This document shows, one piece after another, positions 1 to 64,000 of a DNA stretch of 64,000 bases (the stretch's first letter is position 1; the number at the start of each line of letters is the position of its first letter). The position numbers were made by a program, and so were the translations under genes. The DNA lies in the IMG/VR virus record IMGVR_UViG_3300044799_000154, positions 1 to 64,000 of that record, one strand, 5' to 3'. The notes beneath the pieces were generated by a model. The model did not search any database and was not told the DNA's origin. It worked only from the letters and a program-made list of their open reading frames with translations. The DNA is from a virus.

Positions 1-46
1 AAAAGAACTTAATCCAAGTAAGAGGGATGCTCATTGATACCCTTTT

Positions 47-349
47 GTGATAGATGTGGAAAAGAGACTCTTCTTCTCCATAAATTCTGTGATGGCAAAT
101 ATTATTTCTGCCAAGCAGAAGATTAAAGCTGAAGCTGATGCAAATGTAACTCTTACAAAAGCTAGTGCTGATGCTCAGAAAGTCTTACTAGAAGCTCAAG
201 CTCAAGCTGAATCTCAAAGATTACTTAACCAACAGTTGACTGAGATATACTTACGCTATTTGGCTCTACTGCAATGGGATGGTAAACTTCCCTATTTCTG
301 GGCTAGTGATTCTCCCATACCTTTCATACCTGTAAATCCAACACCATAA
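47..349 (+). CDS. SPFH/band-7 (prohibitin-like) C-terminal domain protein, probably truncated
   Basis: Ala/Glu/Gln coiled coil (KIKAEADA..EAQAQAESQRLL) followed by WDGKLP, typical of the C-terminus of viral SPFH proteins; no N-terminal band-7 domain. Confidence 0.6.
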   Translation: MIDVEKRLFFSINSVMANIISAKQKIKAEADANVTLTKASADAQKVLLEAQAQAESQRLLNQQLTEIYLRYLALLQWDGKLPYFWASDSPIPFIPVNPTP

Positions 350-351
350 AC

Positions 352-396
352 GGAAAGGAAAGGTTCTAAACCTTTCTTATTTCCCTCTTTTTTTTC
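352..396 (+). terminator. putative intrinsic terminator
   Basis: hairpin GAAAGG/CCTTTC followed by a pyrimidine tract with T8, directly after the stop at 349. Confidence 0.5.
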
Positions 397-446
397 TATT
401 AGGAAGTTCTCATTCAAATTCTCCCTCAGGGCTGGAGGTAAAATTG

Positions 447-460
447 CATGGTTAACCATG
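447..460. repeat. dispersed palindrome CATGGTTAACCATG (perfect copy)
   Basis: intergenic 14-bp palindrome; one of at least 12 related sites. Confidence 0.9.
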
Positions 461-614
461 AAAAACGAAGAGCTGTGCAGGTTCGCAAAAAGATAATTCA
501 TAAGTGTAGATATTGTAAACGAATTATTCCAGCTACTTTAGATTTCTGTTGTGAGAATTGTTTGTCTCTTTACAAGAGAACTCATAGACCAATAGTCAGA
601 AAGGTTGTTAAGAA

Positions 615-836
615 ATGAAAGACGCATACAATAGAAAGCTTCAATGTCCTAAATGCAATAGTAAGAAGATAGGATTTATTAAAGATTCAGAAGGAAAATC
701 TTCCAATCTTCTATATTGTGAATCTTGTGGTATGATAGGTTCTGTCCTTGCATTCAGAGCACTTCCTTCTTTACCTGAAAATCCTTCCAGACGAGATTCA
801 GATTTAGAAGACCCAGATGAACCTAGAGCATTTTAA
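615..836 (+). CDS. Zn-ribbon protein with NPSxR tag
   Basis: CPKC..CESCG; ENPSRR near the C-terminus. Confidence 0.7.
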   Translation: MKDAYNRKLQCPKCNSKKIGFIKDSEGKSSNLLYCESCGMIGSVLAFRALPSLPENPSRRDSDLEDPDEPRAF

Positions 837-849
837 AAAGGGATGAAGA

Positions 850-1131
850 ATGTCAGAAAATCCAAGTCGAAGATTAAACAAAGTCTATGTGGTTCTTCTT
901 TTAGAATATCCAGAAGAGGGAGAGGGTGGATATGATTCCGTTGAAGTTGTCTATATAACGCAAGATAAAACCAAAGTAGAAGAGATTAGGAAACTTTGGG
1001 ATACTGTTGAGAAAGAAAAACACCATGATGATAATAAGACAATGAAAGCTCTATCTGATTTGCAACATAAGTTTGGTATTATCTGTTGGTCTGGTGAAGA
1101 ACTTAGAATAGAAGAGAGGGTCTTACAATGA
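850..1131 (+). CDS. hypothetical protein, N-terminal NPSxR tag
   Basis: MSENPSRR; stop overlaps next start. Confidence 0.65.
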   Translation: MSENPSRRLNKVYVVLLLEYPEEGEGGYDSVEVVYITQDKTKVEEIRKLWDTVEKEKHHDDNKTMKALSDLQHKFGIICWSGEELRIEERVLQ

Positions 1132-1373
1132 GACAAGCTACAGGTGGAAATCCTTCAAGTCGTAAGCAGTTATATGCTGTGCTCTTTGAATATCCTTTTG
1201 GATGCTTCTGGAAGTTCATGGAAGCAGAGAATGAGAAGGAAGCCAAACGCCTTTCTATTAGATGGCTTATGAAGTTGGAGAAAGAAGAACTTCAAGATAT
1301 TGTTATAAGAGAAGTAAAGCTAGTTTCCTCTCTGAAAGAAATAACAAAGCTAGATGGGTTGATAATGAAATGA
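1128..1373 (+). CDS. hypothetical protein, N-terminal NPSxR tag
   Basis: GNPSSRK; ATGA coupling at both ends. Confidence 0.6.
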   Translation: MRQATGGNPSSRKQLYAVLFEYPFGCFWKFMEAENEKEAKRLSIRWLMKLEKEELQDIVIREVKLVSSLKEITKLDGLIMK

Positions 1374-1822
1374 AAGCTAATAAACTAAGTTTTGATTCTC
1401 CAAATCCTAGTCGAAGGAAGCAAGTTGTTAGCTTAGATACTTATGCTCATAATTGGGGTATTTTAGTGCCATCCAATTCAGGATTTATTTGGGAACAACA
1501 AACAGATGGAGTAATGTGTAATCATATTCAGGTAGAGGGAATTTACATTCCCCTTCGAGAACCTAATGATTATCTTGCTAAGTTAAGGATAGCTAACTAT
1601 GATGGAAAATCTACTCTTGCTATCTGGAAAAAGATAAAGGAGACTATGAAGCAATGGGAAGGTTTCCAATGGATAGAAGTTGATAATCCTAATCCAACTA
1701 AATTCCCAAATAACCAAGAAGGAATGCAATGGATTAGAATAACAGATTGGTGTTCTTCTTTAGGAAGAGGAAAACAACTTATCGGAGAGACTGTCATACT
1801 CATATATCCCAACTGTGATTAA
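1370..1822 (+). CDS. hypothetical protein, N-terminal NPSxR tag
   Basis: start placed at ATG 1370 (ATGA overlap) rather than 1262; PNPSRR. Confidence 0.6.
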   Translation: MKANKLSFDSPNPSRRKQVVSLDTYAHNWGILVPSNSGFIWEQQTDGVMCNHIQVEGIYIPLREPNDYLAKLRIANYDGKSTLAIWKKIKETMKQWEGFQWIEVDNPNPTKFPNNQEGMQWIRITDWCSSLGRGKQLIGETVILIYPNCD

Positions 1823-2054
1823 AATGGACTGTCCTATAAAACAAAATTGTTTAGCTAAGGATTGGTATCCAATATTCAGAGAAGTTTATTTAGAAAGAAC
1901 ATGGGAAGAATGGGAACGAGAACTCTGCAATAGTGGTCAATATCTAAAATGTTGTTTCTACAATTCAAAAGGCTTTCGTTTTAATCCATCTAAACGTCAT
2001 TCTCAATCAGAGAAAGCCAAGAAAGTAATCAGAATCTTAGAAGGGAAAGAATAA
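1815..2054 (+). CDS. Cys-rich hypothetical protein with NPSxR tag
   Basis: FNPSKR. Confidence 0.6.
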   Translation: MIKMDCPIKQNCLAKDWYPIFREVYLERTWEEWERELCNSGQYLKCCFYNSKGFRFNPSKRHSQSEKAKKVIRILEGKE

Positions 2055-2230
2055 TGCCAAAGCAATGTCCTGTCTGTGGCTATGATTTTGATGACAAAGG
2101 TAATTATTGGATTTGTCATCATTGTGGATTCGTTATCTCTAAGAACATCCATAAAGGTAAAGGTATTCACAATATAAGAAATTTCAATCCGAGTAGCAGA
2201 GATAATTTAGATGTTAGACCCGAAATCTGA
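2054..2230 (+). CDS. small Zn-ribbon protein with NPSxR tag (below ORF-track cutoff)
   Basis: MPKQCPVCG..WICHHCG..FNPSSRD, translated by hand. Confidence 0.6.
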   Translation: MPKQCPVCGYDFDDKGNYWICHHCGFVISKNIHKGKGIHNIRNFNPSSRDNLDVRPEI

Positions 2231-2585
2231 AATAGGAAAAGAAGTATTTGTTTGTGTTATCCATGACAGCGAAGTCTATATAGGACTTCACCGTGAAGCT
2301 ACTTTTTCTTCTTGCAAGAAATTTTTAGATGAAGTTCTCTCTGGTAAAAGGAAGAAATTCAAAATCTGTTTTGGTAAAGGAAAAATACTTGGAGTAACGG
2401 AAGAGAAAAATAAGAAATACGAAGTTTTAATAACTAAACTTTTCTTGAATGATGAAAATAATATCAGGGAAGAAGGAAAAACCTGTTGTTATGCTGATCT
2501 TTGGATTGAATTGGGAGAATATGCTAGAGAGCAATTCTCGAATCAGAATCCTTCAAGAAGAAGAATCTTGAAAGATTTTGAGTAA
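2211..2585 (+). CDS. hypothetical protein with C-terminal NPSxR tag
   Basis: QNPSRRR. Confidence 0.6.
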   Translation: MLDPKSEIGKEVFVCVIHDSEVYIGLHREATFSSCKKFLDEVLSGKRKKFKICFGKGKILGVTEEKNKKYEVLITKLFLNDENNIREEGKTCCYADLWIELGEYAREQFSNQNPSRRRILKDFE

Positions 2586-2606
2586 TCCACCCTGCTGGTG
2601 TGAATT

Positions 2607-2620
2607 CATGGTTAACCATA
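2607..2620. repeat. dispersed palindrome copy (CATGGTTAACCATA)
   Basis: intergenic, 13/14 match. Confidence 0.85.
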
Positions 2621-2635
2621 TTAGTTTAACGGGGC

Positions 2636-2974
2636 TTGGAAGATTTGGATGATATTCAATTTGTAAAGAATGGCTGGATAATGTTAGTGGAACTGATAGA
2701 GAAGAGAATTCTTATTGGTGAAGCTAACAAATGGTTTGAAGATTTCATAATCATGGGTATTACTCATGAGACAATCCATATCGTTATTGATAGCTTAGAG
2801 GGTTTGGAGACTACGGATAAATTTGATAATCTCTTTGGCTATGCAAATCCAACTGTTCTTTTAGTTCCTGAAAATGATTCGGAGTTTGATTCTGTTCAAA
2901 GAAGTAGATTAGAGAAGGTATTTTGGAATGAAAAAGGTAAGCGTAGAGTTAGGTTCTTGGATTCAAATCGTTGA
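2636..2974 (+). CDS. HExxH (zincin-like) hypothetical protein
   Basis: ITHETIH motif. Confidence 0.45.
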   Translation: MEDLDDIQFVKNGWIMLVELIEKRILIGEANKWFEDFIIMGITHETIHIVIDSLEGLETTDKFDNLFGYANPTVLLVPENDSEFDSVQRSRLEKVFWNEKGKRRVRFLDSNR

Positions 2975-3179
2975 TAGCTCAGATGGTAGTTTGGTAACAG
3001 GTCAATTAGAAAAATATTTATCAGACAAACCATTCGATGAAAATAATCTAGCTTTCAAAAGGAGAGGGTATCACATTCCTATTTTTCTTGACCAGATTGT
3101 TCATGTCTTTCCAAAGATTGAATTGAAAGAGAATCCTCAAGATATTAATCCTTCAAAGAGGGAATCTAATGAATCCTAG
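2928..3179 (+). CDS. hypothetical protein, paralog of 39009..39260, NPSxR tag
   Basis: shared GxW..GxxEK..KP..N..RG..FPKIxLK..INPSxR pattern. Confidence 0.65.
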   Translation: MKKVSVELGSWIQIVDSSDGSLVTGQLEKYLSDKPFDENNLAFKRRGYHIPIFLDQIVHVFPKIELKENPQDINPSKRESNES

Positions 3180-3408
3180 TAAGAGACAAGTTACTTGTTT
3201 GGAATGTAAAGAAAAAACTGATGCTGACGAAGTTGTCTGTAAAGAATGTTTTGAATCTACTCAAAATACTGCTTATGATAGTGGTTTTGATGATGGTAAG
3301 GCTGATGGAAAGAAAGAAGGTTATGAATCTGGACACGATGAAGGTTACAATGAAGGATATTCTGAAGCTATTAAGCAAGTTCAAAAAGCTATAGAGAAGC
3401 TGGCATAA
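3169..3408 (+). CDS. Zn-finger plus GxxxG-repeat protein, N-terminal NPSxR tag
   Basis: MNPSKR, CLEC..CKEC, GFDDG/GYESG/GYNEG repeats. Confidence 0.6.
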   Translation: MNPSKRQVTCLECKEKTDADEVVCKECFESTQNTAYDSGFDDGKADGKKEGYESGHDEGYNEGYSEAIKQVQKAIEKLA

Positions 3409-3650
3409 GAACTTGAGAAGTTATGAAGAGGATGACAAAGATTGACAATATTTGCAGTTAGAATCAAAGAATCGGATACCTATAACTACCATGTTTATCT
3501 AGTGGAAGCTAAGAATGAAAATCATGCCAAGAATGTAGCGGAAGCTAAATGGTATGAAAAACATAATATTAGAATAGCAGAAGGAGAAACCCAAGTCTGG
3601 GAAGTAGAATTAGATTTTAGTAATAGAGATAATCCGAGTGTGAGAGGCTA

Positions 3651-3893
3651 ATGGAAATCTGGGTAGAAAGGAAATTAACTAAGCATCAAACACCATGTCA
3701 ATTCTGTCATAGAGAGATAGACAAAGGAGACTTTAGAGTAGTTGTAAGATATAATGGATATCATCAGCAAGATTCATTGTATGCTCATGTTGGATGTCTT
3801 CAGAACTTCACAGAACGAGAATTACTTCGTGCTAAAGAAACTCCAATTACAATAGATGAGAAAGTTAATCCTAGTCGGAGAGATGGACAATGA
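3651..3893 (+). CDS. PARP-type Zn-finger-like protein with NPSxR tag
   Basis: CQFC..I.KG..R....HVGC pattern; similar to 12662..12916. Confidence 0.55.
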   Translation: MEIWVERKLTKHQTPCQFCHREIDKGDFRVVVRYNGYHQQDSLYAHVGCLQNFTERELLRAKETPITIDEKVNPSRRDGQ

Positions 3894-4345
3894 AAAAGAA
3901 AATGGGTATTATAGAAAAAGACCTTAGAGTATCTCTTACCAAATATAAGGAAGATAGAAATCTTCAAGCTCTTTTGAAAGCAATTGTTACTCAATCTGAT
4001 AGCCATATCCATTACTTTTGGCAATATGATTTCTTTCAGAAGAAACTAGAAAAAGTTTGCAAAGAACTGATAAGTAATTCCAATCCTAGTCATAGAGAAG
4101 GAAGAGTAGATGCAGTATCGCCTTGACAAAAAGAGTAAGCAGTATTACATGAAGGTTTGTGCATCTTGCAATGAGATATTTCTCTGTAAAGGAATATGTG
4201 AGAACTCTGAGAAAATATTCTATGAACAAAGTTGCATGTGTCCAGACCATTCAAGTCGAGAAGAGAAAAAGAAATGTCATAAACTTAGCTGGAAATACAA
4301 TCCATCTTACAGACATGAATATCCTCAAATTCAGGAGAAATAATT

Positions 4346-4771
4346 TTGATAATTGCAATTCTCAAGAAAAGAGGACAACTCTATATTGACTTATCATCCT
4401 ATAATAAAGGAAGCAAAGAACTAGAATTCAAAATAAGTGCTTACTATAAAGAAGACCATAAGAAGAAAGAAGAAGTAGGCGATTTGGAATATACGCTTAA
4501 AGTAAACAAAAATGGAATTCCAAAAGAAATCCATGTAGATAATATAGATGTTCGAGAACCTCTGTGGAAGAAAGGATATGGAAGAATACTAATGAGTTTC
4601 TGCCAAGCAATTGCTCAAGCTTCTAACTTGAAAGTAACTTTGTTCTCTTTGGGAGATGTAGTAGGATTCTACAGAAGATGTGGTTTTAATCCAGCTTGTA
4701 AAGACTCCCAAGACATGATATGGAGAGTTAAAAAGAGGAAAAAACATGATGCGAAAAGAGTTAAGATATGA
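4346..4771 (+). CDS. GNAT family acetyltransferase
   Basis: acetyl-CoA motif A (WKKGYGRILM) and GFYRRCGF. Confidence 0.75.
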   Translation: MIIAILKKRGQLYIDLSSYNKGSKELEFKISAYYKEDHKKKEEVGDLEYTLKVNKNGIPKEIHVDNIDVREPLWKKGYGRILMSFCQAIAQASNLKVTLFSLGDVVGFYRRCGFNPACKDSQDMIWRVKKRKKHDAKRVKI

Positions 4772-5001
4772 ATGCTTATTCTGTAATTTCTTTGATGAAT
4801 GCAGAAGATTAGAAGTTAATGAAATTATCATTAGAGCTATTCAAGAGACTGGAAAATGTCCTGATAGATATCCTATCAGAATAAATCCTTCTTGTAGAGT
4901 TCCTTTTTTCTATTGCTCAAGCAAGTATTATGTCATAGGCTCTGAAGAACCTATAGAGCTTGACAAATATTATAGAGTTCCTTCTAGGGAAGTGAAAGAA
5001 T

Positions 5002-5409
5002 ATGTGGAGAAATCTTAGAGAAAAAATATCAAGAACTTTGATTCCGCCAAAATCTAGAATCTATGTTAAACCAACTCAACAACCATCAACGATAGGTATG
5101 AAAGAACGAACTATTTTGTGTGATTGTTCAGATTGTAAAATAGAAAGTAAAGGATTCTTTGAAACGCTTCCTTTAGAAAATGGACATTGGACATCTTGCT
5201 CAGTTCATAAATGTAAAGACTGTGGTAGGATGGGTGGATTTCCACAAACAAACTTAGAAGATTCTATTTTGCATGGAACATTAGAAACTAAACAAGCTCT
5301 TCGTGATGCTGGTATTCCTGTAGATGAATTCATTACTGAATTCAAAAAGAAACACCCAATAACAGATGAACAATTGAATCCATCTAGGAGAGAAATAAAG
5401 AATGACTGA
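5002..5409 (+). CDS. Cys-rich hypothetical protein with NPSxR tag
   Basis: LNPSRRE at C-terminus. Confidence 0.6.
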   Translation: MWRNLREKISRTLIPPKSRIYVKPTQQPSTIGMKERTILCDCSDCKIESKGFFETLPLENGHWTSCSVHKCKDCGRMGGFPQTNLEDSILHGTLETKQALRDAGIPVDEFITEFKKKHPITDEQLNPSRREIKND

Positions 5410-5899
5410 TGATGATTGGTCTTACAAGATAAGTAAAAAGTATTGGCAGAACAAAGAAGAGTTAACAATTAAACTCCCACAAAATATCAAAGATGTCAAG
5501 ACAGTAGCTTATTTGTTGAGAACTTTCTTAGAGAACGAAAAGTGTCCTTTCAAAATTATCGGAGAAATAGAACTTCTCTACTCAGATAAAAGTGCAGATG
5601 CAAATTTAACTGAACATTGGGGTAGAGCTTATATTATAATTCCTGTATTGAAAAGAGGAATCTTAAAGAAACCTCGATATGACAAATTAGAAGAAAAGCA
5701 TTTCATAAAAGTAAGAATTTCTCTTGATAAATCAAATCTTGGAACATGGCAAGAACATTGTTGGGATAATGGAAATTGTCATAGATGGTACATGGAGATG
5801 GAACAAATCAAAGCATGGAAAGAACTTCTAGAGAAATTTGGTAAAACGCTTCCATCTTTGAAATCAAGTTCAGAGATAGGAAATCCTTCAGCTAGGTGA
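5402..5899 (+). CDS. hypothetical protein with NPSxR tag
   Basis: ends GNPSAR*. Confidence 0.6.
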   Translation: MTDDDWSYKISKKYWQNKEELTIKLPQNIKDVKTVAYLLRTFLENEKCPFKIIGEIELLYSDKSADANLTEHWGRAYIIIPVLKRGILKKPRYDKLEEKHFIKVRISLDKSNLGTWQEHCWDNGNCHRWYMEMEQIKAWKELLEKFGKTLPSLKSSSEIGNPSAR

Positions 5900-5903
5900 T
5901 AGC

Positions 5904-6248
5904 ATGAGTGTTTTCCAAGACCCTGATATAGTAGCTATACAAAGGTTCAAAGCAGATGTCTTTATCCTTACTAAAGAGAGAATCAAATTCACACTAGAAG
6001 GAAGTAAAGTATTGAATCCTTTCTCTGCTATATTAGACCCAAGATTCTATCGGGGTAATATTGATATTTTGGAAGATGCTGTTAGGAATAAGAGAAAACT
6101 ATGGCTTATAATAGAAGTAAGAAAAGTTTCAACAACGAATTCAGTATCCCAAGGTTTCTCTGCATCTGGAAAAATCTTTGTTCTCTCAGATGCTCACTAT
6201 GTAAATGAAGCTGAAGAGTTGGAGGATATTAATCCAAGTAAAAGGTAA
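5904..6248 (+). CDS. hypothetical protein with NPSxR tag
   Basis: ends DINPSKR*. Confidence 0.6.
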   Translation: MSVFQDPDIVAIQRFKADVFILTKERIKFTLEGSKVLNPFSAILDPRFYRGNIDILEDAVRNKRKLWLIIEVRKVSTTNSVSQGFSASGKIFVLSDAHYVNEAEELEDINPSKR

Positions 6249-6257
6249 GGTGAGAAA

Positions 6258-6596
6258 ATGGGTAGAAAGAAAATAAGAAATGAAGAATATACTAGAATGA
6301 TTCTTCCAAAAACTACTGATGTAGTAGGAACAGTAGTACAGATGCTAGGCAATGATAGACTTCTAGTTAGACTTCCAGATGGAAAACAGATGATAGCTCG
6401 CATTAGAGGAAAGATGCGAAAGAGGGTTTGGATAAGACAAGGAGATGTAGTTCTAGTATCACCATGGGACTTTGAACCAGAGAAAGGAGACATTTTTTAC
6501 AGATATACACGAGACCAAGTCAAGGAACTAAAGAAACTTGGATTTAAGGTGTATGAACTTGGAGAAGGAAAGAAAACTAGCATCGGAAATAATTGA
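6258..6596 (+). CDS. eif1a: translation initiation factor aIF-1A (eIF1A)
   Basis: LPK..DVVGTVVQMLG..RIRGKMRKRVWIRQGDVVLVSPWDF..KGDI.YRY; GGTGA SD-like sequence upstream. Confidence 0.95.
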   Translation: MGRKKIRNEEYTRMILPKTTDVVGTVVQMLGNDRLLVRLPDGKQMIARIRGKMRKRVWIRQGDVVLVSPWDFEPEKGDIFYRYTRDQVKELKKLGFKVYELGEGKKTSIGNN

Positions 6597-6811
6597 CAGA
6601 GTTGAATGGGCTATCAGAAAAGCTCATCCTAAAGTAGATAAGGTAGGAAAGAACTGTCATGGAAATACACTACTTTATGGTGAGAAATATTTTGACTTAG
6701 AAGATACTCTGACTGAGATTATCCAAGATGCTTATCCTGCATATAGCAAGAAAAAGCAAACTTCATTCAATCCATCAAAAAGAGAATAACGTCTCTAAAA
6801 CGGGGTGAGCA

Positions 6812-6825
6812 TATGGTTAACCATG
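6812..6825. repeat. dispersed palindrome copy (TATGGTTAACCATG)
   Basis: 13/14 match at a gene boundary. Confidence 0.85.
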
Positions 6826-7082
6826 AAGTTGGCATGTACAATTGTCCTGTTTGTAAGAAGAATCTTAAACGAATGGGTGAAGCTTCTATATTGACAGGCT
6901 TACCTAAAGAAGTAGGGAAGGAGATGGATTATTATTACTGTGCTGATTGTCACACGAATATGAATCGTTGTTGCTTTATCTTCTTTAAGGGCATAATATT
7001 CATTTTCTCTGACCATAAAAATTGGGAAGAACTAAGATTCAATCCAAGTGCAAGATATGGTGAAAATTATGAAATGCCCTGA
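6813..7082 (+). CDS. Zn-ribbon protein, family shared with 14544, 15883 and 19657; NPSxR tag
   Basis: CPVC..YYYCADC..aromatic strand..W..FNPSAR. Confidence 0.6.
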   Translation: MVNHEVGMYNCPVCKKNLKRMGEASILTGLPKEVGKEMDYYYCADCHTNMNRCCFIFFKGIIFIFSDHKNWEELRFNPSARYGENYEMP

Positions 7083-7180
7083 ATGTAAAGATACTTTGGT
7101 ATACGACCACATAGAGAATAAATGGTATTGTCTAAAGTGTAAAGCATATCCAGATGTAAAAATGATATTATGGTGAAAGT

Positions 7181-7600
7181 ATGAATCCTTCAAGTAGAGA
7201 AATATATGTAGTTGGTGTTTTTGACTGTGGCTGTAACTATGAAGCTGGCTTTGGGTCTGTAGAGATAGTCAGATGCTCAAATATGTCAGAACTCAATGAC
7301 ATCAAACAGAAGATGAATAAACACTCTTCAGAATTTCAATGTCATTTTAGACATGCCCTCTGTCTCTTGGTTTTTGAAGGAAAACTTAAATTCAAATTTA
7401 AGGGATATGGAGCTAAGAGTTACAAAGGATATATCAGAACTTGGAATGCTAGGAACAAAGATGGAAGGAAAATGGGTAAGGAAATAGTTACTTTTAATAA
7501 GCAATTTGATAGAATTTGTGCATGGCTTGAAAGACATAGAAAATATAAAGAGAAAATTATACTTCAAGAAGATGCTAATACAGGATGTGGTTTAGCTTGA
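7181..7600 (+). CDS. hypothetical protein, N-terminal NPSxR tag
   Basis: MNPSSRE. Confidence 0.6.
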   Translation: MNPSSREIYVVGVFDCGCNYEAGFGSVEIVRCSNMSELNDIKQKMNKHSSEFQCHFRHALCLLVFEGKLKFKFKGYGAKSYKGYIRTWNARNKDGRKMGKEIVTFNKQFDRICAWLERHRKYKEKIILQEDANTGCGLA

Positions 7601-7785
7601 AAACTAAAATTAGATTTGCTTTTCCTTTAGGTGCAATTGCCTCAATTGCTATCTTTATCTATTTGATAAGTAGTGAAATCTGGTATCAACTAAGTTTTGC
7701 TCTGAAGTTCCTAGTAATAATTGCATTAACTATTCTATTCTTCTGTGGAGAGTTTGAATACTCAAAGGAAAGAAATGCACAGTGA
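7585..7785 (+). CDS. small two-TM membrane protein
   Basis: two hydrophobic segments. Confidence 0.55.
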   Translation: MWFSLKTKIRFAFPLGAIASIAIFIYLISSEIWYQLSFALKFLVIIALTILFFCGEFEYSKERNAQ

Positions 7786-7802
7786 CTGACTGGCGGGAAT
7801 TG

Positions 7803-7816
7803 CATGGTTAACCATG
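7803..7816. repeat. dispersed palindrome CATGGTTAACCATG (perfect copy)
   Basis: intergenic; preceded by CTGG...AATTG, like the copy at 447. Confidence 0.9.
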
Positions 7817-7868
7817 TCAGAAAATGGAAATGGGGAAACAGGGATATATTCAAATTGGATGAATATTA

Positions 7869-8282
7869 ATGAGTGTGAAAATAACTCTTTCAGAGAATGC
7901 AAAGCGTCAGATTATCTTTCATGCTTGTCTTGATGCAAAGAATAAATTCTATCCAAATGCTATTGTCAATTGGGTAGATGATGATTATAAAATCTTAGTA
8001 TATTTTTGTTCTAAAATACAAACAAAGAAGAAAGTAGGTTTCTTACGAAAGAAAGAAATTTCTGAAGAACATGACTTAGAGATTCATTGTGTAGAAGTCA
8101 AACTCTGTCATCTAGGGTTCAATGATATGGATTGGGGAGAAATTAAAGTCAAGTCTCTTCATAAAGATTATGATGCCCTAGCAGAAGAGATAGCTCATAC
8201 CATTGAACAATACACATCAATAATTCTCATTATTAATAACCCAAGTAAAGTAGAATCTTTACAGAATCCAAGTAGGAGATAA
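7869..8282 (+). CDS. hypothetical protein with NPSxR tag
   Basis: NNPSKV..QNPSRR*. Confidence 0.6.
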   Translation: MSVKITLSENAKRQIIFHACLDAKNKFYPNAIVNWVDDDYKILVYFCSKIQTKKKVGFLRKKEISEEHDLEIHCVEVKLCHLGFNDMDWGEIKVKSLHKDYDALAEEIAHTIEQYTSIILIINNPSKVESLQNPSRR

Positions 8283-8690
8283 GATGAGATTCAAACGTGG
8301 ATATTATGGATATCTAGAGTTCGTCAGACCTAATCCATCTCGAAGAGACTCTTTTATTCAAACTGAATGCGAATGTGGCATAGAACCAGCTACACACTTT
8401 CATAAAGTTTACAAAGAGAGGAAAAGATGATGATGAGATGGTGGTGGTGTTCTAAACACCATATTGCTGTCCCTGTAACTGATGAATGTCCTATCTGTGA
8501 AAGAGAGAAGATGAATCCTAGTAGGCGAGAACAATGATTCCCACCTCATATTTTTGCCCCATCTGTAGTGAATATCGAGCTAATAATGTCTTTGACTTTA
8601 TTTCTCACATAAGTATGAAGCATGGACAAGGAAATCCTTTCAAAGATGAGGAAAGAAAATATTGGTTGAATCCTAGCAGGAGAGATAATC

Positions 8691-8957
8691 TTGATATCAC
8701 AAGACTCAGGAAAAGATATGGAGAATAAGAAGAATCAGGCTCTCTTGAGTATTCTGAGTTCAGAAGCAAGGCAACGGTTAGAACGCATAAGGATGGTAAG
8801 CACAGATAGAGCAGAATATCTTGAATATATCTTAATCCATCTAGCTTCTCAGAATAAACTTAGAATTCCAATGGGAGATGAAGATTTCAAGACTTTCATT
8901 ATGAGTAATGTTCCATCAAAAAGAGAAATTACAATAAAACGAGAATATGAAAAATAA
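8691..8957 (+). CDS. PDCD5/MTH1615-family DNA-binding protein (likely start ATG 8718)
   Basis: ILSSEARQRLERIRMV..RAE.LE..LI.LA.Q.KL...DEDFK. Confidence 0.85.
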   Translation: MISQDSGKDMENKKNQALLSILSSEARQRLERIRMVSTDRAEYLEYILIHLASQNKLRIPMGDEDFKTFIMSNVPSKREITIKREYEK

Positions 8958-9417
8958 AGAGGAATAATTTTGGGTTTGTATTTTTCAGGAAGAATAATTC
9001 AAGAAGAGACAGTTCTAAAACATCTGTTGGGAAAAGGTGTTCAACCCATTGGGAAAGAGGATGGAGCCAATGCTAATTATAACTGTGAAAGCTTGGGTCA
9101 TCGGATATGGGTTTGGATTAACCTGAACACAGGATATACAATAGCAACAGGAGATGAAGGAAATGGGTGGGTTATTGAATTAGCTAAAGGAACAAAAGAA
9201 GAAGTCTTAGAGAAAATACACCCTCTCAACTCTTCCAGACGAGTTCAAGATTCTAAGATTAAACCTCGTTATCGTAATATTTTTGAAAGTATCAAATCTT
9301 TGGAAAGGTAAGAAGATGAGGAAAATTATTAAAAGAGAAAAGCTTTGTAAACATTGCAAGAATCAAATTGCTTCTCCAAAGTATGCTTGGTTCTGTGACC
9401 ATTGGGTGAGATAGATA

Positions 9418-9789
9418 ATGAGAAATATTCAGATGAGCTGGAAAGAGTTTGATAGAACTACTCGCTTACTAGCTAGAGACATTAAGAAATCCAAGATACA
9501 ATATTCAGCTCTTTGTGGAATTCCAAGAGGAGGGTTAATGATAGCCGTTAGGTTATCTCATCTTTTAAATATTCCATTAACAGAAAATGAAAGCTTAGAT
9601 TTTATGGATAGAACGATATTGATAGTTGATGATGTAGCAGATACAGGCAAGACTCTACAGTTCTATGCACGTTTTGGTTTTCCAACAGCTACATTATATT
9701 GGAATCCTGAATCTTCTATGCAACCTAAATTCTGGATTAAAAGAAAGTCTTCAAAAGAATGGATTGTCTTTCCATGGGAACAGATGTAA
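9418..9789 (+). CDS. purine phosphoribosyltransferase
   Basis: GIPRGGL, PRPP loop ILIVDDVADTGKTL, WIVFPWE. Confidence 0.9.
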   Translation: MRNIQMSWKEFDRTTRLLARDIKKSKIQYSALCGIPRGGLMIAVRLSHLLNIPLTENESLDFMDRTILIVDDVADTGKTLQFYARFGFPTATLYWNPESSMQPKFWIKRKSSKEWIVFPWEQM

Positions 9790-10316
9790 TAGAATTCAGA
9801 AAACTGAAAAGAACAGATAAGAAATTGCTCTTGACTTTTGCTAAAGCTTTAACTTCTGACACTAAGATGAGATGGGGTTTACTAGAAGAACCAAAAGATA
9901 TTGCTAGATACATTATGGAAGAAAGACATAGAAATGGTTGCAAGAAGCATACTCAGATAATTGGTATTCAGAACAAAGTAATTGTTTGCTATGGAAAGGT
10001 TAGTGTCTTTGAATCTGGAGTTGGTTATATTGAAGGAATAGTAGTTCGTTCAGATTTACAAGGTAAAAGTATAGGAAAGCAACTGATGACATATCTGGAA
10101 TCTTTAGCTGAGAAAGAGAATTGTCCTTATGTAAAGTTAGAAGTATTCAAGGAGAACACCAAGTCAATTGAATTCTATGAACATATAGGCTACAAGAAGA
10201 GAGGACAATCAAGTGGCTCTTGGTTCATGAGGAAATACTTAAATCCAAATATACCCAAGAAAGAAAATCTGTTCAAGAAAATTAAACGTAAGTTGAAAGC
10301 TAAACGCAAATCCTAG
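9759..10316 (+). CDS. GNAT family acetyltransferase
   Basis: LQGKSIGKQLM and N..SIEFYEHIGY motifs. Confidence 0.85.
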   Translation: MDCLSMGTDVIEFRKLKRTDKKLLLTFAKALTSDTKMRWGLLEEPKDIARYIMEERHRNGCKKHTQIIGIQNKVIVCYGKVSVFESGVGYIEGIVVRSDLQGKSIGKQLMTYLESLAEKENCPYVKLEVFKENTKSIEFYEHIGYKKRGQSSGSWFMRKYLNPNIPKKENLFKKIKRKLKAKRKS

Positions 10317-10404
10317 TTGGGGTGGCAGAGTTTGGTAATGCGTAAGTTTGCTAAACTTAAGCCTGTCTATGACAGCAAGAGTTCAAATCTCTTCCCCAAC
10401 GCCA
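10316..10404 (+). tRNA. trnS: tRNA-Ser (anticodon GCT) with encoded CCA
   Basis: acceptor stem GTTGGGG/CCCCAAC, discriminator G plus CCA, D arm GCA..TGGTAA..TGC, anticodon stem TAAGT/ACTTA with loop TT-GCT-AA (10350-10352), long variable arm CTGTC/GACAG, T arm AAGAG-TTCAAAT-CTCTT. Confidence 0.93.
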
Positions 10405-10426
10405 TCTCATACATGTCACCTTTTCC

Positions 10427-10440
10427 CAAGGTTAACCATC
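10427..10440. repeat. dispersed palindrome copy (CAAGGTTAACCATC)
   Basis: intergenic, just downstream of the tRNA. Confidence 0.75.
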
Positions 10441-10865
10441 TGTAATGGGGGAATCGGGATATGTTTACTGAAGAAACAATTTCCTTAAAAAATATGGAAA
10501 GAGAGAAAAGGAAAATAGAGACTCATCCTAATTCTGCTCACCTTAAGATATTTCCTTTCAAATGCCCTAGTTGCAAGAAGACAGATATATTCTGGTTCAA
10601 TAGCAATGATTTCCTAGTCTGTAGTCATTGCCGTCATATATGGTTACTTGAAGTAGAGAATCCAACACGGAGAGATTGTAAATGAAAACTCCTCTAATCT
10701 GTGAAAGATGTCATAAGAAATTCTTATGTCAAGCTAGAGTTAGTGGAAAATATCCTGTATCCGATTGTGAGACAGTTGAAAAATGTGTCTGTGAGAATTG
10801 TAATCCTGCAAATAGAAAGTCACCTTCTTGTCATAATATTCCTTTTGAAATGAATCCGTCAAGAC

Positions 10866-11159
10866 GTGACAATTGAGGAAGACAACTTGAAAAACTGTGA
10901 AAAATGTGGTTTAGCTCCTGATTTATGTGCTTGCAAAGAAGAAGAGAAAGAGAAGTCAATGCTTGAGAAATATTGCCCAATCTCAGAAAGAGAAAGATGC
11001 GTGATATGTGGTCATATATGTTTTGGACTTATGGATTTTGCACAGCATGTAGCTCAATTTCATGGAATCTCTGCACTTCAGTATTGGAATAAATATGGAC
11101 ACAATGGAGAAAAACAAACTGATGAGACAATCAATCCATCTAAACGTAAACAAGAATAA
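10866..11159 (+). CDS. Zn-finger protein with aIF1/SUI1-like N-terminal knuckle and C2H2 finger; NPSxR tag
   Basis: CEKCGLAPDLCACKE resembles the archaeal aIF1 N-terminal CxxCGLPxxLCxCxE; CVIC..H...H. Confidence 0.5.
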   Translation: MTIEEDNLKNCEKCGLAPDLCACKEEEKEKSMLEKYCPISERERCVICGHICFGLMDFAQHVAQFHGISALQYWNKYGHNGEKQTDETINPSKRKQE

Positions 11160-11197
11160 GAAAATAAAAATGAAATGTCCACATTGTCTGAAAGAAT

Positions 11198-11482
11198 TTG
11201 AGCCTAAAGCTCTTGCTGAATTATATGTATGTCCCTTATGTGGTTGTTGGATGCCTAGATATGAAAGATAAAAAGATTTGGAAAATCTATGTTAAAGATA
11301 ATCTTTGCATTCGATGTGGAAAGTTCATTGATGCTCAAACTTACTTTGGAGTCTTGTGTCAGAAATGTAATGAGTTGTGGATAGAATTTGCTCAAGAGAA
11401 TGGTATATCTCCACTTTATGCAGATTCTAAGAAGAAATTCTGGTATAGTTTCATAGATATGAATCCTTCAAGTAGGTTGTAA
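11198..11482 (+). CDS. Zn-finger protein, family shared with 14998 and 16978; NPSxR tag
   Basis: CxxC..LCxxC..W...W..F...NPSxR. Confidence 0.6.
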   Translation: MSLKLLLNYMYVPYVVVGCLDMKDKKIWKIYVKDNLCIRCGKFIDAQTYFGVLCQKCNELWIEFAQENGISPLYADSKKKFWYSFIDMNPSSRL

Positions 11483-11641
11483 TATGAACCCATCTTTAAG
11501 ATATAGAGTAAAATGTAAACCTGAGAAAGTAACATATCTTGGAGAAGCATTTATTGGTAAAAATTGTTATTATTGGATAAAAGGATATTGTAGTTTCAAA
11601 GGAAAATGTTGCTTCAAAGCAGGAACTAGAATGTGATTTAA

Positions 11642-12631
11642 ATGGAATCAGAAAAACAAGCAAAAATCAAAGAATTATACATGAAATCAGAAATTAAAGC
11701 AATCATCACCTTGTATATCAGACCTGAGACTAGAAAACAGAAGATACTAGATTTATTGAAGAAAGAAGAACCAATAGTTGATAATATCAAGTCTAGGGTA
11801 ACGAGAGAAGGAATCAAAGCATCATTTCAACGTCTTAAAACTTTCATTGAAAGAATACCAAGTTCTGAGAATGGTTATATTATCTGTGTCTCTCCAGAAA
11901 AGCTAGTTTATGTCACAGATATTGTAGTAAATAGAGACAAATACTTTTGTGGTGGAGAATTCTATTCTGTTCCTTTGGAAGAAGAATTAGCATTAAGACT
12001 TCATCCAATAGGAATAATAGCTCTTGATACTCAAGAAGCAACTATTGCTTTTATTGGAAATAGAATTGAGATTCTTAAATCTATGACTTCTGGAATCTCT
12101 GGTAAACATAATAAAGGTGGACAATCTCAAAGAAGATTTGAACGAGAACGAGAAATGGAGATATTGAATTTCTTCCATAGGGTAGCTGATGCTTCTAAAG
12201 TCTTTGTGGAGAGTTATCCAATAGAAGAATTGTTGGTTTCTGGATGTGGACAAACTAAGAACAAGTTTCTTGATTCCAAGTATTTAGATTATAGACTTAA
12301 AGAGAAAGTAACTTTGGTTCTTGATACTCAATATACAGGAGATGCTGGTATCAGAGAAACCCTTCATAAAGCATTACCTTCTCTTGAAAAGAATGCTTAT
12401 GCTAAAGAAGTTAAAGCAGTAGAGGATTTCTTTGAACTTCTAAACAAGAACTTTGAAAGAGTTGTTTATGGGAAAGAAGAAATAGAAAAGAATCTTCATT
12501 CAATTACTAAGATTATCAAGGTAGAAGAAAACCCTTTGAATTATGAGAAAGACACCATAGTCCTTCATTTCAAAGGAGAACATGCTGATAAAATAAGAGG
12601 ACTTGGTGGAATTGTTGGAGTTAAGTGCTAA
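11642..12631 (+). CDS. prf1: class I peptide chain release factor aRF1/eRF1
   Basis: NIKS motif, YFCGGEF (YxCxxxF) and GKHNKGGQSQRRFER (GGQ); shortened domain 3. Confidence 0.93.
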   Translation: MESEKQAKIKELYMKSEIKAIITLYIRPETRKQKILDLLKKEEPIVDNIKSRVTREGIKASFQRLKTFIERIPSSENGYIICVSPEKLVYVTDIVVNRDKYFCGGEFYSVPLEEELALRLHPIGIIALDTQEATIAFIGNRIEILKSMTSGISGKHNKGGQSQRRFEREREMEILNFFHRVADASKVFVESYPIEELLVSGCGQTKNKFLDSKYLDYRLKEKVTLVLDTQYTGDAGIRETLHKALPSLEKNAYAKEVKAVEDFFELLNKNFERVVYGKEEIEKNLHSITKIIKVEENPLNYEKDTIVLHFKGEHADKIRGLGGIVGVKC

Positions 12632-12661
12632 TGGATTAGATGCAAAAGAAGGATTAATGGA

Positions 12662-12916
12662 ATGAAAGGTATGAAGTTATTTAAAATTCACACAGGAAGA
12701 GTAGAAGTTAAATGCTCTATCTGTTGGAAGAATATTCCTGTTGGAGAAGAAAGATTAACAGCCAATCTAGGTTCTGGAATGTATCCACGTCATTATCACA
12801 TTCTTTGTTTCTTGAAGAGATATATCAAAGAGATTAATTATCTTGGAAATAGAATTCAAGTAGAACTGAATCCTTCTTCAAGAAAAACAATAGAAAGCAA
12901 AGAGGAAGAAGAATGA
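12662..12916 (+). CDS. PARP-type Zn-finger-like protein with NPSxR tag
   Basis: CSIC..IP.GE.R....YHILCF. Confidence 0.55.
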   Translation: MKGMKLFKIHTGRVEVKCSICWKNIPVGEERLTANLGSGMYPRHYHILCFLKRYIKEINYLGNRIQVELNPSSRKTIESKEEEE

Positions 12917-13237
12917 GCTTTGAAATGATATTAGGTAAGAAAAAGATAATTATACCAGAAGAGAAAATCTTTCAAATCCCAGAACCAACTGATAATCCTC
13001 TAATTTTCTGGCTTTGGAATCCTGAATTAAAACCAGCTTTTACTATTAGAGAGTCTTCTTTAATCATAATGAATCTTTATTCTGTAAAAGAGATGAAAGA
13101 TTGTGATGCTGATATGGTAGGTTCATCTCTATTTCTAAGTGCAGTTTTGGTAGAAGAACTAACTCATTGTGCTACTTTATCTCTTAGAAATCATAAGAAT
13201 TGGAATAAATGGTTAGAACATCTACAGGAGGAATTAC

Positions 13238-13837
13238 ATGGTAATGAGTAAAAAGAAAATATTTCTTATTCTTCTAGCAGTAATCTTTGGAGGCTATGCT
13301 GGATGGCAATTACTTATACCCAATGAACCTCTTGTGAATATCTACAAGTGGCGATATGAAGAGATGAGTAAACCAGAATATCTTCAAGCTCTTAGAGATT
13401 TCTGTACGAATGAGCTTAATGATTCCATTGAAAACTTAAACTATTCTCAGCTAATAACTTGGGAACACAAACATCTGACATATACTCCTTATCAATTCAA
13501 CAGAGAAGAGATGCCTATTGCAATTCTAAAAGGACTTTTCGGTAGATGTGGAGAATTTGCTCTTTGTTACAATGGTTTATGCCTAGCAAATGGATATGAG
13601 ACAAGATTGATAGTAGATGATTCTAGAGCTACAGGTAACAAAACATCAGGAGACCATGTTTGGGTAGAAGTTAAAATTAATGGAAATTGGATTCATGTAG
13701 ACCCAACTGAATCTCGTTTTAATGACTCAAAGATGTATATCAGAGATTGGAACAAAGAAGTCAATCATGTCGTAGCTATAAGTAAAGATAATTCTGGTAA
13801 CATGGTGATAATAGATGTTACGAAAGATTACCAATGA
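13238..13837 (+). CDS. membrane-anchored transglutaminase-like / PNGase-like Cys hydrolase
   Basis: N-terminal TM; GRCGEFA, DHVWVEV and WIHVDP give a Cys-His-Asp triad. Confidence 0.85.
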   Translation: MVMSKKKIFLILLAVIFGGYAGWQLLIPNEPLVNIYKWRYEEMSKPEYLQALRDFCTNELNDSIENLNYSQLITWEHKHLTYTPYQFNREEMPIAILKGLFGRCGEFALCYNGLCLANGYETRLIVDDSRATGNKTSGDHVWVEVKINGNWIHVDPTESRFNDSKMYIRDWNKEVNHVVAISKDNSGNMVIIDVTKDYQ

Positions 13838-14032
13838 AACAACATTCTCAGAAGAATATTGTAGAATTCTAAGGGAATCACAGCGAAGATTAGCTTTGAT
13901 ATCTGAAGAAGATGATAAGGCTTCTCTTTGGAATGACTACTTTCTGAAACTTCAACTTTTACAAGAATGTATAAATATGAATCCAAGTCGAAGAGACCAT
14001 AAAGAAAATAAAAACTACTCATTTGTAGCTCC

Positions 14033-14524
14033 ATGGATAGTGGGGAAATGAGAATAAAAGTTTTAATTTGTGGAGATAGGAATTGGAATTATCCAGAAGA
14101 CATAGATGCCTTTGTTCAATCCCTTCCAAAGGATACTATTATCATAGAGGGAGAATGCAGAGGAGCAGATATCCAAGCTAAACAATCTGCTATCAAACAT
14201 AAACTCATAGTTGAGAGTTATCCAGCTCAATGGGTAAGATATGGAAAAGGTGCAGGAGTTCTTAGGAACAAAGAAATGCTTGAAATTGGTAAACCTAATT
14301 TGGTAGTTGCATTCCATACTGATTTAGCAAAGAGTAGAGGAACTCGAAATATGATTTCTCTAGCAATGGCTAAAGGATTGCCAGTCACTATCTATGGACA
14401 TTCTATGGAATCCAGAAACATTAATGCCTCAGTTATGCAAAAATTAGCGACCATATGCGGCTCCAGTAGCACATGGTTAACCTTGGATACAGTGCACTGC
14501 CAGTCTGACTTTATAATGGGCTAA
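14033..14524 (+). CDS. SLOG-superfamily (DUF2493/YspA-like) protein
   Basis: VLICGDRNW, IIEGECRGAD, YPAQW..YGKGAG.LRN..ML, SRGTRNM. Confidence 0.8.
   Translation: MDSGEMRIKVLICGDRNWNYPEDIDAFVQSLPKDTIIIEGECRGADIQAKQSAIKHKLIVESYPAQWVRYGKGAGVLRNKEMLEIGKPNLVVAFHTDLAKSRGTRNMISLAMAKGLPVTIYGHSMESRNINASVMQKLATICGSSSTWLTLDTVHCQSDFIMG
14472..14485. repeat. dispersed palindrome copy (CATGGTTAACCTTG)
   Basis: 13/14 match, in the non-conserved tail of the SLOG ORF. Confidence 0.85.
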
Positions 14525-15335
14525 GAAGGAGAAAATAATTAATATGGACAAAAAATGGGAAAATCTAAAAAGAAAGGAAGAAAAGTATATGAAGACACAC
14601 GATACTATGTTTGTCTGTCCTTATTGCAATGCTTTTCTAGTTCCTTGGTCTTGGGATGGGAATCGTGAAAAAGCTAAGACTGGTTATGTATTCCAATATG
14701 TTTGTCAATGTAATTTATCAAAAAGGAAAGGTTCTCCTTCATGGTATGAAACGATTGAGAAAAAAAGAAGAAGTGATTGGTATTTCTTCAATGGAATCCA
14801 ATGGACTAATCCATCTAAAGTTCCTATTTTATTCAATCCTTCGGTGAGATAATGAAAATACCTGAGATTTGTCCAAACTGTAAGAAGAAGACATATTGGA
14901 TTGAGAGGACAGAATTAAACTTTGACTCTGATGAGCCTAGTAGAATAGATGACCAAATCTTCGAATGTGATAATTGTCACACACTTTTCAGAGTTAGATG
15001 GGAATTAAAGTCTTTTCATCAACTTACAGAAGTTCCTACAAATCCCTCGGAAAGAAGCAAGAATGTCAAACATTGAATGAGGGATTCAGCATGAGAGAAA
15101 CCTGTTTTAAATGTAAAGAAAGTTTCAACAGGGAAGCTCTTTTTGAGATTTATCTTACCGTTCATCTTGCAACAGATAGTAATTGTTATCTTTGTCCGAC
15201 ATGTTTGGAAACATGGGTACAGATATACAACAGATGGAAACGAACAAGGCATGATGATTTCTGGAATAGAGGTTGGGATGAATTTCTAAAAAGGAAAGCC
15301 AAGAATATATTTAATCCCTCTATGAGAGGTTCTAC

Positions 15336-15938
15336 ATGAAAATTCTAATTGTAAGTGACCTACACAATAGAGACATTACTTCAATAGTTCCTCAGAAGAC
15401 GTTGAAGGAAGTAGAGTTTATCTTAAGTGCAGGAGACTATGAAAAGTATCCATATCCTATTCAAGCTATAGGCATTTATGGAAATCATGACCCCATCAAA
15501 GAAGTTTTTACTGATAAGACTCTAATAGATTGTAATCTTAAAGTCAAACGAGTGCATGGCTTGAAGTTCATGGGTGTTCAAGGAGTCTTCTGTGGTCAGA
15601 GAAGGTATTACAAGAATCCAAGTTGGTATCATATTCTAGAAGAGGATATTCAACTCAAGTTAGATAAAATGCCCAAAGTAGATTTCTTTATAACTCACTT
15701 TCGAGCAAAAGAAATCTTTGACAGATTCCATCAAGGAAGTCCAGCATTCAGAGAATACATTGAGAAAAAGAAACCATTTTACTACATCTCTGGGCATACT
15801 TGTTTTGATGGTGGATTAGATAGAATAGGAGATACTGTTTGTCTGAATCCACATCCATGTGGAAAGATTCGTTATATAGTGCTTGACCTCAAAACTCAAG
15901 GTATCAAATTTACTGACATTGAACAAACTCGGATTTGA
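15336..15938 (+). CDS. calcineurin-like metallophosphoesterase
   Basis: SDLH, AGD, GNHD, ITH and SGHT motifs. Confidence 0.85.
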   Translation: MKILIVSDLHNRDITSIVPQKTLKEVEFILSAGDYEKYPYPIQAIGIYGNHDPIKEVFTDKTLIDCNLKVKRVHGLKFMGVQGVFCGQRRYYKNPSWYHILEEDIQLKLDKMPKVDFFITHFRAKEIFDRFHQGSPAFREYIEKKKPFYYISGHTCFDGGLDRIGDTVCLNPHPCGKIRYIVLDLKTQGIKFTDIEQTRI

Positions 15939-16526
15939 GATTATGGATTGTCCTTATTGTAAAAATAAGATGGATGTCTCAGAAGTTTCATCAACCTATA
16001 TTTGGAACAAGGGATTACCTAAACCTTTTTGCAATAAAGATTGGAAATATTATACTTGTGAAAAATGTTACAAAGACAAGAAAGGAGAAAATCACTTTTT
16101 CTGTTTTGTTTTTCTTCCAGATAAGGAGATTTACATCTGGGATAATTCCAAACACTACTGGAAAAAATTGAATCTTGCTATAAATCCATCAAGGAGAGAT
16201 AGTCCATACACAAAAGAAGAGAAAACAGGATAATTAAAGACAAAGCAATTAATTGGGATGGAGAAAATTGTTTGCTTATAGATTGCTATCGAGTAAAAAT
16301 AGAATTTAAACCTGATGGCATGATGAGATTCTACTTTTTCAATTGTAACGAGAAAGGAGATTCTTGCATTGAAATCAAAGAACCAATATTTCAAGCAATA
16401 GTTTCTCACGAAAAGGAAAGAACATTTATTTTCAATAATCCTTTTATAAATCCAAGTAAGAGGTTTAATAATGATAAAGCAAAAGACAAAGAATACTGAG
16501 AAAGAGAAGGACATGGCTATCTACTA

Positions 16527-16904
16527 TTGGTATCTAATCCAAAGAATGAGGATGATTTGCTAATGGACATCTGGACACTACTTTTCTTCTTTGCTCTTGC
16601 CTATGCTTTTCTTATGTATTTGAACTATAGAAAGAGGAAACAATTGAAGCAGGAAGCAGATAATCCATTCAAACTCTGGGAAATGAAAGAACAACTCAAG
16701 TGCAAGAAATGTGGAAAGACTTGGGAAATTCCTTTCAAGAGATTTGATTATGTATTTCAAAAGATAGCTGATGAAAGAGCAAAGCACAAAGCAAAGCGTA
16801 AGAACTGTGATGGCGAAGTAGAAGTCTCTGGTATTTGGTATGAATATAGAGAAGAGACTCCTGCTGAAAAGAAATGGAAAAAATTCGAGTCAAGATTCCA
16901 ATAG
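16527..16904 (+). CDS. membrane-anchored Zn-ribbon protein resembling a conserved TACK-archaeal hypothetical
   Basis: TM followed by CKKCG...F...DYVF...I.YE. Confidence 0.45.
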   Translation: MVSNPKNEDDLLMDIWTLLFFFALAYAFLMYLNYRKRKQLKQEADNPFKLWEMKEQLKCKKCGKTWEIPFKRFDYVFQKIADERAKHKAKRKNCDGEVEVSGIWYEYREETPAEKKWKKFESRFQ

Positions 16905-17295
16905 GAACTTGAGGGTAAGGAGAAGACTCTTGTAAAGACAGAGAAAACCTCTGCCCTAAATACTATAGGAATTCCTCTTGAGAACCAAATTTATGCTTGG
17001 TCAAAAGGGAGAATATTCTAACTTCTCCAATTTTATTCCCTCAATAGAAGAGGAATCAAAATTGAAAGAAATCAGATGCTTAAAATGTCATGTAAAACTA
17101 AAACATAATCAAGGATTTAAAGTCAATTGGAATCCTACAGGATGGCTATGTTATTCTTGCCAAAATAAATGGACAGAACTATTTTTCAAAAAGAAATTAG
17201 AAAAAGCCATGTATGGTAAAAGAGAAGAACTTATCAATAAAGTCTGGAGAAATTTTATAGATTTCAATCCTTCTTATAGGTAGGTTGAATAAATT

Positions 17296-18078
17296 ATGGA
17301 ATACCTAAAAGAAAATGATACAAAAGAATTCATTAAACGGTTACCAGATTTGACAGTTAATCCTCTCAATGTTCACTTAATAATGTTAGCTGTTAGGTCT
17401 AGAAAAGCTAGAGAGATAATGGGTTTCAAAGTAAAAGACTTGGTTATTGAAAGACGCATCATTAGACCAATTCCTTATCTTCCAAATCAGAACTTGGACA
17501 TTTCTAATTGGAGAGAGAAATACTTCAATACTGTTTACAATCTTTCTATCCTTCAACATCAAGGAAGATATTCTGTCAAAGGTGTTCTTGCTCCTGCTGA
17601 AGCTATGGGAATCTTTGCTACTTTAAGTCCTAGAAATGTTATGTCTGCTAATGCTGATTTGATGAAAGAGAACATAACCTATTTCTATCAAGGAGATGAT
17701 ACATCCAAAATGGAAATAGCCAAGCTTAGTTCTAGATACTTTGGAATGCTTCATAGACATAAGGATAGAAGTTCTAATTTTGTAACCTTAGATATTGATA
17801 ATGGAGACAAACTTCTTTTCAAGGAAATCTTAGACAAAGTAAGTATCCTTCCTATCTTCATGGCTACTGAGACTTCAAGAGGTTACCACATAGTCTTGAA
17901 TCTTACCAAACCAGAGGATGCTAGAATCTTCTATGGAAAGAATGCTCTTATTCAACAATTAGGTTTAGCTTATGCTAAGAAAGGATTGGAAATTCAGAAG
18001 GACTCGCAAGAACCTGTGGCAGGGACATTGTATTATCGGGAGAAAGGAGTAATCCATTATGTCACAATCTTACAGTAG
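17296..18078 (+). CDS. putative archaeo-eukaryotic primase (AEP)-superfamily protein
   Basis: LDID (DxD) and ETSRGYHIV (motif II). Confidence 0.5.
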   Translation: MEYLKENDTKEFIKRLPDLTVNPLNVHLIMLAVRSRKAREIMGFKVKDLVIERRIIRPIPYLPNQNLDISNWREKYFNTVYNLSILQHQGRYSVKGVLAPAEAMGIFATLSPRNVMSANADLMKENITYFYQGDDTSKMEIAKLSSRYFGMLHRHKDRSSNFVTLDIDNGDKLLFKEILDKVSILPIFMATETSRGYHIVLNLTKPEDARIFYGKNALIQQLGLAYAKKGLEIQKDSQEPVAGTLYYREKGVIHYVTILQ

Positions 18079-18364
18079 AAATATAGAAATCTATTGGATG
18101 CTTATTATGACAGCTATAGCTTTAATCATTTCTGCTACTTTCCTAGAAGGTTGGACTTCAATTTACGTCTTGGTAATTGCTGGAGTTATCTATATTATAT
18201 CTCAGATATTCTTCTGGTGGAATAGATGGAAACATCAGAAGAATGCATGCAATACTACTAATTACCACGGTCTTTCAGGAATTTATTACCAAATGCATGG
18301 GAAATATATCAATTATATTACTCAATTTATTACAAATTTCAGTAATTCCGCCCAGTGCAGAGAG

Positions 18365-18386
18365 CTGGTTAACCATGGTTAACCAG
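18365..18386. repeat. doubled palindrome CTGGTTAACCATGGTTAACCAG
   Basis: perfect 22-bp palindrome containing two GGTTAACC cores, in an AT-rich context. Confidence 0.9.
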
Positions 18387-19910
18387 TAATTAGATTACAA
18401 TTTTATTATATAATTTGAAGGAATTTTCATGAGAATGGTTTGTCCAGAATGTTATCCTTATCTGAAGAATAAGGGCAGAGATACAATAGAATGCTTCCTT
18501 GACAGAGTAGATATCTTTCCTCAATTTCCAGAAGCAGGTCAATGTCCACGCTGTAGGAAAATCTGGAATGATGATGGAAGAGAGATTTTGGTAACTGGAC
18601 AGATTAAAGTAGAACTAAAAGATAAAGAATATAATCCATCAAGGCGAGAAGATTGAGAAATGAAAATAAATCCAAGCAACTTGACCTGAGGGAGCTTTCT
18701 GATGTGGAAAGGATTGCGTTAAGTGGAGATAATCCTTCACTTAGATTCTACTGCTTATACAAAGAGACTTTAGACAAAATTCTCAAAGACATAGAAAAAG
18801 CTAGGGAATCTAATAATAAAAGCAAAGTTCTTGGACTAACTTTGGAAATGTATCTCGCTTATCGAGAAAAAACAGGATGTGAAGGATGCACGAAAGGAGC
18901 AGATAAATGTGTTCATTGGTCACCAGAGAGGGTTGAAGTCAATAGGAGTTAGAAAATGAGTTCAACTACTAAACAAGTAAATAAAAAAGCTGTCAAAGTA
19001 TTCCACTTCTGGTTCTGTTCAAAATGTTTACAAAAAATAGATATGTCCAAATTGCAAGTTGCATTGGATATTCCATTTGGAGACCCTAATGACCTAAGTA
19101 AAAACTTAGAACCAATTGGTTTCAAACTTTGTTGTAAACTATGTGACAATACTACTTTTGTTAAGAAAGAGTTCTCTATTCCCATTGAAGATATCATTGA
19201 GAAAGAACTAGAAAAGCAATTGAAAGAATATACTAACAACAATCGGAATCCAACAAGGAGAAATTAGGAAATGAATGTTATGAGATTACAGGAATATCTT
19301 GAAGCTCACAAAGAAGTGCCAAAAGAAGCTCTCTATTTCTCGAATGAAAGGAAATGCTCTCTTTGCGGCAATTTCTTTCATGTTCAAAATTCAATCTTCC
19401 TTATGGGGACTAAGATAAATAAATATGGTACTATGTCTATGAACCTTTGCAAAGATTGTTTACCCAATTGGCAAAAAGAATTCAAGAAACATAGATTGGT
19501 CTCAACTATTCATGACTGGCATTGGTCTTGTTGGGATTTAGATAAGCCTATGCCTCATACAGAAGTTGATAGAGTTTTCCTTTATTTGGAGAATGGACAG
19601 TTCTTTCTTCAAACAAACTTTAATCCATCCAGACGAGAAAGAGTGGAGGAAATTAGATGATGCGATGTCCTATATGTAATTCTGTGATGAATATTCATGG
19701 TCAACTATCTTTACCAGAGGATAGACCACCTTTTAATTTGACTTCTAAGAAGATTGTTCCTTATTATCAATGTGAAAATTGCTTAAAAAGTCCTAAGAAA
19801 AACTTAGCATATCAAAGAGTGATTGTTGATGGAAAATGGTATTTCTTTAATTGGGGCAGATGGAATTTTTTGAGAGAAAGTATTTTTAATCCAAGTAGGA
19901 GGGCAGACTA

Positions 19911-20366
19911 ATGTATTGGATAAATGAAAGAATAGGAACGGCATCAGCAGATGAGATTACACATGAATATCATCATCTGATAGATAAATATTTTATCTGT
20001 TGTCTAGATATGATAGATGGAAAGAATGACCCAGAGATAATCTATCAAAAGCTAAAGATAGCTTTGAATCAATGGTGTCTTGGAAGGAAAGTAATATTCT
20101 TCTGCTTTGCTGGAATATCTAGAAGTAATGGAATGGCTACAACTCTCATTGCATATTATCAGAATATGGATTGGGAAGATGCTTATACAATTACAAGAAA
20201 GGCTTGTCCTAGAGCACAAGTATGTCTTGATTTTTCTGATTCCTGTAAAATAGCTCTTGAGATGATGAGAACCAGATTAACTAAGAAATGTCCTTTTTGT
20301 AATAGTCCTATTGAATATTGGGAAGAATGTTGTAGTTATTGTTGGTCAAATAGAGTGAAGAAGTGA
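19911..20366 (+). CDS. dual-specificity/tyrosine protein phosphatase
   Basis: CX5R P-loop CFAGISRS; C-terminal Zn ribbon. Confidence 0.85.
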   Translation: MYWINERIGTASADEITHEYHHLIDKYFICCLDMIDGKNDPEIIYQKLKIALNQWCLGRKVIFFCFAGISRSNGMATTLIAYYQNMDWEDAYTITRKACPRAQVCLDFSDSCKIALEMMRTRLTKKCPFCNSPIEYWEECCSYCWSNRVKK

Positions 20367-20608
20367 GAAGTGAATTGTTGGAAATCCAAGAGGCAACTGA
20401 ATGAAAATATTAATCATTTATGATAATAACAATTCACAAGTAAAGAAAGGATACAAAGGAATGTTTTTTACAAATGATTTTGGTATAAGACTTTATTATC
20501 CAAATATTAAAAATCCAATAGATTTGTTTCTAACTTATTTCCATGAAATTCTACATTATCTTTCCAACAAATATTTAGGAAAAGGTGAGAGGATAGTGTG
20601 GATACTTC

Positions 20609-21763
20609 TTGATTATAGAAAAGACTATTTGCTTAAACATGGAATTAATCCTTGGAAAAAGGAAAGGTAATACTTTGAGTAAGTTCTCTTCTAATCTAGA
20701 AATCTGGTGGTCTCAAAGAATCAAAGCATCTAAGAATGGAAAGACACTTTCTCCCCTGACTATTAGAGGAGTTCTTTATTTGATGAGACAGAAAGTAGGT
20801 ATTAAGGCAATGCCTAAGACCAAGGCTGGATTCTATTCAGCTCTTGAAAGAGTCGAGATTCAATTCAAAGTTCCTAGAGAGAAATTGAGAATAGTAACAG
20901 AACCCAAGGTAAATCTAATCTCAAGGTCAGGTGAAGTTCCCTTACTCAAAGCAGACCCAAAAGAATTCCAGAATGCATGTGCCTTAATTTACATTGAGAA
21001 ATCAACTATCATAGAAGCAATCGAAGAAGATAAGAGCTTGACTGATAGAGGAATCCTGATTATCAAAGCAATGGGATTCTCATCTAGAGAAGTAAATAGA
21101 ATAATCAAACAAGCTCAGTCATTGGGATTACCCATTTTTACATTAACAGACTATGACCCATCGGGAATTCTGATAGACCTCAAGATTCAAGACTCAGGAG
21201 TGAAAACTGCTAGACTTGGAGTAGACCCAGAGCTCGTAAAGACTTTAAATTTAAAGCTTGACGATGTTCGTGAAGCTCTTCCAAAGGATAAGAAGAAGTT
21301 GGCTCATTACAAATATCTGAAGACCAAATATCCTAAGTTAGCAGATGGGTTCTTGAAGATAGGAATGAATAATCAACCTTATAGAATAGAAATAGACGGT
21401 ATCTTTGCATTAGCAGGAAAGGATAGATTTGTTGAGGAAATTCTAAAAAGAGCAGATAATATTGTTCAAATTAAGCCCATACAGAAAGTTCTCAAGCACA
21501 AGAAAGTTCCTGAGAATGTGAACAAAATGAAGGAAGAGATGCATGCAATAGTTGATAAGTTGTTTGAACAAGCCTCTGAGGATGCAGAGAAGTCCCATAT
21601 AAACGCTAAAGATTCTTTCAATAACATACATCTGAGTAAGATTGAGAAATCCATTGAGAAGACTATAGATTCAAAGTCTTCCAATGATACAACTCAGGTA
21701 TTGCAAGATACCATAAATAGTCTTCAAAAATTATTGGAAGCTCAGAATCATAGAGGAAAATAA
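20609..21763 (+). CDS. Topo VI subunit A/Spo11-like TOPRIM protein
   Basis: RGVLY, PREKLRI, YIEKST, KAMGFSSR, TDYDPSG and RIEIDG. Confidence 0.75.
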   Translation: MIIEKTICLNMELILGKRKGNTLSKFSSNLEIWWSQRIKASKNGKTLSPLTIRGVLYLMRQKVGIKAMPKTKAGFYSALERVEIQFKVPREKLRIVTEPKVNLISRSGEVPLLKADPKEFQNACALIYIEKSTIIEAIEEDKSLTDRGILIIKAMGFSSREVNRIIKQAQSLGLPIFTLTDYDPSGILIDLKIQDSGVKTARLGVDPELVKTLNLKLDDVREALPKDKKKLAHYKYLKTKYPKLADGFLKIGMNNQPYRIEIDGIFALAGKDRFVEEILKRADNIVQIKPIQKVLKHKKVPENVNKMKEEMHAIVDKLFEQASEDAEKSHINAKDSFNNIHLSKIEKSIEKTIDSKSSNDTTQVLQDTINSLQKLLEAQNHRGK

Positions 21764-21764
21764 A

Positions 21765-22214
21765 ATGACACATAAAAAGTCACATAAAAAGAAAGAAATA
21801 AACTTGGAAATATTAATTAGAAAAGAAGCACAGGAAAGATTGGTAATCAAAGCTAAAAGATTCTTCCAAAAAGACCTTAGACATACTTCAGGATTTAGTG
21901 ACAAGAAAGGATTAACTTGTGTAGTTCTGGATACTCTCCTGAAAGAAATGTATCAATCTTGTTATCAAGATGTCATGGAAGATGGAGAAAATCAATGTGT
22001 TGAAAATGTTGAAGAGATGGCTAATGATATTGCAACAGATTTCGTTGAAGAAGAAATAGCTTCTGAAATTAGTAGAGTAGCATTGCATGAGATTATTCAT
22101 ACTATGCTTCCATATCAGTATGATGATTGTTGTGATGGTTGTGAGGAAGAAACAGTAGAATTAATAGTTGAGCAAATGACAGAATATCCTCCTAATTTAA
22201 TTGATATAGATTGA
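21765..22214 (+). CDS. acidic HExxH protein
   Basis: LHEIIH..EEETVE. Confidence 0.45.
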   Translation: MTHKKSHKKKEINLEILIRKEAQERLVIKAKRFFQKDLRHTSGFSDKKGLTCVVLDTLLKEMYQSCYQDVMEDGENQCVENVEEMANDIATDFVEEEIASEISRVALHEIIHTMLPYQYDDCCDGCEEETVELIVEQMTEYPPNLIDID

Positions 22215-22275
22215 TTGAAAGTCATTTGTTGACAGAGTTGTTCCCTAAGGAACATAAAAATAAAGGAAAGATAAA

Positions 22276-22650
22276 ATGAAAAAATCGGCGGAAATCTCAA
22301 AAGAAATTTTAGAAGAAATCTTGGATAATTTTGATAGAGACATCTCAATACAAGAAATGCTTGACAAAGCAAAAAACAAATGGCACATAGGAAAAAGCAG
22401 ACTTTTCATAATTTTGAAAGAAAATGGAAGACATAGAATAGACACAGGAATTTCAAATTATCGGAAAAAGTTGAGAGAAAAAGCTAAATCTTATTGGGCA
22501 TCACAATTAGACAAACCAGAAGAAGAAAGTTTGATTTGGTTGCTTGAACCTGAACTTGGGAAAATTGATGCTCAACTAATTATCAGGGGATATGCTTTGA
22601 TAAAAAAGAATACCAAGTTAAAAAAGCTTTTAGAGAGTGAACATATATGA
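22276..22650 (+). CDS. hypothetical basic protein
   Basis: ORF coupled to the GHKL gene. Confidence 0.5.
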   Translation: MKKSAEISKEILEEILDNFDRDISIQEMLDKAKNKWHIGKSRLFIILKENGRHRIDTGISNYRKKLREKAKSYWASQLDKPEEESLIWLLEPELGKIDAQLIIRGYALIKKNTKLKKLLESEHI

Positions 22651-24158
22651 AGCAAATAAAAAGGATAATAAAAACACAATTGAAACCTTTGAATCCACAC
22701 ATGCCAGCAATGTTCCAAAATTGGATTCGTCAGGGAAATGCCAGTCCAATAGAATTTCTTATTGAAGGAATTGACAATGAACTTGAATATGGAAAATCTC
22801 GGTTCATAAAAATAATTATTCTTAGAAATACTTCAAAGCCATTGATAATTCTTAAAGGATTTGGAACTGGAATGACAAATAATGGCTGGAATTTTTTTAC
22901 CAATTCATTATTTAAGAACTGTAGTCAAAAATCATCTGTAGGAGGAATTGGACTTTTTGGGGAAGGTTTGAGAAGAACCGCTTTCTCACTTTCAATTGCA
23001 CAAAATAAGGAATTTTGGGTTTGTTCAAATAATAATGGACATATAGAAAATGCTTTGTTTATATGGAACCCAAAAACTGGACTTCCTTCTAGGCAACTTT
23101 CTTACCCTATGTGGGCTAATAACCTTGAAAATGAGAGAAGGTCTAAAAATGGAGTTACTATAGCTGTTCCATATCTCTGTTCTAATCAAGAAATCTCTGA
23201 AATAAAAAATGTTCTTTCAGACACATATGCTTACAATCTCTATAATAACATTTTGAGAATAAAATTGGAAGTCATAGACAATAATACCAAAATTTCTTAT
23301 CCAATTGATTTTCCCAACTATGGAACAAATCAAGTAAAACATGTTTCTTTGGGAAAACAGATAACAGGAACTATTTTTGAAAATCCTACTGCTGGAAATG
23401 ATTCTGGAGCAATTAAATTTTATTTCAAAGGAAGAAAAGTTTATGAACCTCAGAGAAAAAGAATCTCAGCCATTGCTTGGATTGACATAAGTAATTTATC
23501 TGGGATAAGAGTGAATCTTACCACAAGAAAAAATGGCTTTAAAACAGGCTTTCAGACTTCAAAGATTGACCCTCTAATCTATCAGATTTATAAAAACTAC
23601 AGCATTTCAGGAGTAAGTTCTAACACGGTATCCACATTAGCTAATAACTTATACAAAAAAGCTATCAAAGCAATAAATGTTGGAATGAAAAGACCAAGAA
23701 AAATAGCAGAGTTCTTGTTTAGATGTACAAATCCCTTTTGCAGTTTCAATTTAAAAAATAAGAAACCTTTTGAAATTTTCTCTCTAATAAATTGTCCTCT
23801 AAATTGCCCACATTGTTCTTCTATCCTTACTTGGATTCCTACAATTAAATATCCTCCAAATCCTACTGGAAGACAAAATAATACACAACAAATTGCTTGG
23901 AGTGTACAATCTTTTAATGGTTTGCATTTTGTATTCTATAGTTTTCCATCTGTTATCATTGACTCTAAACATCCTTTGTATCATAAGTTTCTTAATATGA
24001 CTAGCAAAGGTCAAGGAAGAATCTTGGGAGCTTATATTGCCGAAGTAGCGGAAATAGCCAACAGTCCCAGTCAAAGAAATTCGTCATCTGTTACTCAAGA
24101 TCTCCAGTTAAGATTAGATAGAATAGCTAGAGTCAATCTAGCACTAGAGTCAATCTAG
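22647..24158 (+). CDS. GHKL (HSP90/MORC/TopoVI-B-like) ATPase-domain protein
   Basis: EGIDNELE, GFGTGM, GLFGEGL and GVTI motifs; internal Zn ribbon. Confidence 0.65.
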   Translation: MKQIKRIIKTQLKPLNPHMPAMFQNWIRQGNASPIEFLIEGIDNELEYGKSRFIKIIILRNTSKPLIILKGFGTGMTNNGWNFFTNSLFKNCSQKSSVGGIGLFGEGLRRTAFSLSIAQNKEFWVCSNNNGHIENALFIWNPKTGLPSRQLSYPMWANNLENERRSKNGVTIAVPYLCSNQEISEIKNVLSDTYAYNLYNNILRIKLEVIDNNTKISYPIDFPNYGTNQVKHVSLGKQITGTIFENPTAGNDSGAIKFYFKGRKVYEPQRKRISAIAWIDISNLSGIRVNLTTRKNGFKTGFQTSKIDPLIYQIYKNYSISGVSSNTVSTLANNLYKKAIKAINVGMKRPRKIAEFLFRCTNPFCSFNLKNKKPFEIFSLINCPLNCPHCSSILTWIPTIKYPPNPTGRQNNTQQIAWSVQSFNGLHFVFYSFPSVIIDSKHPLYHKFLNMTSKGQGRILGAYIAEVAEIANSPSQRNSSSVTQDLQLRLDRIARVNLALESI

Positions 24159-24186
24159 CATTAGAATAGGATTCTAATAGGATTCT
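24127..24186 (+). repeat. adjacent 17-bp and 11-bp tandem duplications
   Basis: CTAGAGTCAATCTAGCA x2 (24127-24160); AATAGGATTCT x2 (24165-24186). Confidence 0.9.
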
Positions 24187-24223
24187 TTAATAGAGAGTTC
24201 CTTCTCTTTTCTATTGGATAAAG

Positions 24224-25117
24224 ATGGAAGAGAAAGAACTACTAAGAAGACAACAGCTACCATTGAGAATAAAAATCAAACTTTCTCAAGATATGATTAG
24301 ACAATTCCATGAAATGTTAGATGGAAATGTCTACATCAGCTTTTCTGGTGGAAAAGATTCAACTGTTCTTCTTCATCTAGTTCGTCAAATGTATCCAGAA
24401 GTGCCAGCAGTCTTTGTTGACACAGGACTAGAATATCCAGAAATTAGAGAATTTGTAAAGACAATTTCTAATGTAATCTGGTTAAAGCCAAAGAAGTCTT
24501 TCTATCAAGTTGTTAAAAAATATGGTTATCCTATTGGTACTAAAGCTCAAGCAACATATATTCGACAGGTTCAAACAACAAAAAGTTCATCATTTAGAAG
24601 TTACAGGTTACACGGAAAGAAAGGCAATTACAAAGTTTCTGTAAATGACAAATGGAACTTTTTAGTGAATGCTCCTTTCAAGACTTCAGAAAGATGTTGT
24701 TATATTCTGAAAAAGAATCCTGTCAAAATATTTGAAAGAGAGACTCTTCGTAGACCTTTTATGGGAACAATGGCAATAGATTCTATTAGTAGGAAAAGAT
24801 TGTATCTTCAGAGTGGTTGCAATTCATTTGAGTTTGGAAAAGAACAATCTACTCCACTAGGATTCTGGACTGAAAAAGATGTATGGGATTATATTCATCA
24901 GAATAGAATTCCATATTGTACTCTTTATGATAAAGGAATGGATAGAACAGGATGTATGTTCTGTCTATTCGGGATAGATAAAGAAAAGACTTCTAGATTT
25001 CTTATTTTGAAGGAACTTCATCCTGAACTTCATTCTTATTGCATGAAGAACTTGGGTATTGAAGAAGTCTTAGAATATTTGAAAATACATGGAATTAATG
25101 TTCCTATTTGGGAATAA
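24224..25117 (+). CDS. PAPS-reductase-family (PP-loop) protein
   Basis: SFSGGKDS, VDTGLEYPE, CC..LKK.P and RTGCMFC. Confidence 0.85.
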   Translation: MEEKELLRRQQLPLRIKIKLSQDMIRQFHEMLDGNVYISFSGGKDSTVLLHLVRQMYPEVPAVFVDTGLEYPEIREFVKTISNVIWLKPKKSFYQVVKKYGYPIGTKAQATYIRQVQTTKSSSFRSYRLHGKKGNYKVSVNDKWNFLVNAPFKTSERCCYILKKNPVKIFERETLRRPFMGTMAIDSISRKRLYLQSGCNSFEFGKEQSTPLGFWTEKDVWDYIHQNRIPYCTLYDKGMDRTGCMFCLFGIDKEKTSRFLILKELHPELHSYCMKNLGIEEVLEYLKIHGINVPIWE

Positions 25118-25140
25118 AATACACTATAGGGTTAGCTTCC

Positions 25141-25154
25141 CATGGTTAACCATT
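25141..25154. repeat. dispersed palindrome copy (CATGGTTAACCATT)
   Basis: intergenic, 13/14 match. Confidence 0.85.
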
Positions 25155-25235
25155 TTATCATTTTCTCTGCTGGTTGCGGGTCAATTCAACAGTAGTGGCA
25201 TCATGGATTTTGACCCACAACATTTTATGGTAATT

Positions 25236-25250
25236 TAAAACTTAAATAGG
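25236..25250 (+). promoter_or_regulatory. putative archaeal BRE/TATA promoter
   Basis: AAAACTTAAATAGG about 20 nt upstream of ATG 25263, after a 145-bp intergenic gap. Confidence 0.4.
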
Positions 25251-25597
25251 TAAAGTGATATAATGTCTATTGATAGAGCTTTGTCTCAACCAGAAAATCC
25301 CAGTGAACGGTATCCATTGATGCCAATAATCTTAAGATGTAATCATTGTGGTCAAGACTTTACTGTTTGGAAGGAATTCTTAGACCATATGGAAAAGTCT
25401 TCCCATAGAATATGTTACAAATGTGGATATTCCTGTGGTGGAATGGTTGAGTATTTACGTTCAGAGTTTATAGCAATCCATCAAATTGATGGAACTGTAG
25501 AGTCATGGAAATATAAGCACATAATTCCATGTCCTTTTCTTAACCCTTCAAAAAGGAGTTTAAAGAATAATGACATATAAAAAAGGAGTGATTAAAG

Positions 25598-25891
25598 TTG
25601 CCATTTAAGCGTAAGAGTCGTGGTAGGTCTAAAGGTAATAAGGGAAGTGGAGCTACTGTTCAATGTGATAATTGTGGGGCAATAGTTCCAAGAGATAAGG
25701 CTAAGAAAGTTATGAGTAGACTTTCTTTCGTTGATTATGCATTAGCTAAGGAGTTACGAGATAAAGGTGCATATCTTCCTTTGTCTTCTGATGTAAAATA
25801 TTACTGCATTTCATGTGCTGTGCATCGTGGTATAGTGAAGGTCAGAGCTGAGAAAGAACGTCATACACGCACACGAAGATATCACAATTGA
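25598..25891 (+). CDS. rps26e: 30S ribosomal protein eS26 (S26e)
   Basis: KRKSRGRSKG..VQCDNCG..VPRDKAKK..YCISCAVHRGIVKVR. Confidence 0.95.
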   Translation: MPFKRKSRGRSKGNKGSGATVQCDNCGAIVPRDKAKKVMSRLSFVDYALAKELRDKGAYLPLSSDVKYYCISCAVHRGIVKVRAEKERHTRTRRYHN

Positions 25892-26287
25892 GGAATAAGA
25901 AATGACCGAATTAATAAAGAATTCAAAATATGAGATTAAATGTACTAAGGCAGATGGAGACATAGTTGAGATACAAGTTACAATCAAAGACCAGAAACTC
26001 TCAGATGATGAAATGGCTAGTCTGAGTACGACTATCCGCAAGATTCTCTATGCTTTCGATAGAGCAGATAGTGTCTCATCCAGATATGGGTCTGCTGATG
26101 GAAAGAGGAGTAAGGAGTAAAATGTCAGAGAATAATAAGCCTAAGACTCCCTGTGACAGGTGTGGGAGTTATAGATGGATAAGATGGGCTGATAAGCATA
26201 ATTATACCTGTCAGAAGTGTGGTAACTTCTATTTGAAGAAACCAGTCAAAGTAATTGGAAAATTAGAAAAATTAGGAGAATTGAAAG

Positions 26288-27310
26288 ATGAATATAAACA
26301 AGAATAAATTCAAAGATGTAAAAGAGATAGATGAACATACAGCATTTGGATGGCTAAAACTTTCAGAAGCTAAAGTAAGTCCAAATAATATCAGAGAAAA
26401 ACTTGAGAAAGAAGACATAGAAATTGTAAAGAAAAATCTACTTCCATCAATCAAAGCTCTGGGATTAGCACAATTGCCTCTTAGCACTCCAGAAGGAGAA
26501 ATCTTTGCTGGTTCTAGACGCTTGAAAGCATGTGAAGAGTTAGGAGAAACATTAATTCCTGTTGTGATAAAAGACATAGATTCTAAAGCTCAGATTGCAT
26601 TGTCTTGGTCAGAGAACAGAGCCCGACAAGAAGTTGAGACTTTAGCAGAAGCTAGAAAATTCAAACAATTAATGGATGAACATGGAATGTCTGGAAGAGA
26701 AGTCGGAATATATTTAGGAATACCAAATACCTATGTTGCTGAAAGATTACAGATGCTTGAAACTTTTGGAGAGGGTGTCCTGAGTCAGGACACTAAGATT
26801 GTGGAAAGTAAAGGTTTGACTAAAGAGGAAGAAAAGAAAAGCTTGACAACAGAGAAAGCTAAGATTCTTTCTCGTGATTGGGTCCCTCAAAAAATAAAAG
26901 AAGAACTTGTTCAACAAATTGAGACAGGTGGACTGAGTTATCAGCAAGTTAAAGGAATACTTGGTAAAGGAAAGGTTGTCCTTACAATCATAGAAGAGGA
27001 AGAAAAACCTGAAGTAAAAGCTAAACTGCAAGAAGAGTTTGGTGGAGTAAAAGCATTTAAAGTAAAGCCAGAAAAAGTCATTGATAGACAAAATGAACTT
27101 AAAGGATTAGCACCTAAACTATCCAAAGAAGAACTTCCTGCTGAACAATTTGAAACTGATTCTGAGAAAATAGATGTCCAAATACATCCAAAAGTATTGC
27201 AGAGAATAACTAAATACTTTGTAGACAAGAAAGGACGATATGTAAGATGTAAAGTTGAAGTTGTTGGTGAAATAGCTAGGTCAGAAAAGGAAGAGAAGAA
27301 TAAAAAGTGA
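26288..27310 (+). CDS. ParB/Srx N-terminal domain protein with HTH
   Basis: SIKALGLAQ, IFAGSRRLKAC, SENRARQ, then an HTH-like MSGREVGIYLG. Confidence 0.8.
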   Translation: MNINKNKFKDVKEIDEHTAFGWLKLSEAKVSPNNIREKLEKEDIEIVKKNLLPSIKALGLAQLPLSTPEGEIFAGSRRLKACEELGETLIPVVIKDIDSKAQIALSWSENRARQEVETLAEARKFKQLMDEHGMSGREVGIYLGIPNTYVAERLQMLETFGEGVLSQDTKIVESKGLTKEEEKKSLTTEKAKILSRDWVPQKIKEELVQQIETGGLSYQQVKGILGKGKVVLTIIEEEEKPEVKAKLQEEFGGVKAFKVKPEKVIDRQNELKGLAPKLSKEELPAEQFETDSEKIDVQIHPKVLQRITKYFVDKKGRYVRCKVEVVGEIARSEKEEKNKK

Positions 27311-27320
27311 GTTGAGATAA

Positions 27321-28052
27321 TTGCCAAGATATTGGTTATCAGGTGAAGAAAAGAAGCTTCTTTGGAAGCTTAGAGATAAAGGACTCAAGTCTGACAGTGG
27401 AGACTATTGGAGACATTTGATTCCTAGAAATGAGAAAGAACTTAACTTTCTTTTAAGTATAATACCTGATAATGCAGTAGAACAAGAGAGAGCCAATGAA
27501 TCTTTTAGTTGGAAAGAAAGGCAAACAAGAAGACTTCCTGATGGAACAAGAGAACTTAGAGACATTATCTACACAGCTAATCTAAAAACTTCTCTTTGGT
27601 ATTTTGAGATTTTGCATCCTTTTACAATTCAACCTTTACCAGAAGGACTGGATGCTAATCAATATGAATCCAAAGAATGGATTCCTCAAGTCTTTGATAT
27701 TTCCAATAAAACTTGGAGACAAACTTCACAAAGGGAATGTGAAAATTGGAATGATTTGGTAAATTGTCCTTCTTGTAATCATCCAACATTTCCACAATTT
27801 GAATGCCATGTTTGTGGAGCAAGAATAGTTCCTCCTTTGAAGGAGATAGAAAAAAGAGTTCTAAGTCTCATTTGTATTCTTCCAGATACTACAGATTGGC
27901 TTGAAGAAGAAGAACAAGCAATTGAAAAGCCTGAATCTGAAGAAAAGGAAGAAGAACCTACTGAACTTGAAGAAGTAATTGAAGAAACAGTTAGTGAGGA
28001 AGTTGTAGAGAGGGAAGAAGATGAAGAAACCAAAGATATCCCAATCAGTTAA
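27321..28052 (+). CDS. hypothetical protein with Zn ribbon and acidic tail
   Basis: CPSC..CHVCG; Glu-rich C-terminus. Confidence 0.6.
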   Translation: MPRYWLSGEEKKLLWKLRDKGLKSDSGDYWRHLIPRNEKELNFLLSIIPDNAVEQERANESFSWKERQTRRLPDGTRELRDIIYTANLKTSLWYFEILHPFTIQPLPEGLDANQYESKEWIPQVFDISNKTWRQTSQRECENWNDLVNCPSCNHPTFPQFECHVCGARIVPPLKEIEKRVLSLICILPDTTDWLEEEEQAIEKPESEEKEEEPTELEEVIEETVSEEVVEREEDEETKDIPIS

Positions 28053-30155
28053 AGAGATAGATAATAGAATCTCAGAACTCAAGGAAGCAATTGAAGAAGA
28101 GAATAGAAAGATAAGTGTTCTTAATCTTGAATTAAAACAGAAAGAACATGAGACTGAGAAGTCTATCCGAGAGCATGAGCTTCTTATCGAAGAGTATAAA
28201 CTCCTTCTCAAACATTATCATGAAGAAAGAGTATTAGTATCTAATCCATCAAGTCGAAATGGAAATGGGAGGCATAAAGATTGAAAGCAAAAATAGATAG
28301 AGAAAGAAAGATGGTAGTTCTAACAGTTGATGACCCTCGTGCTAGAGAAGGTCTAAAAGAAGAAATGCCATTTGACAACTGGTTTGAATTCTCTAAAAGA
28401 ATATCAGAGAAAATAGCAAAAAGCCATCGGTGTTAAATTATGGATTTCGATAATAGCGTAGCCTATGTTGCTTATAAGTTCTACAATCGTTTAGCTATCC
28501 ACAATGCACCCGAGAAAGTATTAGATTTCTTCATATCATTTTTATGTGTATATTCTACCAAGCATAATTTCATCTACTTCTTTGTAAATGATTGGCTTAG
28601 GATTTGATGATTAATGAGTTCAAAATATAACAAGAAAGGTTGTCCTTATTGTGATGAAGACAAAGGAAACCTTTATCCATTGAATGCAAAAGAAGAGCAG
28701 AGTTGCTTCTATTGTAAACTTTGTCCTAAATGTCGAGACCCAATTATCATCTATAAATATCATAATGAGCCCTCTAACTCTGAAATAGAAGAAATGACAG
28801 AATGGGCAATGATTACTTTCCAAGGAAGGACTCCTGATTTTGAACGATTACATGTATTAGACCATTTCTCAATAGAACTTAGACCAAATGTGAGAGCTAA
28901 ACAAATAACAACTAGGAAAGTTGTTTTCTCATGTCCTGTGTGCAATAGATTCTTTTCTTCTTCAGAAATGATAAAATGTAAGGAAGGACTTTTCGTATGC
29001 AGAGAATGTCATATCAAACTTTCTAACAATTCTTTAGAAGAACATCTGATTGGGCAGACGAATGAAAGTATCGGAGAGCCCTCTGGTTTATCCAAAGAAC
29101 AAGCTCAATATGAGCATATTCAACAGATGGATGATGAAGATGAAGAAGGAACAAATAACTAAGAAATTCGTGAATGATTCTGTGGTAGAATCTATTAGAC
29201 AAGCCATTAGATTTGAAGTGAAGAAAGAGTATAAAGAAAGAGAGATAGAAGTTACTCGGCTAGTTCTAGGTAAACTCATCCATGATTGTAGAATAGAAAT
29301 CACACCAAGTAGAAGGGAAGAAAGTGTCTTATTCACCAAAAAGAATAAAAATGAAAAATAAGCCAACCTGCTTGTTCTGTCATGGAAAACTAGAAGCAAC
29401 ATCAGTTAGTATAAGCAGAGGCATAAGTTCTTATGATATACTTGGAAGTAATCAACCTTTTGCTATTCCTTCTCAAGATGAGATAACTTTGAAAATAAAC
29501 TGCCCTCAGTGTGGAGCTTATGGTGAAGCATTAGGAGATAAGGCTTCTTTCTCAGGAAACTCGAAGCATCCAATAATTGAAATTGATAATGTAGCTATTG
29601 GAAGTTTGATGAATGGAAGTGGAATTATTGAAGCATTCCATCCTAAACTTCAACCTTTCAACCCAAGTAGGCGAGATAATAATCCAAATAGAAGGGAATC
29701 AAATGAGTGATAATACAAATCCCTATATCAAAAAAACAAGACGAGATAAGCTAGATGCGTATCTAGACCCTCTAATCAAAGAAATCAGTCCAGAAAAAGC
29801 ACCTGAAGAAGTCAGTTACATAATCTTGAAGTTGCTAGTGAAAGGATTACCTATAGATGTAAGAGGAGGTATCCTTGCTCAAGGTGTCATGACAGAAACT
29901 TTAAAGAATTACCAAGAATTCATATTCATGCCAATGGAGAAAAGAATACTATTACAGCGATGGTTAGACCCTGATGGGAGTTGGACTTAATGAAAGTTTC
30001 TGATATGGATGAACTTGTTTTTCTTTGGAAAGAGTATGCTAAAGCTAGGGACAAAGATTTGACTGAAGATGCTAAAGACCTTAAAAGGCAAATCCGTAAA
30101 TTTATTCAATCATTGCCAAAATTTGATGAGAGAGACCAGGTCGTCCACTGAATAT

Positions 30156-30169
30156 CATGGTTAACCTTG
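30156..30169. repeat. dispersed palindrome copy (CATGGTTAACCTTG)
   Basis: 13/14 match at a gene boundary. Confidence 0.85.
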
Positions 30170-30850
30170 TAGGGAGCAGTCCATCATACTTAGTAAATAA
30201 GGAAGTTGATACAATGAAAGAATGTCCAAGTTGTAGAAATCAGATTGAAGATTGGCAAGCTGTTTGTAAGAATTGCTGGAATACTCTTCAGAAGCATGAT
30301 GAGAAGTTTGGTTCAAACTTTTGTACAATGGTTACTGAGGAACTTCTAAAATCTGGAAAAAGAGATTGTATCACTAAGGAGCTAATGGTTGTTATCCAAG
30401 ATAGACTTACTCCTGATACTGCTAGGAAAGCTGAGAAATTAAAACAGAAAATGAAGGGCGTTTGCAATGCATGTTATCACCAAATAGGTTCTAAAGACAT
30501 AGATGAATGCTTCAACTGTCCCTATCACATTCTTTTCAACAAGATGCTAGAAGAAATCTGGAATGGTAAATGAGAAAGAAACAAAAACAAACACAGATAG
30601 GAAAAATAGATGCATCTATTGTAGACAATATAGATAATATTGGACAAGCTATTGAAGTAGCAAAGAAGGTTGATGAAGCTCAGAGAGCTTTCCCTATTGA
30701 GATTTTTGACAATAATAATGAAGAAGAAGATTTGCGAATGACAATTAAGTATGGTTTAGCACCATGGTTTCAGGAATACTTTGGAATCTCTGTTTATCCA
30801 GATGGTAAGGTTTCTTACAAGAAAACAAACCCCTCAAGAAGAGATAACCA

Positions 30851-31477
30851 TTGAAGAATTTTGTAGAAGAAATTAAAGATAAGAAGCTTCGTAAAGCAGT
30901 AGAACTAATGCTAAAAGATTGGGAATATAAACTTAAATTCATCCCTGGTTCTATGACAGGAGTTCATCATGCTAAAGATGAAAGAATCAAAGGAGGACTT
31001 AGTAGACATATTGAGAAGGTTTGTTGGTTTATAACTAAGAGTGCAGAAGCTTTCAAGTTATCAGATGAAGATAAAGATATTCTTCTAGTCTGTGCTTATT
31101 TCCATGATATCAGTAAAGTCAGGGATACTAGAGTTCTAGAGAAGCTAATCTATTGGGGAAAGAAGATTCTAAGAAAAGTGGAAGTTGCTCGGGAAGTAAA
31201 AGATGGAGATAAACATCCATTTGAAAGTGCAAACATGGCTAGAAACTATTTAGCTAAAGCTGAAGTAGACACTTGCACAGTTGGTATTATTGTGAACATC
31301 ATTATCTGTCACATGAACCATTGGTATCCTAGATACCCTCTCCCAAAGACAGAAAGAGAGAAGATGTTTGCTCTTGCAGATTATATAGTCTCAAGAGAAG
31401 AATTTGATGTAAAAGAGAAATCGTGTCTCAAAGAACGATTGAGGAAAAGTTTTTGTAAAGCAAAGGGTTATCCATGA
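30851..31477 (+). CDS. HD-domain phosphohydrolase
   Basis: HH..GGL.RH, FHDISK, H, CHM and LADY. Confidence 0.85.
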   Translation: MKNFVEEIKDKKLRKAVELMLKDWEYKLKFIPGSMTGVHHAKDERIKGGLSRHIEKVCWFITKSAEAFKLSDEDKDILLVCAYFHDISKVRDTRVLEKLIYWGKKILRKVEVAREVKDGDKHPFESANMARNYLAKAEVDTCTVGIIVNIIICHMNHWYPRYPLPKTEREKMFALADYIVSREEFDVKEKSCLKERLRKSFCKAKGYP

Positions 31478-32308
31478 AGAAAACTCCAACATTTAATAAG
31501 CTCTGTCCCTTCTGTCCTCAAGTGACTTATGCTTATAAATACAAAACTTGGTGTGGATTATTAAGGCATGTTCATACTGAACATCTAAGGGTAATAACAA
31601 GAAGTAGAGGTTATGAGAATTCTTGGTACTTCAAAGGAGAAAAATGGAAGCAAGGTTCTCTAATTTATATTCGAGTCTATGATATTAAGTATTCCAAATA
31701 CCATGATATAGATATCAAATCTCCTGAAGAATGCGAGAAACTCCTAATGGCTTATGTAACGGACAACCCATCCTTTCGTCTCCTTAAGGAGTTGAAAAAA
31801 TGAGTGTTCAAGTTACTAAAGATATCTTAGAATTCTGGGATGAGAAATCCTTCAATCCTTCTTCACGTCATCAAAAACAAATAATTCCCAATCTAGAAAA
31901 TGTTATTTTAGAGAAAATAGAGAAAGAATTATTCTCGAAGTTTCCTGAACTTGTGGCAGGAAATGTTCAAGTAGAAGTACTAGATGATGTTCAACTTAAC
32001 ATGGTTAATATGTATATTAGTTGGAGAGTATGGATGCCAACAGCAGTTAAAGGAAAGATAGTAACGCTTGAAAATATGAAAAGTATTATAAAGATTCAAT
32101 TCTTTACTGACATATTAGAAAATAAACCCGTGGAATATTTCGCCACTCGTTTTGAAGAAGCTCTAGATATGATGGAAGAGCAGATGGATAAAGTTAAGTT
32201 TGAATTCTACAAGAAAGGAATAGACACAAAAGTTGTAGCACCTTATCTAAGAAAATATGCTAAAGGTAAAATTATTCAAGTCCCTATTAATAGCATGAAG
32301 GTCATACC

Positions 32309-32833
32309 ATGAGTGAAGATATCAATCCATCTAGAAAAGAACAAAAGCAGCATATCTATGAGGCTTATATTGATGGTTCTGGAGTTTGGATGGATGAGAA
32401 TGGAAAGCTACAAGAACCTCTATATGGATTCCTAATAACAAAGAAAGGATTTTTCATGGAACCAGACTCTATAATTAATAATCCTTATCCTCCTGTCATT
32501 GTTCAAGCTACAAATAAAACAACAAATAATCAAGCAGAATATCTAGCTTTGAAAGAACTTATTGAGTGGTTACCTGATAGTTCTGTTGTTAAAGTGTTCT
32601 CTGACTCTACTTTAGTTGTTGCTCAATTAGGAGGTCTCATCAAAGGAGTATATACGAAATGGGAATGCAGACATCCAGAATTGAAAGTACTCAAGGCTAA
32701 TATTGAAGCTAGAATTATAGAGAAGCAATTGGCTATTAATCTGGAATGGGTGCCGAGAGAAAAGAACAAGTTTGGTCTAATCCTTCAGAGAATAAATGAA
32801 CGAGCAGCTAACAAACGGAGAGGAAAGAAGTGA
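32309..32833 (+). CDS. rnhA: ribonuclease HI-like protein
   Basis: YIDGS, TNNQAEYLAL, FSDSTLVV and WVPREKN. Confidence 0.8.
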   Translation: MSEDINPSRKEQKQHIYEAYIDGSGVWMDENGKLQEPLYGFLITKKGFFMEPDSIINNPYPPVIVQATNKTTNNQAEYLALKELIEWLPDSSVVKVFSDSTLVVAQLGGLIKGVYTKWECRHPELKVLKANIEARIIEKQLAINLEWVPREKNKFGLILQRINERAANKRRGKK

Positions 32834-34757
32834 CAGAACCTCAGCTTCATCACCATGAGAAGAAGAAATATCCATGGAAGAAAGCTATGTTACCAATGAT
32901 AGGCAGAACTTGTTCAACTGCTGGATGGTTAGGCTTACTATATTTCTTAACATGGAATGAAAATGCAATAGGAATCATTCTTGCTATTGTTCTAATTATT
33001 TTAGGAGATTTCCTAGATGTCTACTCGTACTACTCTTAAACTAGAAAACTTGAATAATCCTTCGTGCAGGTACTCATTAAAATTAAATCCTAAAACTACT
33101 AAAGCTTTAGTTCCTGATGTTATTATGAATACCATAGTTGAAGCAGCTAAGGTCTCTGCTACTATAAGAGACTTGTATGTTCAAGAAATAATATCTGTTC
33201 CTAAAAAGGAATTCAATCCATCAAGACGTGATTCAAATTGTTAAATCCATCCAAGAGAAATGAGAAAGCTAAGTTCCTAATCCATATTGGGAACGGCTTC
33301 ATAGTGGATTCATATTGCGTTAGACTTGATAAGCTAGAGCCTCCTATGTTTGGAGCAAATAGTCCTGAGGACTGGTTGATAGAGATATGCCATGATTATA
33401 TATATCAGAGAAATCCAACTGATTCTTGTTACTATAAATCTTTCATAGTTGAACTAGAAGTAAAATTAGTCACTAGAGATAAGAGATATGATAGTTCTTC
33501 AACTATAATTAAATTGAAAGAGAGAATCTTTGGAAACAGCAAATTAAAGATGTGGAAAAAATAAACCCTTCAAAGAGAGATAAACAATGACATGGATATG
33601 TATCAGAAATATACCTCCAGATTTGTATGGAATAAATTTAGAGAAGTGGAAAAGAGAACAAACTAGAACTCTCTGGGTCAAAAGGGAAGTTCCCAATGAC
33701 CAACTTGAAGATTATGTTAAGAGAGGAGCTAGAGTTATTCAAACCAAAGACTTAACCACTATTCTAGAAGAACCTTCAACCAAATCTGATACTGCTGGAA
33801 AGATATTCAAAGATATTCTTATCAAAGACAGAGTTGATAATGAAATATATGCTGATTTATTGAAGAGCTTTGGATGGATTCCTAAACAGATTGGAAACCC
33901 CAATCTATCATACTATTCTGCATTAGATGAGCAGAAAGTTCAAGCTCATTTCATAGTTGTGGAGAAAGGAGTAAGAATAATCAAAACGGAAACGAGAATT
34001 GTTAGAGCAGGGTCACAAGAAATAGTTTACATCTTAGCTAAGAAAGAACCAATAAACGGTCTTATCTCAGTCTCCTATGTTCGTGGAGCAGAAGGGATAT
34101 ATAAATACGATTCAGCAACTCTCTGCCGTAGAGAAGAAACAAAGAAAGACATGGATGGCAATCCAGTAATTCTTGATAGGGCTAAGATTCCAGAAACTTA
34201 TAATTTGCCAAGGATACTAAATATAGATGAAGCTAGAATAAAGAAGAAAATCTTTGAGGATGATTAGATGACCTATGCAGGATTGTCTTGGGGCAAACCT
34301 ATTTTTCAACCTTTAACCAAGCATTTGCGAATAGACCAAATAACAAAAACAGATACAGAGGCTTTCTTCAAAGCACTATCTAAAACAGGCAAAATTCAAG
34401 TAAAGATAAACTCCATAAACAAGGTAATTGCTATTCGGAAAGGATACTTACGAGAAGATATAGAGAATCCTTCTACTCGAACAGGTAAAGAGAACTTCTA
34501 TGAGATATCAGCCTCATTTCCTCTAAGTTTAGCTAAGAAAGCTGAAGTTGCTCAGTTGTTAGTTCAAGATATCCTTCTAGCTCAGACTCCTATAAAGGAG
34601 ATAGGAAGAGTAGAGAACAATAGGATGATAGTGTCATGGCGACTAAGAATAAAGTAAATTCATGCAGAGGATGTAAATATAAAAAAATACAAGAGCTCTG
34701 TGGGCATTGTACAGAGAATCCATCTAGAAGAAAAGATAAAATAGAAGAGAAAACACC

Positions 34758-35468
34758 ATGGGGATTAGAGATAGACGGAAAGATAAGGATATCAGTCCAA
34801 TCTGTGACAGTGCAACTAGCAGACCTGAAGATTCTTCAAACAAAGATGCACAGGGAACTGCTAAAATCATTGAAGCGAAGATATTGACTGAAGAAGTAAC
34901 ATATCCTTGTCCTAAATGTGGACATTACTACAAGCCATTCATGCATGACAGAGATGGTTTTGCTCTAATGCTCTGTGAGACCTGTAATTGTCAATATAAG
35001 ACATCTACTCGTGTATCTGCTAACTTTAGGAAATTCTGTCAGAAACTTGGTTCTGCTCCTAATAGAAGTCCAACATATTATACTTCTTCAGAAGGAGTTG
35101 TTCAAAGATTCTTGGTGAGCCAAGGATTGAAAGAAGGATTGGATTTCTTCCATAATGCAAGAGTTGGTCCGTTTATCAATGATAACAATCATAAAGTCTA
35201 TTTCTGGTGTGACTTTGTTATTCCCAAATATACTCTTGTCTTAGAAGCTTCTCCCCATATTTGGCACAAAATGTGGAATAGAGAACAAGCAGACAGTCGA
35301 AAAGAGTTATGCTTAGGTAACCTAGGATGGAAAGTAGTTAATCTTGATGAAAAGGACTTACATCAATTGAACAAGATACGCAAAGAGAAGAAGTATCCTA
35401 AGACTGAAAGAGTAAAAGAGATTTATGGAATATTTGGATGTGAGAAGAAGTATGTCAAATACCTTTAA
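34758..35468 (+). CDS. Zn ribbon plus DUF559/Vsr-like PD-(D/E)xK endonuclease
   Basis: TSSE, CDF..P..LVLE, WH, DSRKE..L..LGWKV. Confidence 0.65.
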   Translation: MGIRDRRKDKDISPICDSATSRPEDSSNKDAQGTAKIIEAKILTEEVTYPCPKCGHYYKPFMHDRDGFALMLCETCNCQYKTSTRVSANFRKFCQKLGSAPNRSPTYYTSSEGVVQRFLVSQGLKEGLDFFHNARVGPFINDNNHKVYFWCDFVIPKYTLVLEASPHIWHKMWNREQADSRKELCLGNLGWKVVNLDEKDLHQLNKIRKEKKYPKTERVKEIYGIFGCEKKYVKYL

Positions 35469-35912
35469 CCCTTCTATGAGAAAACAACTAAGAAAGATTA
35501 TAGATAAAATAGAGATAACTTGGAGTTATCATCTTGCTCATCGGAATGCTCACCATAGAGGTAGACTTGCTAAATGTTATTCACTGCATATTATCTGCCA
35601 TTTGAAGAATTCCAAATGGAAGGATACTCATCTATATTTCTCAGACTTGGAATATAGTATGAAAGACCTCAAGAGAATGGAATATGAATTCACACAGATG
35701 AAAAAGTTCTTTGATGAGGTAGAACCATAATGGCACATTATTTCAATCCTTCTGCTAGACACAACTTTCCAACTAAGCATCAAGAGAATAAGATGCTAGT
35801 AGTTTATTGTCGTTGTGGATTCATGATGAGCTATGACCTTTTCACAGATACCTTTGAATGTCAGAAATGTGGTCTACGTTGTACTCCTGAGGCTCTAACA
35901 AGCTTTATAAGG

Positions 35913-35927
35913 AAAAGATTTAAATAG
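35913..35927 (+). promoter_or_regulatory. putative BRE/TATA box upstream of the candidate RNA
   Basis: AAAAGATTTAAATAG about 20 nt before the stem start. Confidence 0.4.
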
Positions 35928-35940
35928 CAAGAGAAACAAT

Positions 35941-36191
35941 AGATAAGTGAGGAAAGGAACAAGGTATCCAGCAAATTTATAACTATGATTAGTAAAAGCT
36001 GTATTGAGTTATAAACTTTGGTAAATAAAGAATACCTATAAGCCATGGAAGGACAACCGCAATCCTTTCGGTATTTAGGTCTGGAGACAGATAAAGGAAC
36101 ACGCTGTCTTCTATAAATCCTGTCTGGAAATGGCTGTAAGATGGGTGGCTGGAACGACCTCATTCTTTGTTCTTCTTTCCTCAATCTTATT
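35941..36191 (+). ncRNA. candidate structured non-coding RNA (~250 nt), family unknown
   Basis: no + strand ORF; 5' ATAAG-TGAGGAAAG-GAACAA pairs with 3' TTGTTC..CTTTCCTCA..CTTAT; internal stems TTTATAACT/AGTTATAAA, AGCCAT/ATGGCT, AGACAG/CTGTCT. Confidence 0.5.
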
Positions 36192-36196
36192 TTTGA

Positions 36197-36610
36197 GTGG
36201 ATAAAAAAATGAAAGAAAAAGATGTTATTTATATTTCTGGAATAATAGATGGAGAAGGTTGTATTGGTATTTTTAAGGAAAATCCGAAAAGAAAACAACC
36301 AGTTCTTAGACCTTTGATTTCTATTACAAATTCTAATCATCAACTTCTAAAATATCTTCTAAAGAGACTTCCAAGAGTGAAACCAACCTTTTATAAACGA
36401 GATATCATTTTTCATAAAAATTGGACTTTAATATTCAGAAAACAAGAAATTGTAGAATCAATCTTGAAAGACATTCTCCCATTTTTAGTTGCCAAGAAGG
36501 AACAAGCAAATTTAGTTCTAAAATTCATCAATCTGAGAAAACAAAATAATAGATATTCACAAGAAGAATGGAAACTTTACACGAAAGTAAAAAATCTCAA
36601 CAATCTTTAA
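36197..36610 (+). CDS. single-motif LAGLIDADG homing endonuclease
   Basis: YISGIIDGEGCI, ISITNSN, ILPFLVAKKEQA; likely start ATG 36209. Confidence 0.85.
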   Translation: MDKKMKEKDVIYISGIIDGEGCIGIFKENPKRKQPVLRPLISITNSNHQLLKYLLKRLPRVKPTFYKRDIIFHKNWTLIFRKQEIVESILKDILPFLVAKKEQANLVLKFINLRKQNNRYSQEEWKLYTKVKNLNNL

Positions 36611-37009
36611 ATACCTGAGTTTTGATAGTTCTATTGGTGGAGAAAATCCACTTGAATTGACTTGAGGTGAAATGAAATGGAAAAGACGGAAATAGAATTG
36701 CTAGACTCAGAGAATACCTTAGTGAGAGTTTTTAGGTATCCTTCAGCAAAGATTACCAATGCTTCCTTTTGTGAAGATGGAAATGCCAACACTATTACTT
36801 TCTATTTTGATTCTTCATACATAAATGCTTTCACAAACAAAAGGGAAACCCGATGGTGTTATTATCTAGAAAGACTAAAGGATGACATCAAGAGAGCAGT
36901 ATCAGAAGGAGCAGATGTAACTCTTATAATAAGAAGATATGCTATGCGTACTTCTGGGCAGCAAGAAAAAGATATGCACGATTTTTGTGAAGATATCATT
37001 TTCAATTAA

Positions 37010-37047
37010 GACTATTCCTTAAAGAATAGTCAATTCCCTTTTTCTTT
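37010..37047 (+). terminator. putative terminator hairpin plus T tract
   Basis: GACTATTC/GAATAGTC stem right after the stop at 37009, then TTTTTCTTT; a TATA-like TTATATA follows at 37054. Confidence 0.55.
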
Positions 37048-37756
37048 CAAAGCTTATATAGCTCAGTAGAGAGTATGTCTAATGAGGATGTCATTGAAAT
37101 TAGAAGACGTTCTAATCCTTATTTCTGTTAAGATAGAGGAGATTAAAGCAACTTTACCAGATAATGGTAGAAGACTAGAATATAAGTGCTTCATCCTCAC
37201 ACAAGAGCAATGGAAAGTCCTTTGTAAAGATGTAACTTTTAAGAATGAGGCAGACCATGGAAATGCTAATCTTGGTGGTATCCCTGTCAAATTTGATGCT
37301 AATTTATCTGAGATGAAGATTGAATACTTTCAAACGGAGAAGCAAAGAAAGTATTTTCGATTGAAAAGGTCAAGAAAACATGACGTATCAGAAAAGAAGA
37401 TTCAATCCCAACTATAGATTCCCTCATCAGAGAACTGATGACAAGGTGTTGAAAAGTATAGCTCTAAGACAACCTAAGTTCCATTATCTTAGGAATCTAG
37501 AGAAAGTTGGTGGACTTGATGGAATGAGTCTTGACTTTGGAGTATGTTGGATATGTTGGATACGCATAACAGGAGAAGGATTGAACAATTGGAGAAAAGA
37601 ACCATTCTCTGAAAATCGAAGTCATTCTGGTATTTGTCCATTATGTTTACAGGAGAAATGGTCTGGACGAGTATGGTATCCTAAACGATTTGTAATGTAT
37701 ACAGAAATAGGTAATCCAAGTAGAAGAGATAATATAGCACCTGAGATGAGAAGTAA

Positions 37757-38002
37757 ATGCTTGACTTAATCTTGAATATCCTTGCTTTCCTTTTCTTGAC
37801 AATTCCATATTTCTTAGCAGCAATGGGAAAATGGAAAGGGGATTCGTACAAGTTCATTGGCTTCAATGTTATAGCTGGAATCTTAATGATTATTTACTTC
37901 ACATTTTGCTTCTTTAATCCAATACTAATTTTGCTCAATGTAATCTGGAGTGTTGGTGGAAGCATTCAAATGTTCAGAAAATGGAGAAGAAAAATAGAAT
38001 GA
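37757..38002 (+). CDS. small three-TM membrane protein
   Basis: three hydrophobic helices. Confidence 0.6.
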   Translation: MLDLILNILAFLFLTIPYFLAAMGKWKGDSYKFIGFNVIAGILMIIYFTFCFFNPILILLNVIWSVGGSIQMFRKWRRKIE

Positions 38003-38583
38003 AAAAGAATGGAAGAATTCCTCGGAAATTCTATATAGCTCATAGCATTATAGAAAGGGAACATGTAAAAGGAATCTGTCTGAAATTACAAGCAATTGGA
38101 ATTGAGACTTTCAATCCTTTCTATCTGGCAGATGGTTCATGGAGACCTGAAAGACCAGAGATAAAGAGGATTGATGAAGGTAAGCTTGACCCATATTATA
38201 TCAAGAACAAATCAAAAGCAAATGGCATAGTAGAGGCAGATTTAAGATTGATAGAGGCAGCAGATGGCATCATTGCTTTCCTTAAATCTCCAAGTGTAGG
38301 AACTTCTATGGAAATATTCTTCTGCTCATACATTCTTCATAAACCAACTTTTGTTATAACTGAGAAAGCTTTCAAACATGCATGGGTTATGGCTCTAGCA
38401 ACTGAGAGATTTAAGAACTTAGATGATTTCATGAGATGGTATAAACGAACATATCCTGTTAGCTTTCCTAAAGTGGAAGTAGATGGAGCAATAAAATTGG
38501 AGAGTATTGAAGATGGAAGAGAAAGAGACGGAAAAGAAAGAGATGGAAGAGATAAGCAGACCTCTGATACCCATAGTAATTGA
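37981..38583 (+). CDS. nucleoside 2-deoxyribosyltransferase-like protein
   Basis: FYIAH, FNPF, DL..I..ADGIIA, SVGTSMEI. Confidence 0.75.
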   Translation: MEKKNRMKKNGRIPRKFYIAHSIIEREHVKGICLKLQAIGIETFNPFYLADGSWRPERPEIKRIDEGKLDPYYIKNKSKANGIVEADLRLIEAADGIIAFLKSPSVGTSMEIFFCSYILHKPTFVITEKAFKHAWVMALATERFKNLDDFMRWYKRTYPVSFPKVEVDGAIKLESIEDGRERDGKERDGRDKQTSDTHSN

Positions 38584-39008
38584 AGTTAAATCCATCTTAG
38601 ATATGATGGAAGCTTGTCCAAATGGAATAATAATGCATAAGAAATTACAACATCATTTCTATTACTATTACATTTCCTTGGGAGAGACACTTGTAGTTAT
38701 AATGTTGTATAAAACAGACAAACCTTTAAGAAGATACATTGGATATCCAAAAGGAAAAATCTTAGAAGCAGATGAACCAAACTCAGATTGCTTTACACCA
38801 ATCATAGAGGTCAATTGCGACCCTATACTTGAATTAAGTGTAATGGAAGAAGATAAAAATGAATAAGAAAAATAAGATATGCCCTAAATGTGGCAAAGAT
38901 ATGCAGTATATAGAACCCTGTCATGAATGTGGTAGACCGTTCTCATACTGGATTTGCTACAATAGTAAAGAGCATGACAATAAAGAAATATACTATGAGA
39001 GGGATTGA

Positions 39009-39260
39009 GTGAGAAGCATTGCAATAGTAGAAGGAACTTGGGTTAAATTCCTAGAAGATCACAAAGTTATTTTAGGAAAAGTAGAAAAGAAAGATTCAAA
39101 TAAACCTTTGAGCCAAGATAACTTCTGGATTAAAACTAAAAGAGGATTTTATCAACCTAATCTTGAAGATATCATTTATGCATTTCCAAAGATTATTTTG
39201 AAAGACAAACTCAAATCTAAAATAAATCCATCTTTAAGAATCCAAAGAGGTTATCCATAA
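39009..39260 (+). CDS. hypothetical protein, paralog of 2928..3179, NPSxR tag
   Basis: same pattern as 2928..3179; INPSLR. Confidence 0.6.
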   Translation: MRSIAIVEGTWVKFLEDHKVILGKVEKKDSNKPLSQDNFWIKTKRGFYQPNLEDIIYAFPKIILKDKLKSKINPSLRIQRGYP

Positions 39261-39526
39261 TGAATGTTTATCAAAAAGCTGTTGAGAAATGGGGTAAAGA
39301 AGCTCAACTAAATATGATAGTTGAGGAATGTGGTGAATTAATAACAGCTATAGAGCATTGGAAAAGAGGAAGAGGAAATGGCGAATTGCTCCAAGAATGG
39401 GCTGATGTAGAAATCATGCTTTCTCAACTTCCATATATCTTTCCTGAAAGTGTTGGTTATTTCAAAATTCAGAAGAAATATAAAGTTGGAAAATTAAGAA
39501 GAAAAATAAGAGGAAAAGAAGAATGA
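39260..39526 (+). CDS. MazG-like NTP pyrophosphatase
   Basis: EECGELI..EWADVEI. Confidence 0.8.
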   Translation: MNVYQKAVEKWGKEAQLNMIVEECGELITAIEHWKRGRGNGELLQEWADVEIMLSQLPYIFPESVGYFKIQKKYKVGKLRRKIRGKEE

Positions 39527-40617
39527 GAAAATATTATCACCCAGGAATATTCCTAGACACAGACAAATCTTTGATATATGAAATAGAGATTCCTGTATTG
39601 CCAGGAAAACCTTATGCAGAAGTAATGCACATTGGAGACCTCCACATTGGACACAAAGACTTTGCTCCAAGATTCTTAGCCAAATACTTAGCATTCCTGA
39701 AAGCTACTCCAGAGAGAAGAGTAGTTATGATGGGCGATTATTTCGAACATGAAGAAGGTACAAACTTTGTGCATGAGCAAGTAATGGATTTCACTACTCA
39801 AGTAAAAGAATTTGTCAAGTTCTTCACTCCTGTCAGCAAACAAATAGTCTCAATGATTTATGGAAACCATGATGAAAGATATTCAAAGCAAACTGGTTCA
39901 GGAATTGACTTGCTAGATTATCTGAGATTGAAAATAGGAAATCCAGACATCTTCATTGCTCCTCCACAAAGAGGATTGATAATAATCTTCAAAGTAAAGA
40001 ATCCAAATGGTGGATACTTTATTTATCCTGAGTATACTTTGCATTCTTCAACAGGAGCAATAGTTAATGTAGAATCTCAATTTAGGAGAACAGCAGATAA
40101 CTTCGATGTCCCCATCATAGCCCATGGTCACACTCATAAGATATTCTGGAAGGAGAATACACGATTTCTAGTTGCTGAAGATGAGAATGGAAGCTTCTCA
40201 AGAGCAGTTGTTAGACAATATTGGATTTCAACTGGATGCACTCTTAGATTTCCTTCATATGGAGAAACCAAATCAATGCCAGTTCCAGATATGGGATGTC
40301 CCATTATTCGTCTGTATGCTGATAGACATGCAGTTGAATATGTAGACCCAAGAACTACTTATGGATTAGACCAAGAACCTTTCACTGAGAGCTATGAGAA
40401 AGAATTAGGAGAAAGATTAGAAGACCCTCAAGATAAAGAGAAAGAACAAGCAAGTGAATGTGATACAGTAGATTCTCAGGAATTAGATGAAATCAAGAAT
40501 CTTAGATGTCCCGAATGCAGTGGTTATAAAATAGGTTCTAAAGGAACTGAATGGGTCTGTAAGTCTTGTGGAAAAAGATGGGTAAAGAATCCTAGAAAAG
40601 ACAAGAAGCATGAATAG
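39523..40617 (+). CDS. calcineurin-like metallophosphoesterase with C-terminal Zn ribbon
   Basis: GDLHIG, MGD, GNHD and HGHTH. Confidence 0.85.
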   Translation: MRKYYHPGIFLDTDKSLIYEIEIPVLPGKPYAEVMHIGDLHIGHKDFAPRFLAKYLAFLKATPERRVVMMGDYFEHEEGTNFVHEQVMDFTTQVKEFVKFFTPVSKQIVSMIYGNHDERYSKQTGSGIDLLDYLRLKIGNPDIFIAPPQRGLIIIFKVKNPNGGYFIYPEYTLHSSTGAIVNVESQFRRTADNFDVPIIAHGHTHKIFWKENTRFLVAEDENGSFSRAVVRQYWISTGCTLRFPSYGETKSMPVPDMGCPIIRLYADRHAVEYVDPRTTYGLDQEPFTESYEKELGERLEDPQDKEKEQASECDTVDSQELDEIKNLRCPECSGYKIGSKGTEWVCKSCGKRWVKNPRKDKKHE

Positions 40618-40960
40618 AATGTCCTCAACCTCGCCATTAGCTGATGAGATACTAAAGAAGAAAATGGATTGCTCTAGTCAGAACTATAATTTGGAAGCTG
40701 TCTTTATCAATCCAATTGACCTAATCTCCTTACTAACTGATATTAGATTCGAAGATGTTAGTTACTATGCACAGAAGAATGCTCCTCTAGATAGAGGCGA
40801 GGTAGGAATGATTCTAGGAGTCAAGATTATAGTCTCAACTAATGTCCCTCTTCACAAACTTCTATTTTCTGTGAATATGGGAGGATATAGAAGTGTTCAA
40901 GGTCCAGCGTGGGATAAAGAGATAGATGAGCAAGTAAATCCGAGTAGGAGAGATAATTAA
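40610..40960 (+). CDS. stand-alone HK97 major-capsid-like fragment with NPSxR tag
   Basis: FINP..L..LL.D..F.....GEVGMILGVKIIVSTNVP resembles the HK97-fold A-domain segment. Confidence 0.5.
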   Translation: MNRMSSTSPLADEILKKKMDCSSQNYNLEAVFINPIDLISLLTDIRFEDVSYYAQKNAPLDRGEVGMILGVKIIVSTNVPLHKLLFSVNMGGYRSVQGPAWDKEIDEQVNPSRRDN

Positions 40961-42205
40961 ATGTTTGACAACATTTTAGATTGGTGGATATTAATTATGA
41001 CTATCGTGAATGTAGTAGTCATTGGTGGATTCTCATTACTTAGAACTTACTATCAACGTAAGGCTCTTAAAGTCCAAGAAGAGACTCTGAAAGAATCAAG
41101 AGAATATTGGAACTCTTGGCAGAAAAGGTCTCAGAACATTAAAGTAGAAATGAAGGATGAAATGAAGAAGGAAGAGAAAGTTGAAAAAGAGTCTAAAAGA
41201 GTTGACAAGAGAAATAGAGCAAATAAACGCAAGACTCAAAGAGATAAAACTGGAAAAGACCAAGCTTGAGACAGAGATTGAACATCTTGAGGATTCTATG
41301 GCTAAAGAGAAAGGGAAGATTACGACAGCTAACATTAATATTAAGAACTTTACAACTAGACGTTTGAAATCTAGAAAAGAGAGGAATAGAATAGTGAGAG
41401 AAGAAGATAATCTTGAGCAGACTGAAAAAGTCAAGAAGAAACAACTGGACAAAGCTAAGAAAGAGTTCTTTGAAAGCATGAAAAACCAAAAGGACTTTAC
41501 AACTGAGAAATATGGTCCAGATTATCTTCAAGATTTGGGTAATCTATTGATAGAGAATGGAAATAGCCATAATAAGAAGAAGGAGGAAAAGAAAGATGAA
41601 AGCACGAAGTAATCCTTGTCCTGTTCCATGTGAAGAAAAAGAATCTGTTTCTAGGACACGATTTGGAAGACTAAAGAGAACTTTTCGAAATTTCAAGAGA
41701 AGAATATCAAAAGAGAATAAGAAAACTAAGATTAAAAGTGGTGGTCTCATGAGAGGTCAATGGAATCAAAAAGATTTGCCTAAAATCGTAAAGAAAATTG
41801 TGGATAACAATCTTGGAATCACTGACATAGAAATTTATTCTAATGAGATTCGTTGGCATTGTGAGATTAATTATTTTGACTTATTCCCTAAGAAGAAAGG
41901 AAATGAAAATCCAAGTAAAAGGGATGAAAATGAATAATGGGAAAAAGATGTTTAGATATTAAGTGTCCTTATCTCGCATATGATGGGACTTGTCTAATGT
42001 CAAAAGGAGAACTAGCAGATAATTGTCCAGCGAGAGAGAATCTTAGAAATGAATCTAAAGATGTTTGGATAACTAACCTCAAATACGTTAAGAAGAATGG
42101 TAATCCTTCAAAGAGAAAGAATATGAAATTGGTGAGTTGAATGAGAAAAAGACAAAGAAAGGGAAAAGCTGGAGAAGATAAGGCTGATCTGGAAGATACC
42201 AATAC

Positions 42206-42219
42206 CAAGGTTAACCATG
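42206..42219. repeat. dispersed palindrome copy (CAAGGTTAACCATG)
   Basis: 13/14 match, inside ORF 42141..42587. Confidence 0.8.
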
Positions 42220-42932
42220 AGCCTACTGATCAGCAACTCAAAGAGTTCATTGCAAAGAAGAAAGGAAAAGAAATCACAGAAAGAGTAGAAACATTTGAAC
42301 CCATAGAACAAGCTGGTGTTGAGAAAGCTAAGATTCTTCAAGTTTCTGAAGAACAACCAAGAAAGAAAATGATTTTATCTAAGATGACTGAAGAAGAGAA
42401 AGAAATGTTTAATGCTAGGAATGAATGGATACGAGAACAAAGACGCAAAGCTTCAATAGAGAAAATACTCGAAAAAATGGGAAAGAACAAGTATTCAGGA
42501 TTAATAGGTCAGAAAATAAATATCATGGGAGAACTTTACGAGGTAAAAGCCATTGGAAGAAAACCAAAAGATACAAGAACCAAGTAAGGAATCTTTTCCC
42601 AGTTGCGAAGAATGTGCATGGAAGCTTGAAACCTTATCTGGAATCAGTCCATGTGAGTATTGTATAAGGAATCCAGAAATAGTTTCCAAGCGATGGAAAG
42701 GACCAAAAGAACTTAGCATTAAAGGTGTTCAGATGAAAGTTCCAAGAGATATGTATATCTCAAAGGAAATGCTAGATTTCTTTAAGATAATAATTTCAAC
42801 CTATTCCAGAGAAAATGAGATGCTACAAGCAATGATGGAAAGAAACAAGAGAAGTCCTCCTATCTTGAAGCCAATGTGGGAATATCCTTATTGGAAGATA
42901 ATTACAGTAGATAATAAAACCTATCAGACTAC

Positions 42933-43346
42933 TTGGATGTCTTATGCTGTCCAAATGAGAAAAGGAAGTATGCTAGTTTAGAAAGTGAGAACTTGGAAAG
43001 AAGACCAAAACAATGGGGAGAAGAGATAGTTTGTATTGATGAGCCAGAGTATGCTATGAAGATTCTAAAGATAAAGAAGCTTCATCATACTTCAATGCAT
43101 TATCATCCTACCAAGAAAGAAACTTTCTATGTTCTTGAAGGAGAACTCAAAGTTCATCTTCAAACTGGTTGCTGTGGTAGCTTCTGTCCTGTAATGAAAG
43201 ACCAAACATATACAATTCTTCCAGGTACTAAGCATAGTATTCATGCAGTAATGGATGCTATTATAATTGAAGTCTCTACTCAACCAAAGGATGACTCTAT
43301 TAGGATTGAAAGCCAACAAGGTGAAGAAATTGCAACAAAGAACTGA
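42933..43346 (+). CDS. cupin (sugar isomerase-like) protein
   Basis: K.WGEE, SMHYH..K.ETFYVLEG, I.PGTKH, IEVST. Confidence 0.8.
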   Translation: MDVLCCPNEKRKYASLESENLERRPKQWGEEIVCIDEPEYAMKILKIKKLHHTSMHYHPTKKETFYVLEGELKVHLQTGCCGSFCPVMKDQTYTILPGTKHSIHAVMDAIIIEVSTQPKDDSIRIESQQGEEIATKN

Positions 43347-43519
43347 GTCCTGGGATATTAGAGGATGGTCTCTCCAACAAATAAAAGACAAACTTAATGG
43401 TATTTTTAGAAGAAAAGAAATTGCTATAGAAGAGATTCATGTTACCCCTCAGACTTTACGAATTAAATATTATGAGAAAGAGTCAAATGAAGTGGTGAAT
43501 CCTAGTAAGAGGTATTAAG

Positions 43520-44182
43520 ATGGAAACAATAATCCTAGCGGGTGGTTCTGGAAAACGACTGAGGCTGGAGACAAAAACACCAAAGCCACTTCTCAAGCTG
43601 AATGGAACAACATTAATAGATTATCAATTGAAGTGGTTATCCTCTTATGGGTTTGATAAGTTCTATGTTCCCAGTCATGATAAAATTAAAACCAAAACTC
43701 CTATTGTTTGGATTAAAGAACCAAAGGAGAAATTGGGGACAGGAGGAGCAATTAAGATAGCTCTTCAGAAAGTTCAAGATTCTAGAGTCTATATTATGAA
43801 CGTAGATGACATCGTATTCTATGATCCAAATACGCTTGTTAAGGAAGCATATCTTGGAGGGTCAATCTTAGTAACCAAACCAGTCTCAGGATTTGGAAGA
43901 GTAGAATTTGACAATGCTGATAATGTCTCTCAGTTTGTTGAGAAACCAGAGATGCCTTGGAGTACAAGTTGTGGACATTATGCAATGAAGAGAGATGTTC
44001 TTATGAAGTATCTTCCAGATAAAGGAGATATCGAAGTATGCACTTTCCAGCCTATGGCTACTGCTAAGTTATTGAGAGTTTTAGAGTACAACGGAACGTG
44101 GATAACAATAAATACATTTAAAGATTTAGATAAAGCAAGAGGAGAATTACATGCAACTAAAGCTCTCACCTTATACCTTTAA
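43520..44182 (+). CDS. sugar-phosphate nucleotidyltransferase
   Basis: ILAGGSGKRL..PKPLL, LGTGGA, F.EKP. Confidence 0.9.
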   Translation: METIILAGGSGKRLRLETKTPKPLLKLNGTTLIDYQLKWLSSYGFDKFYVPSHDKIKTKTPIVWIKEPKEKLGTGGAIKIALQKVQDSRVYIMNVDDIVFYDPNTLVKEAYLGGSILVTKPVSGFGRVEFDNADNVSQFVEKPEMPWSTSCGHYAMKRDVLMKYLPDKGDIEVCTFQPMATAKLLRVLEYNGTWITINTFKDLDKARGELHATKALTLYL

Positions 44183-44337
44183 ACGATATACTTATCCAAA
44201 CAAAGTAGGATGGCTTGGTTGGATAGAAACTAACAAGGATACTATTTATATAGATCTTCAAGGTAAGATGTATCATTGGAAACTAGAAAAGGTTTCTTGT
44301 AATAAAGTATTCAATCCCTCTTATCGTTGGTGATAAT

Positions 44338-45585
44338 TTGAAATTACAAAATAGTCCTTTTACTAAAGAATTTTTTAAGCTCTCATATGGGAAATATGGG
44401 AACTTGGGATTATTCTGGGGACCACTCATCCTATTAACTTCTTGTTATGTTGTAGCTCCAGAGAAGTTCTTAATGATGAAATGGGGCTATTCTGGAGTAG
44501 GTAAAACGATATCTGATAAGGTTTCTTTATTTTTTGTAGAACCATCTGCTGGAGGTAAACCAGCCAATGGGCAAGAAGAGGAAGTGCCTTATCTAATTCT
44601 TTCGGCTAGATTAACTCCAGCAGGGCTTGGAAAGATGCTCAAAAATGAGAAAGTCTCTGCTTATAAATTCCGCAAGGCTAATTTGATTCTATATGAAGAT
44701 TTGTCAAAGGCGACTACTTCTTATCTTCAGAAGACTGCTGTTACTTTCTTAGCTGCCCTTACTGAATCCAAGACTTTAGATGATATTACATCTGATGGTG
44801 CAGGTCTAGGACTTCCTATGTCTGATAAGAAAAAGAAATGTATGCTCTCAGGCACACCATCTCAATTTGATTTCATTAGTTCACAAGATGTCTTCACAGA
44901 ATATATTGATAGACGTAGTATCTCTATCTTTCTTTTGATGTCATCTGATGAATGGAATGAAAGAATCAATAGAGCTAGAAATGGTACATTCTCTAGAGAT
45001 GATGATAAGATAATAGAGGAATGGAAAAGATTAATCTCTGATGCTTTTGTCAAATCTGATATTCAACCAGAAAGTGCTTGTCCAGATATTCACATTGATA
45101 TGACTTCTCAAGCTAGGCAAGAAGTCTATGATGAGATGCTTAAAATCAAAAGATTCCCAGAGAACTTGATGTTAATGATAGATGCTCTAGCTAAAGGTCA
45201 TGCTATGTTGAATGGAAGAAACTGTACTTGCAATGAAGATTATGAAGTTCTAGGAAAGCTATTCTCTAGGTATCTATTCATTGGAAGCGTCAGGAAGAAG
45301 GAATTCCTACTCATTGAAGAAATCATGAGAAATAATGGCAGAGTATCTATGAAATATCTAGTTCACATATTACAAGGAAGAACCCAAGGAAGCAATCTAC
45401 CAGAAGTAATATCTGTTGAGAAGACTATCAAGAAGTATGCTGAATTGTCTCCATTCATAGAATACAAGTTGATGGATGAGCCTTATGGTAATTTGAGAAG
45501 ACAAGTAGCCTATTTAGAGCTTACAGATAATTTGAAGAAGATAATCTCAGAATGCATGAGAGAAACTAAGGAAGCAATCCAATGA
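44338..45585 (+). CDS. AAA+ ATPase, MCM-like helicase
   Basis: Walker A GYSGVGKT, TPAGL, Walker B LYED, lid GHAMLNGR....EDY. Confidence 0.6.
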   Translation: MKLQNSPFTKEFFKLSYGKYGNLGLFWGPLILLTSCYVVAPEKFLMMKWGYSGVGKTISDKVSLFFVEPSAGGKPANGQEEEVPYLILSARLTPAGLGKMLKNEKVSAYKFRKANLILYEDLSKATTSYLQKTAVTFLAALTESKTLDDITSDGAGLGLPMSDKKKKCMLSGTPSQFDFISSQDVFTEYIDRRSISIFLLMSSDEWNERINRARNGTFSRDDDKIIEEWKRLISDAFVKSDIQPESACPDIHIDMTSQARQEVYDEMLKIKRFPENLMLMIDALAKGHAMLNGRNCTCNEDYEVLGKLFSRYLFIGSVRKKEFLLIEEIMRNNGRVSMKYLVHILQGRTQGSNLPEVISVEKTIKKYAELSPFIEYKLMDEPYGNLRRQVAYLELTDNLKKIISECMRETKEAIQ

Positions 45586-45821
45586 CAGAACAGAAAGACT
45601 TAAATCCCTCAAAGCGTACTCAGAAAGAAGAGGACGATATTCTCTGGAACCTCAAAAAAGAATTAGAACTTTATCGAACCAAATATTGGAATGAAGTTAA
45701 AGCAATCCATATATGGAGAGATAAGGAATGGAACATGGAAAAGAAAAGGAACGAGTGGAGATTATGCTTCATTATGTTTATTGTTCTCATGGTTATCCTC
45801 AAATTAATAAAAGTGATATAA

Positions 45822-46169
45822 ATGAAAGAAGAAGAATATCTAAAATTGATTGAAGAGTCATGGAAGAGACGAAAAGCAATCCATACAAAGAAGAGCCATG
45901 ATTATGCTACTGAAGATGTACTCTCAAATTTCAAGAGAGTAGCTCAAATGATAGAGATTCTAGGTGTAGACCCAACTACTCCTCATGGAATAGCTTGTGT
46001 ATACATTATCTTGAAAATGGATAGATTCTGTAATCTTGCTTTCCGTAAGAGTGGAGAAGAACCTAGCAATGAAGCCGTTGAAGATACATTGGATGATTGG
46101 AAGAGTTATCTAGACTTGTTAGACGCAAATTGGTTGGAGTATAGGAAGAAACAACAAACTCCCACTTGA
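45822..46169 (+). CDS. DUF1599-like (nucleotide-modification-associated) protein
   Basis: KKSHDYA..SNF..K.DR..N..E...DT..D..Y. Confidence 0.55.
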   Translation: MKEEEYLKLIEESWKRRKAIHTKKSHDYATEDVLSNFKRVAQMIEILGVDPTTPHGIACVYIILKMDRFCNLAFRKSGEEPSNEAVEDTLDDWKSYLDLLDANWLEYRKKQQTPT

Positions 46170-46854
46170 TAGAGTCGAGAGAGTTAGTTCTTCTAGGAAT
46201 GGATGGAAGGATGGATAAAATGTTTTTCAGATTAACTAACTCTACAGAGATTTCTAGGTGAAAGGAGTTCTGTTTCTTCCAACAGCAAAGAGGTATTCTG
46301 AATGAATGGAGTAGATTATGAAGCGATGATTAGAGCTAGAGTTAAGACAAGACCTGTCTCATTAAGAGAGAACTTGGACACAAAGCATGGAATCTCACTA
46401 TTCCAGAAACTGAATCTAGAAAAATCTTTCAAAGTATTGAAAACATATCCAATCAAGAATCTTGGAACTAGTCATGAATACATTGAGATTGTTGAGTGTC
46501 CTAGATGCAAAGAGGAATTTCCAAGACTTGTTAGGTCAGGATGTTTTAATGTGCATATTGACCCAGAAACTTGTCCAAAATGTAATTATCCTTTTAACAT
46601 TCAACCAAAAGATGAAGATATTAATCCATCAAAAAGATAAGGAGGAAGAATATGTCAAAGAAAGAAGAAAAGGAAGCTGAACTGTCTGATGTCTTAAAGG
46701 AAGCATCAAAGAGAAAGAAGATTCCAGAAATAGTTGCTGGAGTACCTATCTCTGAGAAAGAAGAGACATTCCCTGATGGACAACAGGCTAAGGGAGAGAA
46801 GCTTCCACCTGAGAAAGTAGAAGTAAAGAAAGAAGAAAAGAAGGAATAGATTTC

Positions 46855-48390
46855 ATGACTAACTATACGATGAAATCCTTGATAAACAATGGGATTTATG
46901 TAGCTCCTATTGAGTATCATGGATTCACTATCAAAGTCAAAGGTAAACCTGTTAAGCTTAATACTAAAGCTGAACAGATGGCAATTGCTTGGTGTCGTAG
47001 ATTACTAAGTCCTACTCTTTCTAAACCAGATGAAGTTATGATAAAGAATTTTATGGAAGACTTCTCTAAAGAACTCTCTTTAACTACACAATATTCTGAA
47101 GTGGATTTTACTGAAGTTTTATCGTGGTTAACCTTGGAAAAAGGATCCAGGGAGACGATGACCAAAGAGTTAAAGAAAGCACTTTCATTAGAACGAAAAG
47201 GAATCCGTGAGAAACTCAAAGAACATTATGGTTTTGCTATTGTAGATGGCAAGACTCTTGAGATAGGTAATTGGGCTTCTGAACCATCCTGTCTATTTGT
47301 AGGAAGAGGAAACCATCCAATGAGAGGACATTGGAAGGAAGGTCCAAAGGAAGAAGATATTATACTCAATCTTAGTCCTAATGCTCCAAGACCTAAAGGG
47401 AATTGGAAGAGCATTGTGTGGGAACCCAATAAGATGTATCTTGCAAAGTGGGTTGACAAATTATGTGGCAAGGTGAAGTATGTCTTATTTTCTGACTCAG
47501 CATTTCTTAAGCAAGATAGAGAGAAAGCTAAGTTCGAGAAAGCAGAACTCCTCGGGAAGAACATTCAAGTTGTTGAGAAGCATATTCAAACTAATCTTAA
47601 CGCTAAAGATTTGAAAAGACGAAAAGTAGCAACAGTTAGTTACCTCATCTTAGCAGTAAACATGAGAGTTGGAGATGAGAAAGACCCTGATGAAGCAGAT
47701 ACTGTTGGAGCTATCACTTTAAGACCTCAACATCTAACTATCTTAGGAAATGAGATTCTCTTTGATTTCCTTGGAAAAGATTCTGTTAGATGGGAGAAGA
47801 AAATCATAGCATCACCACAAGTTATAAACAATCTACAGGACTTTGCTACTCATTGTAAGGATTATCTCTTTGAAGGAATAACTTCAAGTGATGTTAAGGA
47901 ATTCTTATCAGAAGCATTGTCTGGATTATCAGCGAAAACATTCAGGACTTGGAAATGTACAGATAGAGTAAAAGCTTATCTAGACCAATGTGGTGCCAAG
48001 AAAACAGATACAGATGACGTAAAGAAGTATCATGCTAAGAAAGCTAATCTAGAAGCTGCTAAGATTGCCAATCATAAAAGGAAAGTACCAGATAACTTTG
48101 ATCAAAAGTTGAATGAACGAGATATGAAAATCGAGGAAGAAAATAAAAGACTTAGAGAACTGATGAAGCAAGGAAAAGCTAGTGACTTTGCTATCAGGAA
48201 AGTAAGAAAAGCTGAGATGGAAGTAGACTTAGCTAAAGAAGCAAGGGATTACAATCTCAATACGTCTCTTAAGAATTATATAGACCCTAGTGTGTATGTT
48301 CAATGGGCAAAGAAGGTAGACTTCAGTTTGAAGAATCTATACTCTAAGACTCTCCAAAAGAAATTTAGTTGGTTATTTGAAGATGAGTAA
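46855..48390 (+). CDS. DNA topoisomerase IB (eukaryote/Thaumarchaeota-type)
   Basis: GRGNHPMRG, RVGDEKD, DTVGA..LR, FLGKDS, KTFRT, NHKR and TSLKNYIDP (catalytic Tyr). Confidence 0.95.
   Translation: MTNYTMKSLINNGIYVAPIEYHGFTIKVKGKPVKLNTKAEQMAIAWCRRLLSPTLSKPDEVMIKNFMEDFSKELSLTTQYSEVDFTEVLSWLTLEKGSRETMTKELKKALSLERKGIREKLKEHYGFAIVDGKTLEIGNWASEPSCLFVGRGNHPMRGHWKEGPKEEDIILNLSPNAPRPKGNWKSIVWEPNKMYLAKWVDKLCGKVKYVLFSDSAFLKQDREKAKFEKAELLGKNIQVVEKHIQTNLNAKDLKRRKVATVSYLILAVNMRVGDEKDPDEADTVGAITLRPQHLTILGNEILFDFLGKDSVRWEKKIIASPQVINNLQDFATHCKDYLFEGITSSDVKEFLSEALSGLSAKTFRTWKCTDRVKAYLDQCGAKKTDTDDVKKYHAKKANLEAAKIANHKRKVPDNFDQKLNERDMKIEEENKRLRELMKQGKASDFAIRKVRKAEMEVDLAKEARDYNLNTSLKNYIDPSVYVQWAKKVDFSLKNLYSKTLQKKFSWLFEDE
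47123..47136. repeat. dispersed palindrome copy (CGTGGTTAACCTTG)
   Basis: 12/14 match, inside the Topo IB gene. Confidence 0.6.
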
Positions 48391-48673
48391 AATATATATA
48401 CCTCTAACAAAAGAGATTAAAATTCAAGGATATAAGTTCAAGATAAAAGCTCTCACATTTGAAGACCTGAGAGTTCTAAGTTCTATCGACCAAACTAATG
48501 CCATAGAGTTCACCAAGACAGTCATGGAAAGAGGAGTATTGAAATCAGAAGCAGATATTTCTTCATTACCTATTCCATTGTATACTGAACTTCTTAAGGA
48601 AATCATGGATTTCTCTGGTCTTGGACAAGGAAACAATATTTTCAATCCTTCAGCGAGGAAACAAATACCTTGA
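48377..48673 (+). CDS. hypothetical protein, weakly tail-assembly-chaperone-like; NPSxR tag
   Basis: FKIKALTFEDL..I.DFSG pattern; FNPSAR. Confidence 0.4.
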   Translation: MKMSKIYIPLTKEIKIQGYKFKIKALTFEDLRVLSSIDQTNAIEFTKTVMERGVLKSEADISSLPIPLYTELLKEIMDFSGLGQGNNIFNPSARKQIP

Positions 48674-48712
48674 AAAGACGAAAAGTGAGATCTCGTTTTC
48701 CCATCAAACGTA

Positions 48713-48726
48713 CTCGGTTAACCATG
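48713..48726. repeat. dispersed palindrome copy (CTCGGTTAACCATG)
   Basis: GGTTAACCATGG core. Confidence 0.65.
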
Positions 48727-49710
48727 GTAAAAAGACCTCGAATAAGAATTCCTTCTTATGAAGAGCAATATCCTCATGATATGTTGTATCATCCTTCTCC
48801 CTCAATGAAAAGACTTGAGAAGATGATTGAAAAGGAGGACTTTAATCCTTCAAGACGCAGACAAAGAAAACTTAAGCAAATCTTGGATGAAGATACAGAA
48901 TTTGATAATGAGAATGACACTTAAGTAAAGGAATAATTATGGACCCTAGTAAAAGAGTAAACAAGAATCCTCATGTCACACCTGGTTGCCAAGGTTGTAT
49001 TTATGAAAATCAAGATAATCCTACTAAGAGACCTTGCTTTCTATGCGTTAGAAAAGAATTCATGATCATAGATAGCAAATTAACTACAAGGGAATTGATG
49101 GCTCATTACAAAGAATATTTTGAGGAAGGCAAACAAACGTATAGAGATCATTATATGCCTCATGAAAAGGTTTAGGGAAGGATAAAATGACTGAGACTCG
49201 GAAATTAGATGTATGGAAATTGAAAGATAGACAACTGATTGAGAAGCTTCCATGTGCTTTCTGTGGAAAACATAAGATAAGCTTTAGAAGCTCAGATGGA
49301 TATGAATCTCATTTCTCAGATTCAGACTTTGATTGTCTCAATTGTGGTTGTTGTTATCCTGTTGGTTTATTCATACCAGACAAGACTCTAGATGAATGCA
49401 AGGAAATGATGAAAAGGAGAGCATTGGGATATTATACTCAACTTCAGAAAGATTACCTAGAAAAATCTGAGATTGCTACAAGATTGAAGAAACAAATGAA
49501 AATGTATGAGGATAATTTCAATCCATCAAAGAGGGAAGAACTTGGAAGATGACAGACCTCGTTGTATAGATTGTGCTATGTATCAAATAGGATGTAGAAG
49601 TGAAGAGCTCTTATGTTGTTCTTGCTGTCCTGAGTATAGAAGAATCCCTGGAGATTGGAGAATAGTTATAGATAGATTACTCATCAGAATAACTAGATGG
49701 TGGTTGAAAC

Positions 49711-50007
49711 ATGGAAATAAAGGACTATATTAGACTTTGTGGAGAATCTGCAAATAGGAAAGGTTGGAGAGTAACCTGGGAACAACTCCCTGCTTTTCTC
49801 ATGGCTACTATAGATGAACTAACAAATGGCTTTGAGAAAGGTTGGAGAGATGATAATCCAGAGAAAATGAATGAAGAGATCGGAGATTGTTTTGTCAGGC
49901 TCTTTCATATATGTCACGATCTAGATATACCAATTGAAGATATCTTAAAGAAGATAATGAAAAACAATGAGAAGAGGATAAAGTTACATGGGCACAAGCG
50001 GATTTAA
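49711..50007 (+). CDS. MazG-like NTP pyrophosphatase
   Basis: DEL..EEIGDCFVRL..KM..NEKR. Confidence 0.75.
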   Translation: MEIKDYIRLCGESANRKGWRVTWEQLPAFLMATIDELTNGFEKGWRDDNPEKMNEEIGDCFVRLFHICHDLDIPIEDILKKIMKNNEKRIKLHGHKRI

Positions 50008-50772
50008 TCCTAGTCTTCGAAGAAAAGTAATTCAATTGGGAAAAGTCTACATTCCTCCTAATTACATGATTGCTAAAATCTGGAGAAAACCTGATTACAG
50101 AAAAGATATTGCATATTCCTGTAATATTCATGTTGCTACTTTAGCTTCCTTAACAGAGCAACAAACTAACAGAATAATCTCAGTGTCCAAAGTTAAACCT
50201 TTGGTTAAATATCCACTCAAACTCTGGAGGAATGCTGGAGTTACTACAAGTTATTTTGATATAGAAAAAGTTGTGGCTGCTTTTGATTATCCTTTGAAAC
50301 AAAAATGTGTTCTAACAATTCGTCCTACTCTAGATTCTAATGGACATTCCATGCTTATGAATATTGGTTACTTCTTATGGCAAGTAGCTAGAGCTTATCA
50401 AGATATAGTTTATGTGAGTCCTCAGAAATATGGTATTTGGGGTCATGGTTTAAATGATCTTTACTTTGAAACTATAATTTTGAAGAAAATATCGCCTAAG
50501 AATTATTATGGAGTAGTTGATTTTGGGTCTTAATAACAATAATGCAATAAAGACTAGAGAAAAAACAGGGAAGGAAATCTTTTGCCCTGTTTGTGGATCT
50601 AAGGTTAAACCTAAATGTCCATTCTATGCTTTTTGTACTTACAGATTAAATGATCTGGGAATTCCTCATCTTTGTGTATCTCATCCTGAGATGTGTGATT
50701 TCTTCAAAAGTCAAGGAGGAATTTCCAAGATGAATGTTGAAGTTAACCCGAGTAGAAGAGATGAACTAGATT

Positions 50773-52500
50773 ATGAGCCTATCTGAGAATGCTAAATATA
50801 TTCTTAAACAAAGATACTTAAAGAAAGATGAAAATAGAGAGACCATAGAGTCTCCTAGACAATTGTTCAGACGAGTATCTAGAGCTATCGCTGAAGTTGA
50901 TTTGAAGTATGGAAAAACAAAGGAAGAAATAAAGAAAGAGGAAACTGATTTTCTAAACATGATGCTCAAGTTTGAATTCTTACCTAATTCACCAACTTTG
51001 ATGAATGCAGGAACAGACCTGGGACAATTGTCTGCTTGCTTTGTATTGCCAGTAGATGATGATATAGATGCTATCTTTGAAGCTGTTCATTATACTGCTA
51101 AGATACATAAAACAGGAGGAGGAACAGGAATGTCTTTCTCTAGACTTAGACCTAAAGATGATGTGGTCAAGTCTACAGGAGGAATAGCTTCTGGTCCAAT
51201 ATCTTTTATGACTGTCTTTGATTCTGCTACTGAAGTGATAAAGCAAGGAGGAAAACGTAGAGGAGCTAATATGGGACTTCTAAGAGTAGATCATCCAGAC
51301 ATATTTGACTTCATAGTTCTAAAAGAAAAAGAAGGAGTTCTGAGGAATTTCAATATCTCCATTGGACTCACTAAAGAATTCATGGATGCTGTAGAGAAAG
51401 ATTTGGACTTTAATCTGGTTAATCCTAAGACACATAAGGTTTCCAAGACTATTAGAGCTAGAGCTCTATGGAATCTAATAATTACTATGAGTTGGAAGAA
51501 TGGAGAACCAGGTATTATCTTCTTGGATAAGATGAATGATACAAATCCAACTCCAGACCTCGGAGACATAGAGTCTACTAATCCTTGTGCAGAACAACCA
51601 CTTCTTCCCTATGAGTCTTGTAATCTTGGGTCTATCAACCTATCAAAGTTTGTTAAGAATGGAAAAATAGAATGGACAAAGTTAAGAAAAATAATACGTC
51701 TATCAGTTAGATTCCTAGATAATGTAGTAGATGCTAACAAGTATCCTTTGCCACAAATAGAACAGATGACATTGGGAAATAGGAAAATAGGACTTGGAGC
51801 AATGGGTTGGGCAGATATGCTCTTAATGCTAGGCATACGCTATGATTCTGATCAAGGAATAGACCTAGCTAAGAAGATAATGCAGTTCATTCAGAAAGAG
51901 GGATTCCAAATGTCTCAAGAACTTGGGAAGGAGAAAGGTAATTTCCCAAATATCTCCAAGAGTATCTACAAAGATTTATCTTTTCTAAGGAATGCAACGA
52001 TCACTACAATAGCTCCCACTGGAACTATTAGTATTATTGCTAATTGCTCAAGTGGAATTGAACCTATCTATGCTGTTGTTCAAAGAAGAAATGTTAAGGA
52101 AACTCTAGGAAAAGACTTGATAGAGGTTAATCCAGCTATTAGACATTCACTAGAATTGAAAGGATTATGGAGTCCTCAAATGGAAGAAGCTCTAAAGAAG
52201 ACTCAATGTATTAAATGTAGCTTACTACCGAAAGAGACCAAGGATGTAGTAGTTACATCTGCTGAGATAAAACCAGAATGGCATGTAAAGATGCAAGCAG
52301 CTTTCCAAGAATATACTAATAATGCAGTATCTAAGACAATTAATCTTCCTTCAGATGCTACTCCAAATGATATTGAGGATATTTATCTTTTAGCTTACAA
52401 GTTAAACTGTAAAGGAATAACAGTATATCGTGATGGTAGTAGGAAACATCAACTGTTAACAAAAGAGGAAGGAGTGTGTCCTGTCTGTGGCGACAATTAA
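50773..52500 (+). CDS. nrdJ: class II (adenosylcobalamin) ribonucleotide reductase
   Basis: PNSPTLMNAG, LSACFV, NPCAEQ, CNLGS, TIAPTGT, VSKTIN and C-terminal CPVC. Confidence 0.93.
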   Translation: MSLSENAKYILKQRYLKKDENRETIESPRQLFRRVSRAIAEVDLKYGKTKEEIKKEETDFLNMMLKFEFLPNSPTLMNAGTDLGQLSACFVLPVDDDIDAIFEAVHYTAKIHKTGGGTGMSFSRLRPKDDVVKSTGGIASGPISFMTVFDSATEVIKQGGKRRGANMGLLRVDHPDIFDFIVLKEKEGVLRNFNISIGLTKEFMDAVEKDLDFNLVNPKTHKVSKTIRARALWNLIITMSWKNGEPGIIFLDKMNDTNPTPDLGDIESTNPCAEQPLLPYESCNLGSINLSKFVKNGKIEWTKLRKIIRLSVRFLDNVVDANKYPLPQIEQMTLGNRKIGLGAMGWADMLLMLGIRYDSDQGIDLAKKIMQFIQKEGFQMSQELGKEKGNFPNISKSIYKDLSFLRNATITTIAPTGTISIIANCSSGIEPIYAVVQRRNVKETLGKDLIEVNPAIRHSLELKGLWSPQMEEALKKTQCIKCSLLPKETKDVVVTSAEIKPEWHVKMQAAFQEYTNNAVSKTINLPSDATPNDIEDIYLLAYKLNCKGITVYRDGSRKHQLLTKEEGVCPVCGDN

Positions 52501-53256
52501 GAAAGAATGTTTGGGACAACATGATTATGCTCGTGAGGATTGTTATTCTTGTCCTCAAAGAGTAGAATGTATGCTCAAGAAGTTTGAAAATAAAGAACAA
52601 TTTGATGATTGGGGAGATGGAGAGAAACCTAACTGCTTTGGAAGTTACAGAGGAAGAGCAGACTGTGGTTCTTGTGGATATAGAAAGGAATGCTCTGGAA
52701 TTAGCAAAGATATTCTTAAAGGAAAGACTCAGAAAAGACATGGTGGCAAGTACAAAAGTAGAGGCAAGGAAATAGAGAGGGATATCTATTGACAACTATT
52801 AGAGAAAGAATAGAAGATGACCAGTTCTTTCCATGGGTTATTAATCATTTTGTAAAACATAAAGGGCAAGTTCCACTTTGCTGTTTTTCCAATAAGAAAA
52901 CAAAGAAAGGGTGGGTTTTAAACTGCACTTGGTTACGGTCTCAAGGAGTAAAAGACCTCTCTTTTAAAGAGTTCCAAGTCAAATGTTTAGAATGTCAGAA
53001 AGAGATTGAAAAGAAAATAAGAGAATGGGATGAAGCTTATGGCAAAAGTTCATAGATATAAACACGGAAAGGGAGAAAGGATAACTGTTCTAAATAACAA
53101 TGGCACAGTAGGAGCCGTCATCTATATAGACAAAAAAGGTAATGTTCATTGTGATAGCTGGATTAATTACAATCAAACCAACAAGAAGAAATTTGATGGG
53201 GCTATGTATGATGATTCTAAATCTAAATCCAGAAAATTTGATCCATCTTATAGGGA

Positions 53257-53838
53257 ATGCAAAGGATTGATATCATGAGTTTACATCCAATTGATAGGCA
53301 AAAGAAGAATTGGACTGATGAAGAATTAGAAAAGATGTTTATATTTTGTCTATTAGATAGAGCAATGCCTTATGAAAAAGTATGCAAAGCTTTCAATCAT
53401 TTAGATCAATGTGGATTAACTACAAGAAATGGACTTAAACGAATATCTTATCCTTACAAAGATGAAGCACATATTGCTAATAAATTACGAGAAGTCGGCT
53501 ATCGCTTTCCTAATCAAACTGCTAAATTTCTAATGTTATTCGTTTCTAATCCAATTGATTTGAGAAATGCGTCCAGAGATGAGATTGCAGAGAATGTTAA
53601 GGGAATAGGGTATAAACTTGCTTCAATGTTCTTAAGAAATACTCGTGGAGAAGAATATGCTGTCTTAGATGTTCATGTCAAAAGATGGCTCAAAGAGAAA
53701 GGCATCCTATTCAAGAAATACAAAGATCAGGAAAGAGCATTCCTGAGTTTGGCTAGAGCTATGGGTAAAACTCCCTATGAGTTAGATATGGAAATATGGC
53801 AGGAACGTAGAATTGGGAACAAAAATAAATCCAAGTAA
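53257..53838 (+). CDS. ogg: 8-oxoguanine DNA glycosylase (archaeal OGG, HhH-GPD)
   Basis: GYRFPN, VKGIGYKLASMFLRN, AVLDVHV and LD..IW. Confidence 0.85.
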   Translation: MQRIDIMSLHPIDRQKKNWTDEELEKMFIFCLLDRAMPYEKVCKAFNHLDQCGLTTRNGLKRISYPYKDEAHIANKLREVGYRFPNQTAKFLMLFVSNPIDLRNASRDEIAENVKGIGYKLASMFLRNTRGEEYAVLDVHVKRWLKEKGILFKKYKDQERAFLSLARAMGKTPYELDMEIWQERRIGNKNKSK

Positions 53839-54271
53839 AAGATATCAAGGTTCTCTTCCTTCTTTAGCTTTATATTTAGAAGCTTTGAAAGATGGAAATA
53901 ACAAATGTGTTTGTTGTGGTTATCCAGTTCAACTTTCTAATGTTTCTTCTTTCTCAAGAAGATACGTTAACTTCAAATGGCAATGGTTTCTGATATGCAA
54001 AAATGATTATTGTGAAAGAATGGAAAGAAGTGGAAAGTATGCGGATTAATCCCAGTAGAAGATTTCAAAAAGAAGACTTCTATTGTTATCTAGAAGCAGA
54101 TTCTCTTGTTATTACGAAAGAAGAACTCACGGAGTTAGAATCATTAAAAATAGATATTCTAAGAACGTATCATATTAAGAAAATTAGGAGGAAAGAAATA
54201 TGAAAAGAACCAAAGACTTAAATACAGGTGAAACACCTTGTATGTTGGAAGGAAGGATGGTGTCCTAGAAG

Positions 54272-55249
54272 ATGCCACAAGAAACTGATGTAGTTAAGAG
54301 ACTAAAGAAAGGTATCAATCTCCTTTACATGCATGATGATGCAGATGGTATTACCTCTGCTGTTCTTTTAAGCCATGCGTTTCCTGTCAAAGAAGTCTTC
54401 TGTCCTGAAGACTTTGGAGAATGGGCAGCAAAGGCAGATATTGCAAAGAAATACATTCCGCCAGATGTTGCTGTTGACATGGTTCCAAAAGATCCAGAAT
54501 GGGCTGGTCTATGTATAGATCATCACCCTACTCATCCTGCAAGCAATGTGAGAAAATATACTTTAGTCTGGGATGGAGGATATCCTGCAACAGGCATTAT
54601 TTACAATCTCTTCAAAGATTATATTCCACCAGAACATCATTGGAAGATGGTTGTAGGCTTAGTTGGGGATGGACAGGCTGATTTGATTCCACCTGAGATT
54701 TGGGCAAAGTGTCCAAGTTTGCTAGATGGTTATGGATCGGTCTATGAAAAGTATGGGAAGGTAACAATCTATAAACTCCCAGTGTATCTCAAACTCTCCT
54801 CGTTTATCAATGCTCCTTGTAAGATACCTGACAAGTGGTATACAGGATATCAAATTTTGAAGAATGCTAAAGAACCTTTGGATATCATAGAAGACCCTGC
54901 ATTAAGAGCAGCTAAAGAAACTGTAGATGAAGAATACAAAAGAGTTATGCGGGATTCGGCACCTATTGAATTTCCTAATCTTAGAGTATGGAGACTATCT
55001 TCAGACTATAAGTTGGAAAGAACAATAGCATGGAAAGCAAGTGAGATAGACCAAAAGACTTGTCTTATTGTAAACACAAAAACAGGGCGTATGTCGTTGC
55101 GAGGAGTATTAAGTCTAGTAATTTATGAGGAATTGAAAAAGATGAATTACAACATAAATGGACATCCAGGCTTTGGGGGCGGAAAGCTAACAAAGAATCA
55201 GTCACCAGAGCAATTAATCCGAGATTTAAGAAAGATCAAAATAATCTAA
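54272..55249 (+). CDS. DHH-family phosphoesterase (RecJ/GAN-like)
   Basis: HDDADGITS, CIDHH, SLRG and GHPGFGG. Confidence 0.8.
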   Translation: MPQETDVVKRLKKGINLLYMHDDADGITSAVLLSHAFPVKEVFCPEDFGEWAAKADIAKKYIPPDVAVDMVPKDPEWAGLCIDHHPTHPASNVRKYTLVWDGGYPATGIIYNLFKDYIPPEHHWKMVVGLVGDGQADLIPPEIWAKCPSLLDGYGSVYEKYGKVTIYKLPVYLKLSSFINAPCKIPDKWYTGYQILKNAKEPLDIIEDPALRAAKETVDEEYKRVMRDSAPIEFPNLRVWRLSSDYKLERTIAWKASEIDQKTCLIVNTKTGRMSLRGVLSLVIYEELKKMNYNINGHPGFGGGKLTKNQSPEQLIRDLRKIKII

Positions 55250-55265
55250 AAGGAGGAAAAGAAAA

Positions 55266-56333
55266 ATGGATAAAGAATTCATAAATAGGTGGGTTAAAAG
55301 CACCAAAAAACCACTCAAAGAACTAGAGAAGAAATTTGATGAGATATGTATGGAGGTTGATAGACTCCATGCAGAGAAATCAGATTTGGAGAGAGAAAGA
55401 ATCTCTAAGGTTCTATTCCGTAAAGAAATGGGAAGAGAACTTTACTCTAAATCAAAACCAGACACATACTTCGGTTTCATCCTTGGAACAAACCGAGCCT
55501 TTGACATAAATGAAAACTATAGACGCAAAGCACTTGCTCGTGCAAGAGAAGATCCAGTTCAAGCACAACTTGAGGGATTGATTGATGAGCAAGGTACACC
55601 TCTGGACCCAAGAGAAAAGTTAGGAACTAGGGATAACCCCAACTTCCATAAGCCTCTGACTGAACATCTTTGGACTCGCAAGGTCTATGGTATTGCTCAG
55701 AAAGAAGGAACTAAGGGTCCTCTAGTATTCGTCATGTCATTATGGCGAGCTAGTGCAAAGAACTTTACATACAAACCATTTGTACCTGTAGAGTTTAAAG
55801 CTCTAACAAAGGACATGAAGAAAGGATACTACACTCTAAATGTATCTACACAGACCAAGTTCCAGGTCACAAGGAAAGAAGTGGACTTCGAGAAGTGGAT
55901 TAGAGATGCTTCTAAAGTGGTAGCATTGGCTGATCTGAAAAAGATAGCAGGACAGCACATGAAAGAGTTTGATTTCTTCATTGTCACGGAGGGAGACGTG
56001 GATCTCATTCGTCCCGAAGTAAATGCAAACACAAACAGCAGAAGTATCATTCTATCAGATGCCGATTCTGGCATGATAGAAACTGTAAGACTGTTCCTAT
56101 CAGCAGACTTTCCAATAGGCTTCTCAGAACTTAGCAGAGTACTTGTGCTAGGAAAGCCTCGACTCTGGAAGAGAAATGATGAAGATGAGGAACAAGTCAG
56201 CATGGAAGCATTTTCAATATACCCATTGCCAGGCAAGACTGTAACTGGAGTAGAAGCACCAACTGAAAACATACCCACTGAAGGTGAAGATGAAGGTCCC
56301 ATCGTGGAATTCGTTGAAGAACCTGAGAAGTAA
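55266..56333 (+). CDS. putative ssDNA-binding protein (RPA-like OB folds)
   Basis: position in the replication module, beta-rich content and acidic C-terminal tail; no unique motif. Confidence 0.45.
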   Translation: MDKEFINRWVKSTKKPLKELEKKFDEICMEVDRLHAEKSDLERERISKVLFRKEMGRELYSKSKPDTYFGFILGTNRAFDINENYRRKALARAREDPVQAQLEGLIDEQGTPLDPREKLGTRDNPNFHKPLTEHLWTRKVYGIAQKEGTKGPLVFVMSLWRASAKNFTYKPFVPVEFKALTKDMKKGYYTLNVSTQTKFQVTRKEVDFEKWIRDASKVVALADLKKIAGQHMKEFDFFIVTEGDVDLIRPEVNANTNSRSIILSDADSGMIETVRLFLSADFPIGFSELSRVLVLGKPRLWKRNDEDEEQVSMEAFSIYPLPGKTVTGVEAPTENIPTEGEDEGPIVEFVEEPEK

Positions 56334-56338
56334 GGTGA

Positions 56339-57220
56339 ATGAACTTGAAGTTTAAAGAGTTCAAATGGATTCCTTTGAAGAGCTTGAAAGTCTCTGACGA
56401 GAACATCAGGAAAACTTTGATAGATAGAGAAAAGGATGCTCTTAAAAAGTGCATTCGAGCCAAGGTTATACTCGATGTTCTTACTGTAGTATACAATGAG
56501 AATGACCAAACCTATGAGATCATTAAAGGACAAAGACGACTAATAGCAGCTCTGGAACTTCAAAAAGAAGGATTTCCAATAAAGGAACTTCCTTGTATAG
56601 TAAAAGTTCCAGAGAACACTACTAAACCAGAAGGGGCAGAAGAATGTGTCTGTGATGAACTATTGCGATGTGGTACTGAAGCTAATGATATTGGACAAGC
56701 CATTCAAAAGTTGATAGCATATTATGGTTCAGTAAACAAAGTTAGCCAAGAACTTGGTATAGCTGAAGATTGGCTAAACTACTATATCCAACATTTGAAT
56801 CTTAATGAGCCAGCAAATGCACAAGAAGCTACTAGTTCTGTCACATCCAAGATCTTAGAAGATTTTAGTAAGAAAGAACCTGATGTGGAAGCAGTTACAG
56901 ATCCTTTGGCTGACTTTTCGTTGGAAGAACGGAAAGAAGCTGAGAGGAGAATACTTGAGACACCAAAAGTGTCAATACCTGTAATCAAATCTGCTACAAA
57001 GGATTGGTTGGACAACTCTAGAGATTTTCTTTTTAGAGTTGATGAAAAGAACTTCCAGGCTCTCTCAGATTGGGCTAAGACTGGTCAAGCTAAAGTGAAT
57101 ATTACTATTGACATAGAACTGCCAATTCATGAACAAGGAATTCAAATAAGACGAGCAATGGATATTGTCGTTAATGAAGCTCTTAAAGAAATCCTAAGAA
57201 AGTTACATTTCAGAACCTAA
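56339..57220 (+). CDS. ParB/Srx N-terminal domain protein
   Basis: ENIRK, YEIIKGQRRLIAA, then an HTH-like SVNKVSQELG. Confidence 0.8.
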   Translation: MNLKFKEFKWIPLKSLKVSDENIRKTLIDREKDALKKCIRAKVILDVLTVVYNENDQTYEIIKGQRRLIAALELQKEGFPIKELPCIVKVPENTTKPEGAEECVCDELLRCGTEANDIGQAIQKLIAYYGSVNKVSQELGIAEDWLNYYIQHLNLNEPANAQEATSSVTSKILEDFSKKEPDVEAVTDPLADFSLEERKEAERRILETPKVSIPVIKSATKDWLDNSRDFLFRVDEKNFQALSDWAKTGQAKVNITIDIELPIHEQGIQIRRAMDIVVNEALKEILRKLHFRT

Positions 57221-57671
57221 GCTCCCAAGTTTCTTTGGAGCATATCATTAAATTGAGGTCAGAACATGAGTCAGAAATTTAAAATAGCAACAGAAAGTAT
57301 CAAAGGTACAAAGTTCAGTATTGAATTCGAAATAACAAACAGTGGATCTTGGAAAATAAGTAACTTACCACCACTTCCTAAAAGGAACTATTGGAATTGG
57401 AATACAAATTACTATTACAAAAACTATCCTGTCTTGAAAGAGTTACTATTTGTAATTAACTTTCTAAAAGAAAATCAGATCAAATTAAACACCCTAAGTG
57501 CCAGAGACCTTTCAGAGATAATCTGTATGTTGTTAGAAATAAAAATAATACCTAAGCAGAACACCGTAGGCAGCGTCCTAAGTAAGAAATATCCAAAGAA
57601 AGCCTTGGTTCTTACTCATGTTATAAAAGACCTTGAAACTAAATTGAAATTAATATAGGAGGAAAAAGAAA

Positions 57672-58595
57672 ATGTCATTTTGTTCTACAGGATGCAAGAG
57701 CTTGGATGATATGATGAATGGTGGATTCCCACTGAAAGCTCCTAGTTTAGTCTTTGGTATTCCAAACCTGGGAAAGACTTGGTTATGCTTTCAGACTGCT
57801 TCTAACTGCACTCGTGAGATAAGCAAAGGTGGACTTGGAAGACCAGCTTTATACTTGGATACAGAATCATTCTTTACTCCAGATGTCTTTGATAGATTCT
57901 ATGGATACTTTGGGAAGAGATGGACTGACCTGCCCAAGAATCCAAAGATAGAAGTTAAGATGATCTCAGATATCTTCGAACTTGGTAAAGAATTCGGCAT
58001 TCAGTATGAAATTGTTCAAGAGGAAGCAAGAGTTTCTGTATTGGCTAAGTTCCCTACTGATAGGCAAGCAAAACTTGCTGAAGGAAAAGGAGATGTAGTA
58101 AAACAAACTGTTCAGACTTATGATTGGCTAACAGGATCTCCTATTTGGAAAGCAATGGAAGCTAAGAACTATGGCATAATAGTTCTGGATTCAATAACAG
58201 TACCAATTAAAAGTGTTATTCCAAAAGGAACACAACATTTGCCTGGACGAGGAACTCTAATAACATCATTACTAGGAACTTTATATCCAATAGCTAAACA
58301 CTTCAATTGTGCAATTGTTATAACAGATCACTACTCAAGCAATCCAATGATGGGATATGGTCAGGGATTTGGAGGGAGTGCATGGGGAGGTCAAGACATG
58401 ATGTTCTACATTAAGTATCACTATGGAATAGCACCTGCTCTCAAAGAACAGAGAGAGAAATATGGACCAGATGCAGAAAGACTCAGAAGGATTGAAAGAC
58501 ATAGATTTCCAGGATTAGACAAAGATATTCAATTGTTCTTGCTAATGAAAGACTACGGATACACAGACGTACCTAGAGGTTCTAGACCTGCTTAG
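57672..58595 (+). CDS. RadA/RadB (RecA-family) recombinase-like ATPase
   Basis: STGCKSLDDMMNGGFP, Walker A GIPNLGKT, YLDTE, Walker B IIVLDS. Confidence 0.85.
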   Translation: MSFCSTGCKSLDDMMNGGFPLKAPSLVFGIPNLGKTWLCFQTASNCTREISKGGLGRPALYLDTESFFTPDVFDRFYGYFGKRWTDLPKNPKIEVKMISDIFELGKEFGIQYEIVQEEARVSVLAKFPTDRQAKLAEGKGDVVKQTVQTYDWLTGSPIWKAMEAKNYGIIVLDSITVPIKSVIPKGTQHLPGRGTLITSLLGTLYPIAKHFNCAIVITDHYSSNPMMGYGQGFGGSAWGGQDMMFYIKYHYGIAPALKEQREKYGPDAERLRRIERHRFPGLDKDIQLFLLMKDYGYTDVPRGSRPA

Positions 58596-58817
58596 AGGGA
58601 TAACCAATGACAGGCACTAAAACTACTGCAAAGACTGAATCCAAGAAGTATCCTTGTGTTTTTAAACTAACAGATGATTGCCCAGTGAAAGCTGAGTTTA
58701 AGTTGAAACCAGAGAACTTGAGACCTTGGTGTGAAATATGTCCTATTAGACATCAAGAGATCAAAGAAGTTGAAGCTGAAGTAGAAGCAGATCAAGAAAA
58801 AAGTTAGGGATAAGAAG

Positions 58818-59561
58818 ATGAAGAAATCTCCAGACAATAATAATCTACAAATAACATTCCCAATAGAAGACCAACTGAAAGATGAAGAAGAGAAAAAGAA
58901 TGGGAATGGTTTACAGACCTCATTTGCTCCAGGATTTACAGGAATTATAGTTGATGTTCATGAGCCAAAGATAATTGCTCTATCTCTTCAGAAAGACAAA
59001 GGTCTTCTTGTTAAAGTTATGTCATTGAAATCTGGAGACTATGTCTTTGCAAATGTTGGAATTGAAAGGAAGGACTTTGGGGACTATATGACTAGCTTAA
59101 CCTCTGGTCGGCTTTGGGAACAAATGTATAACTTAAAGAGAACTTATGAGAGACCTGTTCTAGTTGTTGAAGGTCTCAAAGATCCAACTTTACAATTGGC
59201 TGGAAACATCTCTATCAGGTTTGTTAGTTCTTTGTCAAGGATAATTCTTATGGGAATATCTGTTGTCGTACTTCCAACTCTTGCTCATTTTCTAAGTTTT
59301 ATTCAGTATACATACTTATCTTGTGGTCGGCAAGGAATAAGTATGAAACCAATTCCCAAGAAACCTTGGTATCGAGAGAAGGAAGAAATCAAAGAAGACC
59401 TTCTTTGTATGTGCCCAGGAATAGGAAGAAAGACAGCTAAATCTATCTTAGCTAGATTTAATACGTTTGATAAACTAATGGCTGCTAGTCCATTGGAGAT
59501 AGCAAATACAGGTCTAGGGAAAAAGAGAAGTCAGGCACTCTGGGAAATACTTCATACCTGA
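58818..59561 (+). CDS. XPF/ERCC4 structure-specific endonuclease
   Basis: VDVHE, GDY, IERK..D...S..GRL..Q and C-terminal HhH PGIGRKTA. Confidence 0.9.
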   Translation: MKKSPDNNNLQITFPIEDQLKDEEEKKNGNGLQTSFAPGFTGIIVDVHEPKIIALSLQKDKGLLVKVMSLKSGDYVFANVGIERKDFGDYMTSLTSGRLWEQMYNLKRTYERPVLVVEGLKDPTLQLAGNISIRFVSSLSRIILMGISVVVLPTLAHFLSFIQYTYLSCGRQGISMKPIPKKPWYREKEEIKEDLLCMCPGIGRKTAKSILARFNTFDKLMAASPLEIANTGLGKKRSQALWEILHT

Positions 59562-59575
59562 AGGAAGGATGCACA

Positions 59576-62362
59576 ATGAAAATTATACCAAATGAGAAGA
59601 TCTGTATCAATTGTTGGGAATATCTAAACCTGCCAAATGCTCAGAAAGAGGTTGTTCCTGTAATCTTTGCATGGTACAGAGATTACCAAAAGAATAGAAA
59701 ACGTCTTGTTTTTCGAGGCTTTGAACCTTATTGCTATGTAGATCAAAGTATTAGAGTGCCTCAATTCTTCTATCACAAGGAAACTGGAGAAAAAGAGAAG
59801 CTTGTTAAACGATTAGAGACAACCCGAATTAGAGATCCAGGTAATCCTATGTTATTGAAAGTATTCACATTCTTACCCTCTCAAGTTAGAGCTATTAGAA
59901 TTCTTCTTGAATCACAAAATCCTCCTTTAGGAGATCATATCTTTGAAGCAGATATAGAATTTATCTATAGATTTATGATAGACAAGAAGATTAGATTCGC
60001 ATTGGAAAGGACACCTTCTGGGTTCTTACCAATAGAAGAAGAGATTCCTTCAAATCTCAAATATGTCTTTCTAGACTTTGAAGTTTATACTAATAGAAAG
60101 CCTGATCCTAGAAAACTTAGGATAGGAGAGAAAGTTATCTGTGCTACTCTCTGGGATAATTATTCTAAGATATATCATCTTTTCTACGAATATTCTAGAC
60201 AATTAACTTTACCTTCATTTGGTTCAAATGTTGTAGTCCATTATTGTGTGAATGAGAGAGAACTCCTTAAATCAGTTACAAAATATCTGATGGAACAAGA
60301 CCCAGATATCATTGCTGGATATAACATTGATTGGGACTTAACATGTCTTATCAAGACTATGGAACAACGGTATAAGATGTCTCCAGATGTTATTAGTCCA
60401 CTCAAGAAAGTTAAGATACGCAATTCCAAGAAGAGACTTGGAGATATTCTCATTAATGCTCCTCGTGCTAGGATATGGGGTAGAAGTACATTAGACCTTC
60501 TGGAACTTTACATGAAGATGCATCTTTCTGGATTAGAAGAAATGACATTGGAATATGTAGCTAAACTAGAGAAACTTCCAATTCAGAAGATTGTTGTTCC
60601 TGACTTCTTTGATACATGGAATAAGAATCCTGAGTTGATTATTAGAAGGAACTTAGGAGATGTTCAGATTTATGTGGAATTAGAGAAGAAACTCAATCTC
60701 ATTAGATTTGCAGATGAACAGAGAAGACTAGTAGGCTGTAGATTAGAAGATACTCTCTCATCAAAGAAGATGTTAGACTTATTCATGATGAGAATGAAAG
60801 ACAAGAAGATAATGCCTACAGCTAGAAGTCGAGGAGCTAAGTATATTGGAGCTTATGTTAGAGATCCTATCTCTGGAATGTATTCCTGGGTTATACAATT
60901 AGACTTCTCTGCTCTATATCCTACTATAATGATATGCTTCAATATTGATCCTGATACTTTCAGAAATCCTCAGTTCTATAAGGGATCAGAGGATTTATTC
61001 AGATTAGATGAGAGCCATGCTTTTGTTAAAGATCCAATTGGTCTTATTCCTAAGATGTTAAAGAAACTGCTAGAGCTAAGGGCTCAGAAGAAGCAACTTC
61101 AAGTAGAAGCTTTAGCTAAGAATGATGATGAAGCCTACAAGATGTATAACTTACAGGAAGGAGTAATCAAAGTTCTGAGCAATGCATTGTATGGAGTTAT
61201 GGGTTATAGGTTTAGAAAAGGAAGTAAGGAAACGGTAGAGTCAGTAACTTTAATGGGCAGAAGTCTCATCACTTTTGTAGCTGAAAAATTAATTGAATCT
61301 AATAGGAAAGTAATATATGGTGATACAGATTCAGTCTTCTTTGAAGCAAAAGGAAAGAGTTTAGATGAGTGTCTTGTAGAAGCAAAAGAAATACAAGCAA
61401 TGATTCATGCAAAGTTACCTGAATTCTTAGCTAAGTTTGGAGTAACAGGAGAACAGCCATTTAATATTGAACCTGCTCAAATTTATTCTGCTTTCTTCAT
61501 ATTGGAAGCTAAGAAAAGATATGCAGGAAAGATTGAATGGGATTCCAAAAGAGGGACCAAACTTAACTATAGGTACAATATCAAAGGTCTGGAAACAAGA
61601 AGATCAGATCTCTCGGTATTAGGAAAGAGAATTCAGAAAGAAGTAATACATAAGCTTCTAGAGAAGACTTCCAAAGAAGAGATGCTCAAGTTCTTAGAAA
61701 CAGAATTAAGTAATTTTGATACTCTACCATTGACAGAGATTGGTACTCCTTCTGCAATAGGACAGCCATTGAAAGCATATAAAGGAAATGCTATTCAGAA
61801 AACTTCTGCTGAATATTCCAATAACTTCTTACACACTCAATTTGATGTTGGATCTAAACCCAAAAGAATTGCAATAAAAGGAGTTCCTCCTCGAATAGAA
61901 CAATCAGAAATTCTAGTAGGTTTACCAAAAGGACAAATTTATAGAGTCAAGAATGTTCCTTTGTCTGAAATAACAAAGTTAGAGATGGGATACTTAGATA
62001 TCAAGAATAAACTCAAAAGTTATCATGCAGATGGATCTTTTGTTCTGGATCTTGAAGCTAAAAATCAAACTATCTCAATTAGTTATTTGCAAGGATATTC
62101 AGATACTCATTCTATAGCTATAGATTATGGTATAGTTCCACCTCCAGGATTCCAGATAGATTATTTGAAGATGTTGGATTCAACAGTAAAAAAGAAGATT
62201 GAGAAATTAATTGCTATGATTGGAATAACTTGGGAAGAAATCAACCTAAAGCCTGAATTGAAGATTGTTCCCAAAGTTCCAAAGAAACGAAAAGAAAAAG
62301 TAGATAAAAAAGGAAAGATAAAAGATGACAAGCAAAAAACCCTTAGCCAATTCAAGTGTTGA
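59576..62362 (+). CDS. polB: family B DNA polymerase
   Basis: Exo I DFE, Exo II YNIDWD, DFSALYP, K..SNALYG, YGDTDS and KKRYAG. Confidence 0.97.
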   Translation: MKIIPNEKICINCWEYLNLPNAQKEVVPVIFAWYRDYQKNRKRLVFRGFEPYCYVDQSIRVPQFFYHKETGEKEKLVKRLETTRIRDPGNPMLLKVFTFLPSQVRAIRILLESQNPPLGDHIFEADIEFIYRFMIDKKIRFALERTPSGFLPIEEEIPSNLKYVFLDFEVYTNRKPDPRKLRIGEKVICATLWDNYSKIYHLFYEYSRQLTLPSFGSNVVVHYCVNERELLKSVTKYLMEQDPDIIAGYNIDWDLTCLIKTMEQRYKMSPDVISPLKKVKIRNSKKRLGDILINAPRARIWGRSTLDLLELYMKMHLSGLEEMTLEYVAKLEKLPIQKIVVPDFFDTWNKNPELIIRRNLGDVQIYVELEKKLNLIRFADEQRRLVGCRLEDTLSSKKMLDLFMMRMKDKKIMPTARSRGAKYIGAYVRDPISGMYSWVIQLDFSALYPTIMICFNIDPDTFRNPQFYKGSEDLFRLDESHAFVKDPIGLIPKMLKKLLELRAQKKQLQVEALAKNDDEAYKMYNLQEGVIKVLSNALYGVMGYRFRKGSKETVESVTLMGRSLITFVAEKLIESNRKVIYGDTDSVFFEAKGKSLDECLVEAKEIQAMIHAKLPEFLAKFGVTGEQPFNIEPAQIYSAFFILEAKKRYAGKIEWDSKRGTKLNYRYNIKGLETRRSDLSVLGKRIQKEVIHKLLEKTSKEEMLKFLETELSNFDTLPLTEIGTPSAIGQPLKAYKGNAIQKTSAEYSNNFLHTQFDVGSKPKRIAIKGVPPRIEQSEILVGLPKGQIYRVKNVPLSEITKLEMGYLDIKNKLKSYHADGSFVLDLEAKNQTISISYLQGYSDTHSIAIDYGIVPPPGFQIDYLKMLDSTVKKKIEKLIAMIGITWEEINLKPELKIVPKVPKKRKEKVDKKGKIKDDKQKTLSQFKC

Positions 62363-62797
62363 CGATCTAATAGAAATGCTTAGAAAGTATAAAGAAGAGA
62401 AAGAAGCTAGAGACTTTCTTATGAGGATTCTATTAGAGCATCCAGAGAAGAAAACCGAAATGGATGAGGAATTGTGGAAGAAGAAGACTAATCCATCGAA
62501 GAGGAATAATAAATGACGGGAAAGATAAAGTATGGGTTCCATGAATTACGCAATAAAAACCCAAATAAGTATACCAGAGAACTTTATAAAGTCAATTTAG
62601 ACTATAAACAAAAGAAAATAATTCGTAGTCTGAATTCTTATTATAATAATAAAACTTGGATGGTTAGAAATTGTATTACATGTGGTAGATTCTGCTCTAA
62701 GTATTCTAGTAAGTACTGCAAAGATTGTGCAGTAATCTTTCATATAATTGATTCTAGAATTGGAGCTTGTGAACAAAGGAGGAGGCAAAAATAGTTT

Positions 62798-63223
62798 ATG
62801 AAAATCTTCACGAGATATCCAAGAATATGTATGCGTGAGAAGAAAGTAGTCTTCTCAGAAGAAGAATTATTGGATAATATCCGAGAAGGAGCTCAAAATA
62901 GAAAGCAATGTATAATGAGCTTATACTCCTTTGAAGAAGTCTATGATAAGAAAGTAAGACCAGAGACTGCTGTTATTGATTGTGCTATGTGGATTGGAGA
63001 TAGAGCATTCTGTGAAAGTAAATGTAAATTATTTCCACATGATTCATCTCTCGTTATTGATGAAGGCAAGGATCATTTAGCTATTGTCTTCAAGAACTTT
63101 ACACGAGAACAATTACAAAGTTTAAATGCCTGTACAGAGTTAGATATTATGATTGTTGTGCCTGGTTGCTTGAACCTCCGCACAGGCAAGAAATGTACTA
63201 TCGTCAAGAGGAATAACATTTGA
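62798..63223 (+). CDS. hypothetical protein, weakly primase-N-terminus-like
   Basis: YPR..V.S.EE...SLYSF...AVID pattern, but no clear DxD. Confidence 0.35.
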   Translation: MKIFTRYPRICMREKKVVFSEEELLDNIREGAQNRKQCIMSLYSFEEVYDKKVRPETAVIDCAMWIGDRAFCESKCKLFPHDSSLVIDEGKDHLAIVFKNFTREQLQSLNACTELDIMIVVPGCLNLRTGKKCTIVKRNNI

Positions 63224-63376
63224 AAATAATAGATAAAATTGCGAGTACAGTAATTTTAAATACAGGTGAAAATATTCAAATAGGACCAATATTACTAATG
63301 AATACAGCATCTGGAAAGAAATTACGAATCTCAATAGAAATATCTGAAGAAATAAATCCATCTGGGAGAAAAGAAA

Positions 63377-64000
63377 ATGAAGAAACCTAAGATCATTTGG
63401 ATAACACAATTTCCTCTATCTGGAGTATCCTTTGGTGCTGTTAGTCAGCAATTGCTAATGCCATTGACTAATAAATATGATATCTATTGCCTAAGCTTTG
63501 GATATGATGGACAGCCCCTCGACATAGGGTATACAATATTACCATTCTCATCTGGAAGTCATATTGACTTCTATTGGAAAGAGATCAAGCCAGACTTGGT
63601 AGTTCTATTCCATGCTGTAGTTGCTTTGCCTAAGATAATGTCTATGGGAAGATTTGCAGAGCCATCAATCTTGTATGTTCCTGTGGAAGGTCATAGAGTT
63701 CCTCCAAGTTATATTTCATATTTCCAGCACTTTGATAGAATCATTACTCCTTCAAAATGGAGTCAAGATGCTTTAGCTAGAGACAAGATAAACGCTGAGA
63801 TTCTACCTCATGGTGTCAATACTGACTTCTATCATCCTTATGAGAGGAAGAATGAGGCATTCACATTTGGGTATTTAGGTTCAAATGATACAAGGAAACA
63901 AGTACCCACGATTATGGATGCATTTGCTAGAGTTAAAGGACCAAAGGAATTGAATATGGCAACTCCAATTCAAGGATACATGGATTTAGGAGAAGTTTCT
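63377..64000 (+). CDS. GT4-family glycosyltransferase (partial, runs off the window)
   Basis: hand translation MKKPKIIWITQFP..IITPSKWS..ILPHGVNTDFYHP..FGYLG.N..RK. Confidence 0.8.
   Translation, partial: MKKPKIIWITQFPLSGVSFGAVSQQLLMPLTNKYDIYCLSFGYDGQPLDIGYTILPFSSGSHIDFYWKEIKPDLVVLFHAVVALPKIMSMGRFAEPSILYVPVEGHRVPPSYISYFQHFDRIITPSKWSQDALARDKINAEILPHGVNTDFYHPYERKNEAFTFGYLGSNDTRKQVPTIMDAFARVKGPKELNMATPIQGYMDLGEVS

Follow-up and report, generated by a model that had tools for sequence, protein, structure and literature searches.

Portable terminal NPSxR motifs on unrelated small proteins encoded by one arm of an uncultured tailed virus of archaea

Introduction

The capsid targeting sequence of T4, carried by the internal proteins IPI-III and Alt, is a single short peptide that gives small, unrelated and fast-evolving viral proteins a common destination, and in this it resembles the NPSxR motif described here. 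Unlike NPSxR, the T4 peptide is N-terminal only, occurs on few proteins and is removed by the prohead protease, whose cleavage site recurs in head proteins, whereas 53 of 74 NPSxR copies are C-terminal, about 70 genes carry them, and they lie on the arm of the replication genes with none in the capsid-side half. PEXEL (RxLxE/Q/D, in Plasmodium) and the RxLR motif of oomycete effectors are likewise strict, of pentapeptide scale, and bring many unrelated small proteins to one machine, but they stand behind an N-terminal signal peptide and are read by a secretory-pathway protease for export, while NPSxR carriers have no hydrophobic leader and are mostly tagged at the C-terminus. The PRANC/F-box-like module of poxvirus ankyrin-repeat proteins also joins varied bodies to a common protein-handling machine through one terminal module; PRANC, however, folds as a domain some 40 residues long, its bodies are paralogues and its known host partner is Skp1, whereas NPSxR amounts to five residues on bodies that are unrelated.

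Degradation tags (ssrA with SspB/ClpX, and Lon tags) show how a short terminal peptide can set handling by an ATP-dependent machine, although those known are added to or exposed on few substrates and operate from a single end. A LonB is among the proteins that the virus encodes. Finally, the viral 2A "StopGo" sequence D(V/I)ExNPGP shares an invariant N-P core and constraint at the amino-acid level, but its NPGP lies inside a long open frame, whereas NPSxR has S at its third position and is found terminally in small, separate ORFs. We found no described system with an NPSxR consensus in print.

Results

The window analysed here covers the initial 64 kb of a 121,517-bp virus record (121.5 kb; completeness 92%), which is from an uncultured tailed virus of archaea. 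Its aIF-1A has its nearest relatives in Bathyarchaeia, the host being assigned from this single gene. Six-frame translation of the window gave 19, 22 and 33 exact NPS.R in the three + frames, that is 74, the number that an earlier note on this DNA had arrived at approximately, and 0 in the three minus frames, again as that note had it. The remaining 57.5 kb of the record, in which capsid, portal and tail-type genes were identified, adds no copy, so that the whole record stays at 74 on the + strand and 0 on the minus strand. Successive 10-kb segments hold 25, 16, 4, 13, 10, 4 and 2 tags and then none, all of them before 63.4 kb (Table 1). Composition alone predicts 0.15 NPS.R in the 150 called genes, and 1000 within-protein shuffles gave a mean of 0.138 and a maximum of 2.

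The motif is also sharply delimited. In the + frames, replacing N in xPS.R or R in NPS.x by any other residue gives at most 2 occurrences each (K for R, 1), replacing P in NxS.R gives at most 5 each, and the alternatives to S in NPx.R are T (4), N (3) and A (2), with G in none of 85. In called genes the full motif accounts for 68 of 72 NPS and 68 of 73 PS.R. A basic residue, K or R, occupies position x in 44 of the 74 tags, but 14 different residues occur there in all; the last residue is always R, and an acidic residue follows in 20 of 60 cases. The fuller consensus reads hydrophobic-N-P-S-(K/R/x)-R-(D/E/K). The variants NPTRR, DPSKR, DPSYR and NPNRR listed in the earlier note were located in + strand ORFs, as was its NPSRK on the RNase H. 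Its readings of individual copies proved accurate, both for the codons of the tags at 11, 780, 1983, 3631 and 15041 and for the endings DINPSKR-stop (6248, 46640) and GNPSAR-stop (5899), the beginnings MNPSKR (3169), MSENPSRR (850) and MNPSSR (7181), and the doubly tagged ORFs 25263 and 33017.

Table 1. The tagged arm, its exact NPSxR motifs and selected variants. C, N and I denote C-terminal, N-terminal and internal copies.
Feature	Position	Strand	ORF	Class	Place in ORF	Remark
tagged arm	11-63390	+				about 150 tightly packed + strand genes; 66 called genes and 6 further ORFs bear 74 NPSxR
NPSKR	11-25	+			3 aa before stop	ORF cut by record start
NPSRR	780-794	+	615-836	C	13 aa before stop	
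NPSRR	859-873	+	850-1131	N	residue 4	
NPSSR	1149-1163	+	1128-1373	N	residue 8	
NPSRR	1403-1417	+	1262-1822	I	residue 48	
NPSKR	1983-1997	+	1815-2054	C	18 aa before stop	
NPSSR	2186-2200	+	2054-2230	C	9 aa before stop	
NPSRR	2547-2561	+	2211-2585	C	7 aa before stop	
NPSKR	3147-3161	+	2928-3179	C	5 aa before stop	first of 25-nt pair
NPSKR	3172-3186	+	3169-3408	N	residue 2	second of 25-nt pair
NPSVR	3631-3645	+	3442-3651	C	1 aa before stop	
NPSRR	3867-3881	+	3651-3893	C	3 aa before stop	
NPSHR	4082-4096	+	3890-4126	C	9 aa before stop	
NPSYR	4299-4313	+	4110-4343	C	9 aa before stop	
NPSCR	4884-4898	+	4746-5018	I	residue 47	
NPSRR	5377-5391	+	5002-5409	C	5 aa before stop	
NPSAR	5882-5896	+	5402-5899		last residues	
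NPSKR	6231-6245	+	5904-6248		last residues	
NPSKR	6769-6783	+	6538-6789	C	1 aa before stop	
NPSAR	7041-7055	+	6813-7082	C	8 aa before stop	
NPSSR	7184-7198	+	7181-7600	N	residue 2	
NPSRR	8265-8279	+	7869-8282		last residues	AGGAGA 5 nt before next ATG
NPSRR	8332-8346	+	8284-8430	N	residue 17	
NPSRR	8514-8528	+	8427-8537	C	2 aa before stop	short ORF
NPSRR	8669-8683	+	8534-8728	C	14 aa before stop	
NPTRR	10659-10673	+	10461-10685		3 aa before stop	variant
NPSRR	10853-10867	+	10682-10876	C	2 aa before stop	
NPSKR	11133-11147	+	10866-11159	C	3 aa before stop	
NPSSR	11462-11476	+	11198-11482	C	1 aa before stop	first of 25-nt pair
NPSLR	11487-11501	+	11484-11636	N	residue 2	second of 25-nt pair
NPSSR	12869-12883	+	12662-12916	C	10 aa before stop	
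NPSRR	13980-13994	+	13815-14051	C	18 aa before stop	
NPSVR	14835-14849	+	14544-14852		last residues	
NPSER	15041-15055	+	14852-15076	C	6 aa before stop	
NPSMR	15313-15327	+	14998-15339	C	3 aa before stop	
NPSRR	16183-16197	+	15883-16233	C	11 aa before stop	
NPSKR	16449-16463	+	16272-16499	C	11 aa before stop	
NPSYR	17266-17280	+	16978-17283		last residues	
NPSRR	18633-18647	+	18429-18656	C	2 aa before stop	
NPSLR	18731-18745	+	18653-18952	I	residue 27	
NPTRR	19247-19261	+	18956-19267		1 aa before stop	variant
NPSRR	19622-19636	+	19271-19660	C	7 aa before stop	
NPSRR	19888-19902	+	19657-19911	C	2 aa before stop	
NPSER	25296-25310	+	25263-25580	N	residue 12	C2H2-like; tagged both ends
NPSKR	25542-25556	+	25263-25580	C	7 aa before stop	
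NPSSR	28243-28257	+	28021-28284	C	8 aa before stop	
NPSRR	29660-29674	+	29324-29710	C	11 aa before stop	
NPNRR	29681-29695	+				variant, after NPSRR 29660-29674
NPSRR	30828-30842	+	30570-30854	C	3 aa before stop	
NPSFR	31765-31779	+	31474-31803	C	7 aa before stop	
NPSSR	31854-31868	+	31800-32312	N	residue 19	
NPSRK	32324-32338	+	32309-32833		residue 6	variant, RNase H
NPSCR	33056-33070	+	33017-33244	N	residue 14	tagged both ends
NPSRR	33215-33229	+	33017-33244	C	4 aa before stop	orthologous tag in L005 in other Ser and Arg codon boxes
NPSKR	33244-33258	+	33238-33564	N	residue 3	N-tag of conserved two-tag family
NPSKR	33564-33578	+			3 aa before stop	C-tag of two-tag family, frameshifted
NPSTR	34466-34480	+	34268-34657	I	residue 67	
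NPSRR	34717-34731	+	34636-34887		residue 28	
NPSMR	35467-35481	+	35425-35730	N	residue 15	
NPSAR	35745-35759	+	35730-35927	N	residue 6	
NPSRR	37713-37727	+	37380-37769	C	13 aa before stop	
NPSLR	39225-39239	+	39009-39260	C	6 aa before stop	
NPSRR	40937-40951	+	40610-40960	C	2 aa before stop	
NPSKR	41908-41922	+	41557-41937	C	4 aa before stop	
NPSKR	42102-42116	+	41937-42140	C	7 aa before stop	
NPSKR	43498-43512	+	43267-43518	C	1 aa before stop	
NPSYR	44313-44327	+	44151-44333	C	1 aa before stop	
NPSKR	45603-45617	+	45582-45821	N	residue 8	sole carrier with TM-like segment, at C-end
NPSKR	46623-46637	+	46302-46640		last residues	
NPSAR	48644-48658	+	48377-48673	C	4 aa before stop	
NPSRR	48844-48858	+	48670-48924	C	21 aa before stop	
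DPSKR	48942-48956	+	48939-49175		residue 2	variant
NPSKR	49520-49534	+	49187-49552	C	5 aa before stop	
NPSLR	50006-50020	+	49988-50533	N	residue 7	
NPSRR	50745-50759	+	50517-50786	C	8 aa before stop	
DPSYR	53240-53254	+	53030-53278		7 aa before stop	variant
NPSKR	53828-53842	+	53813-54049	N	residue 6	
NPSRR	54048-54062	+	54003-54203	N	residue 16	
NPSKR	62490-62504	+	62325-62516	C	3 aa before stop	L005 orthologue retains tag with different codons
NPSGR	63355-63369	+	63220-63390	C	6 aa before stop	

Most tags (53/74) lie 0-21 aa from the stop codon, so that the earlier placing of most copies within about 15 aa of the C-terminus was roughly right; 16 are N-terminal, at residues 2-19, and 5 are internal. 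Among C-terminal tags in called genes, 34/49 are at most 7 aa from the stop, and in 25/49 the next start codon follows 4-17 nt after the tag; of the N-terminal tags, several have their first residue at position 2-3. The motif therefore tracks both gene junctions and protein ends. The carriers are 66 of the 150 genes called on the arm and 36 of the 52 proteins of 60-100 aa, whereas none of the 15 proteins of at least 250 aa has the motif, in line with its reported absence from the large enzymes. All-against-all BLASTP of the 150 proteins with the motif masked left three pairs at E<=1e-3, only one of them between carriers (ORFs 39009-39260 and 2928-3179), which bears out the view of the carriers as proteins without overall similarity. 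Many resemble zinc ribbons, two or more CxxC being present in 19/66. TM-like segments were found in 1/66 carriers vs 9/84 non-carriers; the carriers are soluble proteins, and we propose that the motif acts in the cytoplasm on the finished protein.

The constraint is on the peptide, as had been claimed, since both codon boxes are used for Ser (TCN 44, AGY 24) and Arg (AGR 50, CGN 18), orthologous tags switch boxes (TCA/CGT vs AGC/AGA; TCC vs AGC), and the sequence AAYCC is in excess only in codon phase 0 (129 occurrences, compared with 26 and 21 for the remaining two phases). Codon use within the motif is close to background, and the only flanking nucleotide signal, a T at -2, follows from the hydrophobic residue at -1. 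Overlap with Shine-Dalgarno sequences, which the earlier note had named as a nucleotide-level cause to be considered, was found in part: the x-R codons are Shine-Dalgarno-like in 11 of the 25 tags with a start codon 4-17 nt downstream vs 6/43 others, and contain AGG in 9/25 vs 5/43. This enrichment points to a secondary nucleotide-level use that coincides with a portion of the motif, yet N-P-S cannot be accounted for in this way.

DNA-level relatives found through PolB were three short contigs, in which NPS.R again lies on the coding strand (coding/other strand: L005 3/0, L006 1/0, L007 5/0), and the motif is kept in relatives down to 41% polymerase identity. Long related contigs of 127, 129 and 183 kb exist as well. 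NPSxR does not depend on the body that carries it, serves at either end and in some proteins is present twice. In the family of ORF 33238 the N-tag is present in 12/12 database orthologues having an N-terminus and the C-tag in 13/13; the window copy has a GA-run frameshift near 33520-33530 that puts its C-tag in another frame. Among six true distant representatives of this family, three have the N-tag only, one the C-tag only, one an N-terminal NPSKK variant only, and one, whose N-end is cut, the C-tag. A zinc ribbon adjoining RadA carries no tag in the window, in L004-L006 or in 11/11 database orthologues, but in L007 it ends ITNPSGR, the only tagged one among the relatives examined. The motif is thus gained and lost on conserved bodies and moves between the two ends within one family, as expected of the portable motif that had been claimed. 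In 400 kb of a Bathyarchaeia chromosome (21% of one genome) we found two NPS.R, both internal, vs 0.64 expected, and there was no sign of a copied host motif within this stretch.

Discussion

These results make clear that NPSxR is a genuine motif and that selection acts on its amino acids. We hypothesise, with a probability of roughly 60%, that it is a short linear motif, portable and displayed at protein ends, which labels mini-proteins for a common address or common handling and is docked by one partner. The peptide would lie exposed, probably as an Asx-Pro turn anchored by its Arg, and would dock into one conserved partner, either viral or from the host; the mini-proteins as a class could thereby come to share a fate or a meeting place. 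Reading could consist of binding, or of delivery to a machine, for example for timed removal by a protease or unfoldase; alternatively, it might bring the target of the carrier's own body to the machine. The earlier proposal of a motif read by one receptor holds as regards portability, unrelated carriers and, in the one family modelled, loose ends, but no receptor was found in the record, which has no MoxR AAA+, vWA, PCNA or protein kinase, and we infer rather than observe a single reader. Virion loading of the T4 kind, also proposed earlier, fits poorly with a tag that is mostly C-terminal and absent from the capsid, portal and tail side (64-121 kb).

With four invariant positions and K not accepted for R, NPSxR is stricter than most docking motifs, and the active site of an enzyme would account for such strictness just as a binding pocket would. 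NPSxR could then be an enzyme substrate, either a processing-protease site at which short stubs are cut from either end, in the manner of PEXEL or of viral polyproteins, or a site of Ser, Asn or Arg modification, which we regard as unlikely but worth weighing. Such specificity is typical of enzymes, the part beyond the tag is short (0-21 aa after C-tags, 1-18 aa before N-tags), and candidate enzymes are encoded: two GNAT acetyltransferases, LonB, a Nal1-like protease domain, a dual-specificity-phosphatase-like ORF (a weak match, under the Pfam cut-off) and a PNGase-like transglutaminase-fold protein. However, seven tags either close the protein or lie at residues 2-6, so that cleavage behind them would take off a single Met or nothing at all; a prohead protease would be expected to have sites in the capsid-side proteins, which have no NPS.R. 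For modification, no protein kinase domain is encoded in the record, and N-P-S is, to our knowledge, the one N-x-S form unused by known oligosaccharyltransferases. The PNGase-like protein has a hydrophobic N-terminal anchor with KKK just before it, and by the positive-inside rule an N-terminal anchor preceded by KKK puts the following domain outside, so its catalytic domain should be outside the cell, whereas the carriers are soluble.

The position of the tags near stops and starts could also reflect action in the nascent chain, slowing or marking the ribosome at junctions to aid termination-reinitiation in long operons of overlapping genes, possibly together with the aRF1 (with NIKS and GGQ), aIF-1A and eS26 that the virus encodes. 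Five stop/start junctions are tagged on both sides, including the 25-nt pairs 3147/3172 and 11462/11487 and, in L007, 103/128 and 1439/1464; 4-nt overlaps occur at 24/149 junctions of called genes, and a signal read in the nascent chain would likewise depend on frame but not on codon choice. Yet the distance to the stop spreads over 0-21 aa, without the fixed register of known arrest peptides, five tags are internal, over half of the junctions are untagged (66 carriers in 150 genes), and tags are gained, lost or moved on conserved bodies while the genes stay put, all of which makes this very unlikely. We give scarcely any credence to a pentapeptide that is sufficient by itself, as a basic Asx-Pro turn on nucleic acid (SPKK-like) or as an Asn-Pro bond whose spontaneous breakage sets how long the tail persists. 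The frequent K or R at x, the invariant final R and the zinc-ribbon-like carriers would suit the former, and in some viral capsid proteins Asn-Pro bonds are known to cleave themselves; but the invariant S, the free x and the acidic residue that often follows are at odds with simple charge binding, and five residues alone would probably bind nucleic acid weakly. A nucleotide signal (Shine-Dalgarno, recombination or RNA processing) or a by-product of recent duplication has practically no chance of being the explanation: the Shine-Dalgarno-like cores before starts favour it, but the phase of AAYCC, the exchange of codon boxes between orthologues and the lack of flanking conservation do not, tags at N-termini or inside proteins lack a start codon that they could serve, and the carriers are not paralogues.

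If the single-reader reading is true, nearly half of the arm's small proteins share one address label. An AlphaFold2 model of the two-tag family of ORF 33238 had a mean pLDDT of 63, with residues 1-7 and 115-119 below 50 and free of secondary structure, and in this one modelled family, at moderate confidence, the tags are thus on termini predicted to be unstructured.

A strict terminal peptide on small proteins of the plus-strand arm

Six-frame translation of the window gave 74 exact copies of the motif NPSxR (NPS.R) on the plus frames and 0 on the minus frames, and none was found past 63.4 kb on either strand of the whole record. For the 150 genes called on the plus-strand arm (1-63.4 kb; 20,679 residues), 0.15 copies are expected from composition, and 1000 shuffles of the called proteins never gave more than 2. 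The abundance and strand bias described in the earlier note thus stood up to the comparisons it had proposed, with the minus strand and with chance, from which they lie very far. The motif is also strict: within the called genes the full form makes up 68/72 NPS tripeptides and 68/73 PS.R matches, each single-position variant is rare, and the third residue of NPx.R is S in 74 cases, T in 4, N in 3, A in 2, F and L in 1 each and G in 0. A few terminal variants, namely NPTRR (twice), DPSKR at residue 2, DPSYR, and NPSRK on the RNase H, may be weak versions of the tag. In a first gene set, the residue before N was F in 17/60 tags and I, L, M or V in 21/60, and the residue after R was D or E in 20/60.

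Carriers, the proteins bearing the tag, account for 66 of the 150 called genes; six further motifs lie in ORFs dropped by the greedy gene caller, in a start-cut ORF or in a frameshifted tail. Carriage depends on size, with 5/16 proteins of 30-60 aa, 36/52 of 60-100 aa, 21/48 of 100-150 aa, 4/19 of 150-250 aa and 0/15 of at least 250 aa, which agrees with the reported absence of the tag from large proteins. The bodies are indeed unrelated, as had been proposed, since BLASTP with the motif masked found a single similar pair of carriers, and 20 carriers, most of those scanned against Pfam, had no match above the cut-off. Carriers are soluble (TM-like segment in 1/66, against 9/84 non-carriers), and at least two CxxC pairs occur in 19/66 carriers and 18/84 non-carriers. 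Separately, the last 35-45 residues of the 364-aa metallophosphoesterase (39523-40617) resemble the tagged ORFs 2054-2230 and 16978-17283 (BLASTP E 6e-5 and 3e-5), so that some mini-proteins may have arisen as zinc-ribbon ends split off from larger proteins.

As for position, 53 tags lie 0-21 aa from the stop and another 16 begin between residues 2 and 19, which leaves 5 inside the protein. Two window ORFs, 25263-25580 and 33017-33244, are tagged at both ends, and five pairs of neighbouring genes place a C-terminal and an N-terminal tag 25-29 nt apart, the downstream gene of each pair being in a different frame (3147/3172, 11462/11487 and 33215/33244 in the window; 103/128 and 1439/1464 in L007, a locus reached through PolB).

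The constraint acts on the peptide

Codon use within the tag is close to background (Ser TCN 44, AGY 24; Arg AGR 50, CGN 18), and the only informative flanking base is T at -2, which is the middle base of the codon for the hydrophobic residue preceding N. The pentanucleotide AAYCC occurs 129 times in codon phase 0 and 26 and 21 times in the other two phases. Orthologous tags exchange codon boxes, as in the window tag at 33215 (TCA..CGT) and its counterpart in the PolB-related locus L005 (AGC..AGA), or in the Ser codon of the tag at 33244, which is TCC in the window and AGC in L007. A DNA or RNA signal, including a Shine-Dalgarno (SD) site, is therefore rejected as the origin of the motif, the excess being confined to phase 0, and the earlier view that selection is on the peptide is borne out.

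A secondary SD layer does exist. Among the called genes, 25/49 C-terminal tags finish 4-17 nt short of the following start, and these junction-proximal tags are enriched in AGG (9/25 vs 5/43) and in SD-like cores (11/25 vs 6/43). Overlap with SD sites, which the earlier note had named as an outcome that would count against a peptide signal, is thus real in 11/25 junction-proximal tags and fails as an explanation of N-P-S: this layer bears on the choice of the x-R codons, and perhaps on the preferred position of the tag, and is unable to create N-P-S.

The tag is gained, lost and moved on conserved bodies

A PolB alignment search reached 1 distant locus in viral_contigs and 5 in metagenome_contigs. 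PolB-related contigs at 88, 60 and 41% identity carry NPS.R on the coding strand only (3/0, 1/0 and 5/0, coding/opposite), a pattern that farther loci do not share (L004 1/1, L008 0/0, L009 0/2). L004, the farthest tag-bearing relative by PolB (34% identity), has one match on the opposite strand and encodes at 1760-2008 a small protein with ELNPSLRE at the N-terminus and a hydrophobic segment at the C-terminus; this tag may mark the edge of the range or be due to chance. With Topo IB and aRF1 as single-protein queries, viral_contigs yielded no relatives, nor did it with an alignment of the two-tag family described below, and the viral PolB profile had 0 matches at E<=1e-60 in 401 sampled Bathyarchaeia genomes.

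The two-tag family, that of ORF 33238-33564 with tags at 33244 and 33564, has 13 database orthologues at 62-76% identity. M-x-NPSKR opens all 12 orthologues that have their N-terminus, and [IVM]-NPS-x-R plus 1-3 residues ends 13/13. In the window copy of the gene (33238-33581) the frame breaks at a GA run around 33520-33530, so that the last 20 residues including the C-terminal tag are displaced; this accounts for the apparently orphan motif at 33564. The frameshift may stem from faulty assembly, from decay or from programmed slippage. A profile search with the family against 1.84 billion representatives returned 8 proteins, one of them from the query's own clade; another, P0048 (1334 aa, highly repetitive, matched in 15 stretches), was set aside as a false match caused by repeats. 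Three of the six remaining distant members have the N-terminal tag only, one has only an N-terminal NPSKK variant, one has the C-terminal tag only, and one is N-truncated with the C-terminal tag, which indicates that the body is old and that it keeps at least one tag, at an end that differs between members.

The same mobility is seen elsewhere. The zinc-ribbon gene beside RadA is tag-free in the window, in L004-L006 and in 11/11 database orthologues and ends in ITNPSGR in L007, the only tagged copy among those examined when homologues lacking the tag were looked for, as the earlier note had suggested. In the pair formed by window ORF 33017 and its L005 counterpart (L005_3150), the two bodies share 42% identity over 33 aa and the tails FNPSRRDS and INPSRRDS are retained. 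An AlphaFold2 model of the two-tag family (15 alignment rows; mean pLDDT 63, pTM 0.44) consists of a small alpha/beta body and two ends, residues 1-7 and 115-119, that fall below pLDDT 50 and are free of secondary structure; at this moderate confidence it is supporting evidence only, and Foldseek found no PDB match for it at E<=0.001. Of the earlier proposal of a portable tag read by one receptor, portability is thus upheld, the tag being gained, lost and switched between ends on kept bodies; the single receptor and its role keep the standing of proposals.

Comparison with known motifs

NPSxR has the properties of a short linear motif: it is short, terminal or disordered, borne by unrelated carriers, quickly gained and lost, and conserved as amino acids. 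By function, the nearest known systems are the T4 capsid targeting sequence, the PEXEL/RxLR export motifs, the PRANC module of poxvirus ankyrin proteins and adaptor-read degradation tags. NPSxR falls outside all of them, its position, carriers and context failing the defining features tested, and it is kin to shared targeting and docking peptides in kind, as a class. The T4 sequence is N-terminal on all its carriers and its cleavage consensus is common to head and scaffold proteins, whereas the present tag is mostly C-terminal and has 0 copies in 64-121 kb, home of the capsid, portal and tail-type genes, which speaks against a signal of the T4 type. PEXEL and RxLR motifs stand N-terminally behind a signal peptide, whereas hydrophobic leaders are absent here.

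Other motifs of similar outline were also rejected. The 2A/StopGo peptides have an invariant NPGP within one long open frame, whereas NPSxR has S at the third position and sits near the termini of separate ORFs. The canonical N-glycosylation sequon N-x-S/T demands that x is not Pro and that the carrier is exported, whereas x is here always Pro by definition of the motif and 65/66 carriers have no TM-like or leader segment. The PIP box (Qxx[LIM]xx[FY][FY]) has a different consensus, and PCNA_N (PF00705) had no match at E<=1 in the viral record, to which this search was confined. A full-text literature search returned no paper with NPSxR, and for NPSRR and NPSKR nothing relevant stood among the matches listed, judged by titles and the starts of abstracts. 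In the part of a Bathyarchaeia virus preprint available to us (PMC10541130), the only motif mentioned is N-X-S/T on spindle-virus capsid proteins, and release factor, topoisomerase, zinc and initiation factor do not occur in that part.

Candidate readers and possible roles

Pfam scans of 90 proteins revealed no classical peptide-binding domain. Neither MoxR (AAA_3, PF07726) nor vWA (PF13519) was matched at E<=0.01 anywhere in the 92% complete record, which also has no protein kinase domain (PF00069). A PDB sequence search at E<=0.05 matched none of four unannotated proteins of 226-260 aa, ORF 27321-28052 gave nothing usable in the Atlas, and a single-sequence AlphaFold2 model of 17296-18078 (pLDDT 38.7) had no usable fold. 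The 503-aa protein was rejected as a reader, given its GHKL ATPase identity (Atlas score 0.96, HATPase_c_3 clusters) and a Top6A-type gene two small ORFs upstream. LonB, the sole virus-encoded ATP-dependent protein-handling machine found, is a candidate reader; a complex prediction with the two-tag family, run without controls, scored 0.00 (mark 0.32), a result that favours neither binding nor its absence. The transglutaminase-fold protein has peptide:N-glycanases (PNGases; 2f4m, E 4.7e-10) as its best relatives of solved structure, and the sequon-like outline of N-P-S makes it a tempting candidate reader. However, its N-terminus, KKK followed by a hydrophobic anchor, implies that it should lie outside the cell, whereas the carriers are soluble; it is possibly an extracellular viral enzyme that trims glycans or proteins. 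There was no sign of the virus copying a common host motif in 400 kb of one Bathyarchaeia chromosome (21% of the genome, host class uncertain), which holds 2 internal NPS.R against 0.64 expected.

Taken together, these features are typical of a short linear motif that acts from an exposed end of the protein, independently of the body that carries it. We infer both a single reader and docking, and put at roughly 0.6 the probability that the exposed tag would be recognised after translation, on the finished cytoplasmic protein, by one conserved partner. That the tag is instead an enzyme site fits its strictness at four positions, and we regard this as unlikely. An action in the nascent chain would suit the way tags hug gene junctions and the virus's possession of its own aRF1, aIF-1A and eS26, and still seems to us highly improbable, as does, by a slightly lower estimate, a tag that works with no reader. 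An origin at the nucleotide level or by duplication is practically negligible: the former is opposed by the excess in phase 0 alone and the exchanged codon boxes, and paralogy is rejected by the near-complete lack of similar carrier pairs.

Building on recognition by one conserved partner, it is conceivable, though we think it doubtful, that NPSxR addresses proteins to a so far undescribed system with which archaeal viruses handle the proteome. Some 70 mini-proteins would serve in it as adaptors feeding one machine. Each body would grip a different host or viral target, and the common tag would plug that target into, for example, the viral membrane LonB or a host unfoldase, so that a single reader would let the virus dispose of, relocate or time the whole set. 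No part of large viral genomes is less well understood than the small early proteins, and here nearly half of these bear one strict label. If a single reader exists, a pull-down with a six-residue peptide could reveal a central hub of infection, and about 70 uncharacterised proteins would fall into one functional class at once; such a label would also be without precedent, at this genome-wide scale, among archaeal viruses, and would offer a short transferable tag for archaeal work.

Gene content and affinities of the virus

The record, of which the window is the first 64 kb, is classed as linear and is 121,517 bp long (CheckV completeness 92%), with genes on the plus strand up to ~80.9 kb and on the minus strand beyond.

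Genes of the virus record, with window coordinates where available
Feature	Position	Location
Portal, HK97-type capsid protein, archaeal LonB protease, tail-type proteins		minus-strand half
PolB, RNR, two metallophosphoesterases		+ arm
RadA, XPF, PAPS-reductase-like protein, NTP transferase		+ arm
Ogg, HD protein, RNase H, GNAT, SLOG protein, aIF-1A		+ arm
Second GNAT, PRTase, eS26		+ arm
tRNA-Ser, anticodon GCU, reads AGY	10316-10404	+ arm
aRF1, 329 aa, NIKS and GGQ kept	11642-12631	+ arm
Transglutaminase-fold protein, 199 aa, intact Cys/His/Asp-type core	13238-13837	+ arm
Top6A/Spo11-type Toprim protein (384 aa) and GHKL ATPase (503 aa)	20609-24158	+ arm
Two ParB-like proteins	26288-27310 and 56339-57220	+ arm
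Topo IB	46855-48390	+ arm

The closest deposited viruses by PolB are haloarchaeal tailed viruses, at <=27% identity (GenBank phage records). The viral aIF-1A is nearest to Bathyarchaeia, with 50-57% identity at 12/13 loci, a weak hint of a host in this class. Besides Topo IB, the Top6A-type Toprim protein and the GHKL ATPase look like a virus-encoded pair of the Topo VI/VIII kind. Residues 9-287 of the viral aRF1 align to Aeropyrum aRF1, and of domain 3 only the start matches. ORF 19911-20366 (151 aa) has a weak match to dual-specificity phosphatases (E 8e-5; 22.9 bits, below the Pfam cut-off of 33.5). AGT makes up 34% of Ser codons in the tag and 22% elsewhere in the arm, a weak trend. Finally, the 14-bp palindrome CATGGTTAACCATG occurs in 8 copies with at most one mismatch, against 0.01 expected, all of them in the tagged arm between 447 and 42219.

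Follow-up and report, generated by a model that had tools for sequence, protein, structure and literature searches.

The window, a stretch of 64,000 nucleotides, corresponds to positions 1 to 64000 of a viral contig of 121,517 bp that was analysed in full. The contig is estimated by CheckV to be 92% complete, is labelled 'linear' in IMG/VR, carries no end repeats and contains no repeat, internal or terminal, of more than 182 nt. Its position 1 falls within an ORF, and a stretch of unknown size is missing between the contig end and the contig start. The virus is head-tailed with archaeal-type replication genes. Small plus-strand genes run from position 1 and are followed by replication genes and then by minus-strand structural genes, with portal and TerL last, such that genes are co-oriented over 1–80 kb, or two thirds of the genome. 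The small plus-strand genes of positions 1 to 37000 are of accessory or host-takeover type, with Pfam domains that include aIF-1A, aRF1-like, GNAT, metallophosphoesterase, HD, Topo6A-like, PAPS-reductase-like and ParB-like; one 503-aa ORF (22647–24158) matched, among 5.8 billion proteins, only a fragment of itself. The virus also encodes an ATP-dependent ligase fusion, a LigD-phosphoesterase-like protein, and RadA/Rad51-like and ERCC4 proteins. It is probably a virus of peat-dwelling archaea whose host, judging from the relatives of its topoisomerase gene, is probably a member of Bathyarchaeia. That gene is the sole host clue, and the host assignment hangs on it. Two features of the layout are referred to below:

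46855 to 48390, plus strand: topoisomerase IB gene of eukaryote type; the closest relatives from cells (55% identity) carry the name Bathyarchaeia
450 to 48723, unstranded: all 13 copies of a dispersed palindrome with a GGTTAACC core, which may be regulatory; co-extensive with the depleted zone and early ramp described below

The initial annotation of the window had listed GATC sites at only 2496, 24099 and 39057 to the left of 42186. Exact counting returned these same three sites in 1–42185, compared to 56 in 42186–64000 (59 in total), spanning 42186 to 63583, where about 50 had been claimed. Over the whole contig there are 359 sites: 3 in 1–42185, 356 in 42186–119916, with the final 1,601 nt free of GATC, a zero that is not significant in itself (local Markov expectation 1.7). 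A second-order Markov model predicts 164.9 sites in the left block and tail, where 3 were seen, and 399.4 in the remainder of the contig, where 356 were seen. Likewise, 200 synonymous-codon shuffles within 195 crude longest-ORF calls gave an expectation of 86.6 sites in 1–40000, compared to the 3 observed, and an observed/expected ratio of 1.0–1.2 from 65 to 119.9 kb, demonstrating that sites are tolerated outside the zone. The left/right contrast for GATC amounts to −4.78 log2 units, with a standard deviation of 0.47 among 134 tetranucleotide classes. The proposed left/right difference is thus confirmed against both the Markov and the codon-shuffle expectation, and GATC is subject to restriction-site avoidance, being rarer than composition and coding content predict. 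The core of the zone and the residual sites, all unstranded, are as follows:

1 to 37000: core of the GATC-free zone; 2 sites (2496, 24099), observed/expected 0.00–0.05 per 10 kb
2496 to 2499: residual GATC, in frame as GAT-C, inside ORF 2211–2585
24099 to 24102: residual GATC, close to the end of ORF 22647–24158
39057 to 39060: residual GATC, at the start of the ramp

How the sites were removed is visible in codon choice. Asp-Pro had been noted to be coded GAC-CCN on the left and GAT-CCN on the right, a remark that holds more widely than claimed: ahead of any codon starting with C, Asp is written GAT 3 times out of 42 in the left block, compared to 438 of 551 elsewhere. Ile following a G-ending codon is ATC in 0/175 cases in the left block (201/804 elsewhere), and Ser following an xGA codon is TCN in 0/21 (533/738 elsewhere). 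These codon-context effects are intermediate in 40–57.5 kb, and none was seen for GATC beyond 57.5 kb. The 3,302 nt of non-coding DNA from the left side are devoid of GATC, compared to 19 sites in 3,045 nt from the right side. GATC was purged through context-dependent synonymous codon choice in all three frames as well as from non-coding DNA, and for this reason we conclude that selection acts on DNA words, not on composition.

The inner edge, described initially as sharp and lying at 42 kb, is better fitted by a ramp from about 37 to about 67 kb than by a single step. The ramp gained 7.8 log-likelihood units over the best step with the Markov expectation and 5.7 with the codon-shuffle expectation, for one extra parameter, and its fit begins at 37.0–37.5 kb. 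Observed/expected GATC per 5 kb over 40–65 kb was 0.24 (40–45 kb), 0.40, 0.60, 1.01 and 0.71 (60–65 kb).

37001 to 64000, unstranded: ramp of gradual GATC return, extending past the window to about 67–68.5 kb; covers DNA-replication genes

There is a sharp edge, the terminase-side one, which lies outside the window and for which the evidence comes from relatives and not from this contig. We also examined whether two unrelated viruses had been joined near 42 kb during assembly, as might be suspected of a metagenome-assembly record without end repeats. From run X1, probably the source sample, an independent Logan contig of 25,243 nt covers 35284–53000 without differences, and depth is flat (14.5–16.4) across 33–53 kb, so that the suggested coverage check gave even depth and no junction at the contig level; from run X2, belonging to another study, a 1,619-nt contig covers 41386–43004, again without differences. 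A chimera near 42 kb was rejected at the contig level since independent contigs of two studies bridge the position. Given in addition that the change is a ramp and that rare signatures are common to both arms, we regard the probability of such a junction as negligible.

GATC is not the only palindrome depleted at this end. We scanned 134, 462 and 1,180 k-mer classes without preselection. Words containing GATC led the left-specific losses, followed by GTAC and CCWGG, to which a degenerate-palindrome scan added GGNCC; apart from palindromic, Type II-like sites, no words are conspicuous on the left. A check of other palindromes across the genome, recommended in the initial annotation, thus found GTAC, CCWGG and GGWCC depleted at the GATC-poor end too. 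The zones, all unstranded, are:

1 to 30135: CCWGG-free stretch; first site at 30136
1 to 26880: GGWCC-free stretch; first GGNCC site at 26881
1 to 30000: GTAC-poor stretch; observed/expected 0.23, 0.26 and 0.35 per 10 kb, compared to 0.56–0.80 beyond

None of 100 codon shuffles placed the first CCWGG as far in (shuffle maximum 18006), and 1 of 100 reached the observed first position of GGWCC; GGSCC is ruled out by the genome-wide absence of GGCC. GTAC has 6 sites in 1–20000 where 25.0 are expected. The CCWGG and GGWCC effects emerged from a scan of 215 patterns and involve small absolute numbers (0 vs 4.1 and 0 vs 2.9 expected in 20 kb, respectively). The depletion zones of the four palindromes are nested from one shared end, with that of GATC the strongest and the others shorter. 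Other palindromes are absent from both arms, including CCGG (18 expected), GGCC (43) and GCGC (13) and, among 6-bp palindromes, ATCGAT (30), CAGCTG (21), CTGCAG (20) and others; genome-wide avoidance also covers CGCG and many 6-bp palindromes, and overall palindrome avoidance is equal between the two arms.

Relatives of the virus allowed both edges of the zone to be compared. L002 is colinear with part of the window:

44771 to 57707, plus strand: colinear with L002 at 82–86% nucleotide identity; L002 is not GATC-depleted there

Over 44.8–57.7 kb, L002 contains 48 GATC sites compared to 55.4 expected. Only 13 of its 42 aligned GATC sites are kept in the window, compared to 54% for other tetranucleotides, and 13 of the 23 aligned sites of the window are kept in L002. 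Identity to L002 is even across the ramp (83.7% and 86.5%); GATC alone was lost asymmetrically. On this alignment, the far edge of the GATC zone shifts between relatives. For the outer edge, L092 and L093 were informative, with TerL proteins 96% and 80% identical, respectively. L093 has 64 GATC sites in the 11,955 nt up to the end of a small ORF after TerL and none in the 9,659 nt beyond (25.6–34.5 expected). Across the same step CCWGG falls from 13 to 0, GGWCC from 9 to 0 and GTAC from 10 to 1, while the controls CTAG, CATG, AGCT, TGCA and TCGA remain normal. A long non-coding stretch beside the L093 boundary is likewise free of the four sites, and 16 of the 17 L093 ORFs downstream of TerL have no match in this contig. 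L092, which extends 1,103 nt beyond the contig end without reaching the contig start, has 79 GATC sites followed by none in 2,661 nt (6.0 expected for the last 2,624 nt). In L092 and L093 the outer edge is thus a sharp step just after the terminase operon. A similar pattern was found in G305, a complete 73-kb virus with a TerL 30% identical. A boundary lies ~0.8 kb upstream of its TerL: to one side of it AGCT, CATG, CTAG, TGCA and GATC are no longer found, and they return at differing distances, about 9 to 20 kb; control words are flat, and the genes of the zone are mostly directed away from the boundary. G305 thus has the same design, in a distant virus with five palindromes of its own.

These comparisons bear on two alternative explanations. 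The first, the 'different host histories' of the initial annotation, would make the left arm a module from, or long evolved in, a GATC-restricted lineage, and the rest not. The left arm does vary between relatives (ORF 22647–24158 has no homologue and the L093 ORFs are unmatched), and the tetranucleotide correlation between 0–20 kb and 80–120 kb is low (0.28–0.36, compared to 0.55–0.67 within the right arm), so that some far-left genes may have a separate history. However, both arms lack the same palindromes and avoid palindromes equally overall, there is no signature break at 40 kb, where neighbouring 20-kb segments correlate at 0.71–0.74, and the edge is a 30-kb ramp across conserved replication genes. 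Moreover, identity to L002 is even within the ramp with GATC alone asymmetrically lost, and unrelated L093 sequence at the same position is free of the same four sites. As an explanation of the zone, different histories are therefore unsupported and highly improbable.

The second alternative is a cause other than restriction, such as GATC methylation disturbing early transcription or regulator binding, or a GAUC-cutting RNase hitting early transcripts. In its favour, the GATC signal far exceeds all others, the zone matches one direction of transcription and the span of the dispersed GGTTAACC palindrome, and a palindromic word cannot separate DNA-level from RNA-level selection. We nevertheless consider such a cause very unlikely, since the four palindromes here and the five in G305 behave alike with differing depths and non-palindromic words do not stand out. 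Coding sites were purged in every frame, something that a promoter or operator effect would not require, and the long non-coding stretch by the L093 boundary is also site-free.

On the host side, the 4-bp palindromes with the lowest observed/expected values in 83 Bathyarchaeia-like loci (827 kb) were GGCC (0.46), GATC (0.62) and CCGG (0.63), and a DpnII-family GATC endonuclease is rare, occurring in 6 of 301 sampled genomes of the Bathyarchaeia class. On the viral side, a search for methyltransferases had been recommended in the initial annotation. None of five DNA methyltransferase families (PF02086, PF01555, PF00145, PF05869, PF02384) matched at E≤1 in six frames of the whole contig (92% complete), and the full set of seven Pfam families, covering DNA methyltransferases and GATC nucleases, gave no match over the whole contig. 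Among 70 contig ORFs scanned against Pfam, no known anti-restriction family scored above cut-off, a Lar-like match lying far under it (16.5 vs 28.6 bits); most small ORFs of the contig have no family. No strongly acidic DNA-mimic-like ORF was found in the contig, nor was an Ocr-like protein or a virus RNA polymerase identified in this virus.

The repair-type proteins of the virus raise another explanation, namely that the whole genome enters at once and a cut in the early block stops early proteins, while cuts elsewhere could be survived after early functions have been made, so that sites would be lost only from the block that has to be read first. Survival could be by ligase and end-healing, by the RadA-like recombinase and ERCC4 nuclease, or by an inhibitor. 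The virus encodes the ligase fusion and the LigD-phosphoesterase-like, RadA/Rad51-like and ERCC4 proteins, the zone is a block of early-type genes transcribed from the boundary, and phiKMV-like phages are reported, in the abstract of a preprint, to counter DNA-targeting nucleases by repair that depends on a ligase. However, the ligase genes lie among the minus-strand head genes and are probably late, and an incoming genome present as a single copy does not normally survive a double-strand cut, wherever it falls. This explanation would also have the zone end with the last early gene that the virus cannot do without, rather than at site-specific depths, and the boundary non-coding DNA in L093 is site-free as well. 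We therefore consider expression order alone unlikely.

The probable explanation, in our assessment, is position-dependent selection by host Type II restriction, bearing on the genome end that is first to enter or to act, as in T5 and T7-like phages. The virus relies on carrying no restriction sites, with many palindromes banned genome-wide and GATC, together with three others more weakly, from one end. The zone starts just after the terminase operon and runs inward for at least 44 kb through early-type genes transcribed away from it. Exposure of the left part as first-entering DNA, one of the possibilities raised initially, fits because the purge is at the DNA level, in all frames and non-coding DNA, because three further palindromes (GTAC, CCWGG, GGWCC) are depleted likewise, because in two relatives the depletion is anchored just after the terminase operon, because it fades gradually inward, and because the genes of the zone are transcribed away from the terminase landmark; the polarity of entry is one that we infer. 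A packaging end would be compatible with where the step lies, directly behind the terminase operon in L092 and L093 and next to TerL in G305.

Under positional restriction, the genome would have fixed ends, one of them within the non-coding stretch after the terminase operon, and this end would enter the cell first. Sites near the leading end would be exposed to host Type II enzymes before a viral counter-measure encoded by the same early genes acts. DNA arriving or mattering later would be at lower risk, such that selection against sites would weaken with distance and each restriction enzyme would have its own zone depth. Of this mechanism, we infer where the genome physically ends, in which direction and how slowly it enters, which host enzymes act and what counters them. 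The model leaves unexplained why a counter-measure would spare enzymes whose sites are banned genome-wide.

It is possible, though we hold this only tentatively, that the nested avoidance gradients are an evolutionary record of genome delivery, in which the DNA of such head-tailed viruses, including at least one that is probably archaeal, enters slowly from one fixed end over tens of kb, perhaps pulled in by transcription as in T7. If so, the zone depth of each site would measure how long the matching host enzyme stays dangerous, and a step-plus-ramp palindrome profile would reveal genome ends, packaging type and entry polarity, as well as the active host restriction repertoire of uncultivated viruses, directly from sequence. 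An archaeal virus would then, for the first time, have provided evidence of genome entry that is polar and extended in time.

Several known systems resemble this pattern. T5-like phages are described in PMC10644984 as restricted only through sites in the first-transferred DNA, which holds early takeover genes with a long non-coding stretch beside them, sites elsewhere being tolerated. As in the first-step-transfer (FST) DNA of T5/BF23 (Tequintavirus), sites are tolerated outside the zone studied here and early-type genes lie inside it. However, T5 has terminal direct repeats of about 10 kb, whereas no repeat was seen in this contig, which is incomplete; T5 transfers about 8% of its genome in a discrete two-step process, whereas the zone here makes up at least 36%; and the discrete stop of T5 contrasts with a ramp whose depth differs per site. 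The features of two-step transfer were thus absent (no repeat >182 nt, a ramp edge), with a repeat collapsed in the missing part being possible. T5 protection is broad, covering Types I to III, whereas here many other palindromes stay banned throughout the genome; a probably archaeal host further separates this virus from T5, and first entry is here proposed from sequence alone.

Prokaryotic viruses are reported to avoid palindromic Type II sites genome-wide, GATC being among the most consistently avoided (PMC6286503), and this virus similarly bans CCGG, GGCC, CGCG and GCGC along with many palindromes of 6 bp. The survey worked with ratios for whole genomes, and its text contains neither 'early' nor 'region of'; such ratios would dilute the signal here (359 GATC observed vs about 564 expected).

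T7-like Murciavirus phages that face Mme2I, a Type I system, are reported to be sensitised solely by motifs lying in the region injected first, and the authors predict that restriction selects sub-genomically and that fixed-end packaging is required (PMC12455610). Like T7-like Autographiviridae, this virus has genes co-oriented from the leading end inward (1–80 kb); unlike them, it has no identified Ocr-like protein or virus RNA polymerase, and two thirds of its genome are co-oriented. The Murciavirus result concerns the presence or absence of single Type I motifs and is experimental, whereas ours is a statistical depletion, read from sequence only, of short Type II-like palindromes that extends across tens of kb. 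[quoted passage not shown]

The initial annotation had reported that GATC is avoided on the left of this DNA and common on the right, and this contrast was borne out far above chance. Before position 42186, GATC occurs only at 2496, 24099 and 39057, followed by 56 sites up to the end of the window. The whole contig is a single 121,517-bp record, classed by IMG/VR as linear without end repeats and estimated by CheckV to be 92% complete; positions 1-42185 carry 3 sites, a further 356 follow as far as 119916, and the final 1,601 nt carry none. A second-order Markov model predicted 164.9 sites for the left block and tail together and 399.4 elsewhere (356 observed). A shuffle of synonymous codons, confined to each of 195 crude ORF calls so that the proteins and per-gene codon usage are preserved, predicted 86.6 in the first 40 kb, where 3 are found, and gave an observed/expected ratio of 1.0-1.2 beyond 65 kb. 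GC content is nearly constant along the contig (0.34 to 0.36), and in a left-versus-right scan of all 4-, 5- and 6-mers GATC came far first, at -4.78 log2 (spread 0.47).

Codon contexts show the route by which GATC was removed. In the left block, Asp is encoded by GAT before a codon starting with C in 3 of 42 cases versus 438 of 551 otherwise, Ile by ATC after a codon ending in G in 0 of 175 versus 201 of 804, and Ser by TCN after an xGA codon in 0 of 21 versus 533 of 738. These effects are intermediate in 40-57.5 kb and absent beyond 57.5 kb. Non-coding DNA contains no GATC in 3,302 nt on the left versus 19 in 3,045 nt on the right. Together, the codon contexts and the site-free non-coding DNA demonstrate selection on the DNA word itself, and at least 36% of the genome has been stripped of this 4-bp site.

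Judging by its predicted proteins, the contig belongs to a head-tailed virus with archaeal-type informational genes. Pfam groups on the left arm comprise aIF-1A, aRF1-like, GNAT acetyltransferases, phosphoesterases, an HD protein, a Topo6A-like Toprim protein, a PAPS-reductase-like protein and a ParB-like protein. Replication and repair genes follow after ~42 kb (eukaryote-type topoisomerase IB, ribonucleotide reductase, a DHH protein, a RadA/Rad51-like protein, an ERCC4 nuclease and a family B polymerase), and Pfam matches on the - strand include an HK97-type capsid protein, a LonB-like protease, a ligase fusion and the portal.

Layout of the contig and genes referred to in the text
1 to 80.3 kb, + strand: long ORFs
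up to ~42 kb, + strand: about a hundred small genes (ORF calls, Pfam)
22647-24158: 503-aa ORF without a Pfam family
24224-25117, left arm: PAPS-reductase-like gene
26288-27310, left arm: ParB-like gene
37981-38583, left arm: nucleoside 2-deoxyribosyltransferase-like gene
46855-48390, + strand: full-length eukaryote-type topoisomerase IB, 55% identical to Bathyarchaeia proteins
81.5 to 117.4 kb, - strand: long ORFs
117958-119574, + strand: large terminase (TerL, Pfam), the last + strand ORF

The nearest cellular relatives of the topoisomerase IB, at 55% identity, bear the name Bathyarchaeia, and this gene is the sole basis on which we would guess a Bathyarchaeia host. Copies 72-88% identical to it are present on other large contigs. 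Both sequencing runs carrying the virus DNA (X1 and X2) are labelled peat metagenome. Relatives identified by protein matches sit on contigs of 129,419, 126,883 and 77,649 bp. When 50-62.5 kb and 20-32 kb were compared by megablast with 50,697 phage records, no close DNA relatives emerged, and metallophosphoesterase and PolB searches of viral_contigs returned no relatives; the PolB alignment yielded one distant fragment (34% identity) with ordinary GATC, 66 versus 72.0 expected. The left arm is variable: the 503-aa ORF has no homologue among 5.8 billion proteins apart from a fragment of the same ORF. The PAPS-reductase-like, ParB-like and nucleoside 2-deoxyribosyltransferase-like genes may possibly have DNA or nucleotide modification functions.

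Palindrome avoidance is extreme across the whole virus genome. CCGG (18 expected), GGCC (43), GCGC (13) and CGCG (3.5) are absent from all 121.5 kb and likewise from four related virus contigs, L002, L092, L093 and L094. More than 20 6-bp palindromes are also absent contig-wide, among them ATCGAT (30 expected), CAGCTG (21), CTGCAG (20), AACGTT (14), CTCGAG (11), GGTACC (10), TACGTA (8.5) and a dozen others. With GATC excluded, the two arms have a summed observed/expected of 0.82 (left) and 0.81 (right) for 4-bp palindromes, and of 0.70 and 0.76 for 6-bp palindromes. After GATC-containing words, the next left-specific losses in the 4-6-mer scan were GTAC (-0.83 log2) and CCWGG (-1.66), and a scan of 215 degenerate palindromes added GGNCC, which here is GGWCC. 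These three depletions start from the same end as the GATC zone and extend less far. CCWGG first appears at 30136 (none of 100 shuffles had a first site so far in) and GGWCC at 26881 (reached in 1 of 100), while GTAC numbers 6 versus 25.0 expected in the first 20 kb and then runs at 0.56-0.80 of expectation. Pooled observed/expected for CCWGG, GGWCC, GTAC and GGWWCC is 0.15, 0.15, 0.31, 0.56, 0.67, 0.64, 0.72 and 0.88 per successive 10 kb, the GGWWCC part of the series not being independent. GGWWCC and GGNNCC were rejected as separate signals because they contain GGATCC and GGTACC. On this genome alone, the CCWGG and GGWCC depletions are only suggestive, coming from small numbers and a multiple-pattern scan.

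Of the sharp change first described at ~42 kb, the contrast stands but the sharpness does not, since a ramp outfits the best single step. GATC observed/expected is 0.24, 0.40, 0.60, 1.01 and 0.71 in 5-kb bins from 40 to 65 kb, and a ramp from ~37 to 67-68.5 kb, with one extra parameter, beats the step by 7.8 log-likelihood units under the Markov expectation and 5.7 under the codon shuffle. A chimeric assembly junction near 42 kb, which would make the contrast an artefact, is not supported: in X1, the probable source run, an independently assembled 25,243-nt contig spans 35284-53000 with zero differences and a flat depth of 14.5-16.4, and in X2, which belongs to another study, 41386-43004 is covered by a contig of 1,619 nt, again with zero differences. 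Beside the main X1 contig (depth ~16), short 151-nt contigs with 12-15 differences and a depth of ~2 occur across 33-53 kb, suggesting a related strain, ~90% identical, in the same sample. A palindrome with core GGTTAACC (full form CATGGTTAACCATG) has all 13 of its copies at 450-48723, inside the GATC-poor zone and the first part of the ramp; many of them overlap the ATG at a gene start, and no copy was found in the contig's remaining 73 kb or in L093.

The ramp could be compared with the related contig L002, which is colinear with 44771-57707 at 82-86% identity and has ordinary GATC there (48 versus 55.4 expected). Only 13 of 42 aligned L002 GATC sites are kept in the window, versus 54% for all other tetranucleotides; in the reverse direction, 13 of 23 aligned window sites are kept in L002. 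Of 205 words compared, GATC is the one whose window-to-L002 count ratio is lowest, and many of the replacements are GATC to GACC, a synonymous Asp change. Because identity hardly varies along this stretch (83.7% and 86.5%), the GATC loss reflects site-specific change in place and not module exchange, and the far edge of the zone moves between relatives. The initial annotation had alternatively proposed that the two parts have different host histories. Tetranucleotide signatures do drift, with correlations of 0.71-0.74 between neighbouring 20-kb segments and 0.28-0.36 between far left and far right, a pattern that fits graded selection and also allows some separate history of far-left genes. 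Different host histories as the source of the contrast are not supported, as both arms avoid palindromes alike and identity to L002 is even.

At the other end of the contig, GATC is normal up to 119913 (12 versus 11.4 expected in 117.9-119.9 kb). The final two sites fall inside a 121-aa ORF overlapping the TerL end, after which 1.58 kb to the contig end hold no ORF of at least 55 codons. Counting this 1.6-kb tail as part of the zone was rejected, because with a local expectation of only 1.7 its lack of GATC alone is not significant. Because the contig begins within an ORF, part of the sequence must be absent, and a search of viral_contigs with the contig end sequence revealed no bridge across the contig ends.

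Two contigs recovered by a profile of TerL relatives settle that the terminase-side edge is sharp. In L093, whose TerL is 80% identical (nucleotides ~77%), GATC occurs 64 times in the 11,955 nt that end with the homologous small ORF and not once in the next 9,659 nt (25.6-34.5 expected). At this point CCWGG drops from 13 to 0 (5.7 expected), GGWCC from 9 to 0 (4.8) and GTAC from 10 to 1 (12.8); CTAG, CATG, AGCT, TGCA and TCGA remain normal. In L092 (TerL 96% identical), 79 GATC sites precede a terminal stretch of 2,661 nt that lacks the site; for the last 2,624 nt the computed expectation was 6.0. The layout of L093 is that of the contig, with TerL, the small ORF, ~2.8 kb poor in ORFs and then small + strand ORFs. 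Only 1 of its 17 ORFs after TerL, the small ORF, matches the contig; the remaining DNA is independent sequence, belonging either to a different gene set or to the part missing from the contig. Whichever applies, this independent DNA in the same place lacks the same four sites. Within the non-coding DNA that follows the terminase operon, which has otherwise diverged, lies a conserved ~45-60-nt element, CATTAAAGTGTAT...ACTTTAC...GTAAACCC, with a short inverted repeat, a candidate packaging, terminal or promoter signal.

Positions of the conserved element
contig: 121,113-121,156 (17113-17156 of L091, a stretch of the contig's own right end)
L092: ~13,120-13,200
L093: 13,627-13,670

The same design was found in a distant complete virus, G305 (73,253-bp record, 114-nt end repeat), which has a family B polymerase and a TerL 30% identical. 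AGCT, CATG, CTAG, TGCA and GATC are nearly absent left of ~60.9 kb, and all five are back within 60,920-61,537, just upstream of TerL at 61,667. Leftward of this boundary, AGCT is back by ~51.4 kb, TGCA, CTAG and CATG by ~47-50 kb with partial depletion to ~44 kb, and GATC returns gradually, to ~40 kb; the far edges are nested, 9-20 kb from the boundary. The controls GTAC, ACGT, TCGA and CCGG are flat, and most ORFs of the zone lie on the - strand, directed away from the boundary. GCGC and CGCG are absent from G305 genome-wide. Among 20 TerL loci scanned, with at least 3 kb required on both sides and L092 under the scan's expectation threshold, strong contrasts occurred at L093 and G305 and a single weak contrast at two more.

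A GATC-targeting host defence had been suggested at the outset. In Bathyarchaeia, the DpnII family was found in 6 of 301 sampled genomes of the class, the choice of host itself being a guess from topoisomerase IB. In 83 Bathyarchaeia-like loci, the most under-represented 4-bp palindromes are GGCC (observed/expected 0.46), GATC (0.62), CCGG (0.63) and CTAG (0.73), with GATC down to 4 versus 35.7 expected in the lowest single locus (L065). Counter-defence genes were sought and none was recognised: of seven Pfam families looked for over the whole contig (five covering DNA methyltransferases, two covering GATC nucleases), none matched. Pfam searches of 70 contig ORFs gave no known anti-restriction family above cut-off, and there is no Ocr-like acidic protein, the most acidic left-arm ORFs reaching only -0.11 net charge per residue.

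Several facts have to be explained. First, the near edge is sharp and lies beside the terminase gene, with zone genes transcribed away from it. Second, the far edge is graded, site-specific and mobile in evolution. Third, only Type II-like palindromes are involved. Lastly, the sites are the same in relatives and others in G305. The best-supported reading is that the zone is first-entering DNA exposed to host restriction, as the initial annotation had offered; the edge, the gradient and the palindrome pattern favour it, and its key step is one that we infer. The landmark after the terminase operon would be a fixed genome end that enters the cell first, and the danger from each host restriction enzyme would decay with time after entry. 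Such an end combined with decaying danger would be expected to produce a sharp near edge, a graded, site-specific far edge and transcription directed away from the near edge; for sites banned genome-wide, enzyme-specific neutralisation would have to be assumed. Headful packaging that starts at a boundary pac site was rejected by reasoning only: either packaging direction brings terminase-side DNA in with or before the zone, which misfits the sharp edge and the normal site density there.

To our knowledge, nothing is known of DNA delivery by head-tailed archaeal viruses, and we know of no cultured virus-host system for Bathyarchaeia. The literature searched contained neither nested regional gradients, a conserved near and mobile far edge, an archaeal setting nor this scale. 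It also yielded no work on restriction-site avoidance confined to a phage early region and nothing further on depleted restriction sites in first-injected phage DNA; the palindrome-avoidance studies found on archaeal viruses are not regional, and the text of a Bathyarchaeia virus paper has neither "GATC" nor "topoisomerase". New here are a setting that is probably archaeal, a zone covering no less than 36% of the genome, several sites whose graded depletions are nested from a single end, and a near edge that is conserved beside a mobile far edge. The contig shows how large an imprint first-entry restriction may leave. If the pattern is general, palindrome profiles would offer an inexpensive way to predict, from sequence alone, the genome ends, entry polarity and host restriction specificities of metagenomic viruses. 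The contig also shows that avoidance ratios computed over entire genomes lose much of the signal.

Phenomena of this kind are already known from T5-like and T7-like phages, in which restriction acting mainly on first-entering DNA has been shown experimentally (PMC10644984, PMC12455610). In T5-like phages, restriction works only via sites in the DNA transferred first (PMC10644984), the principle that we propose here, and in the T7-like Murciavirus only motifs in the first-injected region matter (PMC12455610). The authors of this 2025 paper argue that restriction selects on a sub-genomic scale, that fixed-end packaging is required and that bioinformatic surveys have ignored site position (PMC12455610); a large site-avoidance survey is whole-genome based (PMC6286503). 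In the T5-like and T7-like phages the first-entry principle is experimental and bacterial, whereas in our contig it is inferred from sequence alone, in a probable archaeal setting.

Follow-up and report, generated by a model that had tools for sequence, protein, structure and literature searches.

The window analyzed here is a stretch of 64,000 nucleotides (64 kb), positions 1 to 64,000 of the virus record IMGVR_UViG_3300044799_000154. Within it lie four translation genes, encoding an initiation factor (aIF1A), a serine tRNA, a class-I release factor (aRF1) and a ribosomal protein (eS26). Details are given in Table 1. All four had been named in an initial annotation made from the sequence alone, and each is present where it had been placed. 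A Pfam scan of 50 window proteins found no elongation factor and no further translation gene. The large ORF at 20609-21763 does not encode a release factor: its product is a Topo VI-A/Spo11 Toprim-like protein.

Table 1. Translation genes of the window, with the profile matches on which their assignment is based.
Feature	Position	Strand	Product and matches
aIF1A	6258..6596	+	112 aa; Pfam PF01176 (eIF-1a), E 2.4e-26, 91.6 bits (cut-off 30.2)
tRNA-Ser(GCU), reads AGY	10316..10404	+	89 nt; ARAGORN; Rfam RF00005, 60.2 bits (gathering score 29)
aRF1	11642..12631	+	329 aa; Pfam eRF1_2, E 3.8e-27
eS26	25598..25891	+	97 aa, TTG start; Pfam PF01283 (Ribosomal_S26e), E 2.9e-24, 86 bits (cut-off 27)

The element is a large head-tailed archaeal virus of ∼121.5 kb, the record being 92% complete according to CheckV. 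Profile searches (PHROG and Pfam) returned matches to an HK97 capsid, a portal, a large terminase, a protease and tail proteins. Among the PHROG matches are the major head protein (E 4.2e-14), the portal (2.8e-9) and the large subunit of the terminase (1.3e-24); the structural genes match Phage_capsid, Portal_Mu and Terminase_6N in Pfam. The capsid, portal and terminase genes are located at genome positions 101912-119574, outside the window, and the combination of an HK97-fold major capsid protein, a portal and a large terminase places the virus in the Caudoviricetes. Its terminase is no more than 27% identical to that of any of 50,697 GenBank phage records. Given these genes and the virus record in which they stand, the objection that the contig might be a cellular chromosome, foreseen in the initial annotation, fails. 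The host is probably a member of the peat-dwelling Bathyarchaeia: the little-known large viruses of peat thus gain a candidate host, together with a set of host-linked genes.

Genes were called crudely, as longest ORFs, which gave 207 in the genome. On these calls the median product is 121 aa and the gap between neighbors is zero or less at 81 of the 146 junctions in the window, 21 being ATGA overlaps; the earlier description of long chains of coupled micro-ORFs is therefore roughly right. SD cores precede 59% of the 207 genes (15% in the control, 42% in Bathyarchaeia loci), and SD-like motifs also precede the translation genes. All three stop codons are in use (TAA 93, TGA 78, TAG 36), with TGA terminating 42% of plus-strand genes as against 19% of structural genes and 21% of genes in Bathyarchaeia loci.

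aIF1A is a translation initiation factor that binds the A site of the small subunit. In this virus it takes a virus-type form that is extended at the C terminus. It passes the NCBIfam subfamily model NF003084 (108.8 bits, cut-off 91) and falls narrowly below two equivalog models (TIGR00523, 102.4 against 102.9; NF003082, 105.6 against 108). It has the OB-fold of eIF-1a, with 27 columns invariant across viral and cellular rows. In the phylogeny it belongs to a virus-type clade of 23 rows (SH-aLRT 98), and it is at most 55% identical to the cellular copies sampled; a syntenic copy, 78% identical, is found in L004. The gene is under purifying selection (dN/dS 0.27) and is preceded by a GGTGA SD core.

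The tRNA, the only one in the genome, is predicted by ARAGORN and Rfam to fold as a cloverleaf with a long variable arm and a Ser anticodon; the AGY codons make up 30% of viral Ser codons. The aRF1 gene follows 1.2 kb downstream. In three of the six relatives examined, tRNA arrays (of 14, 14 and 6 tRNAs) are located just upstream of aRF1; none of the arrays contains a suppressor tRNA.

The aRF1 gene is a single uninterrupted ORF that begins with ATG at 11642; a plus-strand search for a CTT-TRR-C frameshift site between 11460 and 11720 found none. Judged from its sequence, the product is a compact, divergent class-I release factor belonging to a clade of the virus lineage. The motifs NIKS (47-50), YFCGGEF (YxCxxxF, 101-107) and GGQ (159-161) are all present, as is the conserved Glu. 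Stop-recognition residues N48, S51, Y101, C103 and F107 show no variation among the 42 sequences of the clade. The same holds for G159 and G160, while Q161 is found in at least 90% of them; one member (P0152) has NIQS and GGS. An AlphaFold (AF2) model (pLDDT 90.9) has the three domains (N, M and C) of the eRF1 fold, and Foldseek matched it to eRF1/aRF1 structures with E values of 1e-23 to 1e-20, Pelota being weaker (1e-11). The closest solved sequence in a phmmer search is the aRF1 of 3AGK (E 9e-33, residues 9-287). Two profiles stay below their cut-offs: the equivalog TIGR03676 with 190.5 bits (234.7 needed; profile positions 9-301 of 403) and Pfam eRF1_3 with 22.2 (25.8 needed); no match to eRF1_1 was listed. 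Compared with long cellular forms, the protein lacks the N-terminal helix, a 12-residue loop of the N domain and an insert in the C domain. Being trimmed and below the equivalog cut-off, the protein may not behave as a standard aRF1. At the position aligned to the GTS loop of the eukaryotic factor, viral proteins have N-K-D or N-H-D and cellular proteins G-T-x, H-T-A or A-T-V; the alignment here is short and gapped, which makes the comparison weak.

Forty-four short database homologues, most of 313-348 aa, group with the viral aRF1 at 48-93% identity; the contigs given in their cluster records are up to 114-157 kb long, and the next matches beyond this clade reach at most 139 bits. Cellular aRF1s from 61 sampled genomes are longer (366-472 aa) and no more than 41% identical. 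In a phylogeny with 48 cellular rows, the 14 viral rows form one clade (SH-aLRT 100) whose stem is very long (1.87+1.06 substitutions per site). The gene is under purifying selection (dN/dS 0.12-0.13). These comparisons depict a factor that is highly diverged from cellular aRF1 and widely conserved in the virus lineage. In G001, a 156-kb IMG/VR relative, aRF1 is 61% identical and the terminase 32%: between G000 and G001 the release factor is thus better conserved than the terminase. In the closest relative, a contig of 126,883 bp, aRF1 is 93% and aIF1A 91% identical.

In the small ribosomal subunit, eS26 sits at the mRNA exit channel. The viral protein passes the NCBIfam equivalog NF006816 (122.1 bits, cut-off 118) and retains all the zinc-binding cysteines (C23, C26, C70 and C73), which, with 38 further columns, are invariant in all 40 aligned sequences, the viral one included. 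It departs at two nearly invariant positions (T39M and T66V), both changes being common to P0004 and P0005. Its counterparts in Bathyarchaeia are 75-80% identical, yet the gene itself is at most 72% identical in nucleotides to any of 80 cellular genes and has a virus-like GC3 of 0.224 (0.42-0.63 in cellular genes). Upstream lies the SD GGAGTGAT. A separately assembled Logan contig of 15,550 bp, possibly from the same sample, spans eS26 with no differences.

The 52 plus-strand ORFs with starts in 4000-14000 or 20000-30000 and a length of 50 aa or more were compared with 80 cellular eS26 loci, taken with up to 3 kb on either side (less at contig ends). Apart from a single match to a PAPS reductase, eS26 alone had a counterpart in the cellular loci. 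The neighbors of eS26 are viral, and the earlier statement that these genes are scattered singly rather than set in host-like operons is borne out. eS26 was captured alone, leaving its cellular neighbors behind. No match to it was found in the 50,697 GenBank phage records, pattern scans detected none in other IMG/VR records, and a homologue search returned none above 80% identity from the 126,883-bp contig. Nor did the literature searched mention a viral eS26.

In Saccharolobus, according to PMC11698992, eS26 is loosely bound and sub-stoichiometric; the archaeal protein lies wrapped around the 16S rRNA 3′ end inside the mRNA exit channel, in competition with the SD duplex, and an excess of it abolishes the toeprint of SD-led mRNAs. 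From these data SD-led initiation should be inhibited by extra eS26, yet the viral genes are rich in SD motifs. The same paper compares archaeal eS26 with bS21 in Bacteroidetes, so that the likeness to phage bS21 proposed in the initial annotation has a published structural basis.

The three protein genes differ in inheritance: conservation of aRF1 extends widely through the lineage, aIF1A is confined to a subclade, and eS26 was found in this genome only. A search of G001 that used G000 as positive control found neither eS26 nor aIF1A. The histories of aRF1, aIF1A and eS26 are very different. The notion of a translation toolkit encoded by the element therefore stands in part: the genes are real, viral, intact and preceded by SD motifs, with aRF1 and aIF1A under constraint, but they are not one co-inherited kit.

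We favor, by a modest margin over even chances, the view that the virus captured four host-type translation parts at different times and has kept them under selection, and that they act on host ribosomes. Their most likely role would be to provide for initiation and termination on those ribosomes, or to bias both steps, in the service of ∼200 viral genes that are short, SD-led and in many cases overlapping. Because the proteins are short and the cistrons packed, the need for initiation and termination would be disproportionate. Viral aRF1 would recognize stop codons on host ribosomes and free the finished peptides, viral aIF1A would support initiation or reinitiation at the A site, and viral eS26 would substitute for, or supplement, a protein that is only loosely attached at the mRNA exit channel, by the 16S rRNA 3′ end. 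The combined effect would be to raise or secure capacity for initiation and termination, not for elongation. Viruses are described in PMC6375957 as favoring dynamic, exchangeable ribosomal proteins. If additional eS26 simply kept SD motifs from being used, to the benefit of the virus, the harm would fall on a virus in which most genes are themselves SD-led.

A bolder version, which we consider possible but distinctly less probable, is that tailed viruses of 115-157 kb infecting Bathyarchaeia-like archaea build virus-specialized ribosomes. Their own long-diverged aRF1, as conserved as any gene they carry, would work unlike the host factor, either driving termination-reinitiation at overlapping cistrons or resisting host or viral attack on aRF1; some members would add aIF1A, and an eS26 that re-tunes the mRNA exit channel and the anti-SD end. 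Comparable in probability is an explanation based on counter-defence, in which diverged copies escape abortive infection, or the virus's own host shut-off, directed at cellular aRF1, aIF1A or tRNAs, so that viral translation continues. The extreme yet constrained divergence of aRF1, its position beside tRNA arrays in relatives and its conservation beyond that of the terminase are as expected of such a function, and the tRNA sets of phages have been connected with evasion of tRNA-cleaving defences. Against this, we are aware of no defence system directed at aRF1 or aIF1A, and none was found; no window protein was recognized as a nuclease or protease acting on a target of this kind, and the mild divergence of eS26 is ill-suited to an escape variant. 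The peculiarities of aRF1 could instead reflect altered termination, through a changed stop preference or a different interplay with aEF1-alpha/ABCE1: for example, TGA might be favored in ATGA overlaps for termination-reinitiation, or the factor might compete with near-cognate or Pyl decoding by the host. The unusual residues at the GTS-loop position (in that short, gapped alignment), the missing N-terminal helix and 12-residue loop, the frequency of TGA and the 21 ATGA overlaps fit this account; but all three stops are used, no array has a suppressor tRNA, NIKS, YxCxxxF and the conserved Glu are intact, and the overlaps and an AT-rich composition may explain much of the TGA excess. We regard this account as improbable.

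Lower still we place the proposal that the proteins are inhibitors, with over-produced eS26 blocking the SD:anti-SD interaction, or dominant-negative aRF1 or aIF1A, shutting down the host. It has precedents: the lost toeprint with excess Saccharolobus eS26 (PMC11698992), and the fall of in vitro translation to ∼5% with phage bS21 in E. coli ribosomes (PMC6375957). However, the viral genes are richer in SD motifs than Bathyarchaeia loci, so that the block would hit the virus itself, and the retained GGQ points to catalysis over blockade. Least probable, and already largely refuted, is that the genes are functionless passengers, whether host DNA taken up recently or an assembly artefact that joins host to viral reads. 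Only this genome among viral records has eS26, and the contig is derived from a metagenome; yet the composition, nucleotide divergence and viral neighbors of eS26 argue otherwise, as do the identical (if possibly same-sample) Logan contig and the constraint on aRF1 and aIF1A, both of which are conserved in related contigs. Capture at different times, followed by retention under selection for work on host ribosomes, remains the reading that we prefer.

That viruses carry translation parts is already known, from bS21 and others in phages and from eL21 and bL19 in archaeal viruses. What looks new is eS26 in a virus, for which we found no precedent; a virus-specific aRF1 clade, conserved better than the terminase across large archaeal viruses and linked to tRNA arrays; and a virus-type clade of aIF1A. 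The compact aRF1 is a natural minimized release factor with which the role of the trimmed parts might be studied. Given the loose binding of eS26 in a crenarchaeon and its competition with the SD duplex, the viral protein offers a direct test of whether one protein can re-specify the archaeal ribosome.

Giant viruses carry eRF1 and eIF1A, and recoded phages carry release factors; the eRF1 of mimivirus and megavirus was reportedly treated by Jeudy et al. in 2012. The likeness to these viruses lies in a virus-encoded class-I release factor and initiation factors alongside tRNAs. Here, in contrast, the host is an archaeon, the genome is only ∼120 kb, and the aRF1 gene has neither recoding nor a frameshift, with no reassignment of stop codons. 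With canonical archaeal aRF1 (TIGR03676; PDB 3AGK/3VMF from Aeropyrum pernix, and 4AF1) the viral protein shares the three-domain fold, NIKS, YxCxxxF and GGQ, but it is shorter and trimmed, lies below the equivalog cut-off and forms its own long-stemmed clade. Closer in host are the head-tailed archaeal viruses with single host-type translation proteins, Bathyarchaeia being among their hosts: eL21 in Hafunaviridae (PMC8651126), bL19 in Kunpengvirus of Bathyarchaeia (PMC10848311), and S6e/L15/L15e/L30 and IF1 in archaeal proviruses (PMC13573593). The proteins differ, and the available text of these three papers does not report eS26, aRF1 or aIF1A. A further parallel is phage bS21 (Mizuno et al. 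2019, PMC6375957), although eS26 is non-homologous, a zinc-binding protein of eukaryote/TACK/Asgard type; incorporation into ribosomes has been shown for bS21, whereas viral eS26 is known from its gene, and 'S26' is absent from the main text of that paper. Like eS26, bS21 is small, basic and exchangeable, sits in the small subunit at the platform and the 16S rRNA 3′ end, and influences SD:anti-SD use; it is carried by large tailed viruses and is itself under purifying selection. Should these viruses indeed build virus-specialized ribosomes, eS26 would be the archaeal counterpart of phage bS21, independently arrived at.

All four translation genes proposed in the initial annotation (aIF1A, tRNA-Ser(GCU), aRF1 and eS26) are present in the window, as judged by matches from Pfam, ARAGORN and Rfam, and each is preceded by a Shine-Dalgarno (SD)-like core 5–13 nt upstream. 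No further translation-related protein was found among 50 window proteins scanned with Pfam, and the tRNA-Ser is the only tRNA gene that ARAGORN reports in the whole viral genome (G000). A DNA search for this tRNA in five Bathyarchaeia genomes, run without a positive control, gave no match. Arrays of tRNA genes, none including a suppressor tRNA, lie upstream of aRF1 in three of the six relatives' loci scanned (L006, L008 and L084); L004, a syntenic 26.8-kb metagenome contig, has no tRNA genes.

The viral genome is a single contig of 121,517 bp with a GC content of 35%, classed as linear by IMG/VR and 92% complete according to CheckV; a search for terminal repeats of 20–200 nt found none. Genes run on the plus strand up to ∼81 kb and on the minus strand from ∼81 to 117 kb. 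Structural and protease genes occupy the minus-strand block and the 117–120 kb region, outside the window; a set of replication genes lies within it. Given capsid, portal and terminase together with replication genes, G000 is therefore a large head-tailed archaeal virus. The prospect, raised at the outset, that the contig is part of a cellular chromosome is ruled out by the structural genes and the status of the sequence as a virus record, as is that of a host fragment.

Features of the viral genome and of related loci (the window is positions 1–64,000 of G000)
Feature	Location	Strand	Evidence or remark
GNAT acetyltransferase (second)	4346-4771		
aIF1A	6258-6596	+	Pfam eIF-1a, 91.6 bits
Phosphoribosyltransferase-domain protein	9418-9789	+	among translation genes
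GNAT acetyltransferase	9759-10316	+	ends where tRNA-Ser begins
tRNA-Ser(GCU)	10316-10404	+	ARAGORN; Rfam, 60.2 bits
Small ORF	11484-11636	+	just upstream of aRF1; begins M-N-P-S-L-R
aRF1	11642-12631	+	Pfam eRF1_2, E 3.8e-27
Transglutaminase-like protease	13238-13837	+	among translation genes
Toprim protein (Topo VI-A/Spo11 Toprim domain), 384 aa	20609-21763	+	Pfam E 9.9e-9
PAPS-reductase/PP-loop protein	24224-25117	+	among translation genes
eS26	25598-25891	+	Pfam S26e, E 2.9e-24
Topoisomerase IB, eukaryote-type	46855-48390	+	Pfam Topoisom_I, E 3e-53; 45% identical copy at L006:5789-7312
Rad51/RadA-like ATPase	window		
Family-B DNA polymerase	window		
Ribonucleotide reductase	window		
ERCC4 nuclease	window		
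ParB-like proteins	window		
HK97-type major capsid protein	minus-strand block/117–120 kb		PHROG E 4.2e-14; Pfam Phage_capsid
Portal	minus-strand block/117–120 kb		PHROG 2.8e-9; Portal_Mu
Large terminase	minus-strand block/117–120 kb		1.3e-24
Protease	minus-strand block/117–120 kb		3.5e-53
Minor tail protein	minus-strand block/117–120 kb		
LonB-type protease	minus-strand block/117–120 kb		
tRNA array	L006:2227-4168		14 tRNAs
tRNA array	L008:267-3099		14 tRNAs
tRNA array	L084:8364-9255		6 tRNAs
aRF1-like frames of 429 and 424 aa, full-length	G006 (Bathyarchaeota MAG), C1:413772-414425 and C1:142652-143557		

The GNAT acetyltransferase abutting the tRNA gene is 79% identical in L004; among NCBIfam models it fits RimI (ribosomal protein S18 acetyltransferase) best, with 44 bits against a cut-off of 86.

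The viral aRF1 is a protein of 329 aa with the motifs NIKS (47–50), YFCGGEF (101–107) and GGQ (159–161). Its AlphaFold model is of high confidence (pLDDT 90.9) and retrieves eRF1/aRF1 structures in Foldseek at E ∼1e-23 and Pelota only at ∼1e-11; among solved structures, Aeropyrum aRF1 (3AGK) is closest in sequence (E 9e-33). Against NCBIfam TIGR03676 the protein scores 190.5 bits, short of the cut-off of 234.7, and is thus a divergent relative, not an equivalog, of that family. Compared with cellular aRF1 it lacks an N-terminal helix, a 12-residue N-domain loop and a C-domain insert; the position aligned to what we take to be the “GTS loop” reads N-K-D. Pelota identity is ruled out by the weaker structure matches, by the presence of GGQ and by a TIGR00111 score of 49 bits (190 for aRF1). 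The Toprim/Topo VI-A-like protein was likewise rejected as a candidate aRF1, and inspection of the start region of the viral aRF1 revealed no prfB-like frameshift. Over the two strands of the window together, the heptamer CTTTRRC occurs 60 times, compared with 38.7 expected (largest shuffle, 56); most occurrences are on the minus strand. Within the viral aRF1 clade, protein P0152, whose cluster lists a 134-kb contig, reads NIQS for NIKS and GGS for GGQ; it is possibly an inactive or re-purposed copy, or else a sequencing error.

A database search with the viral aRF1 returned 84 matches. Forty-four are short proteins (most 313–348 aa, three partial at 257–269 aa) with 48–93% identity and at least 329 bits; contigs of up to 114–157 kb appear in their cluster records. 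The remaining 40, ordinary aRF1s, score no higher than 139 bits. The cellular aRF1s of five Bathyarchaeia genomes are 33–40% identical to the viral protein (open frames of 420–439 aa), and in a sample of 61 genomes of the Bathyarchaeia phylum, 60 gave an aRF1 match, with a maximum identity of 41% and open frames of 366–472 aa. A tree built by a quick method from 62 rows, 14 viral-type and 48 cellular, places all the viral-type rows in a single clade (SH-aLRT 100). The stems between this clade and the cellular rows measure 1.87 and 1.06 substitutions per site, too long for the donor to be named. Synteny between the window and L004 extends over ∼20 kb, and L084 lies in a 156-kb IMG/VR relative (G001) whose aRF1 is 61% identical to the window copy, its terminase only 32%. 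An IMG/VR scan with the single aRF1 protein found nothing; an alignment scan found one aRF1 relative. The relatives of the viral aRF1 are viral, and the gene evolves under purifying selection (dN/dS 0.12 against L004 and 0.13 against the related locus L005). A homologue of the Toprim protein lies directly downstream of aRF1 in L008, L009, L010, L013 and L084; with identities of 56–64% in these five loci and 91% in L004, it ranks with the lineage's best conserved genes.

The viral aIF1A passes an NCBIfam subfamily model (108.8 bits, cut-off 91) and falls 0.5 bit short of TIGR00523. The core residues are kept, and a C-terminal extension is present in some of the proteins, the window copy among them. 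Relatives comprise 22 database proteins, 58–91% identical; named cellular matches are from Bathyarchaeota at 51–54%, and the best identity in the 61-genome sample is 55%. In the tree, a single clade (SH-aLRT 98) unites 23 viral-type rows; their viral status is shown directly for the window and L004 only, and we infer it for the remaining rows. One aIF1A cluster lists a contig of 126,883 bp, as does the record of the 93% aRF1 relative, and dN/dS against L004 is 0.27. With aIF1A as query, the single-protein scan of IMG/VR found nothing, and the alignment scan three weak (32%) aIF1A-like matches on contigs of 4–5.6 kb. The C-terminal extensions of two relatives, P0208 and P0212, read KNPSIGNN and KNPNFGNN, and the small ORF upstream of aRF1 begins M-N-P-S-L-R.

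The viral eS26 passes the NCBIfam equivalog model (122.1 bits, cut-off 118) and has many cellular relatives at 75–80% identity, of which those with a name come nearly all from Bathyarchaeia; among species-representative genomes, Bathyarchaeia give the best matches (up to 77%), followed by Nitrososphaera (65–68%). It retains the four cysteines and all columns invariant across 40 aligned sequences, and at two near-invariant threonines, T39 and T66, it has changes in common with its nearest neighbours P0004 and P0005, with which it groups weakly (SH-aLRT 86) in a poorly resolved tree of 94 columns. The gene had been described as lying outside any host-like operon, and its neighbours are indeed viral, unlike those of cellular eS26. 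Its GC3 is 0.224, compared with a viral mean of 0.27 and with 0.42–0.63 in nine cellular eS26 genes, and nucleotide identity to 80 cellular genes reaches at most 72%. A Logan contig of 15,550 bp, which may come from the same sample, spans the gene with zero differences; among the pieces listed for run X2 none bridges it. Because GC3 is ameliorated, recent capture from a host is ruled out, and these observations together show that the viral eS26 is neither a fresh capture nor a chimera. No eS26 match was found in 50,697 GenBank phage records or in protein and alignment pattern scans of IMG/VR, and a Pfam search positive in G000 found none in G001; from the contig of the nearest relative, the eS26 database search brought up no copy above 80% identity.

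SD cores precede 59% of 207 viral genes (crude calls), compared with 15% at control positions; in Bathyarchaeia loci 42% of the 447 genes have one, in Nitrososphaera loci 8% of the 84. Two runs of peat metagenomes, belonging to two studies, contain the window. Together with the affinities of eS26 and aIF1A, SD usage and the peat runs suggest that the host belongs to Bathyarchaeia. TGA ends 71 of 171 plus-strand genes of G000 (42%), but only 7 of 36 minus-strand structural genes (19%), and makes up 21% of stops in Bathyarchaeia loci; part of the excess comes from 21 ATGA overlaps. Stop-codon reassignment is not supported: all three stops are in use, without a suppressor tRNA.

The virus carries two A-site factors and an exit-channel protein, all intact and constrained, along with a single tRNA. 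Its products are short (median 121 aa, with 77 of 207 under 100 aa) and its cistrons packed (a gap of 0 or less at 81 of 146 junctions, including the ATGA overlaps), an arrangement that would entail more initiation and termination events per peptide bond than in a typical cell. The factor classes encoded are exactly those of initiation and termination, without an elongation factor among the window proteins scanned. We propose that the viral aIF1A, aRF1, eS26 and tRNA would act on host ribosomes during infection. For eS26 the proposal has support in print. The Saccharolobus protein is described as loosely bound in the mRNA exit channel, where it surrounds the 3′ end of 16S rRNA and is incompatible with an SD duplex; in excess it favours leaderless initiation (PMC11698992). 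Exchangeable ribosomal proteins of this kind are reported to be the ones that viruses preferentially carry (PMC6375957). The high share of SD-led genes in the virus nevertheless speaks against a role of simply blocking the SD. In infection by a haloarchaeal virus, expression of host aIF1A is reportedly sustained while the bulk of the translation machinery declines (bioRxiv 10.64898/2026.09.13.751334).

Other explanations deserve weighing beside this one. The genes might be replacement parts that resist host defences or, least probably, passengers or an artefact. The divergent aRF1 might alter termination behaviour, or the products might serve in host shut-off.

Literature searches at full-text level found eS26/S26e, aRF1 (or a release factor) and aIF1A described for no archaeal virus; further ribosomal proteins of viruses may be listed in the supplementary tables of PMC6375957 and PMC13573593. 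The analogy with bS21 offered in the initial annotation has a counterpart in print, archaeal eS26 being likened to bS21 by the authors of the Saccharolobus work (PMC11698992). According to the published accounts, the earliest ribosomal protein on record for archaeal viruses is eL21 (PMC8651126), followed by bL19 in a virus of Bathyarchaeia (PMC10848311), and proviruses are described with S6e, L15, L15e and L30 plus IF1 (PMC13573593). A virus with translation parts is a known kind of thing; the apparent novelty lies in the particular parts carried and in the deep viral aRF1 clade.
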